A stretch of DNA of 41,545 bases from contig JBEEGX010000011.1 in NCBI GenBank assembly GCA_041167105.1, positions 1 through 41,545 of the forward strand. The letters run 5' to 3'. Every line of letters begins with the position of its first letter. Position 1 is the stretch's first letter. Origin of the DNA: Verrucomicrobiota bacterium. Its GTDB lineage: Bacteria; Verrucomicrobiota; Verrucomicrobiia; Chthoniobacterales; UBA10450. The position numbers were made by a program, and so were the translations under genes. The notes beneath the pieces were generated by a model. It did not search any database. It had not been told where the DNA came from and saw only the letters and a program-made list of their open reading frames with translations. Shown one piece after another: positions 1 through 41,545 of this stretch.

Positions 1-1047
1 AAGTTCGTGAAGAATTCCGGGCAGGCGCGAAATGTTCGATGGCATTTTGAAGTCGCGCGATGGCAATGCGTGAACGGCGGCGAGAAAAATCTTCCACGCC
101 GCGATTACGCAAATCCCCGGAACGAACGACAAGATCGACAACGTACGTTTGCGACGCGTCCAGAGAACCGCGGCCGCAGCGACGGTGAGAACGAACCACA
201 ACACGGCGCCTTCGCGTTTCATCCACGGAAGCGTCGCGCCGAGCACGAGGAAAAGTGCGAGCGAATCCCGCGAGTCGTCGCGTACAAATCTGAGCAGGTA
301 AAAAATTGTGGCGAGAAAAACCGCGGCCAGCGGGACGTCCGCGTAACCGACAGAAATTCCGCCGGGCGCGTTATGAATCGCAGGAACAAGCGGAAATAAA
401 ACGACAAGCGCCCAAGCGATCGCGCGATTGCCGCTGAGTTGCCCGGCCGCGAGGAGAAAGATCGACATCGCGGCGGCATACCAAATCGGGAAGATGAGCT
501 TGATCCAAAATTGATCTGCTTCGCCGAACCAGATGTAGAACCACGTTTCGGTCAGAGGCAGGAGCAATGGATATTCCGGGTGACTGAACCAGCGCGATGT
601 GTCGCTGAAGTACGACGATGGCAACGCGCCACCGTTGAGAAAGGCGAAACGCGCTTTCATTTCCCACACGGTCAATCCATCCCAGCCGAGCGTGTGTTGG
701 ATCGACAAGTACAAGATCGACATCAACTCCACGGCGAAGATCGCGATGAAAACTTTGTCGATTCGGCTGAGTAACAGCGAAGGAAGGTTTGGAAAATTTC
801 GCCAACGTCGCACGCCGACTGCGCCAAGCGTGGCACAGATGGCCGCGACGAAAATCTGTAGCGCGATACCGCGAACGAAAAAGCCGCAACACCAAAGGGC
901 GAGCGAAACGACGGCGGTGCCGAACAGCCATGCGAGCGCAAAATGTTCGATCCTGGTCAGGCGATTACGAACGAGGAGCGTTGTCATGCCGAATCCGGCC
1001 GCAAGGATTGTCGCGAAAGCGGCGATGAAGCCGACGAATGTAATCAT
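1..1047 (-). CDS. Polytopic integral membrane protein, partial (N-terminal ~349 aa; the C-terminus lies beyond the left window edge)
   Basis: Absent from the ORF track because no stop lies inside the window. The reverse frame (plus-strand triplets at 1,4,7...) has no TTA/CTA/TCA from 1 to 1047. Hand translation begins MITFVGFIAAFATILAAGFGMTTLLVRNRLTRIEHFALAWLFGTAVVSLALWCCGFFVRG and continues with many hydrophobic spans. The ATG at 1047 overlaps the TGA of the upstream ORF (ATGA). No family recognised; context suggests an EPS-related membrane protein. Confidence 0.6.
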   Translation of the reverse strand, partial: MITFVGFIAAFATILAAGFGMTTLLVRNRLTRIEHFALAWLFGTAVVSLALWCCGFFVRGIALQIFVAAICATLGAVGVRRWRNFPNLPSLLLSRIDKVFIAIFAVELMSILYLSIQHTLGWDGLTVWEMKARFAFLNGGALPSSYFSDTSRWFSHPEYPLLLPLTETWFYIWFGEADQFWIKLIFPIWYAAAMSIFLLAAGQLSGNRAIAWALVVLFPLVPAIHNAPGGISVGYADVPLAAVFLATIFYLLRFVRDDSRDSLALFLVLGATLPWMKREGAVLWFVLTVAAAAVLWTRRKRTLSILSFVPGICVIAAWKIFLAAVHALPSRDFKMPSNISRLPGILHEL

Positions 1048-1490
1048 TGTGAGCTGGCGGGATTGCGGAGCGTGAGATGCGGGCCGAGCGATTGCGCCTC
1101 GGGCACAGCGCGATCAAGCCCGCACATGTAGACCGCGAGATTCATCTGCGGAATCGGCTCGTTAGGCCGGATCTCGACCTTGTCGATCTTGCGCGGCCAC
1201 GTGAGATAACAGAGCGCCGAGTAAACGAAGTCGCAGCGCGCGTCGTCTTTTGGTGAAACGAAAACAGTGCGTTGTGTCGAGGCAATTCGCGCGGTCGCGT
1301 TGATGAGGTTCGCGCTCGGCTGGCGAATTTCCAGCAGCGGCGCGAGCAAGCTGTCGATTGACGCGGTGGGCGACGGCGAGACGGCGTGACCGCTGCGCAA
1401 GTTCTGCCAAAGTTTCGGCGCTGCGAGCACGGCGAAGATCGACAAGAGCAGCGCCCACGCGACGAAATAAATTTGGCGGAGCGTCTTCAA
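1044..1490 (-). CDS. Hypothetical protein with N-terminal signal/anchor helix
   Basis: 148-aa ORF (TTG start) beginning MKTLRQIYFVAWALLLSIFAVLAAPKL, followed by a soluble domain. Its start overlaps the upstream stop (TTGA, 1487-1490) and its stop overlaps the next start (ATGA, 1044-1047), so it sits inside the operon. No family recognised. Confidence 0.5.
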   Translation of the reverse strand: MKTLRQIYFVAWALLLSIFAVLAAPKLWQNLRSGHAVSPSPTASIDSLLAPLLEIRQPSANLINATARIASTQRTVFVSPKDDARCDFVYSALCYLTWPRKIDKVEIRPNEPIPQMNLAVYMCGLDRAVPEAQSLGPHLTLRNPASSQ

Positions 1491-2929
1491 CCGTTACGCA
1501 GACGATACAACCAGATGTCAGGGCCGAAAGGTGAACGCTCCACTGCGATGAACTCGAAAAGGTCGATGTCGATCTTGTCGTCGCGTCCGAGTTGCGGAAA
1601 AAATTTCACGGGCAACGAATCTTCCGTGCGGATGAAGACGAGATAATCGGCGCGTTGCTCGCGCAAGTATGCTGCAAACGCAGTCGCGTCCCCCGTCGCG
1701 GATGCGGGAGTTGCTTCAGATCGAAGAAAATGATCGGCAGGGAGTCGCGACAAAACGCGAACTGCAGGATCGTCGGCGAAGCATCGCGAGTCGCCGATGC
1801 GATCGACGAGCGCGGTAGCGATGCGTTGTTGCGCGCGTTGATCGCTAATCACTTTCGGAATGTTTGGGAATTGCCGAACGAAACCGTAGAGCAAGAAAAC
1901 AAGAGCGACTGCGGCAATGGGGCGGCGCAATATTTTTAACAGCCAGGCGAACAGCGGCAGGCCCAGCGTGAAGAAGACGAGACCGTAACGCGGCAGGAGA
2001 ACGGGCTGGCGTTTCGTGACGTAGGCGAGCGCAAAAAAAGCGAGCAGCGCGGCTGTGCACAAACTAACCGCGATGATTTCGCGCGAGCGGTGCGCCGCAC
2101 GCAAGATCGACATCGTCGCCGTAATGAAGATGGTGGCGAAGATGATCGGGTTCGCGCCGAGCAGGAAGTAATCAAGATCTTCGGCGACATCAGCGAAAGC
2201 GAAGCCGCGGCGCGTCGGATAAAAATCGAGGACGTTGTTTTGATAAGCGACGCGTTTCGCGAAGTAAGCGAATGGGTCACCGGTGGCCTGATGCGATATG
2301 CCAAACCAAACCAAGGGAGGCACAAGCAAGATCGACATCGTCATGAGTGAGACGCGGCGATGAAAGATGAATTGAAGCAGCGGTAATACGACGACGAAAA
2401 CCCACGCTTCCAGCCTAAGGAACTCCGCGAGAGCGGCGCAGATCACGGCGGCAATCCAGCGATCGCGCAGCGCGAACCAAATAGTGGCAAGGGAAAGACA
2501 GCCGAAAGGCACATCGGTCATGGCCGCGGCGGAGTAGAGCAGATGCAGCGGATTGAGGAGAACAAGCGCGAATGCGACGACTGCGAGTGGCGTGCTCTGC
2601 GTGAGGCGTTTTGTTAGGGCGAAAACGAGAACGCACGTTGTCGATCCAGCAAGTGCGGAAACTATTTTGCCAGACAGCAGCGGATCGTGAATGACGAGAT
2701 TCAGGATTGCAGCGGAGAATTGAAACAGCGGCAGCCAGAAACCGAAAAGATCGATGATTCGAAAATTGCCGCTGGAGATTTTCGCGCTCCAAGCGGCGAT
2801 CGTTTCGACATACGAGTAGCCGTCCTGTTCGGCATTCGGGAGAATAAACGCGGCGCAAAGTCGAACCGTGAGCGCGACGAGCCAAACGAGCAACCAGACG
2901 AAACGCGCGTCAGCGTTTGGTCGCGGCAT
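1487..2929 (-). CDS. GT-C-fold glycosyltransferase-like membrane protein (ArnT/PMT, family 39/83-like)
   Basis: The ORF track gives 1487..3091 (534 aa). The first 54 codons are R/P-rich and overlap the upstream gene, so I start at Met 2929 (MPRPNADARFVWLLVWLVALTVRL). It has about 10 or more hydrophobic segments followed by a soluble C-terminal domain, the typical architecture of lipid-linked-sugar-dependent GT-C enzymes. The start coordinate is uncertain. Confidence 0.6.
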   Translation of the reverse strand: MPRPNADARFVWLLVWLVALTVRLCAAFILPNAEQDGYSYVETIAAWSAKISSGNFRIIDLFGFWLPLFQFSAAILNLVIHDPLLSGKIVSALAGSTTCVLVFALTKRLTQSTPLAVVAFALVLLNPLHLLYSAAAMTDVPFGCLSLATIWFALRDRWIAAVICAALAEFLRLEAWVFVVVLPLLQFIFHRRVSLMTMSILLVPPLVWFGISHQATGDPFAYFAKRVAYQNNVLDFYPTRRGFAFADVAEDLDYFLLGANPIIFATIFITATMSILRAAHRSREIIAVSLCTAALLAFFALAYVTKRQPVLLPRYGLVFFTLGLPLFAWLLKILRRPIAAVALVFLLYGFVRQFPNIPKVISDQRAQQRIATALVDRIGDSRCFADDPAVRVLSRLPADHFLRSEATPASATGDATAFAAYLREQRADYLVFIRTEDSLPVKFFPQLGRDDKIDIDLFEFIAVERSPFGPDIWLYRLRNG

Positions 2930-5276
2930 TATGATAGGCGAGCCAGGCGTTCCAGGCGCGTTCCCAATTTTCTTTCGCGGCCCAGGATTGCGCTTCGAGA
3001 TAATGAAAATACTTCGGCGCATTCGGCCGGTCGCTGAAATGGCGCGCGGTGACGAGCGCGTCATCGGTGCGGCCAAGCTGGCGTTGCGCAAGATACAGCG
3101 CGTAGCCGACGGCGTAATTATCAGGGTTCGTCAGGTAACGTTGCTGGAGCTGGTCGAGCGGCGCGTTGTTGCTTTCGCGCGGCAGGGCGACGACGTCGCC
3201 AAAACGTTGCGCGAGATCGTAGGCGGCGTGGAAATCATTTTTGCTCGCGTAAAATTTTGCCATGCCGAACCAGGCATAGCTGAGCCAATCGCGGTGATTG
3301 TCGATCTTGCGCGCGAGCTCATCGAGATTTCCGCGCTCGGACCAAAGCGAAAAGAGGGCGAGCTTCTGCGGCTCGGTGAATTTTTCCAGGCTCGGATCTT
3401 TGCTCAACAATTTCCCGAGCGTGGCATCGAAGTCTTTTCCGTTCACGCGGCTGAGATACGCGAGGACGAGCTCGGGCTCGCCGAGTCCAATCTCCTCGAG
3501 CGTGCGCGCGAGCGGCGGACTGTGCATCAAGGCGCCGCTCAACATGTTCGCGTAAACATCGCCACGCGAAGCGCCGGCGCGACGCAGCGCCTCGTGCCAG
3601 GCGGTGGCCGCGAGTGTGGGCTCAATCGGCAACCACACGTTACCTTCGAGGAACGGCAATTCGTATCCATTCGGCTCGAGGAAACGGGCGCGGCGAAAAT
3701 CATCGAGCGCATCGCTCCATTTTTTCGCGCCGGCTTCGGCCATGGCGCGCGAGAAATAAAGTTGCCAATCGAGCGGCGACCACGGAATGGCTGCGCTCGT
3801 TAGGCGAATTGCTTCGCTGAAATCCTGGCCGCGCGTTTCCATTTGCGCGAGCTCTTTGGCGCTGGCAACGCCAACTGCTCCCGGCAACAACATTTTCGAG
3901 CGCGTCGCGATGACCCACGACATTCCGCTAATGACGAGAACGAGGCCGACGATTCGAAACAGAACTGAAACGCTCATGCTCGGCCGCAAATTGAGCGGCC
4001 GATGCAGCGACAGGCCGAGCAGAAACAAACCGGCAAAGGCAGTGCCGACGCGGTGCGCGCTCACGTCGATGAGTCCGTGCGCGGCAAAGATCAAAGCCGC
4101 GATGAGGGCGGCGAGACGAAAACGTTGATTGGTCCCCTCCTGCAACGGCAGCACTCGCCTGACAAGAAGCGCGGCGCCGATCACGATGAGTAGAACCGCC
4201 GGCCAGCCCATTTCCGACCAAAGCCAGAGCCAGTCGCTTTCCGGATGCAAGGCGCGCGTGTTGCCGACCGATTCCGTGCGAAACAAGGCGAAGACGAAAT
4301 CGAAATTACCGAGGCCGATGCCGCACCACGGCGAAGCACGGATGAGATCGAAGGTGTCGTGAAAGATCTTCCAGCGAAAATCGGCGGACAAGCCGCTGCC
4401 AGGCAATCCGCCAAAGTTGAAGCGCTCGAGGGTTTCGCCGCCTAACAACAGCACCGCCGTCATGAGCACAAGCAGGAATGAAACTGCGAGCGCGATGCGT
4501 TCGCTGGTGCGTTGACGCACGAGCACGGCGAAAATCCAAATGACGCTGCCACCGACGAGAATGCCGACGCCCGCGCGCGACCAGTTGAGGAGAATGGCTA
4601 CCACTAAGATCGACAATGCGATTATCCAGACGAACCAGCGTTTCCGGCCGCGACGAATATCGTCCTGACCACAAGCGAGCAGAACAATCGAGGTGATGCC
4701 TAACAAATCCGCGGTTTGGTTTTTGTTCGGGAACGGACCGAAGCCGCGCGCGTTCGTCCAAAGCGCGAAGGACCCGTGGCCGAGGTAGAGGAGAATGGAG
4801 ATGACGGCGAGAACAACCACGCCGACGACGAAGAGCCGCAATTGCGACCGCACCGCGCGAAGGTCGATCTCGTGCGTGGCCACGAGGTACAACCAGCTCA
4901 ACGCGCCAATCAGACTAACGAACGCACCGGCGGTGATCCACGGCTGCGGCGAAACCGTTCCCGGAAGCGCGATGTTGAAATCGTCCACTACTGCGGCGCG
5001 CCACTGCGGCCACGAAAACCAATGCGCCGGCAGGAACCCCATGAGCGCAACCGCCAGGAACAAAACGAAAACGATATTCGTCGTTAGGCCGAGCGAGAGC
5101 CGCGGCGGCCGCGCCAGCAGATACAAGCCCAGCAGTGTGAGCACGACGCCTTCGGCCCATTTCGTCGTCGCGCCGCCAAGAAAGCACGCCAGCACCGGCA
5201 AAAGCGGCAGAAAAATATTCGCGAGCCCGCTGGGGGCGGAACGGCGCTCGGGCTGTGCGGTGGGCTCGGACATCAC
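2910..5276 (-). CDS. O-antigen ligase/polymerase-like (Wzy_C-type) membrane protein fused to a C-terminal TPR-like helical domain
   Basis: 788-aa ORF. The N-terminal ~470 aa are polytopic, with a large loop (RTESVGNTRALHPESDWLWLWSEMGWP) typical of the O-antigen ligase/Wzy_C family. The C-terminal ~300 aa are soluble and helical-repeat-like (AYDLAQRFGD.., YALYLAQRQLGRTDDALV). Confidence 0.7.
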   Translation of the reverse strand: MMSEPTAQPERRSAPSGLANIFLPLLPVLACFLGGATTKWAEGVVLTLLGLYLLARPPRLSLGLTTNIVFVLFLAVALMGFLPAHWFSWPQWRAAVVDDFNIALPGTVSPQPWITAGAFVSLIGALSWLYLVATHEIDLRAVRSQLRLFVVGVVVLAVISILLYLGHGSFALWTNARGFGPFPNKNQTADLLGITSIVLLACGQDDIRRGRKRWFVWIIALSILVVAILLNWSRAGVGILVGGSVIWIFAVLVRQRTSERIALAVSFLLVLMTAVLLLGGETLERFNFGGLPGSGLSADFRWKIFHDTFDLIRASPWCGIGLGNFDFVFALFRTESVGNTRALHPESDWLWLWSEMGWPAVLLIVIGAALLVRRVLPLQEGTNQRFRLAALIAALIFAAHGLIDVSAHRVGTAFAGLFLLGLSLHRPLNLRPSMSVSVLFRIVGLVLVISGMSWVIATRSKMLLPGAVGVASAKELAQMETRGQDFSEAIRLTSAAIPWSPLDWQLYFSRAMAEAGAKKWSDALDDFRRARFLEPNGYELPFLEGNVWLPIEPTLAATAWHEALRRAGASRGDVYANMLSGALMHSPPLARTLEEIGLGEPELVLAYLSRVNGKDFDATLGKLLSKDPSLEKFTEPQKLALFSLWSERGNLDELARKIDNHRDWLSYAWFGMAKFYASKNDFHAAYDLAQRFGDVVALPRESNNAPLDQLQQRYLTNPDNYAVGYALYLAQRQLGRTDDALVTARHFSDRPNAPKYFHYLEAQSWAAKENWERAWNAWLAYHNAATKR

Positions 5277-5416
5277 GCTGGTATGGGATTGGCTTGGTTA
5301 GATCGACATCGATGCGTTCGAAGAGCGAACATGCAATTTCGGCGCGATTCCGAGCACGAGTTGAAGCGCTCCGGCCATCGCGTACTCTGCACGCGCCGCC
5401 ACGTTTTTAGCCTGCC
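5277..5416. promoter_or_regulatory. Divergent intergenic region (probable promoters for the 2910-5276 operon and the sugar-transferase gene)
   Basis: 140-bp spacer between divergently oriented starts at 5276 (-) and 5417 (+). Contains a 9/10 copy of the dispersed 10-mer (TAGATCGACA, 5299-5308). No -35/-10 boxes could be assigned confidently. Confidence 0.35.
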
Positions 5417-6820
5417 ATGTTGACCCAACGCAAGGAAGGTCTCTACAGCGTCTTCCTCATCTGCCAAATCCTTATCGTGGCCGGACTGTTCTGGTTCGGC
5501 GTCTGGGTCTTGGTCACGTTTTATTCGCCGAGCGCCGATCTCACCTGGCGCCGCTACAGCATTTATTGCGGCATGCTCGTGCTCGGCATCGTGCTCGAAT
5601 CGCTCACCCGCGAAGGCGCGAAACATTATTTCGTCCAGAACGAACTCGTGCGGCAACACCGACTCAGCCTCCGGCAAACCATCGCCAGCGTCGGCATGCT
5701 GGTGCTTTATCTGGTCGCGACGAAAGACGCGTTTGTTTCGCGCGTGTTCTTTTTCAACTTCGTGCCGTGGTTGTATGTCGCGCTCCTCTTCTCGCATTAC
5801 TATCTGCCGCCGTTGCTCGCGCGCGGAATTTTTCGTCGTGAAGAAAAGACGCTGCTCATCGGCTCACCCCAGAAGGCCGAGCAACTTCAGAAATGGCTGC
5901 GGCGAAAATCGGAATTCGGTTTGCGCGCCGTCGGTTTAATTTGTGACGACAAGATCGACAACGTACCTCCGGGAGTTCCTTCGGTGCTTGGCCGCTCCGA
6001 AGATCTCGAGCGCGTTATTCGCGAGAACGGCATCGTCCAGGTCATCCTGCTCGAGTTTCCGCTCTTCACCGAAATCAATTGGCAGCTCATTCGCACCTGC
6101 GACGCGCTTGGCGTTCGCCTCCTCATCGTGAGCGATCTCGAGGAAAAACTTCGCCATTCCGTCACGCATTTCGAGGATGACGGCCACCGCTTCATCGGTT
6201 TGCGCGAGGAGCCGCTCGAAAATCCGGTCAACCGTTTCCTCAAACGCGCGATCGATTTCGCCATCGCCGTTCCCATCATGTTGATCGTGTTCCCGGTCGC
6301 CATGATCCTCGTCTGGCTCGCGCAACGATTGCAATCGCCCGGCCCGCTCTTTCACATGCAAACACGTGCCGGCATGCAAAATCGACAATTCAAAATCTAC
6401 AAGTTCCGCACCATGCACACGGGTAACGGCGAGATCGCGCGCCAGGCTTCGAGCAACGACGAGCGCGTGTATTTCGTTGGCAAATGGTTTCGCAAGCTCA
6501 GCATCGATGAGATTCCACAATTTTGGAACGTGCTTCGCGGCGACATGAGCATCGTCGGCCCGCGTCCGCACCTGGTCGAGCACAACAACCAGTTCGCGCA
6601 ATTACTCGCGAATTATCACGTGCGCACATTCGTTAAGCCCGGCATCACCGGCCTGGCGCAAGTGCGCGGTTATCGCGGCGAAGCGCACAACAGCTCGGAC
6701 ATTGAAAAACGCGTCGCCTGCGACATCGAGTATCTCGAGAACTGGAACTTGTCGCTCGAGTTCGCCATCATCGTGCGCACGTTCGCGCAGGTTATTTTTC
6801 CGCCGCGGACGGCCTATTGA
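5417..6820 (+). CDS. Exopolysaccharide polyprenyl (undecaprenyl)-phosphate glycosylphosphotransferase, WbaP/EpsB-type initiating enzyme
   Basis: 467 aa. N-terminal TM helices precede the C-terminal bacterial sugar transferase domain, with hallmark strings FKIYKFRTM, DEIPQFWNVLRGDMSIVGPRP and KPGITGLAQV. Confidence 0.9.
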   Translation: MLTQRKEGLYSVFLICQILIVAGLFWFGVWVLVTFYSPSADLTWRRYSIYCGMLVLGIVLESLTREGAKHYFVQNELVRQHRLSLRQTIASVGMLVLYLVATKDAFVSRVFFFNFVPWLYVALLFSHYYLPPLLARGIFRREEKTLLIGSPQKAEQLQKWLRRKSEFGLRAVGLICDDKIDNVPPGVPSVLGRSEDLERVIRENGIVQVILLEFPLFTEINWQLIRTCDALGVRLLIVSDLEEKLRHSVTHFEDDGHRFIGLREEPLENPVNRFLKRAIDFAIAVPIMLIVFPVAMILVWLAQRLQSPGPLFHMQTRAGMQNRQFKIYKFRTMHTGNGEIARQASSNDERVYFVGKWFRKLSIDEIPQFWNVLRGDMSIVGPRPHLVEHNNQFAQLLANYHVRTFVKPGITGLAQVRGYRGEAHNSSDIEKRVACDIEYLENWNLSLEFAIIVRTFAQVIFPPRTAY

Positions 6821-8085
6821 TTGGATGGACACGCGTCGTCGTGTCCCAAACTTTTCAGCTTCGCAAAAAAATCGGCTAACAATTTGCCGCGATCGTAACG
6901 CGCAACATAAGCGCGCCCATTTTTGCCCCACTCGCGCAGTGATTGCCTGCCCGCCGTAGCCTTGGCGGAGGCGGGTCGATCTTGCGCAAGATCGCGAAAG
7001 GTCTGCGCAAGTTTCGCGGCATCACCTGGCAATACATTCGTGCCGCAATTTCCATCGCGCACCGCTTTCGCCAGCGCGCTCTCTTCATCCGCCACCGTCA
7101 CCACCGGACAGCCGTGCGCCAGCGTCATCAAAATCTTGCTCGGAAAAAACGCATTGCCCGAGCCGCTTTGCTGCGTGATCAACGAAATGTCCGCGTCCAC
7201 CAGCAGCTCTTTGTATCCACGGTCCGATTGCAGAGGCAACATCGTCACGTTTTGCAGATGTCGATCTTGCATGGATCGCTCGAGCGACGCTCGCGCCGCG
7301 CCGTCACCGCAAATGACGATGCGAATATTCGGCTGGTCGCGCAGATGCTCAGCGGCATCGATCAAAATTTTGAGGCCCTGTTTCACTCCGAGATTCCCAG
7401 AGTAAACCGCGAGAAAATCAGCGTCGGTCATGCGATGACGCGCGCGAAAGTTTCCACGCGCCGGCAATTCATCGGGAACGACCACGCCGTCGGGAAACAA
7501 AAGAATTTTTTTATCCGGCACACCTTTACGCCGGAACGCTTCGAGCATTTCATTGCTCAATCCGCCGACCATGGTCGCGTGTTTGTAAGCGAACGCTTCC
7601 AGCCAATACAGCGCGCGTGTGAACCAACCGGCGCGCACCATGCCGAGACCGATGGCGGCGTCCGGTTGTAAATCTTTCACCAGAAAAACAATTGGCGCGC
7701 GTTTGAAGAGCGTGACAAACCACGCAGCCATGCCTAACAACAGCGGCGGCGAGACGACGACGTAAACATCGGGACGCGGCAACGTCAGTGCGCGCAGCGT
7801 TGAAGTCAGGACAAACGTCGCTTCGTGAATGATGCGCTTCCAAGCCGAGACACGCGCGGGCACGAAATGCCAGCAGCGATAGACCCACACGTCGTTGATC
7901 ACATCCGTGCGAAATAGACGATGTCGATCTTGCGCGGATTTTTTCCACATCGGGTAATACGCGAACGTCGTCACCATCTCGACATCGACATCTTTTTTGG
8001 CGAGAAACTCGCAGAGCGCGACGTTATGCGGCGCGATGCCCGCCACTTCGGGCGCGTAATTGATTCCCCAAACGACAACGCGCAT
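6814..8085 (-). CDS. Glycosyltransferase family 4 (WcaI-like)
   Basis: 423 aa. The N-terminus MRVVVWGINYAPEVAGIAPHN resembles WcaI-type GT4 enzymes and the C-terminal half is a GT-B Rossmann domain. The 3' end overlaps the convergent gene by 7 nt. Confidence 0.85.
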   Translation of the reverse strand: MRVVVWGINYAPEVAGIAPHNVALCEFLAKKDVDVEMVTTFAYYPMWKKSAQDRHRLFRTDVINDVWVYRCWHFVPARVSAWKRIIHEATFVLTSTLRALTLPRPDVYVVVSPPLLLGMAAWFVTLFKRAPIVFLVKDLQPDAAIGLGMVRAGWFTRALYWLEAFAYKHATMVGGLSNEMLEAFRRKGVPDKKILLFPDGVVVPDELPARGNFRARHRMTDADFLAVYSGNLGVKQGLKILIDAAEHLRDQPNIRIVICGDGAARASLERSMQDRHLQNVTMLPLQSDRGYKELLVDADISLITQQSGSGNAFFPSKILMTLAHGCPVVTVADEESALAKAVRDGNCGTNVLPGDAAKLAQTFRDLAQDRPASAKATAGRQSLREWGKNGRAYVARYDRGKLLADFFAKLKSLGHDDACPSNQ

Positions 8086-8088
8086 TCG

Positions 8089-8931
8089 TTAGTCGCGCGT
8101 CCGCTGCCGCAGCTCGAACGTCTTTACCACGGAAAGGAATTCATACATTGCGTGCAGCCGCGCGAAATAATAGCCGTGGCGGCCGTCGAGAAATCCTTTT
8201 TGCCAGACGTAAACGTAAAGAAAGCGAAGCAGCGGGCGAAACGGCAAACGTTGCGCAAGTGATTTCCAACGCCGGCGAAGATCGACATCTTCGTGTGAAA
8301 GGTTTCCGCTCAGTTCTCCGGCGACAGCCACCCGCGCCTCCCAGTTTGAGTAGCGATTATGTTTTTCGACGAACACCTCCACCGTCGGAAACGCGTAATG
8401 CGTCATTTCGCATTTCAAGCGGCCGGTCGCGCCGCGCACGGTGACGTGCTCGTGCACTTCGTTGTCGCCGCTCCCGGTTTCAGCGCCCGTAATTTTCTCG
8501 TAGCGGCCTAACGCATGCCGAAATAATCGCAGATTCCAATTCGGGTAATACGCGTGCCGAAGTTTGCGCCCGAGAAAAATGAAATGCCGGTTGATCCAGT
8601 AACCAGCCATCGCAAGATCGACAATCGCCTTTGCGATTTCGTCGCGCGCTTCCGGCGGCAAAACTTCGTCCGCATCGAGAATGAGCACCCACTCATGTTT
8701 GAACGGCAGTTTCTCCAGCGCCCAATTCTTTTTCTTCGGCCACGTGCCGTTGAAATGGAACTGCACCACCTTCGCACCGTGTTGCTCCGCGATTTGGGCT
8801 GACGCATCCGTGCTCTGCGAATCGACCACGAAAATTTCATCCGCCCATGCGATGGAGTCGAGACACCGCGACAAGTTCTCCGCTTCGTTCTTGATCGGGA
8901 CGATGACCGACAGCGGCACGCGCTCGCTCAT
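8089..8931 (-). CDS. Glycosyltransferase family 2
   Basis: Contains the GT-A signature VPLSVIVPIKNEAENLSRCLDSIAWADEIFVVDSQSTDAS and an ILDADE (DxD) motif. The ORF track extends to 8952; I prefer the ATG at 8931 (MSERVPLSVIV), which forms an ATGA overlap with the upstream stop at 8928. Confidence 0.85.
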   Translation of the reverse strand: MSERVPLSVIVPIKNEAENLSRCLDSIAWADEIFVVDSQSTDASAQIAEQHGAKVVQFHFNGTWPKKKNWALEKLPFKHEWVLILDADEVLPPEARDEIAKAIVDLAMAGYWINRHFIFLGRKLRHAYYPNWNLRLFRHALGRYEKITGAETGSGDNEVHEHVTVRGATGRLKCEMTHYAFPTVEVFVEKHNRYSNWEARVAVAGELSGNLSHEDVDLRRRWKSLAQRLPFRPLLRFLYVYVWQKGFLDGRHGYYFARLHAMYEFLSVVKTFELRQRTRD

Positions 8932-9482
8932 CGCGGCCGCAAAACCTTGCACGGATTTCCGGCGGCGATGACATCGTTAGGCACATCACGGGTCACGACT
9001 GAACACGCGCCCACGACCGACCGCGCGCCGATTTTCACCCCCGGCATAATGAACGCGCGCGCCCCAATGAACGCGTCTTCGCCGATGTCGATCTTCGCCG
9101 TCGTCAACGGCATCTCCGATTTCGAAAAATCGTGGCTGCCGGTATTGAGATAGGCTTCCTGCGCGACGGTGGCACGGGCGCCGATTTCAATTTCACCTAA
9201 CGAATAAGCGTTCGCGCGATCGCCGAGACAGGCGCGATCGTGCAGCGTCAGGTTCCACGGAATGGCAATGCGGGCGCGTTGATGCACGAATGGTTTGCCG
9301 TCGATCTTCGCGTCGAACACGCGCAGCCAGAAGAGCCGCCACTCGTTCAATGGCTTCGGGGTCCACGCGCAAAACACCAGCCAGCAAAATTCCCAGAGCA
9401 CGCGCAGAAAACGCTGGCTCACCGGCCAGGGCGAATCGAAGGCCGATTCTTGCGCAGGATTAACCGTGAGTTCGTTAGCCAT
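8928..9482 (-). CDS. Hexapeptide-repeat (LbH) acetyltransferase, WcaF-like
   Basis: The C-terminal left-handed beta-helix repeat pattern (IGARATVAQEAYLNTGSHD..., IDIGEDAFIGARAFIMPGVKIGARSVVGACSVVTRDVP) is typical of polysaccharide O-acetyltransferases. The ORF track start (9686) overlaps the upstream gene; the Met at 9482 (MANELTV) leaves an 8-nt spacer. Confidence 0.8.
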   Translation of the reverse strand: MANELTVNPAQESAFDSPWPVSQRFLRVLWEFCWLVFCAWTPKPLNEWRLFWLRVFDAKIDGKPFVHQRARIAIPWNLTLHDRACLGDRANAYSLGEIEIGARATVAQEAYLNTGSHDFSKSEMPLTTAKIDIGEDAFIGARAFIMPGVKIGARSVVGACSVVTRDVPNDVIAAGNPCKVLRPR

Positions 9483-9490
9483 GGCAGAGC

Positions 9491-10120
9491 TCAGTAAAAA
9501 TACACGTCTGTGCTGGTCACGCCAAAGCGCGCCGGGCCCACGCTCTCGAAAATTTCGAAGCGCTGGGCGCGGTTCGCATTTCGCAACTGCTGATAACGCC
9601 ACGAATCGTCCACGATGATAATGCCGCCAGGCGCAACCTGCTCTTCCGCGGCGCGAAAACAAATCGGCCGCGCGTTCGGCGTCCATTCATTGCCGTCGAC
9701 CACGATGACATGGGCGCGATTCGGTCGCACTGCGCTCACATAAGTCGATCGTTCGAATTCCTGCTCGTTCGTGAATTTCACCGGCACGTGGCGAAGATCG
9801 ACATGTGCGATGCCGCGGCTGCTGAGTTTACCGGCGACGATGTCGCGCCAGCGCGCGTTATCTTCGATGCTTACTACTGAGCGACAGCGCCGCGCGAAAA
9901 ATAAGGTCGAGCCGCCGCTGCCAAATTCGAAGACGTTCATCTCCGGTCGCAAATAGTTTTCGAGAAAATCGATCGCGGAGTAAGCGAACCACGGCAGCTC
10001 CAGCTCGACCGGTTCGCGGCGACCGATGACATTGTGCGCGAAGTAACGGCCGATGTTGCCCGGGTGCTCGAGCAAATCGCAGGTCAACTTAACCACGCGC
10101 TCCGAATTGGTCAGGTTCAT
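9491..10120 (-). CDS. Putative class I SAM-dependent methyltransferase
   Basis: 209 aa. VFEFGSGGSTLFFA resembles SAM-binding motif I and IIIVDD resembles the post-II acidic strand. Embedded in the operon by an ATGA overlap at 10117-10120. Confidence 0.55.
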   Translation of the reverse strand: MNLTNSERVVKLTCDLLEHPGNIGRYFAHNVIGRREPVELELPWFAYSAIDFLENYLRPEMNVFEFGSGGSTLFFARRCRSVVSIEDNARWRDIVAGKLSSRGIAHVDLRHVPVKFTNEQEFERSTYVSAVRPNRAHVIVVDGNEWTPNARPICFRAAEEQVAPGGIIIVDDSWRYQQLRNANRAQRFEIFESVGPARFGVTSTDVYFY

Positions 10121-11205
10121 TGCGCGAAATCGGCGAGAAATTGATCGGTCACGCGTTCGAGCGAAAGCTCGGCCGCTTTCGCGTGACCCGCATCCGCCAC
10201 GCGCGACATTGCTGCAAGATCGACAATTACCTTTTGCATCTTGTCCGCGAGAACGGCCGACGGATTCGGCACGCGATGATCGAAGACAAATCCGGTCTCG
10301 TCATCGTAAATAAAATCGCGAAAGCAATCGAGCTTCGACACCATCACCGCGCAACGGTGCGTCATGGCTTCGAGTGGCGCGAGTCCGAATGATTCTCCGA
10401 GTTCGGCCAGCGATGGATAAACGAAGAGGCGGGCGGCGAGAAATTTTCGCTCCAGCTCGGCGGGATCGAAAATTGCGCCGGTAAAAATCACGCGCTCGTT
10501 TGCACTTGATTTGAGCGATTCCAAGTAGGACGCGCCGCCGCCGCCGAACTTTTCTTCTGCGGGACCTACGATCATCAATGTCCAATCAGCAAAAACAGTG
10601 CGCGCATTGGCGAAAGCCTCGACTAAAAGATGCACGCCTTTCTCCGGGTGAACGCGGCCGACATACAAAATAATTTTTTCGAGTTGATCGAGCGGTGGCG
10701 GCGGAGATGACGATGTCGATCTTGGCGCGGGATTGGGAATGACGACGACCTTCCCGGCAAGCCGCGGCGCTTCAGCACGAATGGCCTGCGACACCGCTTG
10801 CGTCGGCGCCTGTAATCGCCGCGCGCGAAAATAAAATCGCATTTGTCCTTTCGGGTAACGACCAACGTGCACGTACATGTCGCGGCGAAAAATCGGCAGC
10901 CAGAATGTGTGGGTAATCGTGACATCAGCACGCGGCAGCAGGGACAAAACGCGCAGCGAATAAATGAGATCGAAGAATTTCAAGAGCGCGAGCGAGCCGG
11001 GTGAGTTGAAACCGCGGACACGAAGGTGACGCACGCCTTCGCGCATCTCCTCGCGCGGTAAGTTGTCGATCTTGCGCGAGATCATTACGACTTCGTGACC
11101 GCGCCGCGCGAATTCGCGGCCAAGGTCGTACCAGATTTTTTCGATAGCGCCGCCCATGGTCGGTGGCACCGGAAAAAACGCGCCGAATACAATCGTGATT
11201 TTCAT
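10117..11205 (-). CDS. Glycosyltransferase family 4
   Basis: 362 aa. The N-terminus is MKITIVFGAFFPVPPTMGGAIEKIWYDLGREFARRGHEV. The C-terminal segment has an E-x7-E-like GT-B motif (PSLAELGESFGLAPLEAMTHRCAV). Confidence 0.85.
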   Translation of the reverse strand: MKITIVFGAFFPVPPTMGGAIEKIWYDLGREFARRGHEVVMISRKIDNLPREEMREGVRHLRVRGFNSPGSLALLKFFDLIYSLRVLSLLPRADVTITHTFWLPIFRRDMYVHVGRYPKGQMRFYFRARRLQAPTQAVSQAIRAEAPRLAGKVVVIPNPAPRSTSSSPPPPLDQLEKIILYVGRVHPEKGVHLLVEAFANARTVFADWTLMIVGPAEEKFGGGGASYLESLKSSANERVIFTGAIFDPAELERKFLAARLFVYPSLAELGESFGLAPLEAMTHRCAVMVSKLDCFRDFIYDDETGFVFDHRVPNPSAVLADKMQKVIVDLAAMSRVADAGHAKAAELSLERVTDQFLADFAQ

Positions 11206-12326
11206 TGCAAGATCGACAAGAGCGAATCGACGGCGCGCTCAATGTGAAAACGATTAGCGAAACACTTTTGCGCGTTTGCGCGCATTTCTTCACGGAGCGG
11301 CAGCGGCGCATCGCGCCAGCGCTCGATTAAACGCGTCGTGCCGGTGAGGTCGTCATCTTCGACGAAACCAGCGTGGTCCGCTTCGATCTCGCGCCAGATG
11401 TTGATGCGATTGGAAATCAAAACTGGAACGCCGGCCGCCAGCGCTTCGACCACCGCCATGCCGAAGTTTTCCTGATGCGATGGCAGAATAAAAGCGTCGG
11501 CCGCCGCGAGAGCGCCTTGTTTCATTTCACCTTCGAGCATGCCGGTGAAAATGACGCGTTGCGCAAGATCGACATCGATACGTCGACGCAGCTCGTGTTC
11601 CCAACCAAGTTGATCCGGACCCGCCAGCACCAAAGCGAAATCCGATCCGCGCGGAAACACGTCGAGCAACATGTCGCAACCTTTTTTCGGATGCAGCCGG
11701 CCGAGAAACAGAAGCGTCGGCTTGTTTCGGACCTGCGGGTATTTCGCATAGAAGGTTTCGCGTGCACCTAACGATTCGGGGGGCGGCTCGATTCCTAGCG
11801 GCGATACGCTTTCGTTGCAGCGATACAACCAGAAAGACTCGCGCGCCTGCAGTCGCTCTTCTTCCGAGGTGAAAATGACCGCGGCAGCATCGCGCAAGAC
11901 GCGATACTCAGCCCACGGCCAGTAGAGCCATTTCTTGAGATGTTTGAGCGGGAACGTGCGCTTAAACCACGGATCGAGCATGCCGTGTGGGAAAACGTAA
12001 TAAGGCGTGGAGGATCGATGGAATTGTTGCCAGGTGGCGAAGCTTTGATGTTGCCAGATGCCGTTGACGATGACGCGGTCGAATCCGCCCGCATGTTCGC
12101 GCAACCATTTCGCAAATGCGCCGGAATATCGGTAGCTCGTTAGGCCGTGACCGAGCGCGTGAATGGCAAGATCGACATCTTCATTTGGAAACGCATTCGG
12201 CTCATCCAAAGTGGCGATGTCGATCTTGTGGCCGCGCCGGGCGAGGCCGCGACTGAGCGCGCGCACCGCCGAAGCGACGCCGCCGACCTTCGGGTCGAGC
12301 GTCTGCACGATTTGCAGAATCTTCAA
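11202..12326 (-). CDS. Glycosyltransferase family 4
   Basis: GT-B features: KILQIVQTLDPKVGGVASAVRAL near the N-terminus and FILPSHQENFGMAVVEALAAGVPV near the C-terminus. The ORF track start is 12428; I prefer the TTG at 12326, which forms a TTGA overlap with the upstream stop at 12323. Confidence 0.8.
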   Translation of the reverse strand: MKILQIVQTLDPKVGGVASAVRALSRGLARRGHKIDIATLDEPNAFPNEDVDLAIHALGHGLTSYRYSGAFAKWLREHAGGFDRVIVNGIWQHQSFATWQQFHRSSTPYYVFPHGMLDPWFKRTFPLKHLKKWLYWPWAEYRVLRDAAAVIFTSEEERLQARESFWLYRCNESVSPLGIEPPPESLGARETFYAKYPQVRNKPTLLFLGRLHPKKGCDMLLDVFPRGSDFALVLAGPDQLGWEHELRRRIDVDLAQRVIFTGMLEGEMKQGALAAADAFILPSHQENFGMAVVEALAAGVPVLISNRINIWREIEADHAGFVEDDDLTGTTRLIERWRDAPLPLREEMRANAQKCFANRFHIERAVDSLLSILQ

Positions 12327-13462
12327 AGCGCTAAGTCGGGGCAGAGCTGCCGGTAAATGTGCAGATAGCGCGCGATCATTGTGTCGCGCGAAAATTTCGC
12401 GGCGTTGCGTAAACTTTTCTCGCTCCACACGGCGCGTTCCTGCGAATTTGTCAGGCGAAGCAGATCGGCGGCAAATCCTTCTTCGTCATCGACCGGATGA
12501 TACAAGCCCGCTTCGCCGGCGACCTCGGGCATCGGGCCCGCGTCGCTGCAAATAACGGGACATCCGCACGCTTGCGCTTCGATGATGGGCCAGCCGAATC
12601 CTTCGAACCGCGAAGGAAAAACCAATGCGACGGCGCAGTTGTAAAGCGCGCGCAACGTTGCGCCGTCCGCGTTTTTGATTTCGATGATGCGACCGTGGAG
12701 GCCGAGTGATTTCGCGAGGTCGGTAAGTTCTTGATCGAGTGCGCCGGCAAAAACGAAACGGCCGTTCCACTTATCTTTGACCCGGGCAAAAATTCGCAGG
12801 ACGCCCGCGCGATTTTTCCGGCGCTCATTGGACCCGACGTGAAGCACGAATGGAAGATCGACATCTAAATTCGCGAGCCCGTGCAAGACAGAGCGCGCTT
12901 CATCGGCCGGCAATTTGTGATAATCGAAATTCAAAGCCAGCGGCACGATGTCGATCTTTGTCCGCGGATTCGCTTGCTTAATCAGTCGCTCGGCGTCGAT
13001 GGCGGTGGCTTGCGAAACGCAAACGACCGCATCAGCGCGACGCAAGCCGCGCAGAATCCAACGTTGCAAGAATCGGCCGGTGAATGAAGCGGGACAATCG
13101 GTTTGCTCGCCCATGCCGCCACGCACGGCCAGCAGATCGTGGCAGGTGACAACAAACGGACGCATGCGGCGATGCGGAATGTAGAGCGCGTTCGAGTGAT
13201 CGCAGATGTGGACGATGTGAGCGCGGCGCAAGCGCGGACGCAGAACAAACGGAAACAAAATGTACTTGTCGATGTACGCGAGCCATTTCCCGAGTCCCCG
13301 CGCGCTGAAAATTTTGCCGAGGACCGGTCCCGGCCTAACGAGCTCGGCCTCGACGCCGGCTGCGCGCAGTCCGCCCAGCATCAATTCGCCAAATCCTTGC
13401 ATGCTGTGCTGCTGATCGAGCGCGTAGTTACCGATCAACAGAACCATTGGGATGATCATCAT
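12323..13462 (-). CDS. Glycosyltransferase family 4
   Basis: GT-B C-terminal motif LVFPSRFEGFGWPIIEAQACGCPVICS. The ORF track start at 13639 adds an R-rich leader overlapping the upstream gene; ATG codons at 13462/13459/13447 (MMIIPMVLLIGNY) are more plausible. Confidence 0.8.
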   Translation of the reverse strand: MMIIPMVLLIGNYALDQQHSMQGFGELMLGGLRAAGVEAELVRPGPVLGKIFSARGLGKWLAYIDKYILFPFVLRPRLRRAHIVHICDHSNALYIPHRRMRPFVVTCHDLLAVRGGMGEQTDCPASFTGRFLQRWILRGLRRADAVVCVSQATAIDAERLIKQANPRTKIDIVPLALNFDYHKLPADEARSVLHGLANLDVDLPFVLHVGSNERRKNRAGVLRIFARVKDKWNGRFVFAGALDQELTDLAKSLGLHGRIIEIKNADGATLRALYNCAVALVFPSRFEGFGWPIIEAQACGCPVICSDAGPMPEVAGEAGLYHPVDDEEGFAADLLRLTNSQERAVWSEKSLRNAAKFSRDTMIARYLHIYRQLCPDLAL

Positions 13463-14915
13463 CGGCCGGCGCGTGCAAGCGCGCGGCGAAAACCGAGCGT
13501 CCGACCGGATGCGGTGGCGTGGCGCGGAGTGTTCCTTGCTCATTCTCCGGTTCCCTGTCGTCCATTCGCATTGCCGCAAGGCAAAGACCGGCAAAAATAA
13601 CCGCGAAGCCGGCGCTGGTCGGTTGGCCGAGTGGCGCATTCAACATCGCGAAGGCACCGGCGCTAAAAATAAAAAGCGGCAACGTATTGCCGAGCTTGAG
13701 CGAGCGAAACGAGAGCACGAACAGATGAATCGTGAGAATGACGCGCCAGGCCAGGAAAGCGAGGCCGAGAACCGGACCGTTTTCGAAAATGATGCGCGTC
13801 CATTCGTTTTCCGAAAGCAGGAATGCCGAGTGTCCCATGAGAAATGACGAGCCGCCGTTGGTGCCAACGCCGAGACCCCAACCGGCGAGCGGCGCCTGCG
13901 GCAGATGCGCGAGTCCTTCAACGAAGCCGCTGAAAACGCGCTCTGCCAGACCACCCACTACGCTGCGGTCTTCCACGTCATCTGATTGGGTAAAGCGCTC
14001 CGATAAAATGCCGACGCCTTCGCGGAAGATCGGCACGTGACTCAGCATCCACAAAAGAACCGCCGCGATGAGCAAATTGCGCCCAAGTTTCGGGACGAGG
14101 TCCGGCCTAACGAGCAACATGATCGCGAGCGACGCGACGACCAAGCCGACCGACAACACCGCGCCCCGACTGCCAGATACACCGACGGACACGAGCAGCG
14201 CCGCGCCCGCCGAATACACCAGCCAATTTTTGTATGGGATTTTCGACATGAGCGCGTGCAAATAAAACGCCGCGGTCGCGCTGACGTAAAAGATCGCGCC
14301 GGAAATAAACGAGAACGTGCCGGGTGGACGAATTTTGCCGCCGCTGGTTTGGATTTGCGTCACGCCTTCACCGCCCAGGCCGGCGGTTCGGTTAACGAAC
14401 GCTTCAGGCGATGCGTGAAATTGCCACGCCATCAGGAGCGACATCGGGATGATGCCGAGAATCGTCCACCAACCGATGCGTTTGACGTCGTCGAAATTAA
14501 ACACCACCGGCATGATAAAAATGAGCGGCAGATGCAGAAAATTGCAGCGGAACCCGAAGGTCGTCACCAGCAGCACAATCTTGATCGGGAAATAATCGAG
14601 CAACACCAGAACACCGATGAGCCACGCCAGGACCCCGATGATTCCCGCCGAAATGACGTATGCATTCCAGCGAAACGCGCGCGCCCGAATCGCACAAAGA
14701 TAAATCAGCACCACCACCGGATCGCGCACGATGAGAAGCGCGTTCGACCATTGCGGCACCAGCCATTTGCGCAGCGCGCCTTCGAAGATGAGCAGGATCA
14801 GATAAAAATAAATCAGGCGCCGCGTGAGCGTGACCGCTTTGCTGCGATCGAACGCCGCCGGTAGCAGTGTTGCCGTCTTCGCAAGCGATTGCGTCGCGGT
14901 CGTCATCTGGCGCAC
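13428..14915 (-). CDS. Polytopic membrane protein, Wzy-type polysaccharide polymerase / O-antigen ligase-like
   Basis: 495 aa with about 10-12 hydrophobic segments and a large loop (SERFTQSDDVEDRSVVGGLAERVFSGFVEGLAHLPQAPLAGWGLGVGTNGG), as in Wzy/O-antigen polymerases. Assignment rests on architecture and context. Confidence 0.65.
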   Translation of the reverse strand: MRQMTTATQSLAKTATLLPAAFDRSKAVTLTRRLIYFYLILLIFEGALRKWLVPQWSNALLIVRDPVVVLIYLCAIRARAFRWNAYVISAGIIGVLAWLIGVLVLLDYFPIKIVLLVTTFGFRCNFLHLPLIFIMPVVFNFDDVKRIGWWTILGIIPMSLLMAWQFHASPEAFVNRTAGLGGEGVTQIQTSGGKIRPPGTFSFISGAIFYVSATAAFYLHALMSKIPYKNWLVYSAGAALLVSVGVSGSRGAVLSVGLVVASLAIMLLVRPDLVPKLGRNLLIAAVLLWMLSHVPIFREGVGILSERFTQSDDVEDRSVVGGLAERVFSGFVEGLAHLPQAPLAGWGLGVGTNGGSSFLMGHSAFLLSENEWTRIIFENGPVLGLAFLAWRVILTIHLFVLSFRSLKLGNTLPLFIFSAGAFAMLNAPLGQPTSAGFAVIFAGLCLAAMRMDDREPENEQGTLRATPPHPVGRSVFAARLHAPADDDHPNGSVDR

Positions 14916-14916
14916 C

Positions 14917-16107
14917 TTAGTTTGCGATCACTTCCCGTGCCAGCGCGACGATGCGCTGCCGATAAATCTGCCACGAACACGCGCGCGCCTTGTTTCTCGC
15001 GGCCGCACGCATGGCCGCATGACGTTGTCGATCTTGCATGAGCCACTCCAGTTTTTCGACAATCGCATCCGCGGAACGAATCGGAATCAAAAATCCGTCC
15101 ACACCGTCATCGATCAGGTCCGCGCCGCCCGTGTGCGCGGTCGTGATTACCGGTGTTCCCCGCGCCATCGCTTCGAGAATCACGAGCCCGAATCCTTCAT
15201 GCAACGACGGCAACAAGAGAACATCGTGCGCGGACATTTCCGCGAGCAGTCGATCGTGCGACAACGATGGGATCCAACGATGTCGATCTAACAAAGGCTG
15301 CGCGGGGATTGTTTCGCTTACGCGATGACCGATCAATGTAAGATCGACATGTGGTTGCAAACGCGCGGTCGCGTCGAATACATAACTCAGCCCTTTCGCT
15401 TGCGTCAGCGCGCCGACAAACAAGACGCGCAGTTTTTCGGTCGATGCCGGCGGCGTTTCTTCACTAACGTCCGGCGCGCCGTACGGAATCACGTGGACGC
15501 TCGCGTTCACCAGCGGAAGACTTTCGCGCGCAAAACTACACGCCGTAACGATCACATCCGCGAGCGATAACTCTTCGTCCTTGCGCGCCAGCTTCGCTTC
15601 GCTGTCGCGCAAGCCCAGCAACGTCGGCGCCCATTCCGGTTGCAGCTCAGCTTCTTCGCGTTGCAGCTCGCGCACTTTCCGCCAATGCACAATCGGATAT
15701 TCGTAAATGCATTTCAGGCCGCGGCGTTTCGCTGCGCGAAATGTTTCCAAGGCGCCGGCATCGTATGCGTAGACCGCTTTCAAATCCGCGCGCGAATTCA
15801 GCCGACGCGCAACATGTCGATCTAACGAATCGTAAACAGAGTCGAGGCCGACCGCGCCGAAAACTAAACGCACCCATTCGCGCGACGCGAAACTGCGCGT
15901 GAATGGTTGCAGCTCAGCCGCGAATGAGCGTCGCCGCAATTGATCTTGCACTCGCGGACTCAGTCCCGCGATCCGGTCGAGAAGACTGCCCGGTCGCCAG
16001 TTGATGCAAGTCCAAAATTCATCGAGCAAATTTGCCTCGGCGAACGCGAGCGAAGTTTGGCGAACATTTTGGTTCGCCGTCGGATGTGAGAGCAGAATCT
16101 TACTCAT
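14917..16107 (-). CDS. Glycosyltransferase family 4
   Basis: 396 aa with C-terminal GT-B motif LLLPSLHEGFGLVILEAMARGTPVITTAHTGGADLIDDGVDGFLIP. Confidence 0.8.
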   Translation of the reverse strand: MSKILLSHPTANQNVRQTSLAFAEANLLDEFWTCINWRPGSLLDRIAGLSPRVQDQLRRRSFAAELQPFTRSFASREWVRLVFGAVGLDSVYDSLDRHVARRLNSRADLKAVYAYDAGALETFRAAKRRGLKCIYEYPIVHWRKVRELQREEAELQPEWAPTLLGLRDSEAKLARKDEELSLADVIVTACSFARESLPLVNASVHVIPYGAPDVSEETPPASTEKLRVLFVGALTQAKGLSYVFDATARLQPHVDLTLIGHRVSETIPAQPLLDRHRWIPSLSHDRLLAEMSAHDVLLLPSLHEGFGLVILEAMARGTPVITTAHTGGADLIDDGVDGFLIPIRSADAIVEKLEWLMQDRQRHAAMRAAARNKARACSWQIYRQRIVALAREVIAN

Positions 16108-17095
16108 GACTCACGCGCGAACGGAAAAGATCGACATATGCATTCGCAATCGTCTTCGGATGAAAACGTGCGAGATGCTGCGGCGCATTCGCCCGCAACC
16201 GCTCGCATTCATCAGGTGATTGCAACAATTTCCTCAGAGCATTTGCCAGTGCGGCGACATCGCCATTCGCGACGGTCACGCCACACGGTCCGATCGCTTC
16301 CGGCAAACCGCCGCCGCGCGATCCGACAACGACACAACCACACGCAATTCCCTCAAGCGCGACAACCCCGAATGGTTCGTCGTAACGCGACGGCACGACG
16401 AGAATGCGATGTTGACTCAGAATCTCGGCCACTTCGTTCGCCTGTTTCGGACCAACGAATGTCACTTGCTCGTGCAGCCCGAGTTTCGTCGCGAGATCGC
16501 GGAGCGAGTGTTCCTCCGGTCCGCTGCCGACGATCGTTAGGCGCGCATCGACACGCGTGAGAGCTCTCAGTAAGAGGTCAATCCCCTTTTCGGAAACGAG
16601 TCGACCGACGAACACAAGATGGGCGCGAGGAGTAGATGTCGATCTTACATTGAATGTGCGGGCATCGTACGGATTTGGAATCACGACTGAGCGCGTCTCG
16701 AAACAACTCGCCGCGTATTCGCTGATCGCCACGCTAGGCAGACGATTCACCGTCGCGTGTTTCAATCGCTGGACGAAATCGATCCCGCTCGGCCGCCGGC
16801 AATACGAGCCTTGATGCGTGACGACGACCGGTTTCCGCAGCAACAACGCCGGCCAGAGCGTCCGCAAACTCAAGTTGTTTTGCCAGAATACATCGCACCA
16901 TTTTGTTAGGCGGAACAATTCGGCCGTCGATGATTGCCGCGCAATTCGAAATCGGTCAGCGCTTTCACCCGGCGTTTGCGTCACGACCGCGATCTCGTGG
17001 CCCATTTCAATGAATTCCCGCGCGAGTAAACCGCTCACGGTTTCGATTCCGCCCAAACTCGGCGCAAAGGCGTGCGATGAGATCAGGATTTTCAT
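16100..17095 (-). CDS. Glycosyltransferase family 4
   Basis: 331 aa. N-terminus MKILISSHAFAPSLGGIETVSGLLAREFIEMGHEIAVVT; C-terminal segment LVVPSRYDEPFGVVALEGIACGCVVVGSRGGGLPE. Confidence 0.85.
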   Translation of the reverse strand: MKILISSHAFAPSLGGIETVSGLLAREFIEMGHEIAVVTQTPGESADRFRIARQSSTAELFRLTKWCDVFWQNNLSLRTLWPALLLRKPVVVTHQGSYCRRPSGIDFVQRLKHATVNRLPSVAISEYAASCFETRSVVIPNPYDARTFNVRSTSTPRAHLVFVGRLVSEKGIDLLLRALTRVDARLTIVGSGPEEHSLRDLATKLGLHEQVTFVGPKQANEVAEILSQHRILVVPSRYDEPFGVVALEGIACGCVVVGSRGGGLPEAIGPCGVTVANGDVAALANALRKLLQSPDECERLRANAPQHLARFHPKTIANAYVDLFRSRVSHE

Positions 17096-17931
17096 TCGAA
17101 GCTCGGTGCGCCGAAGCGGCCGGCGAAGTAATCACGCAGAGCGCGCATTCGCATGCGCGCGGTCTGCGGCTGGCGCAATGCATTAATGGCAATAATCACC
17201 GCGCGAAGGAAAGCGGCCGCGGCACCGAAGTAATCGTGCACGAGCAGAACCGAATTGCGCGCGAAGAGATAACTGCGCCACGCGCTCGGGGTTGATGTTC
17301 CGGGATTAGCCACGATCGCGCCCCAGACGAGCGCGACTTTCCACCCGTGCCGCACCGCACGCGCGCCGAGCTCATGTTCGTCGCCGTAGGCAAAATAGCG
17401 TTCGTCGAACAACCCGATCTCGCGGAGACATTCGCGACGCAACAAAAACAATGTCCCGTGCGGCACATCGACGAACTGCGCGGCGCCGCGACTTTGCGCA
17501 AGATCGACATGTACATTCACGCCGTGCAGCGCGGAGAATCGCGGCACAGTCGCGTCGGCATATTGCGGACATGCGATGCCGATGCGCGCGTCGCGCTCCG
17601 CCGCTTCGAGCAACAACGCAACACATTCGGCCGACGGCACCGCGTCATGCGCGCTGATCAAACAAAATTCGCCGCGCGCTTCATCGAGCCATTTGCGCAA
17701 ACCCACATTCAACGCCGGACCCCAGCCATGATTGTGCGACAGCCTAACGATCTCCGCATCGGTTTCGCGTCGTAGCGTTTCGTAGGCGTCCGCAGACGAC
17801 GCGTTATCGAGAATGGTGGTTTGCAAATTCGGACATTCATCGCGCAATGCGCGCACCGTCGCCAGACACGCGCGTTGATTGTTCCAGTGAACGACGAACA
17901 ATGTGACCGGCTCAACGTTGCTTTCGCGCAT
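17092..17931 (-). CDS. Glycosyltransferase family 2
   Basis: 279 aa with a GT-A N-terminus (VTLFVVHWNNQRACLATVRALRDECPNLQTTILDNASSD) and an acidic YGDEHE motif. ATGA overlap at 17092-17095. Confidence 0.8.
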   Translation of the reverse strand: MRESNVEPVTLFVVHWNNQRACLATVRALRDECPNLQTTILDNASSADAYETLRRETDAEIVRLSHNHGWGPALNVGLRKWLDEARGEFCLISAHDAVPSAECVALLLEAAERDARIGIACPQYADATVPRFSALHGVNVHVDLAQSRGAAQFVDVPHGTLFLLRRECLREIGLFDERYFAYGDEHELGARAVRHGWKVALVWGAIVANPGTSTPSAWRSYLFARNSVLLVHDYFGAAAAFLRAVIIAINALRQPQTARMRMRALRDYFAGRFGAPSFE

Positions 17932-18925
17932 GGCAAATCACTTCCTCGCCCGACTCTGGCAAGATCGACAACAACATCGCCGCGAACGCGGTGAAGACTT
18001 TTAACAGGGTGCTGTCGCGCAACGCACCGGTGCGTCCGGCCGTCGCGATGCTCGCGCTTTCCTTGAACATCCATCGAAACGGACGGAACGACGTCCACGT
18101 TTCTACTTCGAAGCCGAGCGGCTCGAGCAATCGACGATACGCGCTCGCGCTCGGAAGAAAGATGTGGCGCGGAGGATCGAGCTCGTACCAGTGCCGCCTG
18201 AAGATGCGCCGCAATGCGCCGCGCGGATTCGGCGAGAGACTAACGATGACGCCGCCGGGTTTTAACCAGCGATGCAAAATGCGGAAGACATTTCGCGGGT
18301 GAAAGAAATGCTCGGTCACGTGCGTCAACGTAATCGCATCGAAATGTTCCGAGGGCAGCTCGATCGATTCGACATTTTCGCGGTGAATGGTCAGGCCGCG
18401 TTTCTCCGCGATCTCGGCGGTCATCGGATCAAACTCGATGCCTTCAACCTGCCAGCCCAATCGTTGCATCCACGCGATGAACGTGCCGTTGCCGCAACCG
18501 ACGTCGAGCAAACGCCCGCCATTTCGCTGGTGCAAATAGCGGACAGCGTAACCGGCTTTGCGCGATAAGAACTGCGCCGCGGCTCGACCAACCGCGAGAC
18601 CGAGCGATGAATCGCCGGATGTCGCGAGCGATTCGTAGCCATAAGTGCGAGCGAGGGCGGCGAACTTCGCCGATGCCAAAAAACCGCGCGCAAGATCGAC
18701 ATCTTCATCTGCATCATCGCGCGTGAGCTTGTAATTTTCCGGGTAAAGCGACGCGACCGCGGTCTCGCATGGACGCGGGTTTAACCAGAGAGAGCCGCAC
18801 GACGGACATTCGGAAAAGAACCAGCGGCCCGGCAAACCGGTGACGTAATCGACGCAATCGCGCAGCGCAGTTTTACCAGCGACATCGCACACGCTGCATC
18901 GCGCAACTTCTTCGGCGGCCATCAT
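17912..18925 (-). CDS. Class I SAM-dependent methyltransferase with N-terminal Cys4 zinc-ribbon
   Basis: 337 aa. CSVCDV...CPSCGSLW forms a zinc ribbon, followed by SAM motif I LLDVGCGNGTFIAWMQRLGWQVEGIE and ITLTHVTEHF. ATGA overlap at 18922-18925. Confidence 0.85.
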   Translation of the reverse strand: MMAAEEVARCSVCDVAGKTALRDCVDYVTGLPGRWFFSECPSCGSLWLNPRPCETAVASLYPENYKLTRDDADEDVDLARGFLASAKFAALARTYGYESLATSGDSSLGLAVGRAAAQFLSRKAGYAVRYLHQRNGGRLLDVGCGNGTFIAWMQRLGWQVEGIEFDPMTAEIAEKRGLTIHRENVESIELPSEHFDAITLTHVTEHFFHPRNVFRILHRWLKPGGVIVSLSPNPRGALRRIFRRHWYELDPPRHIFLPSASAYRRLLEPLGFEVETWTSFRPFRWMFKESASIATAGRTGALRDSTLLKVFTAFAAMLLSILPESGEEVICHARKQR

Positions 18926-19929
18926 GTCAGCATATCGGCAATGGCGTTAGTTAGGCTATCGGACGACGCGTGGCGCTGATACCAATCGTAATATTGAGCG
19001 GCGACGCCAGCGCGATCGGATGCGGGTAGATTGCGAATTGAAAATGGGCCAGGCAATTCGTCGGCGATCTGCGAGACCGGATGCGGAAAGACGGGAATGA
19101 TCGCGTGCGCGCACGCCGCGGCGAACGCGCTCGATTTCAAAATGACAGGGCCGGGAACATTTTCGCGATGAAAATAATCGAACCAGGCGAAGGAACATGC
19201 GCGCAAAATCCGTGACGCTTCGTCGGCCTCGATGTTCGGGCGATATTGCACATCGATCTTCGCAAGATCGACAATCGCCTTTCGCGCGTCGTCGTTTTCA
19301 CTGCCGCCAATGACGTGCAACGTCTGCGCGGGAATCTTGTCGTGTTGTTCGCGAAACGATCGCAACGCGCGAAGAATTGCGGTAGTCCCTCCGCAAATGA
19401 CCCAACGATGCGGATCGCGATTAGAAATTTCTTCGGCGGAAAGATTCGGCTCACCCAGGTTTGAAAAGACGGGATGAACGGCAACGCGCGTTTGCGGCGC
19501 GATTCGCAGTAACTGCGCTCGCGCAATTTCGTTTGTGACGATGCAGTGATCGGAAAGCTGCGCGATCGCGCGAGCGATGCGCACCTGAAGCGGGCGCAGC
19601 CAAAATGCACTGCGCCACGGCGGCCGCGACGCGTACAGCTCGTGAAAAATGGTGATGAACTTGCCGGCCAAACGTTCGCTCAGCTCACGCAAGATCGACA
19701 ACAAACGAAGCGGGACGCCGCGCGATTGATAGCCGTAGTTCACATAATGCAGAATGACGTGATCGCACTGCTCGGTCCGCGCATTCAAAGTATCGCCGGT
19801 GACGAACGCGGTTTCATATCCTCTGAGTGCGTGCAGTTTTCGTGAGAGCGTCTCGGCGTAATCGCCCACGGCCTCGCGCTCGCCGGGCAAGCGCGGAACA
19901 ATCTGCAAAATATGTTGCGAGGTCTTCAC
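18922..19929 (-). CDS. Hypothetical protein, possibly a GT-B-like glycosyltransferase
   Basis: The ORF track gives 18922..19959 (TTG). The GTG at 19929 forms a GTGA overlap with the upstream stop at 19926 and yields an N-terminus (KTSQHILQIVPRLPGEREAVGDYAETL) like GT-B enzymes. No catalytic motif recognised. Confidence 0.5.
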   Translation of the reverse strand: MKTSQHILQIVPRLPGEREAVGDYAETLSRKLHALRGYETAFVTGDTLNARTEQCDHVILHYVNYGYQSRGVPLRLLSILRELSERLAGKFITIFHELYASRPPWRSAFWLRPLQVRIARAIAQLSDHCIVTNEIARAQLLRIAPQTRVAVHPVFSNLGEPNLSAEEISNRDPHRWVICGGTTAILRALRSFREQHDKIPAQTLHVIGGSENDDARKAIVDLAKIDVQYRPNIEADEASRILRACSFAWFDYFHRENVPGPVILKSSAFAAACAHAIIPVFPHPVSQIADELPGPFSIRNLPASDRAGVAAQYYDWYQRHASSDSLTNAIADMLT

Positions 19930-22250
19930 GCAGACAATCGATTCAAAACCGGCTCCCAAAATTTATCGTGCTGATCGCGCCGTTGGAAATCGCGCCGCGC
20001 AAGCGCGAGCGCGTTAGTGGCGAACGTTTCGGCGTCGGCCGAGCCTAACAATTCACGCAACGTGCGCGCGATTTCCTTGGCATCGAGCGTCGTGATCAAA
20101 GCCGCGGCGCGATGTTGCGCGAGCAAGTTGAAAACAGCGGTGCCGGGCGGTCCATGATAAATGATCGGAATCCCGCTCGCGAGATAGCTCACCATTTTTG
20201 TGGACAGGCTGTAGGTGACGAAGGCGCGGTGCTCCTCGTCGAATGGCAACGGCAAATACAACCAATCGACCTCGGCGAAATCGGATTGGACGTCGGCTTC
20301 GGAACCATAGGGCAAAACGTGCACGCGCGGTTTGTGTAAATGCGGCCTAACGAAACCGCAACGAAGGGAAATCGATCGCGGCACATCCGGTGCAAGATCG
20401 ACAAGGTCGACCGCGTCGATCAGCGCTTGCAGGTTCGGTTCGTATTCGAGATGGAACAGACCCATGAAGTAAATGCGCAACTGCATCGGCGCAGAACGCG
20501 GCGCCGCTGCGAGCTGATCGACCCCATCGGTAACGACGACGAAATCGCGTGAGCCGTAGCGGCGATTGTATTCTTCGCCCAATTCCTTCGAGACAACAAA
20601 GCGCGCGTCTGCACCCGACCACGCTTCAGCGAGGCAACGCGACATGGCGCGACGCGGCGCGCGGCCGCCGCCGGTGTAAACGGCGTCGTCATGGACCTGA
20701 AGAAAAAACGGCAGCTTGAGTTTTTTGGCGATGCGATACGCGTGATGGAAATCGATCCCGCCATGCGCGATCGCATGCAAGGCGCGCGCGTTCACATCGT
20801 GACAGACGCGCTCAAGCTTCTGTGTGAATCGCCGACGGAACAGCGGGGCGAGCGCATGAGGCAACGCGACGAAGCGAGAGTGTTCGATGCGGCCCAAGCT
20901 TGGGCGAACGGGCAAATGAATTTCGTTTTCGAATTTGCGTTGCGGTTTCTCCGGCAAGGTGGAGACGCAGAGATAGGGCAGCGGCGCATCGCGCAGAAGC
21001 GAACGCAGAATTCGGCCGCCGCCGCCGCCTTCGACGCTGGCGACGCCGAACGGCTGGGTGAAGACAATGCGGCCGAGCTTTGCGATTTCGCCGCGATATT
21101 GCTCGATCGTGTCGGCGGCGATTTGTTCCCATTGAAATTTCTCCGCGATAGATCGACATCGTGCCGAAAGCGCTTCGTATTCGGCCGGTGCAAGATCGAG
21201 AATGTTCATCGCGCGTTGCGCCATGGTTTCGGCGTCTCCGGCCGCGACGAGAAATTCGCGATCGTCCCGGCCGAAAATTTCGCGCGGACCGGGAACATCG
21301 AATGTGATTGTCGGAATACCGGCGGCGAGTTGTTCGAGAATGGCGAGACCGAAGCCTTCGACGTAACTCGGAAAAACGCCGACCGCGCAATCCGCGAGCA
21401 AGGTCGACAATTGCTCGGACGAATATTCGGGAACGAGCTCAACGCGTTCGGAAGAGCGCAGGCCGAGATCGGCGAATATTTTTTCCGAGGCGGTCATGGT
21501 CCCGAGAAAGGAGAAGCGTGCGTCTGGAATTCGTTGCCAGATGTGGCGGATAATTTTCGGCCAATCGAACGCGCCTTTGCGCGGACCCCACATGCCGATG
21601 AAGCTGATTTTTCTTTGCGCGAGTCGGTGCTCGGCCGGCGCGGCCGCCTGCGCGAGCGCGTGACGACGCTCGTTCGTCAGTCCGTATGGCTGAACGATGA
21701 TTGCAAGATCGACATGTGCATCTTCCCGGAGTGCGTGCGCCTCGTCCTCGTTAGGAACATTGACGACGTCGGCGTGACGCACGGCGGCGGCCGACGCGCG
21801 CTTGAGCCATTGCCGGATGGCGGTGTAGAGAACGCGACCGGCAATTTTTCCACGCGAGCGCGTTTGCCCTTTCGGTTCGTAGCGCTCGTAAAGTTGAAGC
21901 AAACCGACCGAGCGCGCGACGAGCAGTCCATGGAAGCGAAGTTTTTGTTTGGAGCCGTGCAGCGAGCCGATGACGGCGTCGACGATGTCAAAGCGGTGAG
22001 CGTTTGCCCTAACGAACGCGGCGGCTTTGTAGGCAAAGAGGACCTGGCGAATGGCGAAATGCGCGCGAACGAATCGCGCGTTTGGAAACGCTTCGGACAA
22101 ACTGAATTTTTCGACGATGTGACCGGCGGCGCGCCAGCGTTCCATCAATTCGAGATAGACGCGGACGGCGCCGAGACGCGTGTCCCACGGCAGATTGACG
22201 ACGAGCAAAATGCGCAACGGGCGCGGCGTTACTGTTTCAGGCTTGTCCAA
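19926..22250 (-). CDS. Two-domain glycosyltransferase (N-terminal GT4 module plus a second GT-B-like module)
   Basis: 774 aa. The first ~390 aa carry LRILLVVNLPWDTRLGAVRVYLEL and VGVFPSYVEGFGLAILEQLAAGIPTITFDVPGPREIF (GT4). The second half begins GRIVFTQPFGVASVEGGGGGRILRSL and ends with a Rossmann-like PIIYHGPPGTAV segment. Start is uncertain (TTG 22250 or TTG 22217). Confidence 0.7.
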   Translation of the reverse strand: MDKPETVTPRPLRILLVVNLPWDTRLGAVRVYLELMERWRAAGHIVEKFSLSEAFPNARFVRAHFAIRQVLFAYKAAAFVRANAHRFDIVDAVIGSLHGSKQKLRFHGLLVARSVGLLQLYERYEPKGQTRSRGKIAGRVLYTAIRQWLKRASAAAVRHADVVNVPNEDEAHALREDAHVDLAIIVQPYGLTNERRHALAQAAAPAEHRLAQRKISFIGMWGPRKGAFDWPKIIRHIWQRIPDARFSFLGTMTASEKIFADLGLRSSERVELVPEYSSEQLSTLLADCAVGVFPSYVEGFGLAILEQLAAGIPTITFDVPGPREIFGRDDREFLVAAGDAETMAQRAMNILDLAPAEYEALSARCRSIAEKFQWEQIAADTIEQYRGEIAKLGRIVFTQPFGVASVEGGGGGRILRSLLRDAPLPYLCVSTLPEKPQRKFENEIHLPVRPSLGRIEHSRFVALPHALAPLFRRRFTQKLERVCHDVNARALHAIAHGGIDFHHAYRIAKKLKLPFFLQVHDDAVYTGGGRAPRRAMSRCLAEAWSGADARFVVSKELGEEYNRRYGSRDFVVVTDGVDQLAAAPRSAPMQLRIYFMGLFHLEYEPNLQALIDAVDLVDLAPDVPRSISLRCGFVRPHLHKPRVHVLPYGSEADVQSDFAEVDWLYLPLPFDEEHRAFVTYSLSTKMVSYLASGIPIIYHGPPGTAVFNLLAQHRAAALITTLDAKEIARTLRELLGSADAETFATNALALARRDFQRRDQHDKFWEPVLNRLSA

Positions 22251-23053
22251 AATTTGTGGCGAACAGGATTAACGTAATGACGCAGGACCAATTCAGGACC
22301 TGCATGTCGATCTTGCCAGATGGCTTGATCGTCGAGTTGAAGCACGTACTTGGCCGGGTCGAGCGGGCGCGCGCCGTTTCGATGCATGGCGAGATGCGTC
22401 AGCGTTTGGTTGGTATGAAAAGCGGGCGCGCCTCCTAATTGCAAAAAGCGCTCGAGCGCGAGCGACCAATCGAGTTTCTGAAAAAGCAAAAGCACGCCGG
22501 TGTTAACCGGATCGCGCTTTTCCGATTCGTCGCGGAGCAAATGCTCGTCGCCGGCGAATTGGCAATCGGCCAGATAATACGCGGGCGCGTCGCGCTGCTC
22601 GATCTGCCTAACGAGATCGGACGCGCCGGGGAAGAAGAGAACGTCAGCGTCGACATATAAGGCATGTTCGAGCGACATGATGAGCGCGAGTTGTTTGCCG
22701 GTGTAATGATTCGCGAGATAATTGCGCAGCTTTTCGGGAACATTCGGCGGCGGTAAAACCGATGAGCGAACTTTCACGCTAAGATCGACATCTTCCAATA
22801 ACCGGATGCTGCGCGGTGAATGTGAGCCATCGGAAACGACCGTGAAACTTTTCGGGCGGCCAGCGTGGCGAAGAAAGGAGCGAATGGATGCGATTTGCTC
22901 CGGTAACATCTCTTCGTTCGAATAGGCGAAGACGTCGATGTCGATCTTGCGCGGTGCTTCGATGCCTTGAGAGACGATTCGCGGAAGCGCAGCGCGGTAG
23001 CGATTGCGAATCGCGCGTCCGCGCCAGATGGCAAAGTGATAGGCTAGATTCAT
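22229..23053 (-). CDS. Putative nucleotide-diphospho-sugar transferase (GT-A/GT8-like, DxD)
   Basis: The ORF track starts at 23260 and overlaps the flippase gene. The Met at 23053 (MNLAYHF) gives an ATGA overlap with the stop at 23050. Contains YVDADVLFF (DxD-like) and PVNTGVLLL, reminiscent of GT8-type enzymes. Weak assignment. Confidence 0.5.
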   Translation of the reverse strand: MNLAYHFAIWRGRAIRNRYRAALPRIVSQGIEAPRKIDIDVFAYSNEEMLPEQIASIRSFLRHAGRPKSFTVVSDGSHSPRSIRLLEDVDLSVKVRSSVLPPPNVPEKLRNYLANHYTGKQLALIMSLEHALYVDADVLFFPGASDLVRQIEQRDAPAYYLADCQFAGDEHLLRDESEKRDPVNTGVLLLFQKLDWSLALERFLQLGGAPAFHTNQTLTHLAMHRNGARPLDPAKYVLQLDDQAIWQDRHAGPELVLRHYVNPVRHKFWTSLKQ

Positions 23054-24366
23054 TGTTCGGCCGCGAAACGGTGTAATCCGCGCCAACTCATCGCGATGTT
23101 GAGCAAAAGATTTGGGACGGCGGAAAGAAGATTGAAGTTGAGCACGCCGGCGACGCTGGAGAAATCGGTGAACGGAATGAGTGCGAGCTGCGTGCCGAGG
23201 GTGAGCGGAATGTAAAGCCACGCGCCGTGGATCCACGCCTTCGACGCGTTCAACGCCCAAAAGGTGCCGGTGAGCGCGGCTATGACGGAGCCGGCGACCA
23301 TGAGGAACAACTCGCGATGGAGATGCGCGTATTTGTGGCCGAGCACGAACAGGAATTGGTTCGGCAGAAGCACCGCGCCGGCGACGACGGCGAGACTAAA
23401 CGCCGCGACGCCGCCGACGATGGCGAGGAAAAGCCAGCGAAGTTTGCGTGCGCTTTGGCAACGCGCGAATTCGGGAACGAAGACGTTGGTGAGGAGATTG
23501 CTAAGGACGGCGAAGATCATGGCGAGACGGCCGAGCGCGCCGACTTCGGCGACGGAGCTGACTTGGCGAGCGAAGAAGCTGATGAGGAAAATTGTGATTT
23601 GCCCCTGGAAACAATAGAAGACGGCGTTGGCGGCGAGATGTTTCGTCAGCCGCATTATTTCTTGTCGATCTTGCAGATTTTCCTGCGCGCCAAGATCGAC
23701 AACTGCATTCACGTAACGACGCAGCATGAGGTACTGCAGAAGAAAAACCGCGCTGGCCACGGCAACGGCGATGCCGGCGTTGAGAATCCAGAAGGCAAAC
23801 GCGACGAAGAGCGCGAGCCTAACGACGGCGCCGGTGAAATCGATGATTTGAATACGAGTGACGTCGGCGCGAAGTCGCGGGACGACACTGAGAACGCCGA
23901 CGGAAAATTGGAGAAGTAATCCGGCGACGACGATTACGGCGAGAATTGCGATGTAAAGAAGAGGCGCGCCGTTTTTCCAAAGCATCGAGCACATGATGGG
24001 CGTGACGATGAGGATGGCAGCGGCGCCAAGTTTTCGACGCACGTGCAGACCGGTAACAATGAGTTCGCCGAAACGATGTCGATCTTGCCAGACGCGGCCG
24101 CCGATGGAGACGAGACCGACGGAAATGCCGATGTCGGCGAGGAGATTGATCGTCGCCTGCATCGAATTCGCGATGGTGAAATAGGCGTACTCGGGTTGCG
24201 ACATCCAGCGGATGAGCAAAATGCCGCTGAGAAATCCGATGACCTGGACGACGGCCTGGACGGCGGCGAAGTTACCGATGATGCGGGCACGATAGAGCGC
24301 GCGCCTAACGAGAGGCGTCGAGGTCTCGCTAAGACCGGGAAGTGAGATCGGACCGAAGAAGCTCAT
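23050..24366 (-). CDS. wzx: Polysaccharide/oligosaccharide flippase (Wzx-like, MOP superfamily)
   Basis: 438 aa with about 12 hydrophobic segments. The N-terminal region RARIIGNFAAVQAVVQVIGFLSGILLIRWMSQPEYAYFTIANSM is typical of polysaccharide biosynthesis (Wzx) proteins, and it sits in an EPS context. Confidence 0.75.
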   Translation of the reverse strand: MSFFGPISLPGLSETSTPLVRRALYRARIIGNFAAVQAVVQVIGFLSGILLIRWMSQPEYAYFTIANSMQATINLLADIGISVGLVSIGGRVWQDRHRFGELIVTGLHVRRKLGAAAILIVTPIMCSMLWKNGAPLLYIAILAVIVVAGLLLQFSVGVLSVVPRLRADVTRIQIIDFTGAVVRLALFVAFAFWILNAGIAVAVASAVFLLQYLMLRRYVNAVVDLGAQENLQDRQEIMRLTKHLAANAVFYCFQGQITIFLISFFARQVSSVAEVGALGRLAMIFAVLSNLLTNVFVPEFARCQSARKLRWLFLAIVGGVAAFSLAVVAGAVLLPNQFLFVLGHKYAHLHRELFLMVAGSVIAALTGTFWALNASKAWIHGAWLYIPLTLGTQLALIPFTDFSSVAGVLNFNLLSAVPNLLLNIAMSWRGLHRFAAEQ

Positions 24367-24471
24367 GGCGCACGGTGCGAGCGATAATCCGATGCCGAAG
24401 TGCCAAGAGCAATCGCGCGAATACAGCGCGAAATGAAGATGTCGATCTTAGCGCAGCCCGATGGGCGCAGC

Positions 24472-26616
24472 TTAAGAATGTTGCGCGTGTCCGGCGCGCT
24501 CGCGTGGCGGAGCGGCAGCGGGTTCCTCGACGACGGGCGTATTGTAGTACTCGGCGTACTGATAGTAGTAGTACTCGGGCAACGATGTGTCGACGAAGTT
24601 GAGAATGACGCCGGGGACGTTGACCTGGCGGTTGTAGAGAAGCTCGAGCGATTTGCGGCTGAGACGCGCGGAAGTGTAGGCGAGCCTAACGACGAAGATG
24701 GTGGCGTCGATCTTGGGCGCGAGACTGGTGGTATCATCAGCGGCGAGAACCGGCGAGCTGTCGATCAAGATGTAATCGTAGTGCTGGTAAATCTCGCGCA
24801 GAATGGCGTCGGTCGTATCGCGCAGGAGATGTTCGCTAGGCTGAGCGAGGGTCTTGCCGCGTGGGAGAAGGAAAAGGTTCGGATACGGAGTGGGAACGAC
24901 CACTTCTTTCCAGTTCACCTCCTGTTTCAGCACTTCGGAAAATCCGATACGCGATGAAATGTCGAACGCTTCCCGCAACGCACCGCGGCGAAGGTCGCCA
25001 TCGATGAGCAATGTCTTCGCGCCGGAAAGCGCCATGGTGATGGCGAGGTTGGCCGAGACGGTGGACTTGCCCTCGTTAGGCACAGCGCTGGTGATGAGAA
25101 AGGTTTTCGGGCGCGGGCCTTCGACCGGCATGAAGAAAATGGAGGAGCGGACGTTGCGATACGATTCGGCGAAGACGTGGCGCGCGTCGTCGGGTTGCAG
25201 CAGGCTGACTTTGCCCTTCGTTTTCTCGCGCGGAATCTGGCCGAGGACGTTTTCGGCAAAATGATGTTGGAATTCGCCGAAGGAGGCCATGCGGTCGTCG
25301 ATGCGATCGAGCAAGATGAGAATGGCGATGCCGGCTAGCGCGCCGGCGCCAAGGCCGATGAGCAGACTCTTGATGAGACCGGGCCTAACGGATTTCGGAC
25401 CGGTGGCCATTTCCATGATCGAGACCTGATCGCCGCTGTCGACCACTTGCGAGACGTCGATGTCTTTCAAGTTCTGCGTGAGACGATCGTAAAGCGTCTT
25501 CATGCGATCGACTTTGCTCTTGATGCGATTGAATTGAGCGAGGCGCTGGCTGAGATCGAGCGCTTTGGCCTCCCATTCTTTAATGTTGGATTGCAGATTT
25601 TCCATCTGCTTACCGATGGATTTGCGACGCGTCTCGAGTTTTTCGACGGTGTCCTGGCGGAAGAGTTGGATGAGTTTTTCCTGTTCGACGATCTGATCGT
25701 TGAGCCGGAGAATTTTCGGATGCCGCGGCCGCAAATCTTTGGCGAGGAGATCGCGCTGCGCCTTGAATAGCTGGACTTGCTGCTTGGCCTTGAGGTAATC
25801 GCCTTCGGGTCCGACATCGGAATATGGCAGGCCGCGGTTCTCTTCAACGGTGTTGTTTTCTGCTGGCGATGCATCTGGTTTACCGCTCTGAGCGCGATCG
25901 AGATTCTGATCAAGATCGAGAAGGTTGAGCAGGTCGTATTCGGTTTTAAGTCCGGCGTAATCGCGATTCAGCTTCACCAGAAACTGCGCGGCGCTGTTCC
26001 CCTCTTCCTGAATGAAACCGATATTGTTTTGTTTTTGGAATTCGAGCAGTTCGTCCTCGGCCGACCGCAAATCCTTCTCGGTTTGAATCAGCTGCTCGGT
26101 GATGCCGGTGACAACGGTGTGGCCCTGCTCGGATCGCATGCCCTTTTTAAATTCAACATACTTTTGCATCAGGGCGTTGAGGTACGCCTGGGTGTAATCG
26201 GGCGTGCTGCCGATGGCTTGCAGCTCGAAAATGGAAGTGCGCGGCCGTTGCACCACGTTAAGATCGACATGTACCGGCGCGATCTCGGGGTGGGTCGAGC
26301 GCACGAGCGCTTCCGCGCCCTGGCGCACATCGCCGCTCTGCATCAATTGAATCTGGGTGCCGTAAAAGTTGACGTTGTCTTCGCTGTAGACTGCGCCCTG
26401 CGCGATGTTGAGTTTGCCGGCGAGCATCATTTTGCTCGTGGAAAGGAATGAGGGCGGCGTTTGGTAAATGAGAAACGCTTCAACAAATAATCCGAGGCAA
26501 ATCGTCAGGACCGGGATCCACCACCGACGCAGCAGAAGCGCTTTGTAACGGTGAAGGCGCGTGATGAACGCAGTCGACCAGGGAGTAGGCGTGGATTTGT
26601 CGGAGAGCGGCTGCAT
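24472..26616 (-). CDS. wzc: Polysaccharide co-polymerase / tyrosine autokinase (Wzc/GumC/EpsB type)
   Basis: 714 aa. A TM helix precedes a long coiled-coil periplasmic Wzz-like domain and a second TM helix. The cytoplasmic P-loop kinase domain has Walker A (SAVPNEGKSTVSANLA), a Walker A'-like segment LLIDGDLRRG and a C-terminal Tyr cluster (PEYYYYQYAEYYNT). Confidence 0.9.
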   Translation of the reverse strand: MQPLSDKSTPTPWSTAFITRLHRYKALLLRRWWIPVLTICLGLFVEAFLIYQTPPSFLSTSKMMLAGKLNIAQGAVYSEDNVNFYGTQIQLMQSGDVRQGAEALVRSTHPEIAPVHVDLNVVQRPRTSIFELQAIGSTPDYTQAYLNALMQKYVEFKKGMRSEQGHTVVTGITEQLIQTEKDLRSAEDELLEFQKQNNIGFIQEEGNSAAQFLVKLNRDYAGLKTEYDLLNLLDLDQNLDRAQSGKPDASPAENNTVEENRGLPYSDVGPEGDYLKAKQQVQLFKAQRDLLAKDLRPRHPKILRLNDQIVEQEKLIQLFRQDTVEKLETRRKSIGKQMENLQSNIKEWEAKALDLSQRLAQFNRIKSKVDRMKTLYDRLTQNLKDIDVSQVVDSGDQVSIMEMATGPKSVRPGLIKSLLIGLGAGALAGIAILILLDRIDDRMASFGEFQHHFAENVLGQIPREKTKGKVSLLQPDDARHVFAESYRNVRSSIFFMPVEGPRPKTFLITSAVPNEGKSTVSANLAITMALSGAKTLLIDGDLRRGALREAFDISSRIGFSEVLKQEVNWKEVVVPTPYPNLFLLPRGKTLAQPSEHLLRDTTDAILREIYQHYDYILIDSSPVLAADDTTSLAPKIDATIFVVRLAYTSARLSRKSLELLYNRQVNVPGVILNFVDTSLPEYYYYQYAEYYNTPVVEEPAAAPPRERAGHAQHS

Positions 26617-26619
26617 TGC

Positions 26620-27333
26620 TTACATATTGATCAAACGCTGCGGCACGTAAATCTGATCGTCGGGTTGAAGGACAACGTCCTCCTCGGTTTTTCCGTCCTC
26701 GATGACGCGCTTAAGATCGACACTGAAATCTTTGCCGTCTTTGCGCGTGACTTTAACCTTGCGCTTGTTTGCAAAATCTCCGAAACCGCCGGCGCGAATG
26801 ACGGCTTTGCTGGCGGTGTAACTTTCATCCGCGGGAATTTCCTGCGGGCCCTGCTGCTTCACGGAACCGTAAACGTAAATGCGTCCGCGCGATTTTTCAC
26901 TGACGCGATCGAGCGCGAGAATGACGGTGGCGTGGTGATAATATTCTCTTTCGAGAGCGCCCTTAATGTCGTGCGCGAGCTGCTTGCAGGTCTTGCCCTG
27001 TGCGGGAATGGGGCCGATGTACGGAACGTCCAGCTCGCCGTTGTCGTTTACGCGCAAGCGTTGCGATTCGTTATCTCGATCTTCCACCACGCGGAAGCTG
27101 ACGTAATCGTTTGAGCCGAGCTTCTTCTTGTCGTCGAGCGCGGACATGGAATTGGTGCGCAGCACCGTGCTCGTGGTCGGCGGTTCCGGTCCCGAGGGTG
27201 TTTTCTCCGACGGCGGTGGCGGCGGCGGACTGGAGGAATCCCGGTTGTAACCCGGGTTATATCTCTGGGCTTGTCCGGCTATTGAAACCGAAAAACTGAG
27301 AGCAAGTGCGCATGCATAAACCCTGTATTTCAT
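26620..27333 (-). CDS. wza: Polysaccharide export protein (Wza-like, Poly_export + SLBB)
   Basis: 237 aa. Signal peptide MKYRVYACALALSFSVSIAGQAQ, a Poly_export-like core (YVSFRVVEDRDNESQRLRVNDNGELDVPYIGPIPAQGKTCKQLAHDIKGALE) and an SLBB-like C-terminus. Lies immediately upstream of wzc. Confidence 0.85.
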   Translation of the reverse strand: MKYRVYACALALSFSVSIAGQAQRYNPGYNRDSSSPPPPPPSEKTPSGPEPPTTSTVLRTNSMSALDDKKKLGSNDYVSFRVVEDRDNESQRLRVNDNGELDVPYIGPIPAQGKTCKQLAHDIKGALEREYYHHATVILALDRVSEKSRGRIYVYGSVKQQGPQEIPADESYTASKAVIRAGGFGDFANKRKVKVTRKDGKDFSVDLKRVIEDGKTEEDVVLQPDDQIYVPQRLINM

Positions 27334-27348
27334 CCCCTGCGCATAACG

Positions 27349-28695
27349 TTAGAAGCTATAAGTGCCGTCGATCGAAACGCGATTTTGTTCGTAATCGCGC
27401 AATACCACATCGGAATCTTTTTGCGTGTACTGATAGCGCGCGCCGAGCGTGACGTGCGGCGTGAGTTGATAGCCGAGCGTGAGAGCGCCGCCAAAACGGT
27501 GCAGATGCTCATCGATGAAGCCGCCGGATTCATTGGCGTCCTCGTAGAAAAACTCGGTCGAGATGAGGGTGTTGCGCAGAATGTTCCAAGTGACGGTGTG
27601 ACGGACGTAATTAAGCTTGATCGCATTCGAGTTGATGCCGAGCTGATGTTCGTGGCCGGCGCTAAGCGTCTGCTTGAGCACGGCGTTGATGCGGTGCGAG
27701 ATGAGGATGTTGCCGTACCAATCCTCCTGGTCCTTTTGGTCCTGAAATAATGTGAAGCCGAAAAAGTTGACCGTCGCGCGATCGAATTTCATCCATTGAT
27801 AACCGCCAGCCGCGCGCACCTTGAGGAAGTTGGTTAACTGCACCTCGACAAAGCCGCCGAGGGAATAAACATCGGAGTCGTTGAGGATGTCGTCCGCATA
27901 ATCGGTGTGGACGAAATAGCCTTCGGGCCCGACACCGAGTGTCGAAGTGAGCAACAATTGAAGCGTGCCGGAAAGCTCCTCGGCGTTGCGATTGAGATAA
28001 TCAAAGTCGCTCGTCGTCGAGATGTAATTGTAATGGTCGTAACCCAGACTCACCAACGCCTTGTTCAAGTCCCACAAGAGGCCAATGCCGGCGGTGTTTT
28101 CGAAACGGCCGTAGTCTACCGTGTTGCTCAGCGCCGGTTCGGAGATCGGGTCCTGCTGCAATTGCGGACGGTCATGAATATTGATACGGAAGTCGCCCAC
28201 GAAAATGTCGAAGGCAAGCTGCGACCCGGGCGAAATGAGGATGCCGTTCGTGTTCGCGTTTGAATGATCGACATACAACGCGTAGCTCAGGCCCAGATCC
28301 AAACGCAGCGTATTCAGTTGTGTCACGGGCCAGATGGCGTCGAAGTTTACCTGCGGACGGATGATAAAATCGTCCTGAGTTTGACTGGTCACCACCACCC
28401 GACCACCACCCAATGAGTGGAACACCGCGGTGCCGTCATCGGCGAGATTGATATTGTCGTTGTACTCCACGCCCAAAGTCGCACTTACGCGAAAGCGAAC
28501 CGGGCCGAGCAAAAGATTGTAGGGCAGCCGGTCGATGTCTTGACGGCGCGCTTCGGCCGCTTCTTCGCCGGCAAGTGAAGGTCTAACCGCGTCTTGGGCG
28601 CGGAGCGCCGGCGCACAAGCGAGCGACAGCAAAATAATGAGCCCGATCCGTTTTAACGAGAACGCGGGCGAACTGTGGGTTGCATCACTAATCAT
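27349..28695 (-). CDS. Outer-membrane beta-barrel protein associated with the EPS export genes
   Basis: 448 aa. Signal peptide (RIGLIILLSLACAPALRAQD), alternating-hydrophobicity strands throughout, and a C-terminal aromatic residue (SIDGTYSF), as in OMPs. First gene of the minus-strand export block. Confidence 0.7.
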   Translation of the reverse strand: MISDATHSSPAFSLKRIGLIILLSLACAPALRAQDAVRPSLAGEEAAEARRQDIDRLPYNLLLGPVRFRVSATLGVEYNDNINLADDGTAVFHSLGGGRVVVTSQTQDDFIIRPQVNFDAIWPVTQLNTLRLDLGLSYALYVDHSNANTNGILISPGSQLAFDIFVGDFRINIHDRPQLQQDPISEPALSNTVDYGRFENTAGIGLLWDLNKALVSLGYDHYNYISTTSDFDYLNRNAEELSGTLQLLLTSTLGVGPEGYFVHTDYADDILNDSDVYSLGGFVEVQLTNFLKVRAAGGYQWMKFDRATVNFFGFTLFQDQKDQEDWYGNILISHRINAVLKQTLSAGHEHQLGINSNAIKLNYVRHTVTWNILRNTLISTEFFYEDANESGGFIDEHLHRFGGALTLGYQLTPHVTLGARYQYTQKDSDVVLRDYEQNRVSIDGTYSF

Positions 28696-28952
28696 AACGG
28701 TCAGGCAATTTTAAGGTTAGCAGTTGTAGTACCAAGCTCGTTTGCAGACGGCCGCCCTGTGGGAGGACGTGCGACTTCATGGCAGTCGTCTCCATACACG
28801 AATTCTCGGTCTTTGTTTCTCCTCTGGTCGAGCGCTCTTTCTACTCGCATACCCTGCGAGGAAGCAAGCGAAATCGCGCCCGCCCTGCTCGTCGCCGCCC
28901 GGCGCAGAAATTTTCCGAACGTGGCGCGCTCTAAGCTTTTAACCGTCGCACT
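28696..28952. promoter_or_regulatory. Divergent intergenic region between the EPS export operon and the secreted-protein gene
   Basis: 257-bp non-coding spacer between starts at 28695 (-) and 28953 (+). Locally lower GC at its left end. No motif could be assigned with confidence. Confidence 0.35.
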
Positions 28953-30164
28953 ATGATTCGCTTTTCTCCTAAAGCTTTCATCTTCGCGCTTGTCTCCGGC
29001 ATTGCCACCATGTCGATCTTCGCCGGATCAATGCCGAATGGTGACGGCCTCGCCAACCAGGCGAAAAATCTCGCGCGCATGAACTGCGGAGCTCAAATCG
29101 AATGCATCACTCCGGATGGCCGCGTTGTGCGTGTCACTCCCGCCGCGCCCGAGAACAGCGAAGCCGCCGCACTCATCATGGACGACGACACCGTGAGCTG
29201 CTCATTGGCGGAAGGCGAAACCAATTTCGTCATCGCATTGCCAAATCCGGCGCTGCTCGATCGCTTCACCTTTTTAAATGAAAACGCTGCCGCGCACGGC
29301 GAGCTCAGCATCGCCGTATCGAATTATCGTTTGCCGGCCAAGAGTGCGAAGTGGACGCCGGTCGAAGGCACCGTCGCTTTCACGAACAAGCGCACGTTTG
29401 ATCTCTCATTACTTGGCGTCGAAGCGAAATTCGTTCGCCTCACCTTCCGCGTGCAAAAAGAGGGACGCATCGCCGCGCTCGGTCTCTACGGCCAGCAATC
29501 GCTCGATCAATTCGGCGCCCGCCAGGGTCACGTCATGCAAGTGTCCAACGCCATCGACGGCAATCGCCCGGCGGATCGCGTCAATTTCAACTTCGCCAAC
29601 ACCTATGCCCGCGCGCATGTTCGCTTCGTTAGCTCCGGCGTCGTCGTCGACTCCGGCAAAATGATCGATGACGACCCGATCACCGCCTACACCTTTTCGT
29701 TCTCAGACCCGCATCCGACGGTTGTGGTCGAGCTTTCCGCTGTGCAACGACTTCATCGCGTCAGCGCCATTTATGATATGCACGCAGGTCGGCTTGATGT
29801 TTATGCATTGAACAAACTCACCGGCGATGTTGAAAATTTCGAGGGACTCAAGCCGATCGCTTCCGTGGTCGATCACGCCGGCGAAGGAAAAGCTTCGGTC
29901 GATTTCAATCCGCAAGGCGCTCGCTATATCGCGCTGCGCTGGATGCCGGAGAACTCTCGCGTGCAACATGAAAGTTTCCGCATCGCCGAGATCAATGCTT
30001 TCGGAAATGTGCCGCTTGCATTGCTCGACATGAATATGCCGCCGCAGCTTTTCGCCAACAGCAACGGATTTTCCACCGGACGTCCGGGTGACGGTGCGCC
30101 CGATTTGAGCAACACGCTCGGAACGCTCGCGGTTCCTCCGACGCTCCCGCCTGTAAGTCCATAA
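28953..30164 (+). CDS. Secreted protein with two discoidin/F5-8 type C-like (galactose-binding-like) domains
   Basis: 403 aa with signal peptide MIRFSPKAFIFALVSGIATMSIFAGS. Two segments end with the pattern typical of discoidin domains (FVRLTFRVQKEGRIAALGLYG and ARYIALRWMPENSRVQHESFRIAEINAFG). Moderate confidence in the family. Confidence 0.55.
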   Translation: MIRFSPKAFIFALVSGIATMSIFAGSMPNGDGLANQAKNLARMNCGAQIECITPDGRVVRVTPAAPENSEAAALIMDDDTVSCSLAEGETNFVIALPNPALLDRFTFLNENAAAHGELSIAVSNYRLPAKSAKWTPVEGTVAFTNKRTFDLSLLGVEAKFVRLTFRVQKEGRIAALGLYGQQSLDQFGARQGHVMQVSNAIDGNRPADRVNFNFANTYARAHVRFVSSGVVVDSGKMIDDDPITAYTFSFSDPHPTVVVELSAVQRLHRVSAIYDMHAGRLDVYALNKLTGDVENFEGLKPIASVVDHAGEGKASVDFNPQGARYIALRWMPENSRVQHESFRIAEINAFGNVPLALLDMNMPPQLFANSNGFSTGRPGDGAPDLSNTLGTLAVPPTLPPVSP

Positions 30165-30193
30165 CGGGCGCTTCGCGTTTGGCCGGACGAGTC

Positions 30194-30223
30194 GTTGTCG
30201 ATCTTAGTAGTTGTCGATCTTAG
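30194..30223 (+). repeat. Tandem direct pair of the dispersed motif: GTTGTCGATCTTAG-TA-GTTGTCGATCTTAG (16-bp period)
   Basis: Read directly from sequence. Two identical 14-mers at 30194-30207 and 30210-30223, in the spacer upstream of the hybrid kinase gene. Confidence 0.95.
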
Positions 30224-30415
30224 CGAAAACCGTTCTGATTTTTGAGACGCGTTCGCGAATCAATGCACGCACCGCGTCCATAAATTCTGCTTCGCCGCGA
30301 AATTTTCGCCACTGCTGTCGGTACCGCAACGAAGTCGCCAACGCGTTCGCGTACGCAAATTTACAGGCATGGAAGTAGCTCCCTTTTCTTGTCGCTTCAC
30401 CTTGGCTCGTCACTC

Positions 30416-32074
30416 ATGGGATCTACTACCGCTAATGACTCGTTAGGCATTGGCGCGACTTCCCAAGCGCGCGACCAAAAGCAGACACCACCACATGAAC
30501 ACTCCATCTACCAAATCAAAGACGGCGCCGACGCTCAAAACCATGCGGCGCAAAGTCAGGATTATCCTTCACTCCTTGCCCGGGCTACGAATGATGCAGT
30601 TCGGGATCTGGATTTAACGACCAACCGACTCGTCTGGCGGCAAGGCCTGCACGATCTCCTCGGTTACGATGCAAGATCGACATCGACCGACCTCGCGTTC
30701 TGGACTGAGCGCGTTCACCCCGAAGATCGTCTCCGCGTTGTCGGCTCGATTTGCGCCGCGCTCGATGGAACCGCCGAAAATTGGACCGGCGAATATCGAT
30801 TCCAACACGCCGATGGTTCCTACCTCCATCTGCTCGAACGCGCCGCCATTGTGCGCGACGAACAACGACGCGCCGTGCGCCTGCTCGGTTCGCTCATGGA
30901 TATCACCGAGCACAAACAACTGCACGACCAGCTGTGTCGCTCGCAAAAAATGGAAGCCTTCGGCCAGCTCGCCGGCGGCGCCGCCCACGACTTCAGTAAT
31001 TATCTCACGACCATTCTCGGCTACAGCGATCTCCTACTCGCTGAAACCGCGTCGAAAAATACCATCACCAATCACGTCACCGAAATCCGCAATGCGGCGG
31101 TGCGCGCGGCGTATCTCACCGCGCAATTGCTCGCCTTCAGTCGCCAGCAAAATCTTGAAGCGCGCGTCCTGGAAATAAATTCCTTCATTCACGGACTGGA
31201 CGGGTCCGTTCTGCGTTTGTTAGGCGAAAACGTCACCGTCACTTGCGATTTGCACCACGATAAAAACGGCGCGTTCATCAAAATCGATCCGGGTCAGCTC
31301 ACTCAAGTCGTCTTGAATCTTGCGCTCAATGCGCGCGATGCCATGCCCGAAGGCGGCGCGCTTGTCATCAAAACTTCTGTGGCCGATTTCACGCAAGATC
31401 GACAATTGGAAGATCGACATCTGCGCGCCAGCGGCGATCCGATTTCCGCCGGCGAATACGTTGTCATCACCATCCGCGATAACGGCACGGGCATGACCGA
31501 CGCAGTGAAAGCGCATTTGTTTCAGCCGTTCTTCACTACCAAACCCGAAGGCGGTCTTGGTCTCTCCGCCTCCTACGGAATCGTCAGGCAATGCGGCGGC
31601 CGGATTGTGGTCGAGAGCGATTTGGGTAAAGGCACGCAGGTCGATGTTTATCTGCCCCGCGTCGGTCCGCCGGCCTATCGCCGCATCAACAACAAGAAAA
31701 TGCCCACCGGCACCGAGACCATTCTCGTGCTCGAAGACGATGTCAGCGTTCGCCACATTTCCGTCCGTGTTCTGCGTTCGTTAGGCTATGACGTCATCGA
31801 AGCGGGCAACGGCGATGACGCGCAACGCATGATCACGCAGCGCTCGAATGACGATGTCGATCTTGTCTTGAGCGACATTGTCATGCCGAACATGAGCGGC
31901 CGGCACTTTGCCGAGTGGCTGCGAAAGACAAGCCCGCGCATTAAAATCGTTCTCGTCTCCGGTTATCTCGACGAATCGGACGAAGCCAACGCCGAGCCCG
32001 GAATGTTTTTCCTGCCGAAACCGTTCGATCCGGAACAACTCGCGCAAAGCATTCGTCACGCGCTCGACACGTAG
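30416..32074 (+). CDS. Hybrid sensor histidine kinase / response regulator (PAS - HisKA - HATPase_c - REC)
   Basis: PAS-like region (WRQGLHDLLGYD...EDRLRVVGSICAALDGTAENWTGEYRFQHADGSY). H-box FGQLAGGAAHDFSNYLTTILGYSDLL. ATPase N/G boxes (LNLALNARDAMPEGG, RDNGTGM, GGLGLS). C-terminal receiver domain ILVLEDDVSVRHI...DLVLSDIVMPNMSG...VSGY. The ORF track starts at TTG 30389; I use ATG 30416. Confidence 0.85.
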   Translation: MGSTTANDSLGIGATSQARDQKQTPPHEHSIYQIKDGADAQNHAAQSQDYPSLLARATNDAVRDLDLTTNRLVWRQGLHDLLGYDARSTSTDLAFWTERVHPEDRLRVVGSICAALDGTAENWTGEYRFQHADGSYLHLLERAAIVRDEQRRAVRLLGSLMDITEHKQLHDQLCRSQKMEAFGQLAGGAAHDFSNYLTTILGYSDLLLAETASKNTITNHVTEIRNAAVRAAYLTAQLLAFSRQQNLEARVLEINSFIHGLDGSVLRLLGENVTVTCDLHHDKNGAFIKIDPGQLTQVVLNLALNARDAMPEGGALVIKTSVADFTQDRQLEDRHLRASGDPISAGEYVVITIRDNGTGMTDAVKAHLFQPFFTTKPEGGLGLSASYGIVRQCGGRIVVESDLGKGTQVDVYLPRVGPPAYRRINNKKMPTGTETILVLEDDVSVRHISVRVLRSLGYDVIEAGNGDDAQRMITQRSNDDVDLVLSDIVMPNMSGRHFAEWLRKTSPRIKIVLVSGYLDESDEANAEPGMFFLPKPFDPEQLAQSIRHALDT

Positions 32075-32102
32075 TTGTCGATCTTGTTCGTTGTCGATCT
32101 TG
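32074..32102 (+). repeat. Tandem direct pair of the dispersed motif: GTTGTCGATCTTG-TTC-GTTGTCGATCTTG (16-bp period)
   Basis: Read directly from sequence. Two identical 13-mers at 32074-32086 and 32090-32102. The first base is the G of the kinase TAG stop, and the pair ends 18 nt before the ilvA start. Confidence 0.95.
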
Positions 32103-32119
32103 CGCCAAGTTGACGGCGC

Positions 32120-33331
32120 GTGATTTCGTTTAAAGACATCGAAGCCGCGCGCGAACGCATCAAGGGCGCGGTCTGTTACTCGCCTTGCCCGCCGTCCGTC
32201 GCGCTAAGCGAGCTCACCGGCATGCAGATTTTCTGCAAGCAGGAGCAACTTCAGCATACCGGCAGTTTTAAGGAGCGCGGCGCGCGCAACGCGCTCATGC
32301 AATTGCCTAACGAGCAGCAAAAGCGGGGCGTTATCGCCGCTTCCGCCGGAAATCACGCGCAGGCCCTCGCATATCAGGGCGGCTTGTTAGGCATTCAAGC
32401 GACCGTGGTCATGCCGAAGTTCGCGCCGTTGATGAAGATCAACAATTGCCAGAAGCTCGGCGCCGATGTGGTGTTGCACGGAAATGATTTCGGCGAAGCG
32501 CGTGCGCGTGCGCATGAGATCGGCCAAGAGAAAGGTCTCGCCTACATCAATGGCTACGATGATCCCGCCATCATCGCGGGACAGGGTTCGTTAGGCATCG
32601 AGATTCTCGAACAAGTTCCCGATGTCGATCTTATCGTGGTCCCGGTGGGCGGCGCGGGATTGATCGGCGGAGTCGCGCTCGCGGTGAAAACATTGCGACC
32701 GCAAACAAAAGTCATCGCGGTCGAAGCCGAGAACGTCGCCAGTTTCGCCGCCGCGCTCGAAGCGCACCAACCGACGCGCATCGCCGCCCAACCGACGCTC
32801 GCTGACGGTCTCGCCATTCCGCAGGTCGGCGCAAACGGTTTCGAGCTCGCACGCGAACATGTCGATCAAACGGTCATCGTGACTGAAGAACAAATCGCCA
32901 TCTCGATCTTGCGCATTGTCGAGTTGGAGAAAGCTGTCGTGGAAGGCGCAGCCGCGACATCGCTGGCCGCCTGTTTGTCGGGACAACTGAATGAATTCGC
33001 CGGCCAGCGCGCAGTGTTGCTCTTCACCGGCGGCAATATCGACCCGAATGTTTTGAGTCGCGTGATCGAGCGCGGACTCGTCGCCGACGGCCGACTTTGT
33101 CGATTCACTGCCGTCATTAGCGATCGACCCGGCGGTCTCGGGGACCTTGCCACGCAAATCGCCGCGACCGGCGCGAGCATCAAACAAGTCGTGCACGATC
33201 GCGCCTTCGGCAGCGCGGATGTTTCACACGTGCACGTGCGTTGCACGGTCGAGACGCGCAATCACGAACATCTCGCGCAATTGCGCGCGCATCTGAAGAG
33301 CCACGGCGTCGAGACGTACGATTCCAAATAG
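32120..33331 (+). CDS. ilvA: Threonine ammonia-lyase (threonine dehydratase), short form with one C-terminal ACT-like domain
   Basis: 403 aa. PLP-lysine motif HTGSFKERGARNAL, glycine loop VVPVGGAGLIGGVA, and a C-terminal regulatory domain (CRFTAVISDRPGGLGDLATQIA). GTG start. Confidence 0.9.
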   Translation: MISFKDIEAARERIKGAVCYSPCPPSVALSELTGMQIFCKQEQLQHTGSFKERGARNALMQLPNEQQKRGVIAASAGNHAQALAYQGGLLGIQATVVMPKFAPLMKINNCQKLGADVVLHGNDFGEARARAHEIGQEKGLAYINGYDDPAIIAGQGSLGIEILEQVPDVDLIVVPVGGAGLIGGVALAVKTLRPQTKVIAVEAENVASFAAALEAHQPTRIAAQPTLADGLAIPQVGANGFELAREHVDQTVIVTEEQIAISILRIVELEKAVVEGAAATSLAACLSGQLNEFAGQRAVLLFTGGNIDPNVLSRVIERGLVADGRLCRFTAVISDRPGGLGDLATQIAATGASIKQVVHDRAFGSADVSHVHVRCTVETRNHEHLAQLRAHLKSHGVETYDSK

Positions 33332-33333
33332 TT

Positions 33334-33351
33334 GAACGCGCGGGCGCGTTC
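33334..33351 (+). other. Short GC hairpin between ilvA and gcvP (GAACGCGC-GG-GCGCGTTC)
   Basis: Perfect 8-nt inverted repeat just after the ilvA stop. No following T-tract, so it is not a convincing intrinsic terminator. Confidence 0.3.
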
Positions 33352-33365
33352 CATACCGTGACGCA

Positions 33366-36230
33366 ATGCATGCGCGACAGGAATACAAGATCGACCTCGA
33401 CTCCTTTGCGCGGCGTCATATCGGCCCTAACGAATCTGAAGTTGGCGCAATGTTGCGCGAACTCGATTTCGACAATCTCGATGCACTGATCGACGCGACC
33501 GTTCCGAAAAATATCCGCTTAGATCGACAACTCGATTTGCCGGAAGCGAAATCGGAAGCACAGGCGCTGTCGGAGCTGCGCACGATTTCGAAGAAGAACA
33601 AAGTCGCGAAGAATTTTATCGGCGCTGGTTACTCCGATTCGATCACGCCGCCGGTGATTCAGCGAAACATTCTCGAGAACCCCGGTTGGTATACTGCCTA
33701 CACACCGTATCAGGCCGAGCTCGCGCAAGGCCGGCTCGAAGCGCTGCTCAATTTCCAAACCATGATCACCGATCTCACAGCGATGGAGATCGCGAATGCG
33801 TCGATGCTCGATGAAGCCACTTCCGCAGCGGAGGCGATGGCGCTCTGTCATGCGGCGGTGCCGGGCCGGAAAACATTTTTGGTTTCGGACGATTGCCATC
33901 CGCAAACGATCGAGGTCGTGACTACGCGCGCGAAGCCGCTCGGCATTCAGATTAAGATCGACCATCACGTTAACTTCGATTTTGACGAGGATGTTTTTGG
34001 CGCGCTCCTGCAATTTCCCGCTACTGATGGTGAGGTTCACGATTACTCCGCGCTCGTTAGGCCGGCGCACGAGGCCGGCGCGCTCGTGGTGGTGGCGGCC
34101 GATATTCTCGCGCTCACTCTCTTCAAACCGCCGGGCGAGTTCGATGTCGATGTTGTCGTCGGCAGCACGCAGCGCTTCGGGGTTCCGTTAGGCTACGGCG
34201 GGCCACACGCGGGATTTTTTGCCACGCGCGACAAATACAAACGTCACATGCCCGGCCGGCTCGTCGGCGTTTCGCATGATGCTGAAGGTCGCCCGGGCTA
34301 TCGACTCGCATTGCAAACGCGCGAGCAACATATCCGTCGCGACAAAGCCACCAGTAATATTTGCACCGCGCAAGTTTTGCTCGCGGTCATCGCCTCGATG
34401 TATGCGGTCTATCACGGACCGCGCGGCTTGCGCGCTATCGCCGAACGCCTGGATGAAATGACGCGGCGCCTTTGCGTTTCTCTCGAGGACGTTGGCTTCG
34501 GTGTCGCGCACGAATTTTTCTTCGACACGCTTCATGTCGCGCTCGGCCATCAGGGAAACGCGGAGCACTTTCTTGCGCGAGCCGCGTCTGTCGGGATGAA
34601 TTTGCGCAAACTCGGCGAGAACACCGTCGGCATCTCGATCGACGAAACGACGACCGAAGCAGACCTCGCGCACCTGTGCGAAGTGTTTGAGGCGAAGATC
34701 GACAGTTCGTCCGATTACGAATCTTTCCGCGATCCGCCGTCGCTCCTGCGCACTTCCGATTTCCTAACGCACCCGATCTTCAATACGCATCACACCGAGA
34801 CCGAAATGCTGCGTTACATCAAGCGGCTCGAGTCGCGCGATTTGTCGCTCTGTCATTCCATGATTCCGCTCGGCTCATGCACGATGAAACTGAACGCGAC
34901 CGCGGAAATGTTTCCGCTTTCGTGGCCGGAATTTTCGAAGCTACATCCGTTTGCGCCTAACGAACAGGCGACCGGTTACATCGACATGTGCAAGCAGCTG
35001 GAAGATTGGCTCGCGGAAATCACCGGCTTCGCTGCCGTATCGTTGCAGCCGAATGCGGGATCGCAAGGTGAATACGCGGGCTTGCTCGCGATCCGCGAAT
35101 ATCACAATTCGCGCGGTGAACCGCATCGCAACGTTTGTCTCATTCCGAATTCGGCGCACGGAACGAATCCGGCCAGCGCGGTCATGGCCGGTCTGCGCGT
35201 CGTCGCGGTCGCGACGTTGAAAGATGGAGATGTCGATCTTGCCGATCTTCGCGCGAAAGCCGACGCGCACGCGCGCGATCTCGCCGCCATCATGATCACA
35301 TATCCGAGCACGCACGGCGTGTTCGAGCCGACCATTCGCGAAATCTGCGAAATCGTGCACGCGCACGGCGGCCAGGTTTATCTCGACGGCGCGAACATGA
35401 ACGCACAGGTCGGACTCTGCCGTCCCGGCGATTACGGCGCCGATGTTTGCCATTTGAATTTGCACAAGACGTTTTGCATTCCGCACGGCGGCGGCGGACC
35501 CGGCGTCGGACCGATCGGTGTCGCGCCACATCTCGTTCCGTTTTTGCCGGCGGCGGCGACGTTGAATGACGATGTCGATCTTACCAACCGCGTCGGGCCA
35601 GTCGCGCAAGCGCCCTATGGCAGCGCGAGCATTCTCACGATCTCGTGGATGTATATCCGCATGATGGGACCGATCGGCCTAACGGATGCGAGCAAGATCG
35701 CGATTCTGAATGCGAACTACATCGCGAAACGACTCGACCCGCATTTTCCGGTCTTGTTCAAAGGCAAACGCGGCCTCGTCGCGCATGAGTGCATTGTCGA
35801 TCTTCGCCAATTTAAAAGTATCGGCATCGAAGTCGAAGACGTGGCGAAACGTTTGATGGATTACGGATTTCACGCGCCGACAGTTTCGTTTCCGGTTGCC
35901 GGCACGATGATGATCGAGCCGACCGAGAGCGAATCGAAAGATGAGCTCGACCGTTTTTGCGATGCGATGATTTCCATTCGAAAGGAAATCGAAGCCGTCG
36001 CGAACGGCACGCAAGATCGACATAACAATTTGCTCAAAAACGCGCCGCACACCACGCGACAGATCGCCGCGGAAAAATGGGAACATCCCTACACGCGCGA
36101 GCAAGCGGCGTTTCCCGCGCCGTGGACACGCGAGCACAAATTCTGGCCGAGCGTCGCGCGCATCGACAACGTCTACGGCGATCGGAATTTATTCTGTTCC
36201 TGTCCGCCGGTCGAAGGCTTCGAAGACTGA
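33366..36230 (+). CDS. gcvP: Glycine dehydrogenase (decarboxylating), glycine cleavage system P protein, single-chain form
   Basis: 954 aa, collinear with single-chain GcvP. Conserved strings include [115 protein letters not shown] and [13 protein letters not shown]. Confidence 0.95.
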
Positions 36231-36871
36231 CAAGCGGCGGCGGCGAGCAGCTCGCGGACTTCGTCGTCCGTCGTCTGCGCAAAGTTTTCATAGAACTGGC
36301 CGACGGCGTGAAAATATTCCGGCGCGGTCGCGCAGATTGTTTCGTCGGCGAGTGATTCGAGTTCGCGGCATGTTTCGGGCGCGCCGACTGGGACAGCCAC
36401 AATAATTTTCGCGGCGCCTTCCTGCCGCAACGCCGTCACGGCCGCACGCATAGTCGCGCCGGTGGCGAGGCCGTCATCGACCAGAATGACAGTGCGGCCG
36501 CGCACGTCGAGCGGCGGACGATCGTCGCGATAAAGTTTTTCGCGGCGCGCGACCTCGGCTTGTTCGCGGACAGTCACGGCATCAATGATCTCCATCGCGT
36601 TCGGCAACGCACGGACGACGTCGTCGTTCAAAACGCGCACGCCGCCCGAAGCGATGGCGCCGGCGGCGAGTTCTTCGAAACCGGGCACGCCGAGTTTGCG
36701 AACGATGAAGACGTCGAGCGGCGCGCGGAGGCGTTTCGCAATTTCGTAGGCGACGGGAACACCGCCGCGCGGCAGGCCGAGCACGATGACGTCGTCGCGC
36801 CCGAAATAGTTATTGTCGATCTTGCCGGCTAAAATTTCGCCGGCTTCATGTCGATCTTGAAAGATGCGCAT
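36173..36871 (-). CDS. Phosphoribosyltransferase-family protein
   Basis: 232 aa. N-terminus [15 protein letters not shown]...[16 protein letters not shown] and PRPP-binding loop [18 protein letters not shown]. The 3' end overlaps the gcvP 3' end by 58 nt (convergent). Confidence 0.8.
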
Positions 36872-36915
36872 CTATCAAACGCTACGCTCTAGCGCGGTGC
36901 GATAGATTGCAAAGA

Positions 36916-36938
36916 TTTCGCGGCGAGACGCCGCGAAA
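36916..36938 (-). terminator. Putative intrinsic terminator hairpin after the FAD-oxidoreductase gene
   Basis: Perfect 10-bp GC-rich stem TTTCGCGGCG-AGA-CGCCGCGAAA, 20 nt downstream of the stop at 36958. On the minus strand it is followed by TCTTTG, a weak U-tract. Confidence 0.4.
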
Positions 36939-36957
36939 CGCGCCGGGGACAGCCGCG

Positions 36958-38487
36958 CTACCCTTCGGCTTCGGCGGCGAGCTCGGGCGCGCTGCGCACA
37001 CGCTTCGGCACCAAACGCAACGCGGTGCCGCTCGCTTGCTGTTCGTCACCGGCGGCGCCGGCTTCGTGATACTCGGCGTCCTGATTCACTTCCCAAAGAT
37101 CGTAAAGCTTGCTGTCGGCCAAAATATTTTCGACGCACAACATCGCCGTCATCATTGCGTGATCCTGGTTGTTGTATTTATGCATGCCGTTGCGGCCGAC
37201 GAGATGCAAATTCGGGTAGCGCGTCTCGAGCTCCCGCCGAACCGTCTCGACGTGCTTGGCGTAATCATCATCGTAAACCGGATACGCTTTCTTTTGCCTA
37301 ACGACGGTGCCGTCGAGCACATCGCCTTCTTTGGCGAGGCCGATCTCAATCAGTTCGCGCGTCGCGAGCTTGATCAGCTCTTCATCTTTCGAATCCCAAA
37401 CGCCATCGTGTTCGAAACAAAAATATTCGAGTCCGTAACAAGCTTTGTCCGGGTCGGGCACCATCTCGGGCGACCACGAACGGAAATTTTGGACACGACC
37501 GACTTTGACTCTCGGGTCATGGATGTAGATCCAGTTATCGTCGAATGCGTCGCGGTTCTTCACGATCAACATCACGGTGATGAAATCGCGGTACTTGAGC
37601 GACTCGGCGGCGCGTTTGGCTTCGTCGGAAACTTCCGGCCGAATCCCGCGGACGAGCTCGCGCATGGGCGCGGATGAAATGACGTGCTCGGCTTGAAGCG
37701 TCTGGACATTACCTTGTCGATCTTGCAATGACACGGTCCAGCTTTCGTTAGGCGCATCGTAATTAAGGCCGACGACTTTGTGGCCCATTTCGATATTGCC
37801 GCCCATGGCTTTGGTTTTTTCCGCGCAAACTTCCCACATCATGCCCGGACCTTTGCGCGGATAACGGAAGGAATTGATCAGTGTCTTGATCACTTTGCTG
37901 CGGTCGCCGTTGTAACGCTGCGGGATGAGCGCGTTCTTGATCGCGCTGCCTAACGACAGCCCTTTGATGCGCTGCGCCGCCCAATCGGCCGAGATTTCCT
38001 TGCAGCTCATGCCCCAGACTTTTTCGGTGTAAGTCTTGAAGAAGGTGTTGAAGAGACGTTTGCCGAATTGATTGCTCACCCAATCCTCGAAATTTCGCGG
38101 ATCGCGCACCGGGAATGCTTTCGCCTTCAGATACGACAGCACGCACAATGTCGATCTTACAACGCCGAGCTTGAACAGCGCTTCGAAGGCGCGCAGTGGA
38201 TAGGCGAAAAATTTACCGTTGTAATAAATGCGCGACGAACGCGGCCGCAGCAGCATGTCGTCAGGCAATATCTCCGTCCAAAAATCTTCGACTGCTTTCG
38301 ATTTAGAAAAGAACCGGTGACCGCCGATGTCGAAGTGAAAACCCTTGTAGGTGGCGGTGCGCGAAATTCCGCCGACGTAAACCGGATCGGCCTCGAGCAC
38401 GGTGACGTCGACACCATTCTTCGCGAGCAGATAGGCGGCGGTGAGACCCGCCGGACCGGCTCCGATAATAGCTACCTTCGTTTTCAT
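36958..38487 (-). CDS. NAD(P)/FAD-dependent oxidoreductase (amine-oxidase / UDP-galactopyranose-mutase-like fold)
   Basis: 509 aa. N-terminal dinucleotide-binding motif KVAIIGAGPAGLTAAYLLAKNGVDVTVLEADPVYVGGISRT; C-terminal LHLVGRNGMHKYNNQDHAM. Substrate unknown. Confidence 0.75.
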   Translation of the reverse strand: MKTKVAIIGAGPAGLTAAYLLAKNGVDVTVLEADPVYVGGISRTATYKGFHFDIGGHRFFSKSKAVEDFWTEILPDDMLLRPRSSRIYYNGKFFAYPLRAFEALFKLGVVRSTLCVLSYLKAKAFPVRDPRNFEDWVSNQFGKRLFNTFFKTYTEKVWGMSCKEISADWAAQRIKGLSLGSAIKNALIPQRYNGDRSKVIKTLINSFRYPRKGPGMMWEVCAEKTKAMGGNIEMGHKVVGLNYDAPNESWTVSLQDRQGNVQTLQAEHVISSAPMRELVRGIRPEVSDEAKRAAESLKYRDFITVMLIVKNRDAFDDNWIYIHDPRVKVGRVQNFRSWSPEMVPDPDKACYGLEYFCFEHDGVWDSKDEELIKLATRELIEIGLAKEGDVLDGTVVRQKKAYPVYDDDYAKHVETVRRELETRYPNLHLVGRNGMHKYNNQDHAMMTAMLCVENILADSKLYDLWEVNQDAEYHEAGAAGDEQQASGTALRLVPKRVRSAPELAAEAEG

Positions 38488-38491
38488 GTTA

Positions 38492-39790
38492 TTAAGCGAC
38501 CCAGTTTGCCCGGGTAAAATTCCACACGTACCAACCCTGTACGATTAACCCCGCGGCGCACGCCAGCACCACAGTCGCCGTCGCCAATGCGCGCACTGGC
38601 AGCGGAGGGAGGCGAAGTTGACGCAGAAAGTGCAGGAACGCCAGCACGATTAAAGTATGAGAACAAAACTGATAGCGCAGCATGCTCTCCATCTCGACGC
38701 AGGCCACGCCGCTGATGGAGATGTAATATATAATAGCTCCGGCAGCGTAGAGACCGATGCGTTGGCGCCAATTCGTCTCGCTCCGCAATGCCGCGACGAT
38801 TTCGACAATCGCGATGATGATGAACGCGACCATCGTCAGCGAAGTCGCAAGCTGACTGGCTTCGACCGGATTATTCAGCGCGGGTACGAGCCAGCGATAA
38901 CTTGAAGGACGAAAGATCGCCAGGTAATCGGGCACGATTCCCCAACCGGCCGATTGCGTGAGCATGTACATGTCCCAATGCCCCCAGCGTATGAGGCAAT
39001 AAGTGAAGAACGCGCCGGCGCCGAATGTCGCTAAGATCGACATCGTCATTACCGACAAATGCTGACGCAGCGGAAACAATCGCTTTTGCAAAATCGATTG
39101 CATGACTGGAATGCCCGCGCACGGAATACCGACGATGCGCGTGCCGGACATAATGATGCCGTGCAGAACAGCGAACACTTTCGCGTAGCGCGATTCCGAC
39201 GTGCTCCAATAAAGAAAGCCGAGCAGCCCCATCAGGAACATCGATTCGGAATAACCCGCGATAAGAAAGAACGCGGCCGGATGGGACAAGATCGACAATG
39301 CGCCTAACGAGCGCAGTGTCGGCGAAAGGTTCCAGCGTTCGCAAAAGAGAAAGAAATAACTCCAGAAACCGAACGCGGCGATTTGCGCGGTAATGAGCAA
39401 CCCGCTGTCGGTTTCAATTCGAAAAACTTTATGGAGCAGCGCCGCGGTCGCGGGATAAGCGGGGAAGAATGCGACGTTGGAAACTTCCATCACCTTGTGA
39501 TTGATCGGCGGAACGATGGTTTCGTAGCCGCGATCGATGATGTTCATGAACCAGTAGCTGTCGTGCTGGTTCAAGGTGGAATAGCGCCAGGAGAGCGGAC
39601 CTTCCGGCGCGAGGAGCAGCACGGCGATGACGATTTGCGCGATGGTGACGACGAACGCCCAGCTCAACGGAGTGATTGTCGATCTTGCCGCGGTCATTCC
39701 AGGCGAAGGCAGAGCCGCCGAGGAGATACGAAAGCTTTCGCCGAAGCAAGAACTTGTCGGTTGATCGAGTGTCGCCGTGTTCGCTTGCAT
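38492..39790 (-). CDS. Polytopic membrane protein, GT-C/PIG-V-like mannosyltransferase candidate
   Basis: 432 aa with about 9-11 hydrophobic segments. The N-terminal loop DSYWFMNIIDRGYE...FFPAYPA resembles the DUF/PIG-V-type GT-C family. Assignment is tentative. Confidence 0.5.
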   Translation of the reverse strand: MQANTATLDQPTSSCFGESFRISSAALPSPGMTAARSTITPLSWAFVVTIAQIVIAVLLLAPEGPLSWRYSTLNQHDSYWFMNIIDRGYETIVPPINHKVMEVSNVAFFPAYPATAALLHKVFRIETDSGLLITAQIAAFGFWSYFFLFCERWNLSPTLRSLGALSILSHPAAFFLIAGYSESMFLMGLLGFLYWSTSESRYAKVFAVLHGIIMSGTRIVGIPCAGIPVMQSILQKRLFPLRQHLSVMTMSILATFGAGAFFTYCLIRWGHWDMYMLTQSAGWGIVPDYLAIFRPSSYRWLVPALNNPVEASQLATSLTMVAFIIIAIVEIVAALRSETNWRQRIGLYAAGAIIYYISISGVACVEMESMLRYQFCSHTLIVLAFLHFLRQLRLPPLPVRALATATVVLACAAGLIVQGWYVWNFTRANWVA

Positions 39791-39841
39791 GTTTCGCTGG
39801 CTGTAGTGCGAGACTTGGACGGGAATGCGAAACCTTTATTC

Positions 39842-39902
39842 GGTAGCGCCGGCGCGCTGCGCCGGCACGAGTTTGGAGACGCCGCAGCGCGGCGTCGCTA
39901 CC
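39842..39902 (-). other. Compound GC-rich stem-loop element downstream of glgA
   Basis: The outer stem GGTAGC (39842-39847) / GCTACC (39897-39902) encloses two perfect 8-bp hairpins. These are GCCGGCGC-GCT-GCGCCGGC (39848-39866) and GACGCCGC-AGC-GCGGCGTC (39878-39896). No clear U-tract. Confidence 0.5.
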
Positions 39903-39918
39903 AGTAAAAGATCGACAA

Positions 39919-41367
39919 TCAGGCCGCGGCTTCTTCGGCCGGCGCGAGCGCGCGATACGCTTGCTCGTAACGCGCGGCCGATGCGTCCCAGGAAAAATTT
40001 CGCGCCATGGCGCGTTCACAGAGTGTGTGCCAGAGCGTGCGATCGTTAAAGACTTCGCGCGCGCGTTTGATCGCGTCCCAGAACGCTTCGGTCGAGTAAT
40101 CGAAAAACAAAAACCCGTAGCCGCGATCAAGTGTCGGGTCGTAGTCCTCGATGATTTCTTGAATGCCCCCCGCGGCGCGCGCGACCGGGAGCGCGGCATA
40201 CTTGAGCGAATACATCGCCATCAAACCTGACGGCTCGAAGCGCGACGGGATGAGGCTGATGTCGATGGCGGCTTCGATGAGATGCGCCAGTTGTTCGTCG
40301 TAATGGCGTTGATAAGAAAACTTCGTTGGGAATTTTTTCGCGGCGACCGTGAGCGCGGTTTCAAAGGCCGGATCGCCCTCGCCTATTATAATAAGGCGCA
40401 CGTCGTCGCTGAGGAGGCGGTCGAGCAGCGGCACGAGAATGTCGAAGCCTTTTTCTTTCACGACGCGCGTGACCATGCCGAAGACCGGGCCGTGCGGCGC
40501 GGGCGCGAGCTGGAGATGGTTGAGGAGCGCGTCGCGGCAAAGTTGTTTACCCCAGAGCGAGTCGGCGTCGTAGAGCGCGGGCAGGTACTGATCAGTCGTG
40601 GGATTCCACCGGGTATAATCGGCGCCATGCAAGATCGACATAAACTTGTGCGCGTTCTCGCGCAGGACGCCGTCGAGACCAGCGCCGCCTTCCGGGGTCA
40701 TGATCTCATGTTTGTAGTGCTCGCTCACGGTAGTGAGTTTGTCGGCGAAGAGGATTCCGCCTTTGAGGAAATTGAGCCGCCCGAAAAATTCGATGCCGTG
40801 GAGCGAGAAGAAGCGTTGATGCAGATTCGTTAGGTCGAAATCGAGTCCCCAGAAACTTCCCTGCTCTTCGACGTGGTGAATCGTGAGCACGGTCGAGAAG
40901 GGCAGATGATATGCCCTAACGAACGCCGGCACGAGCGCCGCCGCCCAATCGTGGCAATGCAAAATCTGCACGGAGGGCGTGAGCCGGCGCGCGAGCTCGA
41001 GCGCGGCCTTCGTGAAAAAAATGAAGCGCGCCGCGTTGTCTTCGTACGCTTCGCCGTGCTCGCCGTAGATTCCTTGTCGATCAAAGAACTCGTCGCAGCG
41101 AATCAGGAATAACTGCACGCCGGTCGCGGTGCGACTTTCGAGATACTCGGCCACATAAGTTTTCTCGCCGACGCGCACATCGACCGTGATACCGGTGTCT
41201 TCCTCTTTGAATTCCGTATTCTCGCGAATCTCGCGATAGAACGGCAGCGCGATGCTGACTTCATGGCCGCGGTCGCGCAACTGCTGCGGCAACGCGTTCA
41301 TCACATCGATGAGCGCGCCGGCGCGTTGCAACGGCGGCCCTTCGGCGCTGATCATTAAGATGCGCAT
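39919..41367 (-). CDS. glgA: Glycogen synthase (ADP-glucose type, GT5)
   Basis: N-terminus MRILMISAEGPPLQRAGALIDVMNALPQQLRDRGHEV, matching the KxGGL-region position. C-terminal segment SLIPSRFEPSGLMAMYSLKYAALPVARAAGGIQEII is typical of GlgA. The ORF track extends to TTG 41403; the ATG at 41367 aligns better with GlgA N-termini. Confidence 0.9.
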   Translation of the reverse strand: MRILMISAEGPPLQRAGALIDVMNALPQQLRDRGHEVSIALPFYREIRENTEFKEEDTGITVDVRVGEKTYVAEYLESRTATGVQLFLIRCDEFFDRQGIYGEHGEAYEDNAARFIFFTKAALELARRLTPSVQILHCHDWAAALVPAFVRAYHLPFSTVLTIHHVEEQGSFWGLDFDLTNLHQRFFSLHGIEFFGRLNFLKGGILFADKLTTVSEHYKHEIMTPEGGAGLDGVLRENAHKFMSILHGADYTRWNPTTDQYLPALYDADSLWGKQLCRDALLNHLQLAPAPHGPVFGMVTRVVKEKGFDILVPLLDRLLSDDVRLIIIGEGDPAFETALTVAAKKFPTKFSYQRHYDEQLAHLIEAAIDISLIPSRFEPSGLMAMYSLKYAALPVARAAGGIQEIIEDYDPTLDRGYGFLFFDYSTEAFWDAIKRAREVFNDRTLWHTLCERAMARNFSWDASAARYEQAYRALAPAEEAAA

Positions 41368-41400
41368 GTCAGCAAGCAAAGACGGAAAGTTCTTTGCCTT

Positions 41401-41424
41401 CAACTCGGAACCAATACCGAGTTG
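41401..41424. other. Hairpin CAACTCGG-AACCAATA-CCGAGTTG upstream of glgA
   Basis: Perfect 8-bp inverted repeat with an 8-nt loop. It overlaps the alternative TTG start at 41403, which argues for the 41367 start. Function unknown (leader structure, or terminator of an upstream gene). Confidence 0.35.
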
Positions 41425-41545
41425 TTCGACACGTCCGATTAAACGTCGAAACCCGAATGGATTTTAACGAAAACGAGTCATCTATGGAATGTCGTCCATC
41501 GTTCGTGTTTAGGTTGCTCCTTTGTCGCAGCCTAGTCGCCTTTGG

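Follow-up and report, generated by a model that had tools for sequence, protein, structure and literature searches.

Results

The locus and its repeated word

The window, the whole 41,545-nucleotide stretch of DNA analysed here, comes from an uncultured soil Chthoniobacterales (Verrucomicrobiota) bacterium related to Candidatus Udaeobacter. It carries a polysaccharide gene cluster along with ORFs for a hybrid histidine kinase, threonine dehydratase, GcvP, a PRTase, an amine oxidase and a GlgA-like protein. The 10-mer AAGATCGACA occurs in 70 exact copies when both strands are searched (38 on the + and 32 on the - strand), or about one per 600 bases (1.7/kb) on both strands and within genes. The full word is the 11-mer AAGATCGACAW, that is, AAGATCGACA(A/T), in which GATC and TCGA overlap; 33 copies extend to GCAAGATCGACA and 9 to GCGCAAGATCGACA, and the flanks of the copies show no similarity past the first 3 nt or so. 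Our recount reproduced the copy number, strand split and extensions given in the first-pass annotation. Its coordinates agreed for 67 of the 70 copies, and the other three, typographical errors, are corrected in the list.

Copies of the word (position, strand, context; GT numbers as assigned to the ORFs):
131-140, +, antisense in ORF 1-1113(-)
458-467, +, antisense in ORF 1-1113(-)
713-722, +, antisense in ORF 1-1113(-)
1181-1190, -, sense in ORF 1044-1490(-)
1435-1444, +, antisense in ORF 1044-1490(-)
1567-1576, -, sense in PMT-like ORF 1487-3091(-)
2103-2112, +, antisense in PMT-like ORF 1487-3091(-)
2328-2337, +, antisense in PMT-like ORF 1487-3091(-)
3299-3308, -, sense in Wzy_C ORF 2910-5276(-)
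4606-4615, +, antisense in Wzy_C ORF 2910-5276(-)
5951-5960, +, sense in sugar transferase ORF 5417-6820(+)
7259-7268, -, sense in GT4 ORF 6814-8085(-)
7922-7931, -, sense in GT4 ORF 6814-8085(-)
8278-8287, +, antisense in GT2 ORF 8089-8952(-)
8614-8623, +, antisense in GT2 ORF 8089-8952(-)
9086-9095, -, sense in hexapeptide transferase ORF 8928-9686(-)
9794-9803, +, antisense in ORF 9491-10120(-)
10216-10225, +, antisense in GT4 ORF 10117-11205(-)
10714-10723, -, sense in GT4 ORF 10117-11205(-); earlier given as 10724
11064-11073, -, sense in GT4 ORF 10117-11205(-)
11209-11218, +, antisense, 3' end of GT4 ORF 11202-12428(-)
11565-11574, +, antisense in GT4 ORF 11202-12428(-)
12168-12177, +, antisense in GT4 ORF 11202-12428(-)
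12218-12227, -, sense in GT4 ORF 11202-12428(-)
12854-12863, +, antisense in GT4 ORF 12323-13639(-)
12949-12958, -, sense in GT4 ORF 12323-13639(-)
15026-15035, -, sense in GT1 ORF 14917-16107(-)
15340-15349, +, antisense in GT1 ORF 14917-16107(-)
16127-16136, +, antisense in GT1 ORF 16100-17095(-)
16637-16646, -, sense in GT1 ORF 16100-17095(-)
17500-17509, +, antisense in GT2 ORF 17092-17931(-)
17961-17970, +, antisense in methyltransferase ORF 17912-18925(-)
18692-18701, +, antisense in methyltransferase ORF 17912-18925(-)
19264-19273, +, antisense in ORF 18922-19959(-)
19691-19700, +, antisense in ORF 18922-19959(-)
20394-20403, +, antisense in GT ORF 19926-22250(-)
21705-21714, +, antisense in GT ORF 19926-22250(-)
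22305-22314, -, sense in ORF 22229-23260(-); earlier given as 22304
22781-22790, +, antisense in ORF 22229-23260(-)
22939-22948, -, sense in ORF 22229-23260(-)
23663-23672, -, sense in ORF 23050-24366(-); divergent pair with 23692
23692-23701, +, antisense in ORF 23050-24366(-); divergent pair with 23663
24077-24086, -, sense in ORF 23050-24366(-)
24440-24449, -, intergenic
26260-26269, +, antisense in BcsQ/AAA_31 ATPase ORF 24472-26616(-)
26713-26722, +, antisense in Poly_export ORF 26620-27333(-)
29011-29020, -, antisense in ORF 28953-30164(+)
30196-30205, -, intergenic; first half of doublet
30212-30221, -, intergenic; second half of doublet
30673-30682, +, sense in hybrid histidine kinase ORF 30389-32074(+)
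31395-31404, +, sense in histidine kinase ORF 30389-32074(+); doublet with 31410
31410-31419, +, sense in histidine kinase ORF 30389-32074(+); doublet with 31395
31855-31864, -, antisense in histidine kinase ORF 30389-32074(+)
32076-32085, -, intergenic; first half of doublet, begins 2 nt past stop codon
32092-32101, -, intergenic; second half of doublet
32623-32632, -, antisense in threonine dehydratase ORF 32120-33331(+)
34695-34704, +, sense in gcvP 33366-36230(+)
35231-35240, -, antisense in gcvP; window lineage only, relatives have ATCGATCTG
35573-35582, -, antisense in gcvP; common to L001
35795-35804, -, antisense in gcvP; common to L001, L002 and L003
36013-36022, +, sense in gcvP
36814-36823, -, sense in PRTase ORF 36173-36871(-)
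36849-36858, -, sense in PRTase ORF 36173-36871(-)
37715-37724, -, sense in amine oxidase ORF 36958-38487(-)
38149-38158, -, sense in amine oxidase ORF 36958-38487(-)
39033-39042, +, antisense in ORF 38492-39790(-); earlier given as 39043
39288-39297, +, antisense in ORF 38492-39790(-)
39677-39686, -, sense in ORF 38492-39790(-)
39908-39917, +, intergenic
40631-40640, +, antisense in glgA-like ORF 39919-41403(-)

Three pairs form head-to-tail doublets 15-16 bp apart, where 0.12 would be expected:
30196-30221, -, 16-bp spacing, 32 nt past the stop of ORF 28953-30164
31395-31419, +, 15-bp spacing, inside the histidine kinase ORF
32076-32101, -, 16-bp spacing, flanked by the stop at 32074 and a hairpin-like site (32101-32120)

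Excess and exactness

The exact word is extremely abundant. Under equal base frequencies 0.08 copies are expected, as the first-pass annotation had correctly calculated; the order-3 Markov expectation for the 10-mer in the window is 0.3, and dinucleotide-preserving shuffles of the window averaged 0.19 copies and never exceeded 1. A codon-aware shuffle, proposed earlier as a check, left the observed count far from expectation: shuffling synonymous codons within the 32 ORFs yielded a mean of 9.5 (sd 1.6, maximum 14) versus 70 observed, and since 6 of this mean are intergenic copies left unshuffled, about 64 coding copies compare with about 3.5 expected. With 70 exact versus 22 one-mismatch copies in the window, the claim that the exact word is maintained stood. 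The accompanying estimate of about 15 one-mismatch relatives was too low, with all 15 of the positions then listed among the 22. Outside the word, GATC and TCGA occur in the window about as often as a Markov model predicts, and CGATCG is not enriched (42 observed versus 73 expected).

Orientation and placement

Copies on the + and - strands are mixed along the entire window, and over 33 contigs the two orientations number 170 and 184, a split that shows no heterogeneity between contigs (chi-square P 0.33) and is uncorrelated with GC skew (rho 0.09). The copies occupy five of the six reading frames, being read as KID, QDR, RST, VDL or SIL, and the word acts at the DNA level, on both strands. 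Although 64 of the 70 copies lie inside ORFs, density is about three-fold higher between genes, where 2.9% of the sequence holds the other 6 (P 0.015). It is similar in the polysaccharide cluster (1.6/kb) and in core genes (1.9/kb), in keeping with the earlier remark that accessory EPS and core genes carry the word alike. Spacing is slightly more even than random: about 5% of random placements have a CV below the observed 0.83. Among the matches listed for metagenome loci, 62 of about 135 close pairs are head-to-tail 15-16 bp doublets. The copies form no terminator stems, and inverted pairs have no preferred spacing. Protein or tandem repeats account for some of the close pairs seen in unrelated metagenome and viral contigs.

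Distribution among relatives

The word is a lineage trait rather than a locus trait. Confinement to one locus, which the first-pass annotation had raised as a check, does not hold, the word being abundant in some relatives and in soil metagenomes. The density of 1.7/kb in the window compares with 0.6/kb in L002, 0.26/kb in L003 and virtually zero in five equally close relatives (L004-L008); motif-less close relatives keep the same gene order as the window. Among the matches listed, soil metagenomes hold 41 independent loci with 320 copies in 326 kb (158 + and 162 -), the tetranucleotide signature of these loci matches the window, and assemblies from many independent studies carry the word. A search of 2.9 million viral contigs turned up no motif-rich one. 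AAGATCGACAW is limited to a few lineages of one order and is patchy among close relatives. A sister lineage (L017, L018 and L022) has a different orientation-neutral word, GCCTAACGA, with 22 copies in 22.8 kb of L022 versus 0.1 expected; it contains neither GATC nor TCGA and is unrelated in sequence to AAGATCGACAW.

Origin and conservation of the sites

Most sites are derived point substitutions at weakly conserved residues, a minority being common to several lineages, and accumulation of the word has been directional. None of the window sites is conserved in three motif-less relatives (0/21, 0/23 and 0/16), which they match no better than background, and even in word-bearing lineages most are absent (17 of 22 in L002, 22 of 23 in L003). 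Five of eight L002 sites are common to the window, above background (P 7e-5). Most sites align gap-free to orthologues, and changes such as GATATCGATCTG to GATGTCGATCTT exemplify creation by substitution. Two gcvP sites adjoin alignment gaps. Amino-acid identity is 46-66% at motif codons versus 74-77% overall; USS reportedly show a like pattern of sites at poorly conserved residues. The five frames, the substitution origin and the presence in relatives and soil metagenomes bear out the earlier view of a genome signature, not a mobile element.

Discussion

AAGATCGACAW belongs to none of DUS, USS, HIP1, Chi, KOPS or REP, and no published description of it was found in the literature searched. 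The first-pass annotation had likened it to DUS/USS and to HIP1, undecided between them, and this is still the right short list. The closest known systems are DUS (Neisseriaceae, GCCGTCTGAA core) and USS (Pasteurellaceae, AAGTGCGGT core), jointly DUES. Like the window word, these are non-palindromic, 9-12 nt long and present about once per kb in equal orientations, inside genes in several frames with tolerable peptides favoured; they too are denser intergenically, have exact copies far outnumbering near-misses, sit at weakly conserved residues and differ between related lineages. The window word differs in its unrelated sequence, host phylum and higher density (1.7/kb), and the word of its sister lineage is unrelated rather than a dialect. 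About half of DUES copies, as far as the published account describes them, lie in terminators, mostly as inverted repeats, whereas the window copies are not built into inverted-repeat terminators and instead form head-to-tail doublets.

HIP1 (GCGATCGC, cyanobacteria) shares with the window word an excess of at least two orders of magnitude, occurrence within and between ORFs in all usable frames, the GATCG core, and variation by lineage, some lineages having no word. However, the HIP1 octamer is palindromic, is linked to orphan GATC/CGATCG methyltransferases and is conserved across its phylum, whereas the window word is an asymmetric 11-mer found in a few lineages of one order, with sites that turn over fast. 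What HIP1 does remains under debate, with recent reports tying it to transformation.

By analogy with DUS and USS, we tentatively favor the reading of AAGATCGACAW as a transformation-linked genome-wide self-recognition word spread by molecular drive. Only one kind of non-palindromic word is known to reach an excess this large and this exact, and the window word matches it; the word of the sister lineage parallels lineage-specific uptake words. The balanced orientations and five frames, the restriction to a lineage, the directional accumulation at weakly conserved residues and the intergenic enrichment also speak for this reading. The absence of motif-rich viral contigs, set against abundance in metagenomes, counts for this reading, and HIP1, the one other hyper-abundant word, is now reported to enhance transformation. 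Against it stand copies without terminator stems, close pairs that are head-to-tail, unlike those of DUS/USS, patchiness among close relatives, and a sister word with no sequence relationship, not a dialect differing by 1-4 nt. Queries with E. coli ComEC, DprA, HofQ, HofM, HofC, HofB and PpdD, as well as a prepilin signature search, gave no match in the window or in 153 loci (9128 six-frame ORFs of at least 70 aa in all), an outcome that weighs neither for nor against the reading. We know of no demonstration of natural transformation in Verrucomicrobiota, and to our knowledge DNA uptake sequences have so far been proven in two proteobacterial families only.

It is unlikely, though worth weighing, that the word is the binding site of an abundant chromosomal protein that organises the nucleoid or chromosomal domains, and is retained because chromosome structure is under selection, a role unconnected with DNA uptake and of the kind proposed for HIP1 (Xu et al. 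2018). The slightly even spacing (CV 0.83) and the conservation of some sites above background (5/8 L002 sites in the window) fit such a role, as do the conservation and periodicity of HIP1 sites, and the 15-16 bp doublets suggest a defined protein-binding geometry. However, most sites are unconserved even between word-bearing lineages (17/22 and 22/23 absent), and equally close relatives of like gene order are entirely without the word, so an essential structural role is hard to reconcile with the data. No nucleoid protein known to us binds a strict 11-mer that occurs thousands of times per genome.

Less probable still is a sequence-specific intracellular bias, a drive without DNA uptake, exerted by a repair or gene-conversion enzyme fixing near-matches or by a methylation-linked system at GATC/TCGA. 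Near-matches have indeed been turned into sites by point substitution, exact copies far outnumber one-mismatch copies (70:22), patchiness among relatives is compatible with one enzyme gene having been gained or lost, and the word contains GATC and TCGA, the function of HIP1 being methylation-dependent. Yet GATC and TCGA show no enrichment or avoidance elsewhere in the window, GCCTAACGA has neither, and the window's methyltransferase-like ORFs belong to the polysaccharide cluster, with matches to small-molecule methyltransferase families. Very-short-patch repair and like biases act on 4-5 nt contexts with only modest enrichments, and we know of no such enzyme with 10-11 nt specificity.

Over-represented short words in bacterial chromosomes are often polar guides, Chi-type recombination hotspots or KOPS/AIMS-type translocase guides by which DNA-processing machines recognise self, and HIP1 has been compared to Chi; however, such words are strand-skewed relative to replication, shorter (5-8 nt for Chi and KOPS) and far less enriched, and the lack of skew here (38:32 in the window, 170:184 over 33 contigs, P 0.33), already argued from the window by the first-pass annotation, effectively refutes this very improbable reading. 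Equally improbable, and effectively refuted by the five frames on both strands, the lack of flanking homology and the excess after codon shuffling, is a by-product such as a REP/MITE-like remnant, peptide motif, codon-usage effect or assembly artefact: some close pairs elsewhere are protein or tandem repeats, two gcvP sites lie beside gaps, and REP/BIME/MITE repeats also have many dispersed copies per genome, but those are longer, palindromic, extragenic and spread by insertion, whereas 64/70 copies here lie in ORFs, most sites are gap-free substitutions against orthologues, and many independent studies recovered the word.

For a transformation-linked self-recognition word, we infer that the transformation machinery reads AAGATCGACAW and that drive, not selection, maintains it. 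A DNA-binding component of the natural-transformation pathway, a candidate surface or periplasmic receptor or one acting at the step right after uptake, would prefer double-stranded DNA with the word in either orientation. Word-bearing fragments from relatives would be taken up and recombined more often, and word-creating mutations would therefore be preferentially transmitted, the endpoint being roughly one copy per 600 bp at positions where the encoded protein can accommodate it.

Results

Abundance of the word in the window

The decamer AAGATCGACA is present in 70 exact copies in the 41.5-kb window, 38 on the plus and 32 on the minus strand, a pattern search giving the same count as the first-pass annotation, which had read the sequence alone. 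The coordinates listed there also stood, apart from three typing errors (10724 for 10714, 22304 for 22305 and 39043 for 39033), and the extensions to GCAAGATCGACA in 33 copies and to GCGCAAGATCGACA in 9 were counted again; the one-mismatch relatives, put there at about 15, number 22. In 100 dinucleotide-preserving shuffles of the window the decamer occurred 0.19 times on average and at most once, an enrichment of about 370-fold with copies both in ORFs and in spacers, and an order-3 Markov model predicts 0.3 copies. As a codon-aware control, synonymous codons were permuted inside each of 32 ORFs, keeping the proteins and the codon usage of each gene. The shuffled windows retained 9.5 ± 1.6 copies (maximum 14). 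As 6 of these are the unshuffled intergenic copies, about 64 coding copies are observed against about 3.5 expected; the excess thus persists under the shuffle that the annotation had proposed as a check, and codon usage was rejected as the source of the word.

Anatomy and placement of the word

The window and 41 motif-rich metagenome loci were pooled, giving 390 sites. The base after the decamer is A or T in 363 of the 390, and the full word is therefore the 11-mer AAGATCGACAW. Around it the pooled sites show only weak preferences at -2 (G), -1 (C), +11 (not A) and +14 (C), with no further signal detectable in the flanks beyond about 3 nt or the +14 position. As the flank signal is weak and short, the copies share no flanking homology. 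Most one-mismatch variants in the window depart from the word at one end or the other. Where they are not part of the word, GATC and TCGA in the window show neither excess nor avoidance against Markov expectation, and CGATCG is no commoner than expected (42 observed, 73 expected).

Inside the window ORFs, which hold 64 of the 70 copies, the word occupies five of the six possible frames, reading KID, QDR/EDR or RST in sense and VDL or SIL/SIF in antisense; the sole unused frame would give Cys-Arg-Ser. Given its use in five frames and in both senses, the word is a property of the DNA duplex and of neither RNA nor protein. Regions outside maximal ORFs make up 2.9% of the window and hold the remaining 6 copies, a 3-fold excess (P 0.015). 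Copies are spaced nearly at random, with a slight tendency to evenness (CV 0.83); the largest copy-free gap is 2.3 kb where 2.8 kb is expected. The annotation had placed copies in accessory and core genes alike, and the densities of 1.6/kb in the polysaccharide gene cluster (1-28.7 kb) and 1.9/kb in the housekeeping part agree with this. Its reading that strand skew is absent extends from the window to 33 contigs, in which the two orientations number 170 and 184, without heterogeneity between contigs (P 0.33) and without relation to GC skew (rho 0.09). Polarity of the Chi or KOPS type is ruled out by this balance.

Gene content of the window
1-28695, minus strand: nearly all one polysaccharide biosynthesis and export cluster, about the left two thirds of the window (Wzy_C, initiating sugar transferase, about ten glycosyltransferases, Poly_export, BcsQ-like ATPase, porin-like protein)
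1-1113, 1044-1490, 13428-14915, 18922-19959, 22229-23260 and 23050-24366: ORFs with no Pfam match

Head-to-tail doublets

A feature absent from the first-pass annotation is the pairing of copies head to tail. The window holds three direct pairs at 15 or 16 bp, where 0.12 are expected (P 2.5e-4).

Direct pairs in the window
31395-31419: copies at 31395 and 31410, 15 bp apart
30196-30221: copies at 30196 and 30212, 16 bp apart, just after a stop codon
32076-32101: copies at 32076 and 32092, 16 bp apart, just after a stop codon and just before a hairpin-like site (32101-32120)

Metagenome contigs were scanned for direct pairs of the word 11-41 bp apart, and at least 120 stretches matched. Among the matches listed there are about 135 direct pairs, 48 at exactly 15 bp and 14 at 16 bp; other multiples of three are far rarer (2 pairs at 12 bp, 2 at 18 bp and 7 at 21 bp), and as these loci were chosen through their direct pairs, pair counts below 42 bp are comparable only with each other. 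The 15- and 16-bp doublets occur in many unrelated metagenome loci (L082-L201) with differing spacers. Inverted pairs are few and have no favoured spacing. An association of the word with terminators was looked for and rejected: none of the copies is part of a terminator stem, and sites that resemble terminators are as frequent as chance predicts.

Distribution among relatives

No species representative has a glycine dehydrogenase more than 80% identical to the one that gcvP encodes in the window, the nearest relatives of which are metagenome-assembled Chthoniobacterales and Candidatus Udaeobacter, in the phylum Verrucomicrobiota. An identical GcvP is encoded on one JGI soil metagenome contig (L081). 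This independent contig stops about 42 bp past the right end of the window (41545), which points to an assembly break common to both, perhaps at a repeat, immediately beyond that end. No record was found for the longest-ORF product of 39919-41403.

The annotation had raised the possibility that the word is confined to this locus; it is also found in relatives and in many soil metagenomes. Three loci from related genomes (L001-L003) carry it, and five others (L004-L008), about as near to the window by gcvP, have close to none. The aligned stretch has a common gene order in L004-L006 and the window. The gcvP tree does not settle whether the motif-bearing lineages are monophyletic.

Three genome loci of a sister Chthoniobacterales clade (L017, L018 and L022) carry a different word, the 9-mer GCCTAACGA, which is unrelated in sequence to AAGATCGACAW and occurs in both orientations at 0.6-1.2 copies/kb. 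Some of its sites are orthologous among the three loci. No outstanding word was seen in the other Udaeobacter-like genomes.

Copies of the two words in the window and in loci of related genomes
Window: AAGATCGACAW, 70 copies in 41.5 kb, 1.7/kb
L001: AAGATCGACAW, 5 copies in 5 kb, 1.0/kb
L002: AAGATCGACAW, 14 copies in 22.9 kb (0.02 expected), 0.6/kb
L003: AAGATCGACAW, 6 copies in 22.8 kb, 0.26/kb
L004-L008: AAGATCGACAW, 0 or 1 copy per locus of 17.5-23 kb, about 0
L017: GCCTAACGA, 13 copies in 22.9 kb
L018: GCCTAACGA, 15 copies in 12.6 kb
L022: GCCTAACGA, 22 copies in 22.8 kb (0.1 expected), for example at 3698-22235

In L003, 4 of the 6 copies lie inside gcvP (10562-12427) and the 10 kb upstream hold none. 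Import of gcvP was considered as a reason for this clustering and rejected, as no identity anomaly was found; the word may be decaying in that lineage while persisting in a conserved gene.

Other repeats in the surveyed loci were set aside. The apparent hyper-abundant decamers of L011, L042, L083, L107 and L155 are local tandem repeats; in L011 and L042 they arise from heptamer arrays, (AATCGAA)n and (GAACATC)n, at L011:4903-4926, L011:5732-5762 and L042:4374-4410. A longer repeat starting GTCATCCCGAG(C/G)GCAG(C/T)GAGGG has five dispersed copies in L014 (9736, 9836, 15915, 18061 and 18163) and looks like a REP/MITE-type element unconnected with the word.

Metagenomes and viruses

Among the matches listed, 41 motif-rich loci from many independent soil samples hold 320 copies in 326 kb (158 plus, 162 minus). 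Parts of contigs of 1.6 Mb, 663 kb, 398 kb and 266 kb, all from a single sample, are among them and carry 1.0-2.6 copies/kb. Once the word is masked, the correlation between the tetranucleotide signature of these loci and that of the window has a median r of 0.93, the value also obtained for Udaeobacter-like genome loci. A scan of 2.9 million viral contigs for direct pairs returned 38 stretches, of which essentially none exceeds the pair itself; either depletion or too few sampled phages of the host would account for this.

One motif-rich metagenome contig (L146) carries 2.4 copies/kb in its first 5.9 kb and only 3 copies in the next 8.4 kb (5876-14275). The latter stretch, a candidate foreign island but of near-normal GC, encodes large secreted proteins with a BNR repeat, with CarboxypepD_reg and dockerin, and with subtilase and dockerin domains. 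A selenocysteine tRNA gene lies on the minus strand of the same contig at 1456-1545 (Rfam RF01852, 64.9 bits).

Gain and loss of sites

About 15 kb of the window was aligned to L002-L005 at 72-74% nucleotide identity. In motif-less relatives 0 of 21, 0 of 23 and 0 of 16 aligned window sites are intact. Window sites agree with those relatives at 6.3-7.1 of 10 bases, no better than random 10-mers (7.2-7.3), and the sites are therefore derived in the window lineage. Most sites align to their orthologues without gaps, and the codon alignment of gcvP illustrates how they come about: at one site, the window has GAT GTC GAT CTT where relatives have GAT ATC GAT CTG. Other gcvP sites are common to all four motif-bearing sequences. 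Motif-bearing lineages have a minority of sites in common: L002 has 5 of 22 window sites intact (background 6.8%, P 0.014), the window has 5 of the 8 sites of L002 (P 7e-5), and L003 has only 1 of 23 from the window. Amino acid identity to relatives is 46-66% at codons overlapped by the word and 74-77% over all aligned codons; the word either settles at tolerant protein positions or bends proteins.

Discussion

DNA uptake sequences (DUES), according to a 2025 survey, comprise only the Neisseriaceae (DUS) and Pasteurellaceae (USS) systems, so that proven uptake sequences are known from two proteobacterial families; about half of DUES lie in terminator-embedded inverted pairs. Competent cells of DUES hosts favour word-bearing DNA for uptake, with a ComP-type minor pilin as cognate receptor alongside type IV pilus, ComEC and DprA machinery. 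AAGATCGACAW resembles them as a non-palindromic word of the 9-12 nt class that occurs about once per kb or more, far above expectation, in equally frequent orientations without replication polarity, within genes in several frames (the Cys frame unused) and more densely between genes. DUES lineages carry variants of a word; here a sister clade has the unrelated GCCTAACGA and other close relatives have no word. Unlike DUES, AAGATCGACAW lacks terminator inverted pairs and forms direct 15-16 bp doublets instead, is unrelated to GCCGTCTGAA or AAGTGCGGT, and belongs to a host in the Chthoniobacterales (Verrucomicrobiota) rather than in either family. The word thus behaves like DUS and USS yet lies outside that family.

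The cyanobacterial HIP1 shares the GATCG core and the scale of the excess, being 15- to 300-fold enriched within and between ORFs. HIP1 is only now being tied to transformation, and a preference acting just after uptake has been proposed. Unlike HIP1, the palindromic octamer GCGATCGC or a palindromic variant of it, the word is asymmetric, does not come from cyanobacteria and seems to turn over much faster. HIP1 sites are conserved between genomes above background; of the window sites 5/22 are intact in L002 and 1/23 in L003, with 5/8 in the reverse comparison from L002. HIP1 also has cognate orphan methyltransferases. In a full-text literature search the word and its complement turned up only as primers and unrelated matches, and nothing relevant emerged on uptake sequences, competence or pili in Udaeobacter or Verrucomicrobia.

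Any explanation must account for an exact asymmetric 11-mer, more than 300-fold in excess, that is indifferent to strand, frame, gene class and replication direction, is created by substitution, is better tolerated between genes, and is present in some lineages only with a different word next door. To our knowledge, molecular drive acting on uptake sequences is the only established process with this outcome. For that reason, and by analogy with DUS and USS, we tentatively favour molecular drive of a transformation-linked word as the best explanation, at somewhat less than even confidence. From the observed sequence pattern we infer a reader of the word. A DNA receptor of the transformation machinery would prefer the word, and word-bearing alleles would be imported and recombined more often; the preference may act just after uptake, as proposed for HIP1. 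Neither a phmmer search with E. coli YcaI/ComEC, Smf/DprA, HofQ, HofM, HofC, HofB and PpdD nor a regular expression for prepilin N-termini found a match among 9128 ORFs, drawn from the window and from 153 loci (32 from Verrucomicrobiota genomes, the others the metagenome loci L081-L201); these genome fragments are too small a sample to be informative either way on the whole genome.

A structural binding site on the chromosome, maintained by selection, would fit the geometry of the doublets and the slight regularity of spacing; the rapid turnover of sites and the sister genomes without the word make it unlikely. A sequence-specific bias of repair, conversion or methylation inside the cell is slightly more doubtful, as the second word, GCCTAACGA, contains neither GATC nor TCGA and we know of no enzyme of such specificity. 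Polar signals are highly improbable, since the strand skew of Chi and KOPS, co-oriented with replication, is absent here. Equally improbable, each taken singly, are peptide motifs, artefacts and remnants of mobile elements, which are excluded by the tests on flanks, frames and codon shuffles; REP and MITE elements are extragenic, palindromic and inserted, whereas most copies of the word lie in ORFs, without flank homology and in gap-free alignment.

It is a real possibility, at rather less than even odds, that some lineages of the very abundant, uncultured Udaeobacter-like soil Verrucomicrobiota practise sequence-specific natural transformation, each with a private word (AAGATCGACAW or GCCTAACGA). 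Such uptake sequences would have their own anatomy, with 15-16 bp head-to-tail doublets and no terminator pairing, and a turnover fast enough to restrict gene exchange between species in soil. No others are known beyond the Proteobacteria, and a third, unrelated system in another phylum would make self-marking genome words a recurrent solution rather than a curiosity. If the explanation is true, the system would allow gene flow to be followed directly in a group of soil bacteria that ranks among the most abundant and the least tractable, and the word could tag these lineages for binning and for following them across metagenomes. As close relatives carry the word, another word or none, comparative genomics could name the receptor or enzyme responsible, which would open the old question of how such words originate to a direct test.

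Follow-up and report, generated by a model that had tools for sequence, protein, structure and literature searches.

A hyper-abundant DNA word as a proposed lineage-specific genome tag in uncultured soil Chthoniobacterales

Why would the genes of a soil bacterium carry the same 10-nucleotide word about once every 600 bases, on both strands and in nearly every reading frame? The window, by which we mean the whole 41.5-kb stretch of DNA analyzed here, comes from an uncultured soil bacterium (Verrucomicrobia, Chthoniobacterales) and is chromosomal, containing a glycan-synthesis cluster and gcvP as checked with Pfam. It holds 70 exact copies of AAGATCGACA (word A), 38 on the plus strand and 32 on the minus strand, whereas dinucleotide-preserving shuffles yield 0.19 on average and never more than 1, an enrichment over chance of about 370-fold. 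We read word A as a lineage-specific genome tag; a protein motif, a mobile element, and an RNA signal can each be rejected.

Positions and shape of word A

The copies span 131..40640. They start on the plus strand at 131, 458, 713, 1435, 2103, 2328, 4606, 5951, 8278, 8614, 9794, 10216, 11209, 11565, 12168, 12854, 15340, 16127, 17500, 17961, 18692, 19264, 19691, 20394, 21705, 22781, 23692, 26260, 26713, 30673, 31395, 31410, 34695, 36013, 39033, 39288, 39908, and 40631 and on the minus strand at 1181, 1567, 3299, 7259, 7922, 9086, 10714, 11064, 12218, 12949, 15026, 16637, 22305, 22939, 23663, 24077, 24440, 29011, 30196, 30212, 31855, 32076, 32092, 32623, 35231, 35573, 35795, 36814, 36849, 37715, 38149, and 39677. 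An earlier sequence-only reading had placed nearly all of the copies it named correctly; two needed moving, from 10724 to 10714 and from 22304 to 22305. At least one copy occurs in 30 of the 32 genes, and the density is even across the glycan cluster and the housekeeping genes. Spacing in the window is near-random to slightly even (CV of 0.83 versus 0.98, p = 0.07), and neither strand is preferred, a balance that does not vary significantly among 23 loci (chi2 = 21.9, df = 23, p = 0.53).

The full word is about 11 to 13 nt long, gcAAGATCGACAw: position −2 is G in 40 of the 70 copies, position −1 is C in 44, and position +10 is A or T in 68, the preferences at −1 and +10 being present in every frame class. 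This extension, like the second word described below, which behaves alike, goes beyond what was noticed earlier. Word A is non-palindromic, with a near-invariant center (ATCG) and softer edges, and perfect copies outnumber one-off copies both in the window (70:22) and in 763 kb of related contigs (640:319).

Gaps of 15 to 16 bp between copies occur three times in the window, a sample free of the pair-pattern selection described below, against about 0.23 expected; within each of the three pairs, both copies have the same orientation. Two are intergenic and on the minus strand with starts 16 bp apart. One (30196..30221; TRF period of 16) lies 32 nt 3′ of the stop of gene 28953-30164, and the other (32076..32101) lies 2 nt past the stop of a histidine-kinase gene (30416-32074) and upstream of gene 32120-33331; its copy at 32092 is kept in a relative (L003). 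A 69-aa JGI-called open reading frame without a family covers the copy at 30212 wholly and that at 30196 partly, and we regard it as spurious. The third pair (31395..31419, plus strand, starts 15 bp apart) is in frame and encodes QDRQLEDRH in a hybrid histidine kinase, within a linker that varies in length and where relatives show gaps or unrelated residues. Single intergenic copies lie at 24440..24449 (minus strand, between genes 23050-24366 and 24472-26616) and at 39908..39917 (plus strand, between genes 38492-39790 and 39919-41403). Inverted pairs are not enriched (9 opposite-strand pairs within 120 bp in 763 kb, under the random expectation), terminator-like sites and the results of a promoter scan are at shuffle level, terminators built from word A were not seen, and no Rfam family matched.

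Reading frames, relatives, and a second word

Genes were called independently and checked against Pfam and the JGI gene table. Sixty-four of the 70 copies (91%) are coding: the word is read as VDL 23 times, SI(L/F) 14 times, KID 11 times, (Q/E)DR(H/Q) 11 times, RST 5 times, and CRS never, and the remaining six copies (24440, 30196, 30212, 32076, 32092, and 39908) are intergenic. These calls reproduced the abundance and the frame counts reported earlier identically. The 64 coding copies compare with 0.16 expected when codon order is shuffled and with 3.7 when synonymous codons are shuffled and the proteins are kept, a 17-fold excess. Relative to a motif-masked codon model, each of the five frames in use shows an excess, from 227-fold to about 39,000-fold, and the frame distribution is thus not the random expectation from codon usage. 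That the word never encodes CRS, as had been stressed, holds in the window but carries little weight: the prior of this frame is the second lowest (0.0002 copies expected), and a longest-ORF heuristic assigns about 10 of 359 copies elsewhere to it. The proposed hydrophobic setting of the SIL copies was borne out, their flanks being more hydrophobic (Mann-Whitney p = 0.001).

The word leaves its mark on the proteins. In the window, GTCGATCTT is the spelling of 23 of 24 VDL tripeptides and AAGATCGAC that of 15 of 17 KID tripeptides, and composition would predict only 5.8 VDL (a 4-fold excess) and 1.3 KID (a 13-fold excess). The codon AGA makes up 0.07% of codons elsewhere, and 5 of its 14 occurrences in the window sit within copies of word A.

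We compared 25 window sites with relatives without word A, in 264 site-by-relative comparisons. The same 4-residue peptide was found in 6% of them and in no relative at 18 of the 25 sites, and residue identity was 39% at the codons that word A encodes compared with 70% across those alignments as a whole. Orthologous sites can be aligned gap-free, with 1 to 6 mismatches to word A. The host proteins had been described as unrelated; seven are GT4-type paralogues, but even among these the copies either occupy different alignment columns or share a column while being read in different frames. Together with the synonymous shuffle, these comparisons uphold the claim that the cause lies in the DNA and not in a peptide.

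Copies are both kept and exchanged. Word A sites are retained above control 10-mers (24% versus 9%, 50% versus 27%, and 7/7 versus 55%), part of them being common to three relatives (L002 to L004) and part lineage-specific. A one-off copy, AAGATCGACC, in gcvP (33954..33963, plus strand) is a perfect copy at the orthologous position in each of these three relatives, which points to turnover of sites.

Word A is widespread in related DNA. More than 120 soil-metagenome contigs with the word, Mb-scale ones included, were recovered by a 26-nt pair pattern alone, and the word also occurs in 3 related MAGs; 763 kb of related contigs, among them pieces of contigs of 0.27 to 1.6 Mb, contain 640 copies. 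Long public contigs with word A include JGI Ga0070741_10000001 (1.6 Mb), Ga0070741_10000011 (663 kb), Ga0070741_10000055 (398 kb), and Ga0210405_10000001 (495 kb). Density is graded among relatives, from 16.8 through 10, 6.1, and 2.6 per 10 kb to about 0, and two close relatives with syntenic genes (L005 and L007) have no copies in 23 kb. A contig-by-contig search for one-base dialects of the word found none. Exact-protein look-ups intended to extend the window contig yielded no more than two contigs, one of 18 kb from JGI and one of 1.6 kb from Logan.

Several other signals were set aside. Three pair-pattern matches come from contigs of about 50% GC, outside the 54 to 58% GC group of word A contigs; in one (L096) the copies are clustered in frame at multiples of 15 bp and thus reflect a protein repeat, and the other two are L092 and L097. 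Other top 10-mers in five relatives (L012, L043, L075, L058, and L076) are heptamer tandem repeats, protein-domain repeats, or longer repeats, and none is a dispersed word. Only three viral contigs carry the word A pair, at low density and two of them at 67% GC, and, as to a phage origin, 25 kb searched by megablast matched none of 50,697 phage records.

A second word, GCCTAACGA (word B), has 25 exact copies in the window against 0.33 expected, all of them coding. They span 1159..39310 and start at 13333, 14105, 17742, 20345, 22606, 23817, 24303, 24684, 32305, 34955, 37296, 37948, and 39302 on the plus strand and at 1159, 3797, 5081, 8974, 12137, 16534, 25073, 30440, 31778, 32588, 34054, and 37745 on the minus strand. 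Four frames are used (V-R 10, P-N-[D/E] 6, S-L-G 5, and L-T 4), the two that would read TAA or TAG are not, and 10 of the 22 AGG codons in the window lie within copies. Word B is asymmetric, lacks GATC, shows no constant distance to word A in the window, and is the dominant word of a sister clade. The most fitting interpretation is that it represents a specificity like that of word A, either older or parallel to it, and more decayed here.

Processes that could maintain the words

The data show a directional force whose target is the word as double-stranded DNA: near-matches anywhere in the chromosome are turned into perfect copies by point substitution, and protein function filters the copies that survive. 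A force of this kind, so filtered, accounts for the five frames, the two orientations, the variable or conservatively replaceable columns, and the forced rare codons. Any process that acts genome-wide and recognizes a specific DNA sequence would also fit these data.

Some explanations fare badly at this level. It is hardly credible that word A is a peptide motif, a by-product of codon usage, a miniature mobile element, or an assembly artefact, even though several host proteins are paralogous glycosyltransferases and one tandem pair sits in an indel-rich linker. Five frames, two orientations, and the excess over synonymous shuffling speak against the first two, as do the differing paralogue columns and the low peptide sharing among orthologues. 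The flanks are unique and orthologous sites align without gaps, which argues against a mobile element (a REP- or MITE-like repeat was likewise rejected, since similarity stops within about 2 nt of the word and most copies are coding), and the word recurs in independent assemblies from many samples. A polar recombination or segregation signal of the Chi or KOPS type is also very unlikely. Word A is over-represented and non-palindromic, as such signals are, but it lacks strand skew, and it is longer and about 7-fold denser than Chi of E. coli, an 8-mer found about once per 4.5 kb. The action of HIP1, a hyper-abundant cyanobacterial word, has nonetheless been called "reminiscent of Chi" (10.1101/2024.09.10.611283).

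Two in situ processes deserve more weight. Sequence-specific biased repair or gene conversion, in which a Vsr-like or methylation-coupled endonuclease/repair system "corrects" one-off words to perfect ones without DNA uptake, would provide a directional force at the DNA level, the predominance of perfect over one-off copies, and the origin of new copies by substitution at near-matches. The least tolerant part of the word, (A)TCG(A), lies inside GATCGA, methylation could occur at the GATC and TCGA tetramers that the word contains, just as GATC and CGATCG are methylated in HIP1, and two words could mean two such enzymes. We still rate this process as improbable: the known Vsr-type very-short-patch systems have contexts of 4 to 5 bp and not asymmetric words of 11 to 13 nt, GATC is absent from word B, and a tblastn search of 1.28 Mb of related DNA seeded with E. 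coli proteins, a weak test, found no Dam homologue. The link of HIP1 to orphan methyltransferases (PMC4390886) favors biased repair, whereas conservation of sites above background, read for HIP1 as selection over replenishment (PMC5861425), holds for word A too and counts against it. Alternatively, word A could be the binding site of an abundant nucleoid-associated or chromosome-organizing protein, or a "self" tag read by a nuclease or defense system, with selection maintaining its density chromosome-wide. Uniform density and slightly even spacing, conserved sites, orientation unrelated to strand, and same-strand pairs suggestive of two adjoining binding sites all agree with such an array, but we consider it rather unlikely. 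Two close relatives with syntenic genes do without the word in 23 kb, it is placed at the positions cheapest for the protein, which implies that number matters and position does not, no candidate protein is known, and we know of no nucleoid protein that needs exact sites of 11 to 13 nt at such density. A role in chromosome structure has been proposed for HIP1 (PMC5861425).

The explanation that we tentatively favor, with slightly less than an even chance of being right, is a genome tag like the uptake sequences USS and DUS, possibly also like HIP1, whose directional process would most likely be biased DNA uptake followed by recombination. In its favor are the USS/DUS-like anatomy of the word, the upkeep and turnover of its sites, the graded density among relatives, and the different word of the sister clade; the lack of enriched inverted pairs and of terminators, the high coding share, and the presence of two unrelated words in one genome count against it. 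By analogy with those systems, fragments with word A would be taken up preferentially through a cell-surface DNA receptor belonging to a natural-competence system, homologous recombination of these fragments would spread new copies and restore lost ones (molecular drive), and at about one copy per 600 bp nearly every fragment would end up marked as "self." To our knowledge, natural transformation has not been documented in Verrucomicrobia. When E. coli YcaI, YbaV, HofQ, HofM, YggR, and Smf (covering ComEC, ComEA, PilT-like, and DprA homologues), along with Dam, were searched by tblastn in fragmentary related DNA totaling 1.28 Mb, the single match was to DprA, in a low-density contig (L172), and a motif-heuristic scan for competence genes found nothing; both are weak tests. 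We found no literature linking DUS or uptake tags with Verrucomicrobia or Udaeobacter, and among the matches listed for the 10-mer, none concerns a bacterial genomic word.

We further speculate, as a possibility on the unlikely side, that Verrucomicrobiota have here their first DNA-uptake-sequence system, hosted by uncultured relatives of Ca. Udaeobacter among the soil Chthoniobacterales, and that its two unrelated words record an uptake-specificity switch in progress, with AAGATCGACA rising and GCCTAACGA, older and dominant in the sister clade, decaying here. If true, uptake-type words would extend to a new phylum, these soil lineages would practice self-specific natural transformation, the words would offer a sequence handle for testing transformation in organisms that cannot be grown, and there would be a natural case of specificity turnover, involving a word denser and longer than established uptake-type words and a second word besides. 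Word A is in addition a practical marker for binning and tracking the lineage in metagenomes. The inflated KID and VDL counts illustrate the extent to which proteins can be reshaped by a drive on DNA, and words A and B alone account for between a third and a half of the rare arginine codons AGA and AGG in the window.

Comparison with known systems

Chi and KOPS are, like word A, over-represented asymmetric DNA words read whatever the coding frame, but they are sparser and skewed with the direction of replication, whereas word A shows no skew. Closer parallels are found among uptake-type words. The USS of Pasteurellaceae (Hin-type core, AAGTGCGGT; Apl-type, ACAAGCGGT) is likewise an asymmetric word of about 9 to 10 bp with weaker flanking positions and a critical short subcore, present at about one copy per kb on both strands, mostly genic, in several biased frames, and with perfect copies in excess of one-off copies. 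Word A differs in its phylum, its unrelated sequence, its twofold density, its coding share, a tripeptide inflation far beyond the roughly 2-fold of USS, the co-resident second word, and the inverted pairs and terminators that were not found for it; an uptake role is suggested by analogy. We know of no USS or DUS species with two unrelated hyper-abundant words in one genome. The earlier likening of word A to the frame bias of USS and DUS in coding regions was correct: coding copies of USS use several frames, strongly favoring some, fall on residues of low conservation, and inflate the tripeptides they encode, 65% of copies lying within genes in H. influenzae (PMC2817400), and the coding share of DUS and USS copies is 35 to 65% (PMC2817400), compared with 91% for word A.

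The DUS of Neisseriaceae (AT-GCCGTCTGAA) and its dialects share with word A a lineage-specific word, graded density among related species, and coding frame bias, and the sister clade with its different word resembles the dialect idea (PMC3630211; 10.1101/2025.10.24.684340). DUS dialects differ by 1 to 2 bases, however, and words A and B are unrelated; copies of word A are nearly all coding and include same-strand pairs 15 to 16 bp apart; and the DUS receptor is ComP, while a receptor for word A is hypothetical. So far, genome words of the uptake type have an established status in no more than two families, both proteobacterial (PMC3630211; 10.1101/2025.10.24.684340), and a case is now being made for HIP1 (10.1101/2024.09.10.611283; 10.64898/2026.06.24.733823).

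The cyanobacterial word HIP1 (GCGATCGC), which is associated with the methyltransferases DmtA and DmtC, is a palindrome of 8 nt, whereas word A is an asymmetric 11- to 13-mer, and neither word A nor word B is a palindromic octamer GCGATCGC or a variant of it. The periodicity of HIP1, 10 to 90 kb, exceeds what a 41-kb window can show. Like word A, HIP1 contains GATC, is hyper-abundant (15- to 300-fold), lies in open reading frames in all frames, and is conserved above background without a peptide or RNA role (PMC5861425). HIP1 has been linked to transformation both experimentally (10.1101/2024.09.10.611283) and by phyletic correlation (10.64898/2026.06.24.733823).

Reading frames and the level of the cause

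The 10-mer AAGATCGACA (word A) occurs 70 times in the window's 41,545 bases, 38 times on the plus strand and 32 on the minus, compared with a mean of 0.19 and a maximum of 1 in dinucleotide-preserving shuffles of the window. Genes were called independently, as longest ORFs with start trimming, and cross-checked with Pfam and with the gene table that JGI gives for an 18-kb contig of identical sequence. At least one copy was present in 30 of 32 genes. The frame table of an earlier, sequence-only reading was recovered exactly on these calls: V-D-L, 23 copies; S-I-(L/F), 14; K-I-D and (Q/E)-D-R-(H/Q), 11 each; R-S-T, 5; C-R-S, none; and intergenic, 6. Two of its coordinates were off (10724 should be 10714, and 22304 should be 22305).

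That reading proposed that selection acts on DNA rather than on a peptide. Shuffling codon order within genes gave 0.16 coding copies, and shuffling synonymous codons with all proteins kept gave 3.7, versus 64 observed. In the window's genes, V-D-L was spelled GTCGATCTT in 23 of 24 tripeptides (5.8 tripeptides predicted by composition), and K-I-D was spelled AAGATCGAC in 15 of 17 (1.3 predicted). Within the window's genes, word A accounts for 5 of the 14 AGA codons, the codon that the R-S-T frame requires and that makes up 0.07% of codons elsewhere. Relative to a codon model with the word codons masked, all five used frames were enriched, from 227-fold to about 39,000-fold.

Orthologues agreed with the proposal. 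Word-free relatives supplied orthologues for 25 window sites (264 comparisons); the identical four-residue peptide appeared in 6% of comparisons and, at 18 sites, in none of the relatives; residue identity was 39% at word codons versus 70% over the same alignments. Typical replacements were conservative (DIDL to DVDL, ILDL to IVDL, and ADRQ to QDRH), and other typical sites fell in variable loops or, at 31395/31410, in a length-variable linker. Seven GT4-type paralogues carry word A at differing alignment columns; where columns coincide (n = 3), the frames differ (QDRH versus DVDL, IVDL versus QDRQ, and SIL versus VDL). The suggestion that proteins filter the copies was upheld for SI(L/F), which lies in more hydrophobic surroundings (flank mean, +0.56 versus about −0.2; Mann-Whitney P = 0.001). 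The absence of C-R-S from the window stands as a count but is weak evidence, because only 0.0002 copies were expected there and about 10 of 359 copies in other contigs, among the matches listed and by a longest-ORF heuristic, use that frame. The cause of word A lies at the DNA level.

Anatomy of word A and a second word

Word A extends beyond its 10 bases. Its flanks in the window favor G at −2 (57%), C at −1 (63%), and A or T at +10 (68 of 70 copies); among the matches listed, 426 unpaired copies in other contigs had A or T at +10 in 95% and C at −1 in 51%, with the preference present in every frame class. Perfect copies outnumbered one-off copies 70 to 22 in the window, where 1.7 one-off copies were expected, and 640 to 319 in 763 kb of contigs among the matches listed. 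The changes in one-off variants were mostly at word edges, and the central ATCG was almost never altered.

Spacing in the window was approximately random and slightly even (CV, 0.83 versus 0.98; P = 0.07). Three gaps were of 15 to 16 bp, versus about 0.23 expected; these tandem pairs (30196-30221, 31395-31419, and 32076-32101) are all same-strand, with starts exactly 15 or 16 bp apart and unrelated spacers, and two of them are intergenic, shortly past stop codons. The two copies of a pair sit about 1.5 helical turns apart, and spacers in metagenome contigs, among the matches listed, were of 5 nt in 97 cases and 6 nt in 34. We found no enrichment of inverted pairs, no terminators built from word A, and no strand skew in the window and 23 other loci (χ2 = 21.9, df = 23, P = 0.53).

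A second word, GCCTAACGA (word B), occurs 25 times between 1159 and 39310 (0.33 expected; 13 plus, 12 minus), always within genes and in all four stop-free frames (V-R, 10; P-N-[D/E], 6; S-L-G, 5; and L-T, 4). It forces the rare codons AGG (10 of 22 AGG codons), TTA, and CTA, and at several sites relatives encode the same peptide (VVRQ, VPNE, or SLG) with a spelling that differs by 1 to 4 bases. No fixed distance to word A was found in the window, nor any further comparable word there once both were masked. In a monophyletic sister clade (L018, L019, L022, and L023), word B is the dominant word (54 copies in 63 kb, four frames) and word A is absent. Perfect and one-off copies of word B numbered 25 and 30 in the window and 54 and 26 in that clade. 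One site in GcvP (APNE) is common to the window (34955), L018 (11584), L019 (8426), L023 (11563), and L022; intervening relatives have APxD with 2 to 4 mismatches, which indicates retention or else convergent gain at a near-match.

GATC occurred at about twice its base-composition prediction (7 to 11 per kb) in the window and in the MAG loci L002 to L024, an excess spanning the whole Chthoniobacterales set with or without word A; in the window, word A accounts for only 1.7 GATC per kb. Heptamer repeats near gcvP (AATCGAA, CGAACAT, and CGCGGAT) in related Verrucomicrobia and one Gemmatimonadota MAG, some opposed in orientation, were rejected as a dispersed word; they are short tandem arrays (L012, 4903-4926 and 5732-5762; L043, 4373-4410; L075, 1262-1285 and 1385-1422).

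Genomic setting and distribution

The window is a segment of bacterial chromosome, with no phage match and no Rfam family. A very large surface-glycan locus (positions 1 to 28.7 kb), nearly all on one strand, encodes at least nine glycosyltransferases, a Wzy-type ligase, a PMT-like protein, a Bac_transf initiating transferase, a SAM methyltransferase, a Wzc-like kinase, Poly_export, and a porin-like protein. Beyond this locus lie genes for a hybrid histidine kinase, a PALP enzyme, glycine dehydrogenase GcvP, a phosphoribosyltransferase, an amine oxidase-like protein, and a starch-synthase-like GT5. The glycan cluster (1-28700) is as saturated with word A as the housekeeping genes and is therefore not a recent import.

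Comparison of GcvP (72 to 80% identity) places the window nearest to genomes of uncultured Verrucomicrobia from soil, in the order Chthoniobacterales and in the vicinity of "Ca. Udaeobacter." Word A density declines with distance across GcvP-syntenic loci, from 16.8 copies per 10 kb in the window to 10.0 in L002 (AV134), 6.3 in L153, 6.1 in L003 (SMAG_U6258), and 2.6 in L004 (SMAG_U12906). Other Chthoniobacterales/Udaeobacter MAGs had 0 to 2.3 (≤0.9 in all except the 8.8-kb L011); L005 and L007, at similar distance, are among them. Scanning metagenomes for two copies 5 to 6 nt apart retrieved at least 120 contigs. Those among the matches listed, which include pieces of 0.27- to 1.6-Mb contigs, hold 602 copies in 807 kb; most have 54 to 58% GC (window, 58%), and their frames follow the same order as in the window (VDL, 125; KID, 91; SIL, 50; DRx, 44; RST, 33; CRS, 10).

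Some sites are common to the window and L002 to L004, and others are private; the one-off copy at 33954 is perfect in all three relatives. With 10-mers as controls and ascertained pairs excluded, sites perfect in both members of homologous contig pairs made up 24% at 70 to 80% identity (controls, 9%), 50% at 80 to 90% (27%), and 100% at 90 to 97% (55%). Word A is a property of a lineage. Contig L096 (49% GC) has seven copies of the 10-mer in 370 bp (1073-1442), with every spacing a multiple of 15 bp; the cluster is an in-frame repeat within a protein and was rejected as a genome-wide word. Two further pair matches, L092 (from a human-gut metagenome) and L097, have about 50 to 52% GC and two copies each in identical pair context.

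Candidate mechanisms and known genome words

Our results show that double-stranded DNA is acted on by a process that is directional and sequence-specific, independent of replication strand and transcription orientation. They also show that copies are created by point substitution at near-matches and then kept, with protein constraints setting where they survive. A peptide motif, codon by-product, mobile element, or artifact has a negligible chance of explaining such a pattern, and signals of the Chi/KOPS type are rated very improbable because there is no skew. We consider sequence-specific biased repair or methylation-coupled conversion unlikely, and an in-situ binding-site array or self-tag equally so.

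The anatomy of the word appears to fit DNA uptake-enhancing sequences. If tagged conspecific DNA is preferentially taken up and then recombined, copies would accumulate, and in the molecular-drive model of Maughan, Wilson, and Redfield these two steps reportedly suffice. The frame and conservation pattern of uptake sequences has been documented (PMC2817400). Cyanobacterial HIP1 is likewise a hyper-abundant word inside genes, tied to natural transformation by experiment (10.1101/2024.09.10.611283) and by phyletic correlation (10.64898/2026.06.24.733823). Because of the match in anatomy and the HIP1-transformation link, we tentatively favor uptake-driven accumulation as the leading candidate, at somewhat under even odds. 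Weighing against uptake, 91% of word A copies are coding, inverted-pair terminators are absent, one genome holds two unrelated words, and competence genes were neither found nor excluded in the fragmentary related DNA.

According to a 2025 survey, only Pasteurellaceae and Neisseriaceae are known to have uptake-enhancing sequences. We found no literature linking such sequences to Verrucomicrobia, and among the matches listed, no text containing the 10-mer concerned a bacterial genomic word. By anatomy, word A is a hyper-abundant genome word of the uptake-sequence type, with putative membership in that functional family. It is unusual among such words in having the highest density, a near-total coding location, same-strand pairs at 15 to 16 bp, and a co-resident second word.

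Follow-up and report, generated by a model that had tools for sequence, protein, structure and literature searches.

Two spacers that flank a hybrid histidine kinase gene each carry two same-strand copies of one word, the 10-mer TGTCGATCTT, with a period of exactly 16 bp. Are these pairs signals for the genes that they adjoin, or local instances of something that concerns the whole genome? They lie on a 41,545-nt contig of a Verrucomicrobiota bacterium, analysed over its full length and hereafter named the window. The kinase (30416..32074, + strand; 552 aa; PAS_3, HisKA, HATPase_c and Response_reg domains according to Pfam) has the same start as in the JGI gene call. It is preceded on the + strand by a gene with a weak F5/8 type C, discoidin-like match (28953..30164; Pfam E=1.6e-4, below the curated cut-off) and followed by an IlvA-like threonine dehydratase (32120..33331, + strand; Pfam PALP and ACT domains), whose GTG start is conserved in 80 relatives. 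GcvP was also identified by Pfam in the window.

The first pair, GTTGTCGATCTTAG-TA-GTTGTCGATCTTAG (doublet 1; 30194..30223, + strand), is positioned in the 251-nt spacer between the discoidin-like gene and the kinase. It starts 30 nt past the stop codon of the former and ends 193 nt before the ATG at 30416. The second pair, GTTGTCGATCTTG-TTC-GTTGTCGATCTTG (doublet 2; 32074..32102, + strand), has the G of the kinase TAG as its first base. It leaves 17 nt up to the GTG at 32120 and occupies 28 of the 45 nt from the kinase stop to the ilvA-like start. A third pair, with a 15-bp period, is found inside the kinase coding sequence (AAGATCGACA twice, at 31395 and 31410; 31395..31419, − strand), in frame as QDRQLEDRH. 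These positions, periods and strands agree with an earlier note on this DNA; two copies that it listed as intergenic, at 36814 and 36849, are both inside a minus-strand phosphoribosyltransferase gene. The chance of obtaining at least two same-strand pairs at exactly 16 bp from 70 random words is P~0.0014. In addition, an independent JGI assembly contains an identical doublet 1 and differs from the window at a single position in 18,117 nt, a span that includes both intergenic doublets, which are therefore not an assembly artefact. A 69-aa minus-strand ORF of the JGI annotation (30204-30413), which ends inside doublet 1, is regarded as spurious: the protein is not conserved in L105, the closest relative, and the codon-usage caller skipped it.

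A hyper-abundant and selectively maintained word

In a soil lineage of Verrucomicrobiota (Chthoniobacterales/Spartobacteria), this word is present in great excess and is preserved by selection. Its 10-mer core occurs 70 times in the 41.5-kb window (32 copies on the + strand, 38 on the − strand), where about 0 copies are expected, and the 12-mer GTTGTCGATCTT occurs 11 times against 0.01 expected. The extended consensus is (R)(A/T)TGTCGATCTT(G/A)(C). Perfect copies dominate, with 70 in the window versus 22 one-mismatch variants, and the density is 1.2-2.5 per kb in related MAG loci. Between relatives, the words are kept far beyond background. In L105, at 84% nucleotide identity, 31 of the 32 window words compared are perfectly kept versus 24% of random 10-mers (P~2e-18), and in L107, at 74% identity, 11 of 24 are kept versus 8% (P~1e-6).

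What is read is the word as a DNA sequence, rather than a protein or RNA made from it, because it uses both strands equally, several reading frames and either orientation to transcription, and is present inside essential operons. Genes contain 64 of the 70 window copies and overall about 90% of the copies are in coding sequence, as assigned with a crude codon-usage gene caller and checked with Pfam at ~10 junctions; the enrichment in intergenic DNA is only ~1.4-2.5-fold. In blocks of 8 kb, the numbers of copies on the two strands agree with a 50:50 binomial distribution (chi2 29.7, df 30, p=0.48), and in the same blocks no correlation of strand use with GC skew or gene strand was observed. The word is not its own reverse complement, its palindromic parts being the inner TCGA and GATC only. 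A second word, TCGTTAGGC, which is unrelated in sequence, is enriched alongside it in these lineages; a fixed distance between the two was looked for and none was found. Literature searches with TGTCGATCTT itself matched only primers and nothing on such a word was found, while searches on uptake sequences for Verrucomicrobia, Udaeobacter or Chthoniobacterales had no relevant result.

Doublets as a discrete state of the word

The intergenic pairs of the locus exemplify a discrete state, the doublet, of this genome-wide word. The arrangement of copies in relatives is strongly biased to direct pairs at 15 or 16 bp and to positions adjoining stop or start codons, as shown by the survey that the earlier note had called for. 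In 38 Verrucomicrobiota loci, a sample ascertained on pairs, 31 of the 46 direct same-strand pairs with periods of 10-40 have a period of 15 (n=20) or 16 (n=11) among the matches listed, a preference with P~2e-26; none of the pairs listed has a period of 10-14 or 19-26. In a sample fetched with IlvA, the direct pairs within 100 bp had periods of 15 (n=1), 16 (n=4) and 35 (n=1), with no others. Doublets are head-to-tail with two copies at most, as no triplet occurs in the Verrucomicrobiota loci among the matches listed, which hold more than 35 doublets. Inverted pairs are not above chance, with 12 within 60 bp among the matches listed versus ~13 according to a back-of-envelope calculation from word density. 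Overall, doublets are a lineage-wide habit in soil Verrucomicrobia and amount to hundreds per genome, as roughly estimated from block counts.

The two periods are placed differently. Among the matches listed, 12 of the 13 period-16 pairs are intergenic, versus 10 of the period-15 pairs, of which 11 are coding; 12 doublets in total are within coding sequence. Period 15 is the only common in-frame option and is the one used in coding sequence, while spacers use 15-16. Doublets fill tiny gene-gene spacers, often over a stop codon (T|AAGATCGACA, or stop+N+TGTCGATCTT), and others adjoin or overlap a start codon (AAGATCGAC|ATG). The junctions concerned are functionally unrelated: ftsA-ftsZ, rpsJ-rplC, MFP-acrB, macB-ABC ATPase and rpoC-downstream. 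Because they fill short spacers in such unrelated core operons, doublets are neither terminators nor a regulon. With respect to transcription, both orientations of intergenic doublets occur, the opposite one prevailing (13 vs 4). At the orthologous MFP-AcrB junction of two relatives with 88% identical AcrB, the doublet is kept while the spacer sequence drifts, with a period of 15 and the spacer AGCTA in L023, and a period of 16 and the spacer GGCAGT in L061.

At the locus itself, the two intergenic doublets differ in age. Four relatives (L105, L107, L111 and L122), whose IlvA is 78-90% identical to that of the window, have doublet 2 at the orthologous position with both copies intact. One-mismatch versions are present in L108, L136 and L137, and degenerate ones in about 20-24 relatives. 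As judged from these alignments, doublet 2 is old and conserved, which makes a local role for it possible. Together with the following block CGCCAAGTTGACGGCGC (32103..32119, + strand; alignment of 24 relatives), it forms a conserved ilvA-upstream element. An RNA structure for this element was rejected for lack of covariation: six predicted pairs show zero compensatory changes in 24 relatives, so that sequence, not structure, is conserved. Two single words under independent constraint would be retained about as well as the two copies of doublet 2; it is the spacing distribution, and only this, that argues for selection on the doublet as such.

Doublet 1, on the other hand, is young and lineage-specific, since L105 has at this site a single copy and a 15-nt alignment gap; L107 has no copy, and 5 of 6 flanking positions match in duplication register. 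The earlier note had described the pairs as bracketing the kinase. Given an old pair downstream and a young one upstream, this bracketing is coincidental. The coding doublet of the kinase is conserved in L105, at 9276/9291. Upstream of the kinase, ~145 nt downstream of doublet 1, is a sigma-54-type −24/−12 promoter-like motif, GGCATGGAAGTAGCT (30366..30380, + strand), with GG and GC 12 nt apart. It is a candidate promoter of the kinase by its resemblance to the consensus TGGCAC-N5-TTGC, and the GG/GC motif is conserved at this place in at least 10 relatives. The pairs show no specific link to the regulation of the kinase or of ilvA, as relatives have equivalent doublets in unrelated housekeeping operons.

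Readings of the doublet and relation to known systems

Our preferred reading, to which we give a probability of about one half on sequence evidence, is that a doublet is a head-to-tail double site of one putative word-reading protein, and that the doublets regulate neither the kinase nor ilvA. The word would be the recognition site of a single sequence-specific DNA-binding or DNA-processing protein with a ~15-bp footprint, and the doublet two adjoining sites filled head-to-tail, that is, a double-strength site. Cooperative binding by one protein is favoured as a plausible interpretation of the spacing. We know of no classic direct-repeat case with a 15-16-bp period, those of OmpR/PhoB having 10-11 bp and those of iterons 17-22 bp. 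New doublets may arise by short tandem duplication of the word with 5-6 flanking bases, as seen at doublet 1, or by point mutation. They would be kept by the same force that keeps single words intact, and would settle where the cost is lowest, in tiny gene-gene spacers. A duplication origin is accepted for some doublets, including doublet 1, and was rejected as an origin for all of them, the flank-register test over all doublets being not significant (P=0.15). The doublets might also be footprints left by the excision of a mobile element that makes target duplications of 15-16 bp, although no element flanked by such duplications was seen.

Among known systems, DUS/USS uptake signals come nearest, and the likeliest role of the word, tentatively, would be that of a self-DNA tag of this kind, used for DNA uptake or recombination. 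The analogy relies on its being an exact word of 9-12 nt with about one copy per 0.6-1 kb, spread genome-wide over both strands and over coding and non-coding DNA (bioRxiv 10.1101/2025.10.24.684340). It also relies on the large excess of perfect copies over near-misses, the conservation between species beyond background, the lineage-specific density and presence, and the modest enrichment at permissive gene-end positions, all features of DUS/USS. However, the word belongs to another phylum and has an unrelated sequence. The DUS/USS pairs described so far form inverted repeats within terminators (bioRxiv 10.1101/2025.10.24.684340; PMC3388099), whereas the close pairs of TGTCGATCTT are direct, at a fixed 15-16-bp period. 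The likeness to DUS/USS pairs drawn in the earlier note thus extends to abundance and conservation and stops at the pairs themselves, as inverted ones are at chance level here. About half of DUES are in terminators, as compared to ~90% of TGTCGATCTT copies in genes. In Neisseria, a DUS in direct repeat is about as effective as one DUS by itself (PMC3388099). DUS/USS systems are further marked by sequence-biased uptake or transformation and by a cognate receptor (ComP, or the predicted ComN), of which the counterpart for TGTCGATCTT would be putative. DUS/USS also differ from TGTCGATCTT in that a second word is co-enriched beside the latter. A single uptake receptor would leave this co-enrichment of TCGTTAGGC unexplained, which counts against the uptake reading. 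An uptake signal in this lineage would be the third to have evolved independently and the first outside Proteobacteria.

It is also conceivable, with comparable reserve, that the reader is a chromosomal protein unrelated to uptake, such as a nucleoid or chromosome organiser, a site-specific nuclease or a recombinase, for which doublets would be high-affinity sites. The evidence from spacing and conservation applies to such a protein as well, and the co-enriched second word would suit a general DNA-processing system better than one uptake receptor. In addition, a related GC-rich hairpin sequence of 29-31 nt is inserted exactly within the word at three independent places: at 6946-6975 of the window, and in the ilvA doublet of L174 (first copy) and of the L149 group (second copy). 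When the insert (30-nt sequence CCTGCCCGCCGTAGCCTTGGCGGAGGCGGG) is removed, a perfect word is restored, and the hairpin element may target the same site as the reader. On the other hand, only ~5 copies of this element were seen, and a general search for hairpin insertions before TCGATCTT gave only one case in the window. The words themselves are unlike REP/MITE elements, which are hairpin structures restricted to intergenic DNA; ~90% of the words are coding, in several frames, and they have no hairpin of their own.

Chi and KOPS/AIMS are likewise oligomers in excess that a protein machine recognises on DNA, and for which tandem copies would raise the probability of recognition. However, such polar motifs are strongly strand-skewed to replication, whereas TGTCGATCTT is 50:50 per block, denser and longer, which speaks against a chromosomal reader of this type. 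We also know of no nucleoid protein whose site is an exact 10-12-mer present once per 600 bp. HIP1 (GCGATCGC) is an 8-bp highly iterated palindrome of cyanobacteria. It shares with TGTCGATCTT the hyper-abundance of a short word with a CGATC core, the location in genes and on both strands and the maintenance across species; unlike HIP1, TGTCGATCTT is a non-palindromic, oriented 10-12-mer with head-to-tail doublets. Whether as an uptake/self signal or as the site of a DNA-processing enzyme, TGTCGATCTT could possibly be the word of a new genome-wide DNA-recognition system with a reader on 15-16-bp head-to-tail double sites, a proposal that we put forward with caution.

We regard as rather unlikely that doublets are functionless, that is, the shortest whole-word tandem duplications, surviving where they are tolerated, with each copy maintained separately. 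The 15-nt gap that removes one copy in L105 amounts to one repeat unit, as in micro- or minisatellites, and is the sole case that supports slippage arrays. Perfect 15-bp duplications (x2) are present in L036 and L043. The retention of doublet 2 as two independent words and the split between period 16, nearly all intergenic, and period 15, the coding form, are also compatible with such an origin. The earlier note had considered that pairs simply park where coding constraint is absent. The intergenic location of the period-16 pairs fits this suggestion, while the sharp 15/16 spacing and the ~12 in-frame coding pairs at period 15 are left unexplained. Furthermore, slippage arrays usually vary in copy number, yet not one triplet accompanies the more than 35 doublets among the matches listed. 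Periods of 12-14 and 19-26 are absent among the matches listed although the informative motif has ~12-13 nt, and the flanks are overall out of duplication register (P=0.15). The orthologous MFP-AcrB doublets have unrelated spacers of unequal length. As compared to micro- and minisatellites, the copy number is capped at two among the matches listed, the spacers are not repeated, and both copies are conserved over a long divergence, which tandem-repeat behaviour does not explain.

Local regulation is improbable. Doublet 2 and the block that follows would be an ilvA promoter/operator, and doublet 1 an activator site for the sigma-54-type kinase promoter. The ilvA-upstream element would include a sigma-70-like −35 TTGTCG and, after a spacer of 16-17 nt, a −10 nAnATT located ~8 nt ahead of the GTG, producing a near-leaderless mRNA. 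Its conservation in ~24 relatives, some of them from lineages whose genomes have few copies of the word, and its invariant columns TTG ... A.TT are in favour of such a promoter, as is, for the kinase, the location of doublet 1 ~145-185 nt upstream of the conserved GG-N10-GC motif. However, a sigma-70 promoter scan of 29900-32400 gave no site, and in relatives with another gene before ilvA the spacer is of 4-6 nt, so that ilvA needs no promoter of its own. L105 and L107 both keep the sigma-54-like motif while lacking doublet 1 as a pair. Head-to-tail repeats at a fixed distance are also found in iterons and in the half-sites of winged-helix response regulators, where they imply side-by-side protomers in the same orientation. 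Such sites are confined to one origin or regulon, whereas TGTCGATCTT doublets are found identically at the junctions of unrelated operons and, for 12 of them, in coding sequence, and most intergenic ones are opposite to transcription.

Least probable are RNA-level signals, with the pairs acting in the mRNA to terminate or attenuate transcription or to initiate translation. Many doublets do adjoin or overlap start codons, and a weak 6-bp stem (TCGACA/TGTCGA, 32064-32081) pairs the last kinase codons with the first copy of doublet 2, followed by a T-rich tail. However, the folds are no better than those of shuffled sequences (z +1.36 for doublet 1, −1.67 for the ilvA region), covariation and an Rfam match are absent, doublets occur in both orientations relative to transcription, and they are found inside rpsJ-rplC and ftsA-ftsZ, where termination is not expected. 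As the earlier note had stated, the pairs form no significant hairpin (fold z-scores +1.4 to −1.7), and 30165-30415 contains no terminator-like site. Neither intergenic pair has the GC-rich stem-loop and U tract of an intrinsic terminator, and Rfam at the gathering threshold gave no match in the window. A phage origin was rejected, as 2.9 million viral contigs gave 3 doublet matches, each with a low word density. A restriction-avoidance or methylation site was rejected as well: GATC and TCGA are not avoided (309 and 454 copies vs 154 expected), and a methylase site of 4-6 bp cannot account for a 10-12-mer.

Significance for soil Verrucomicrobiota

For annotation, the locus is a warning that repeats beside a gene in these genomes are not evidence for the regulation of that gene. 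The doublets predict a polar reader with a ~15-bp footprint that would bind two adjoining sites and, if the preferred reading is true, they reveal the footprint and polarity of this protein, for which a 30-bp probe could serve in a pull-out. To our knowledge, words that are both hyper-abundant and kept by selection have been described in very few groups of bacteria (DUS, USS, HIP1), and their function is understood for DUS/USS only. Chthoniobacterales are among the most abundant soil bacteria and are largely uncultured. In these bacteria, the word would serve as a sequence tag assigning metagenomic contigs to the lineage, and would open the way to ask about DNA exchange by sequence-biased transformation.

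A hyper-abundant word maintained at the DNA level

The 41.5-kb window contains 70 copies of the 10-mer TGTCGATCTT (reverse complement AAGATCGACA; 32 on the + strand, 38 on the -), far more than of any other 10-mer and against almost none expected. A logo of 581 single copies gave the consensus (R)(A/T)-TGTCGATCTT-(G/A)(C), with no long-range signal in the flanks; one-mismatch variants number only 22. Our own gene caller, based on codon usage, puts 64 of the 70 window copies inside genes. There, they are found in both orientations and in several frames (KID, VDL, SI and others), showing that TGTCGATCTT acts as a DNA word and not as a peptide motif. Its strand in each 8-kb block is that of a fair coin, with no relation to GC skew or gene strand, which rules out a polar signal of the Chi or KOPS type.

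In the closest relative, L105 (84% nucleotide identity to the window over 19 kb), 31 of the 32 window words remain without a mismatch, as compared to 24% of random 10-mers. In L107, a further relative (74% identity), 11 of 24 words are kept, as compared to 8% of random 10-mers. To judge from these comparisons, the words are under strong constraint. Others were gained in the window/L105 lineage and are missing from L107. Overall, the word is a maintained signal at the DNA level.

In a scan for two word copies 0-30 nt apart, with one genome per species, most of the matches listed came from Verrucomicrobiota MAGs bearing the label Chthoniobacterales or Spartobacteria; word density is 1-2.5 per kb in the listed loci of these two groups. 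In a second sample, 80 soil-metagenome loci obtained by IlvA homology (72-90% identity), density drops with distance, from 1.68 per kb in the window and 1.84 in L105 to 0.71 in L107 and 0.1-0.6 in most others. Among non-Verrucomicrobia loci (L065, L074, L046, L050, L054), the 10-mer also forms regular arrays in unrelated phyla, spaced by 66 bp, with matches 42-43 nt long, one every 66 nt, and Mesorhizobium-type loci have pairs with periods of 30 and 33. All of these probably reflect arrays or coding repeats that have nothing to do with the word of the Verrucomicrobia.

Another word, TCGTTAGGC/GCCTAACGA, unrelated to the first, has 25 window copies (for example at 30440, 31778, 32588 and 39302), all coding, which fall on both strands and occupy several frames. 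Across lineages, its density follows that of TGTCGATCTT (0.60 per kb in the window, 0.9 in L105, 0.62 in Centralia_MAG_126, 0.09 in L107), and it forms no doublets and keeps no fixed distance to the first word. Our literature search found no paper describing either word.

Doublet spacing and location

The survey of pair arrangement proposed in the earlier note yielded a preference for direct 15/16-bp pairs among the matches listed, inverted pairs about as common as chance predicts, and registers at stops and starts. Spacing was counted in 38 Verrucomicrobiota loci among the matches listed, selected for having pairs, with periods 10-40 all equally capturable. Period 15 was observed 20 times and period 16 11 times (P~2e-26); other periods had 0-3 cases each, with none at 10-14 or 19-26. 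No triplet was found among the Verrucomicrobiota loci listed, and in the listed matches of other phyla the commonest periods are 30 and 33 instead of 15/16. In the IlvA-obtained sample, direct pairs below 100 bp have only periods 15, 16 (n=4) and 35; since this sample is one orthologous region, the four period-16 pairs represent a single event. A hand estimate from blocks with two pairs among the matches listed puts close direct pairs at about one per 8 kb; there are four in the 41.5 kb of the window, where about 9% of the words are in doublets.

Gene calls were home-made, with a Pfam check at about ten junctions. On these calls, among the matches listed, 12 of 13 period-16 doublets are intergenic, and those of period 15 are divided between coding (11) and intergenic (10) positions. 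The usual intergenic site is a 23-60-bp spacer between co-directional genes, where the doublet overlaps gene ends in fixed registers: stop, 1 nt and TGTCGATCTT (11 cases), T-AAGATCGACA with TAA as the stop (11 cases), or AAGATCGAC-ATG with the start supplied by the word (9 cases). By Pfam, the flanking genes belong to unrelated core operons (ftsA-ftsZ, rpsJ-rplC, MFP-acrB twice, macB-ABC ATPase), and further doublets lie downstream of rpoC and at gdhA. With respect to transcription, doublets point both ways: the sense strand carries AAGATCGACA in 13 cases against 4 of the opposite orientation, the two window pairs being in this minority. These unrelated operons and mixed orientations exclude a regulon, a terminator or an RNA-level signal as general explanation. 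The two copies of a doublet follow each other head-to-tail with their centres 15-16 bp apart, and doublets occur where they cost little, with no tie to particular genes.

Two wider pairs were also observed. An inverted pair, 29 bp apart (23663(+)/23692(-)), lies within an unannotated 438-aa gene with no Pfam hit (23050-24366, minus strand), an arrangement common to three lineages (1552/1581 in L105, 2138/2167 in locus L174). The copies at 36814 and 36849 form a direct pair of period 35, kept in L105 (15176/15211); their region, perhaps taken as intergenic, is actually inside a phosphoribosyltransferase gene (36173-36871, minus strand).

History of the two window pairs

As first described, both intergenic pairs have a 16-bp period and lie on the + strand, and they are far from chance: doublet 1, GTTGTCGATCTTAG-TA-GTTGTCGATCTTAG (30194-30223), and doublet 2, GTTGTCGATCTTG-TTC-GTTGTCGATCTTG (32074-32102). 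Pfam identifies the neighbouring genes: 28953-30164 encodes a protein with a weak F5/8 type C match, 30416-32074 a hybrid kinase (PAS-HisKA-HATPase-REC), 32120-33331 an IlvA-like enzyme (PALP+ACT) and 33366-36230 GcvP. The kinase CDS contains a coding pair of period 15 (31395/31410, QDRQLEDRH) on the opposite strand, also found in L105. The sequence of doublet 1 is the same in the independent JGI assembly L001, which has one difference to the window in 18,117 nt. Shuffled sequences fold as well as either pair, and a scan of their region gave no fitting terminator or sigma-70 promoter pattern. A sigma-54 -24/-12 pattern match, GGCATGGAAGTAGCT (30366-30380, GG and GC 12 nt apart), precedes the kinase ATG by about 36 nt and is kept in 10 or more relatives, L105, L107, L108, L115, L125, L106, L123, L174 and L175 among them. 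A JGI-called 69-aa ORF (30204-30413, minus strand), whose C-terminus (AKIDNY, then stop) falls within doublet 1, is probably spurious; no Pfam hit is recorded for it, its protein is not kept in L105, and the codon-usage caller did not select it.

L105, L107, L111 and L122 have both copies of doublet 2 intact at the equivalent position; one mismatch is found in L108, L136 and L137, and recognisable remnants in about 24 relatives having the kinase upstream of ilvA. The doublet 2 region has the consensus TGTCGATCTTGTCGATTGTCGATCTTGCGCCnAnATTGnCGGCGC-GTG, its 16-bp period corresponds to nested 9+7-nt partial copies of TTGTCGAT, and the block that follows is kept in sequence, with covariation absent. 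By this distribution, doublet 2 is old. Relatives with another gene upstream of ilvA have a 4-6-nt spacer and no word. A sister clade (L109, L110, L112, L128, L130 and about 30 other IlvA loci) carries such a different gene, whose C-terminus, GLxYVSCSPFRIPIARLAAAQAAL, is suggestive of a pyruvate phosphate dikinase or PEP-utilising enzyme. Hence, synteny upstream of ilvA changed within the family.

At doublet 1, the second window copy coincides exactly with a 15-nt gap in L105, which has a single word; L107 has none, and the flanks match at 5 of 6 positions in duplication register; on this alignment, doublet 1 is young. Because the doublets differ in age, they form no unit around the kinase, and the proposed tie to this gene was wrong.

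Selection on doublets and possible readers of the word

Selection on doublets as such is supported by their sharp spacing, the two-copy maximum and the in-frame period-15 form inside genes. In addition, at the orthologous MFP-AcrB junction of two species (AcrB 88% identical), the doublet is kept with a changed spacer, AGCTA (period 15) versus GGCAGT (period 16), which also counts for it. On the other hand, retention of doublet 2 is no higher than expected for two independently constrained words, which counts against it. So does the absence of duplication register in most doublets (P=0.15), a result that at the same time speaks against simple slippage.

One sequence-specific protein with a footprint of about 15 bp would read the word, the doublet providing two abutting sites in the same orientation. 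At a distance of 15-16 bp, about 1.5 helical turns, the two sites lie on opposite faces of the DNA, which hints at a polar oligomer or at end-to-end contact and not at a symmetric dimer.

Tentatively, the word could be an uptake signal of the DUS/USS kind, its best analogue: it is similarly dense, symmetric between strands, dominated by perfect copies, conserved and specific to lineages. However, its pair geometry differs, most copies are coding and a second word co-occurs, so that we put the probability at about 0.3. In a 2025 survey, uptake sequences were still limited to Neisseriaceae and Pasteurellaceae. Reading of the word by a chromosomal DNA-binding or DNA-processing protein has similar weight. 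A hint comes from a related hairpin inserted precisely inside the word at three independent places. This 29-31-nt GC-rich insert (CCTGCCCGCCGTAGCCTTGGCGGAGGCGGG and variants) gives ATTG-insert-TCGATCTTGCGC, and its deletion gives back a perfect word. It lies inside a glycosyltransferase gene of the window (6946-6975, region 6942-6987), in the ilvA doublet of L174, within its first copy (~9920-9975), and in the second copy of that doublet in L149 (~4815-4870) as well as L118, L127, L131, L133, L139, L140, L143-145, L148 and L171. Its position suggests a small mobile element targeting the word. Directly after the glycosyltransferase insert, two half-words overlap in GATCTTGCGCAAGATC (6976-6995) to give a perfect 16-bp palindrome.

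The earlier interpretation thus holds for DUS/USS-like parking sites and a likely protein-binding geometry, and fails for the kinase link. To the extent of our searches, the doublets represent a variant of the genome-wide-word phenomenon that has not been described.
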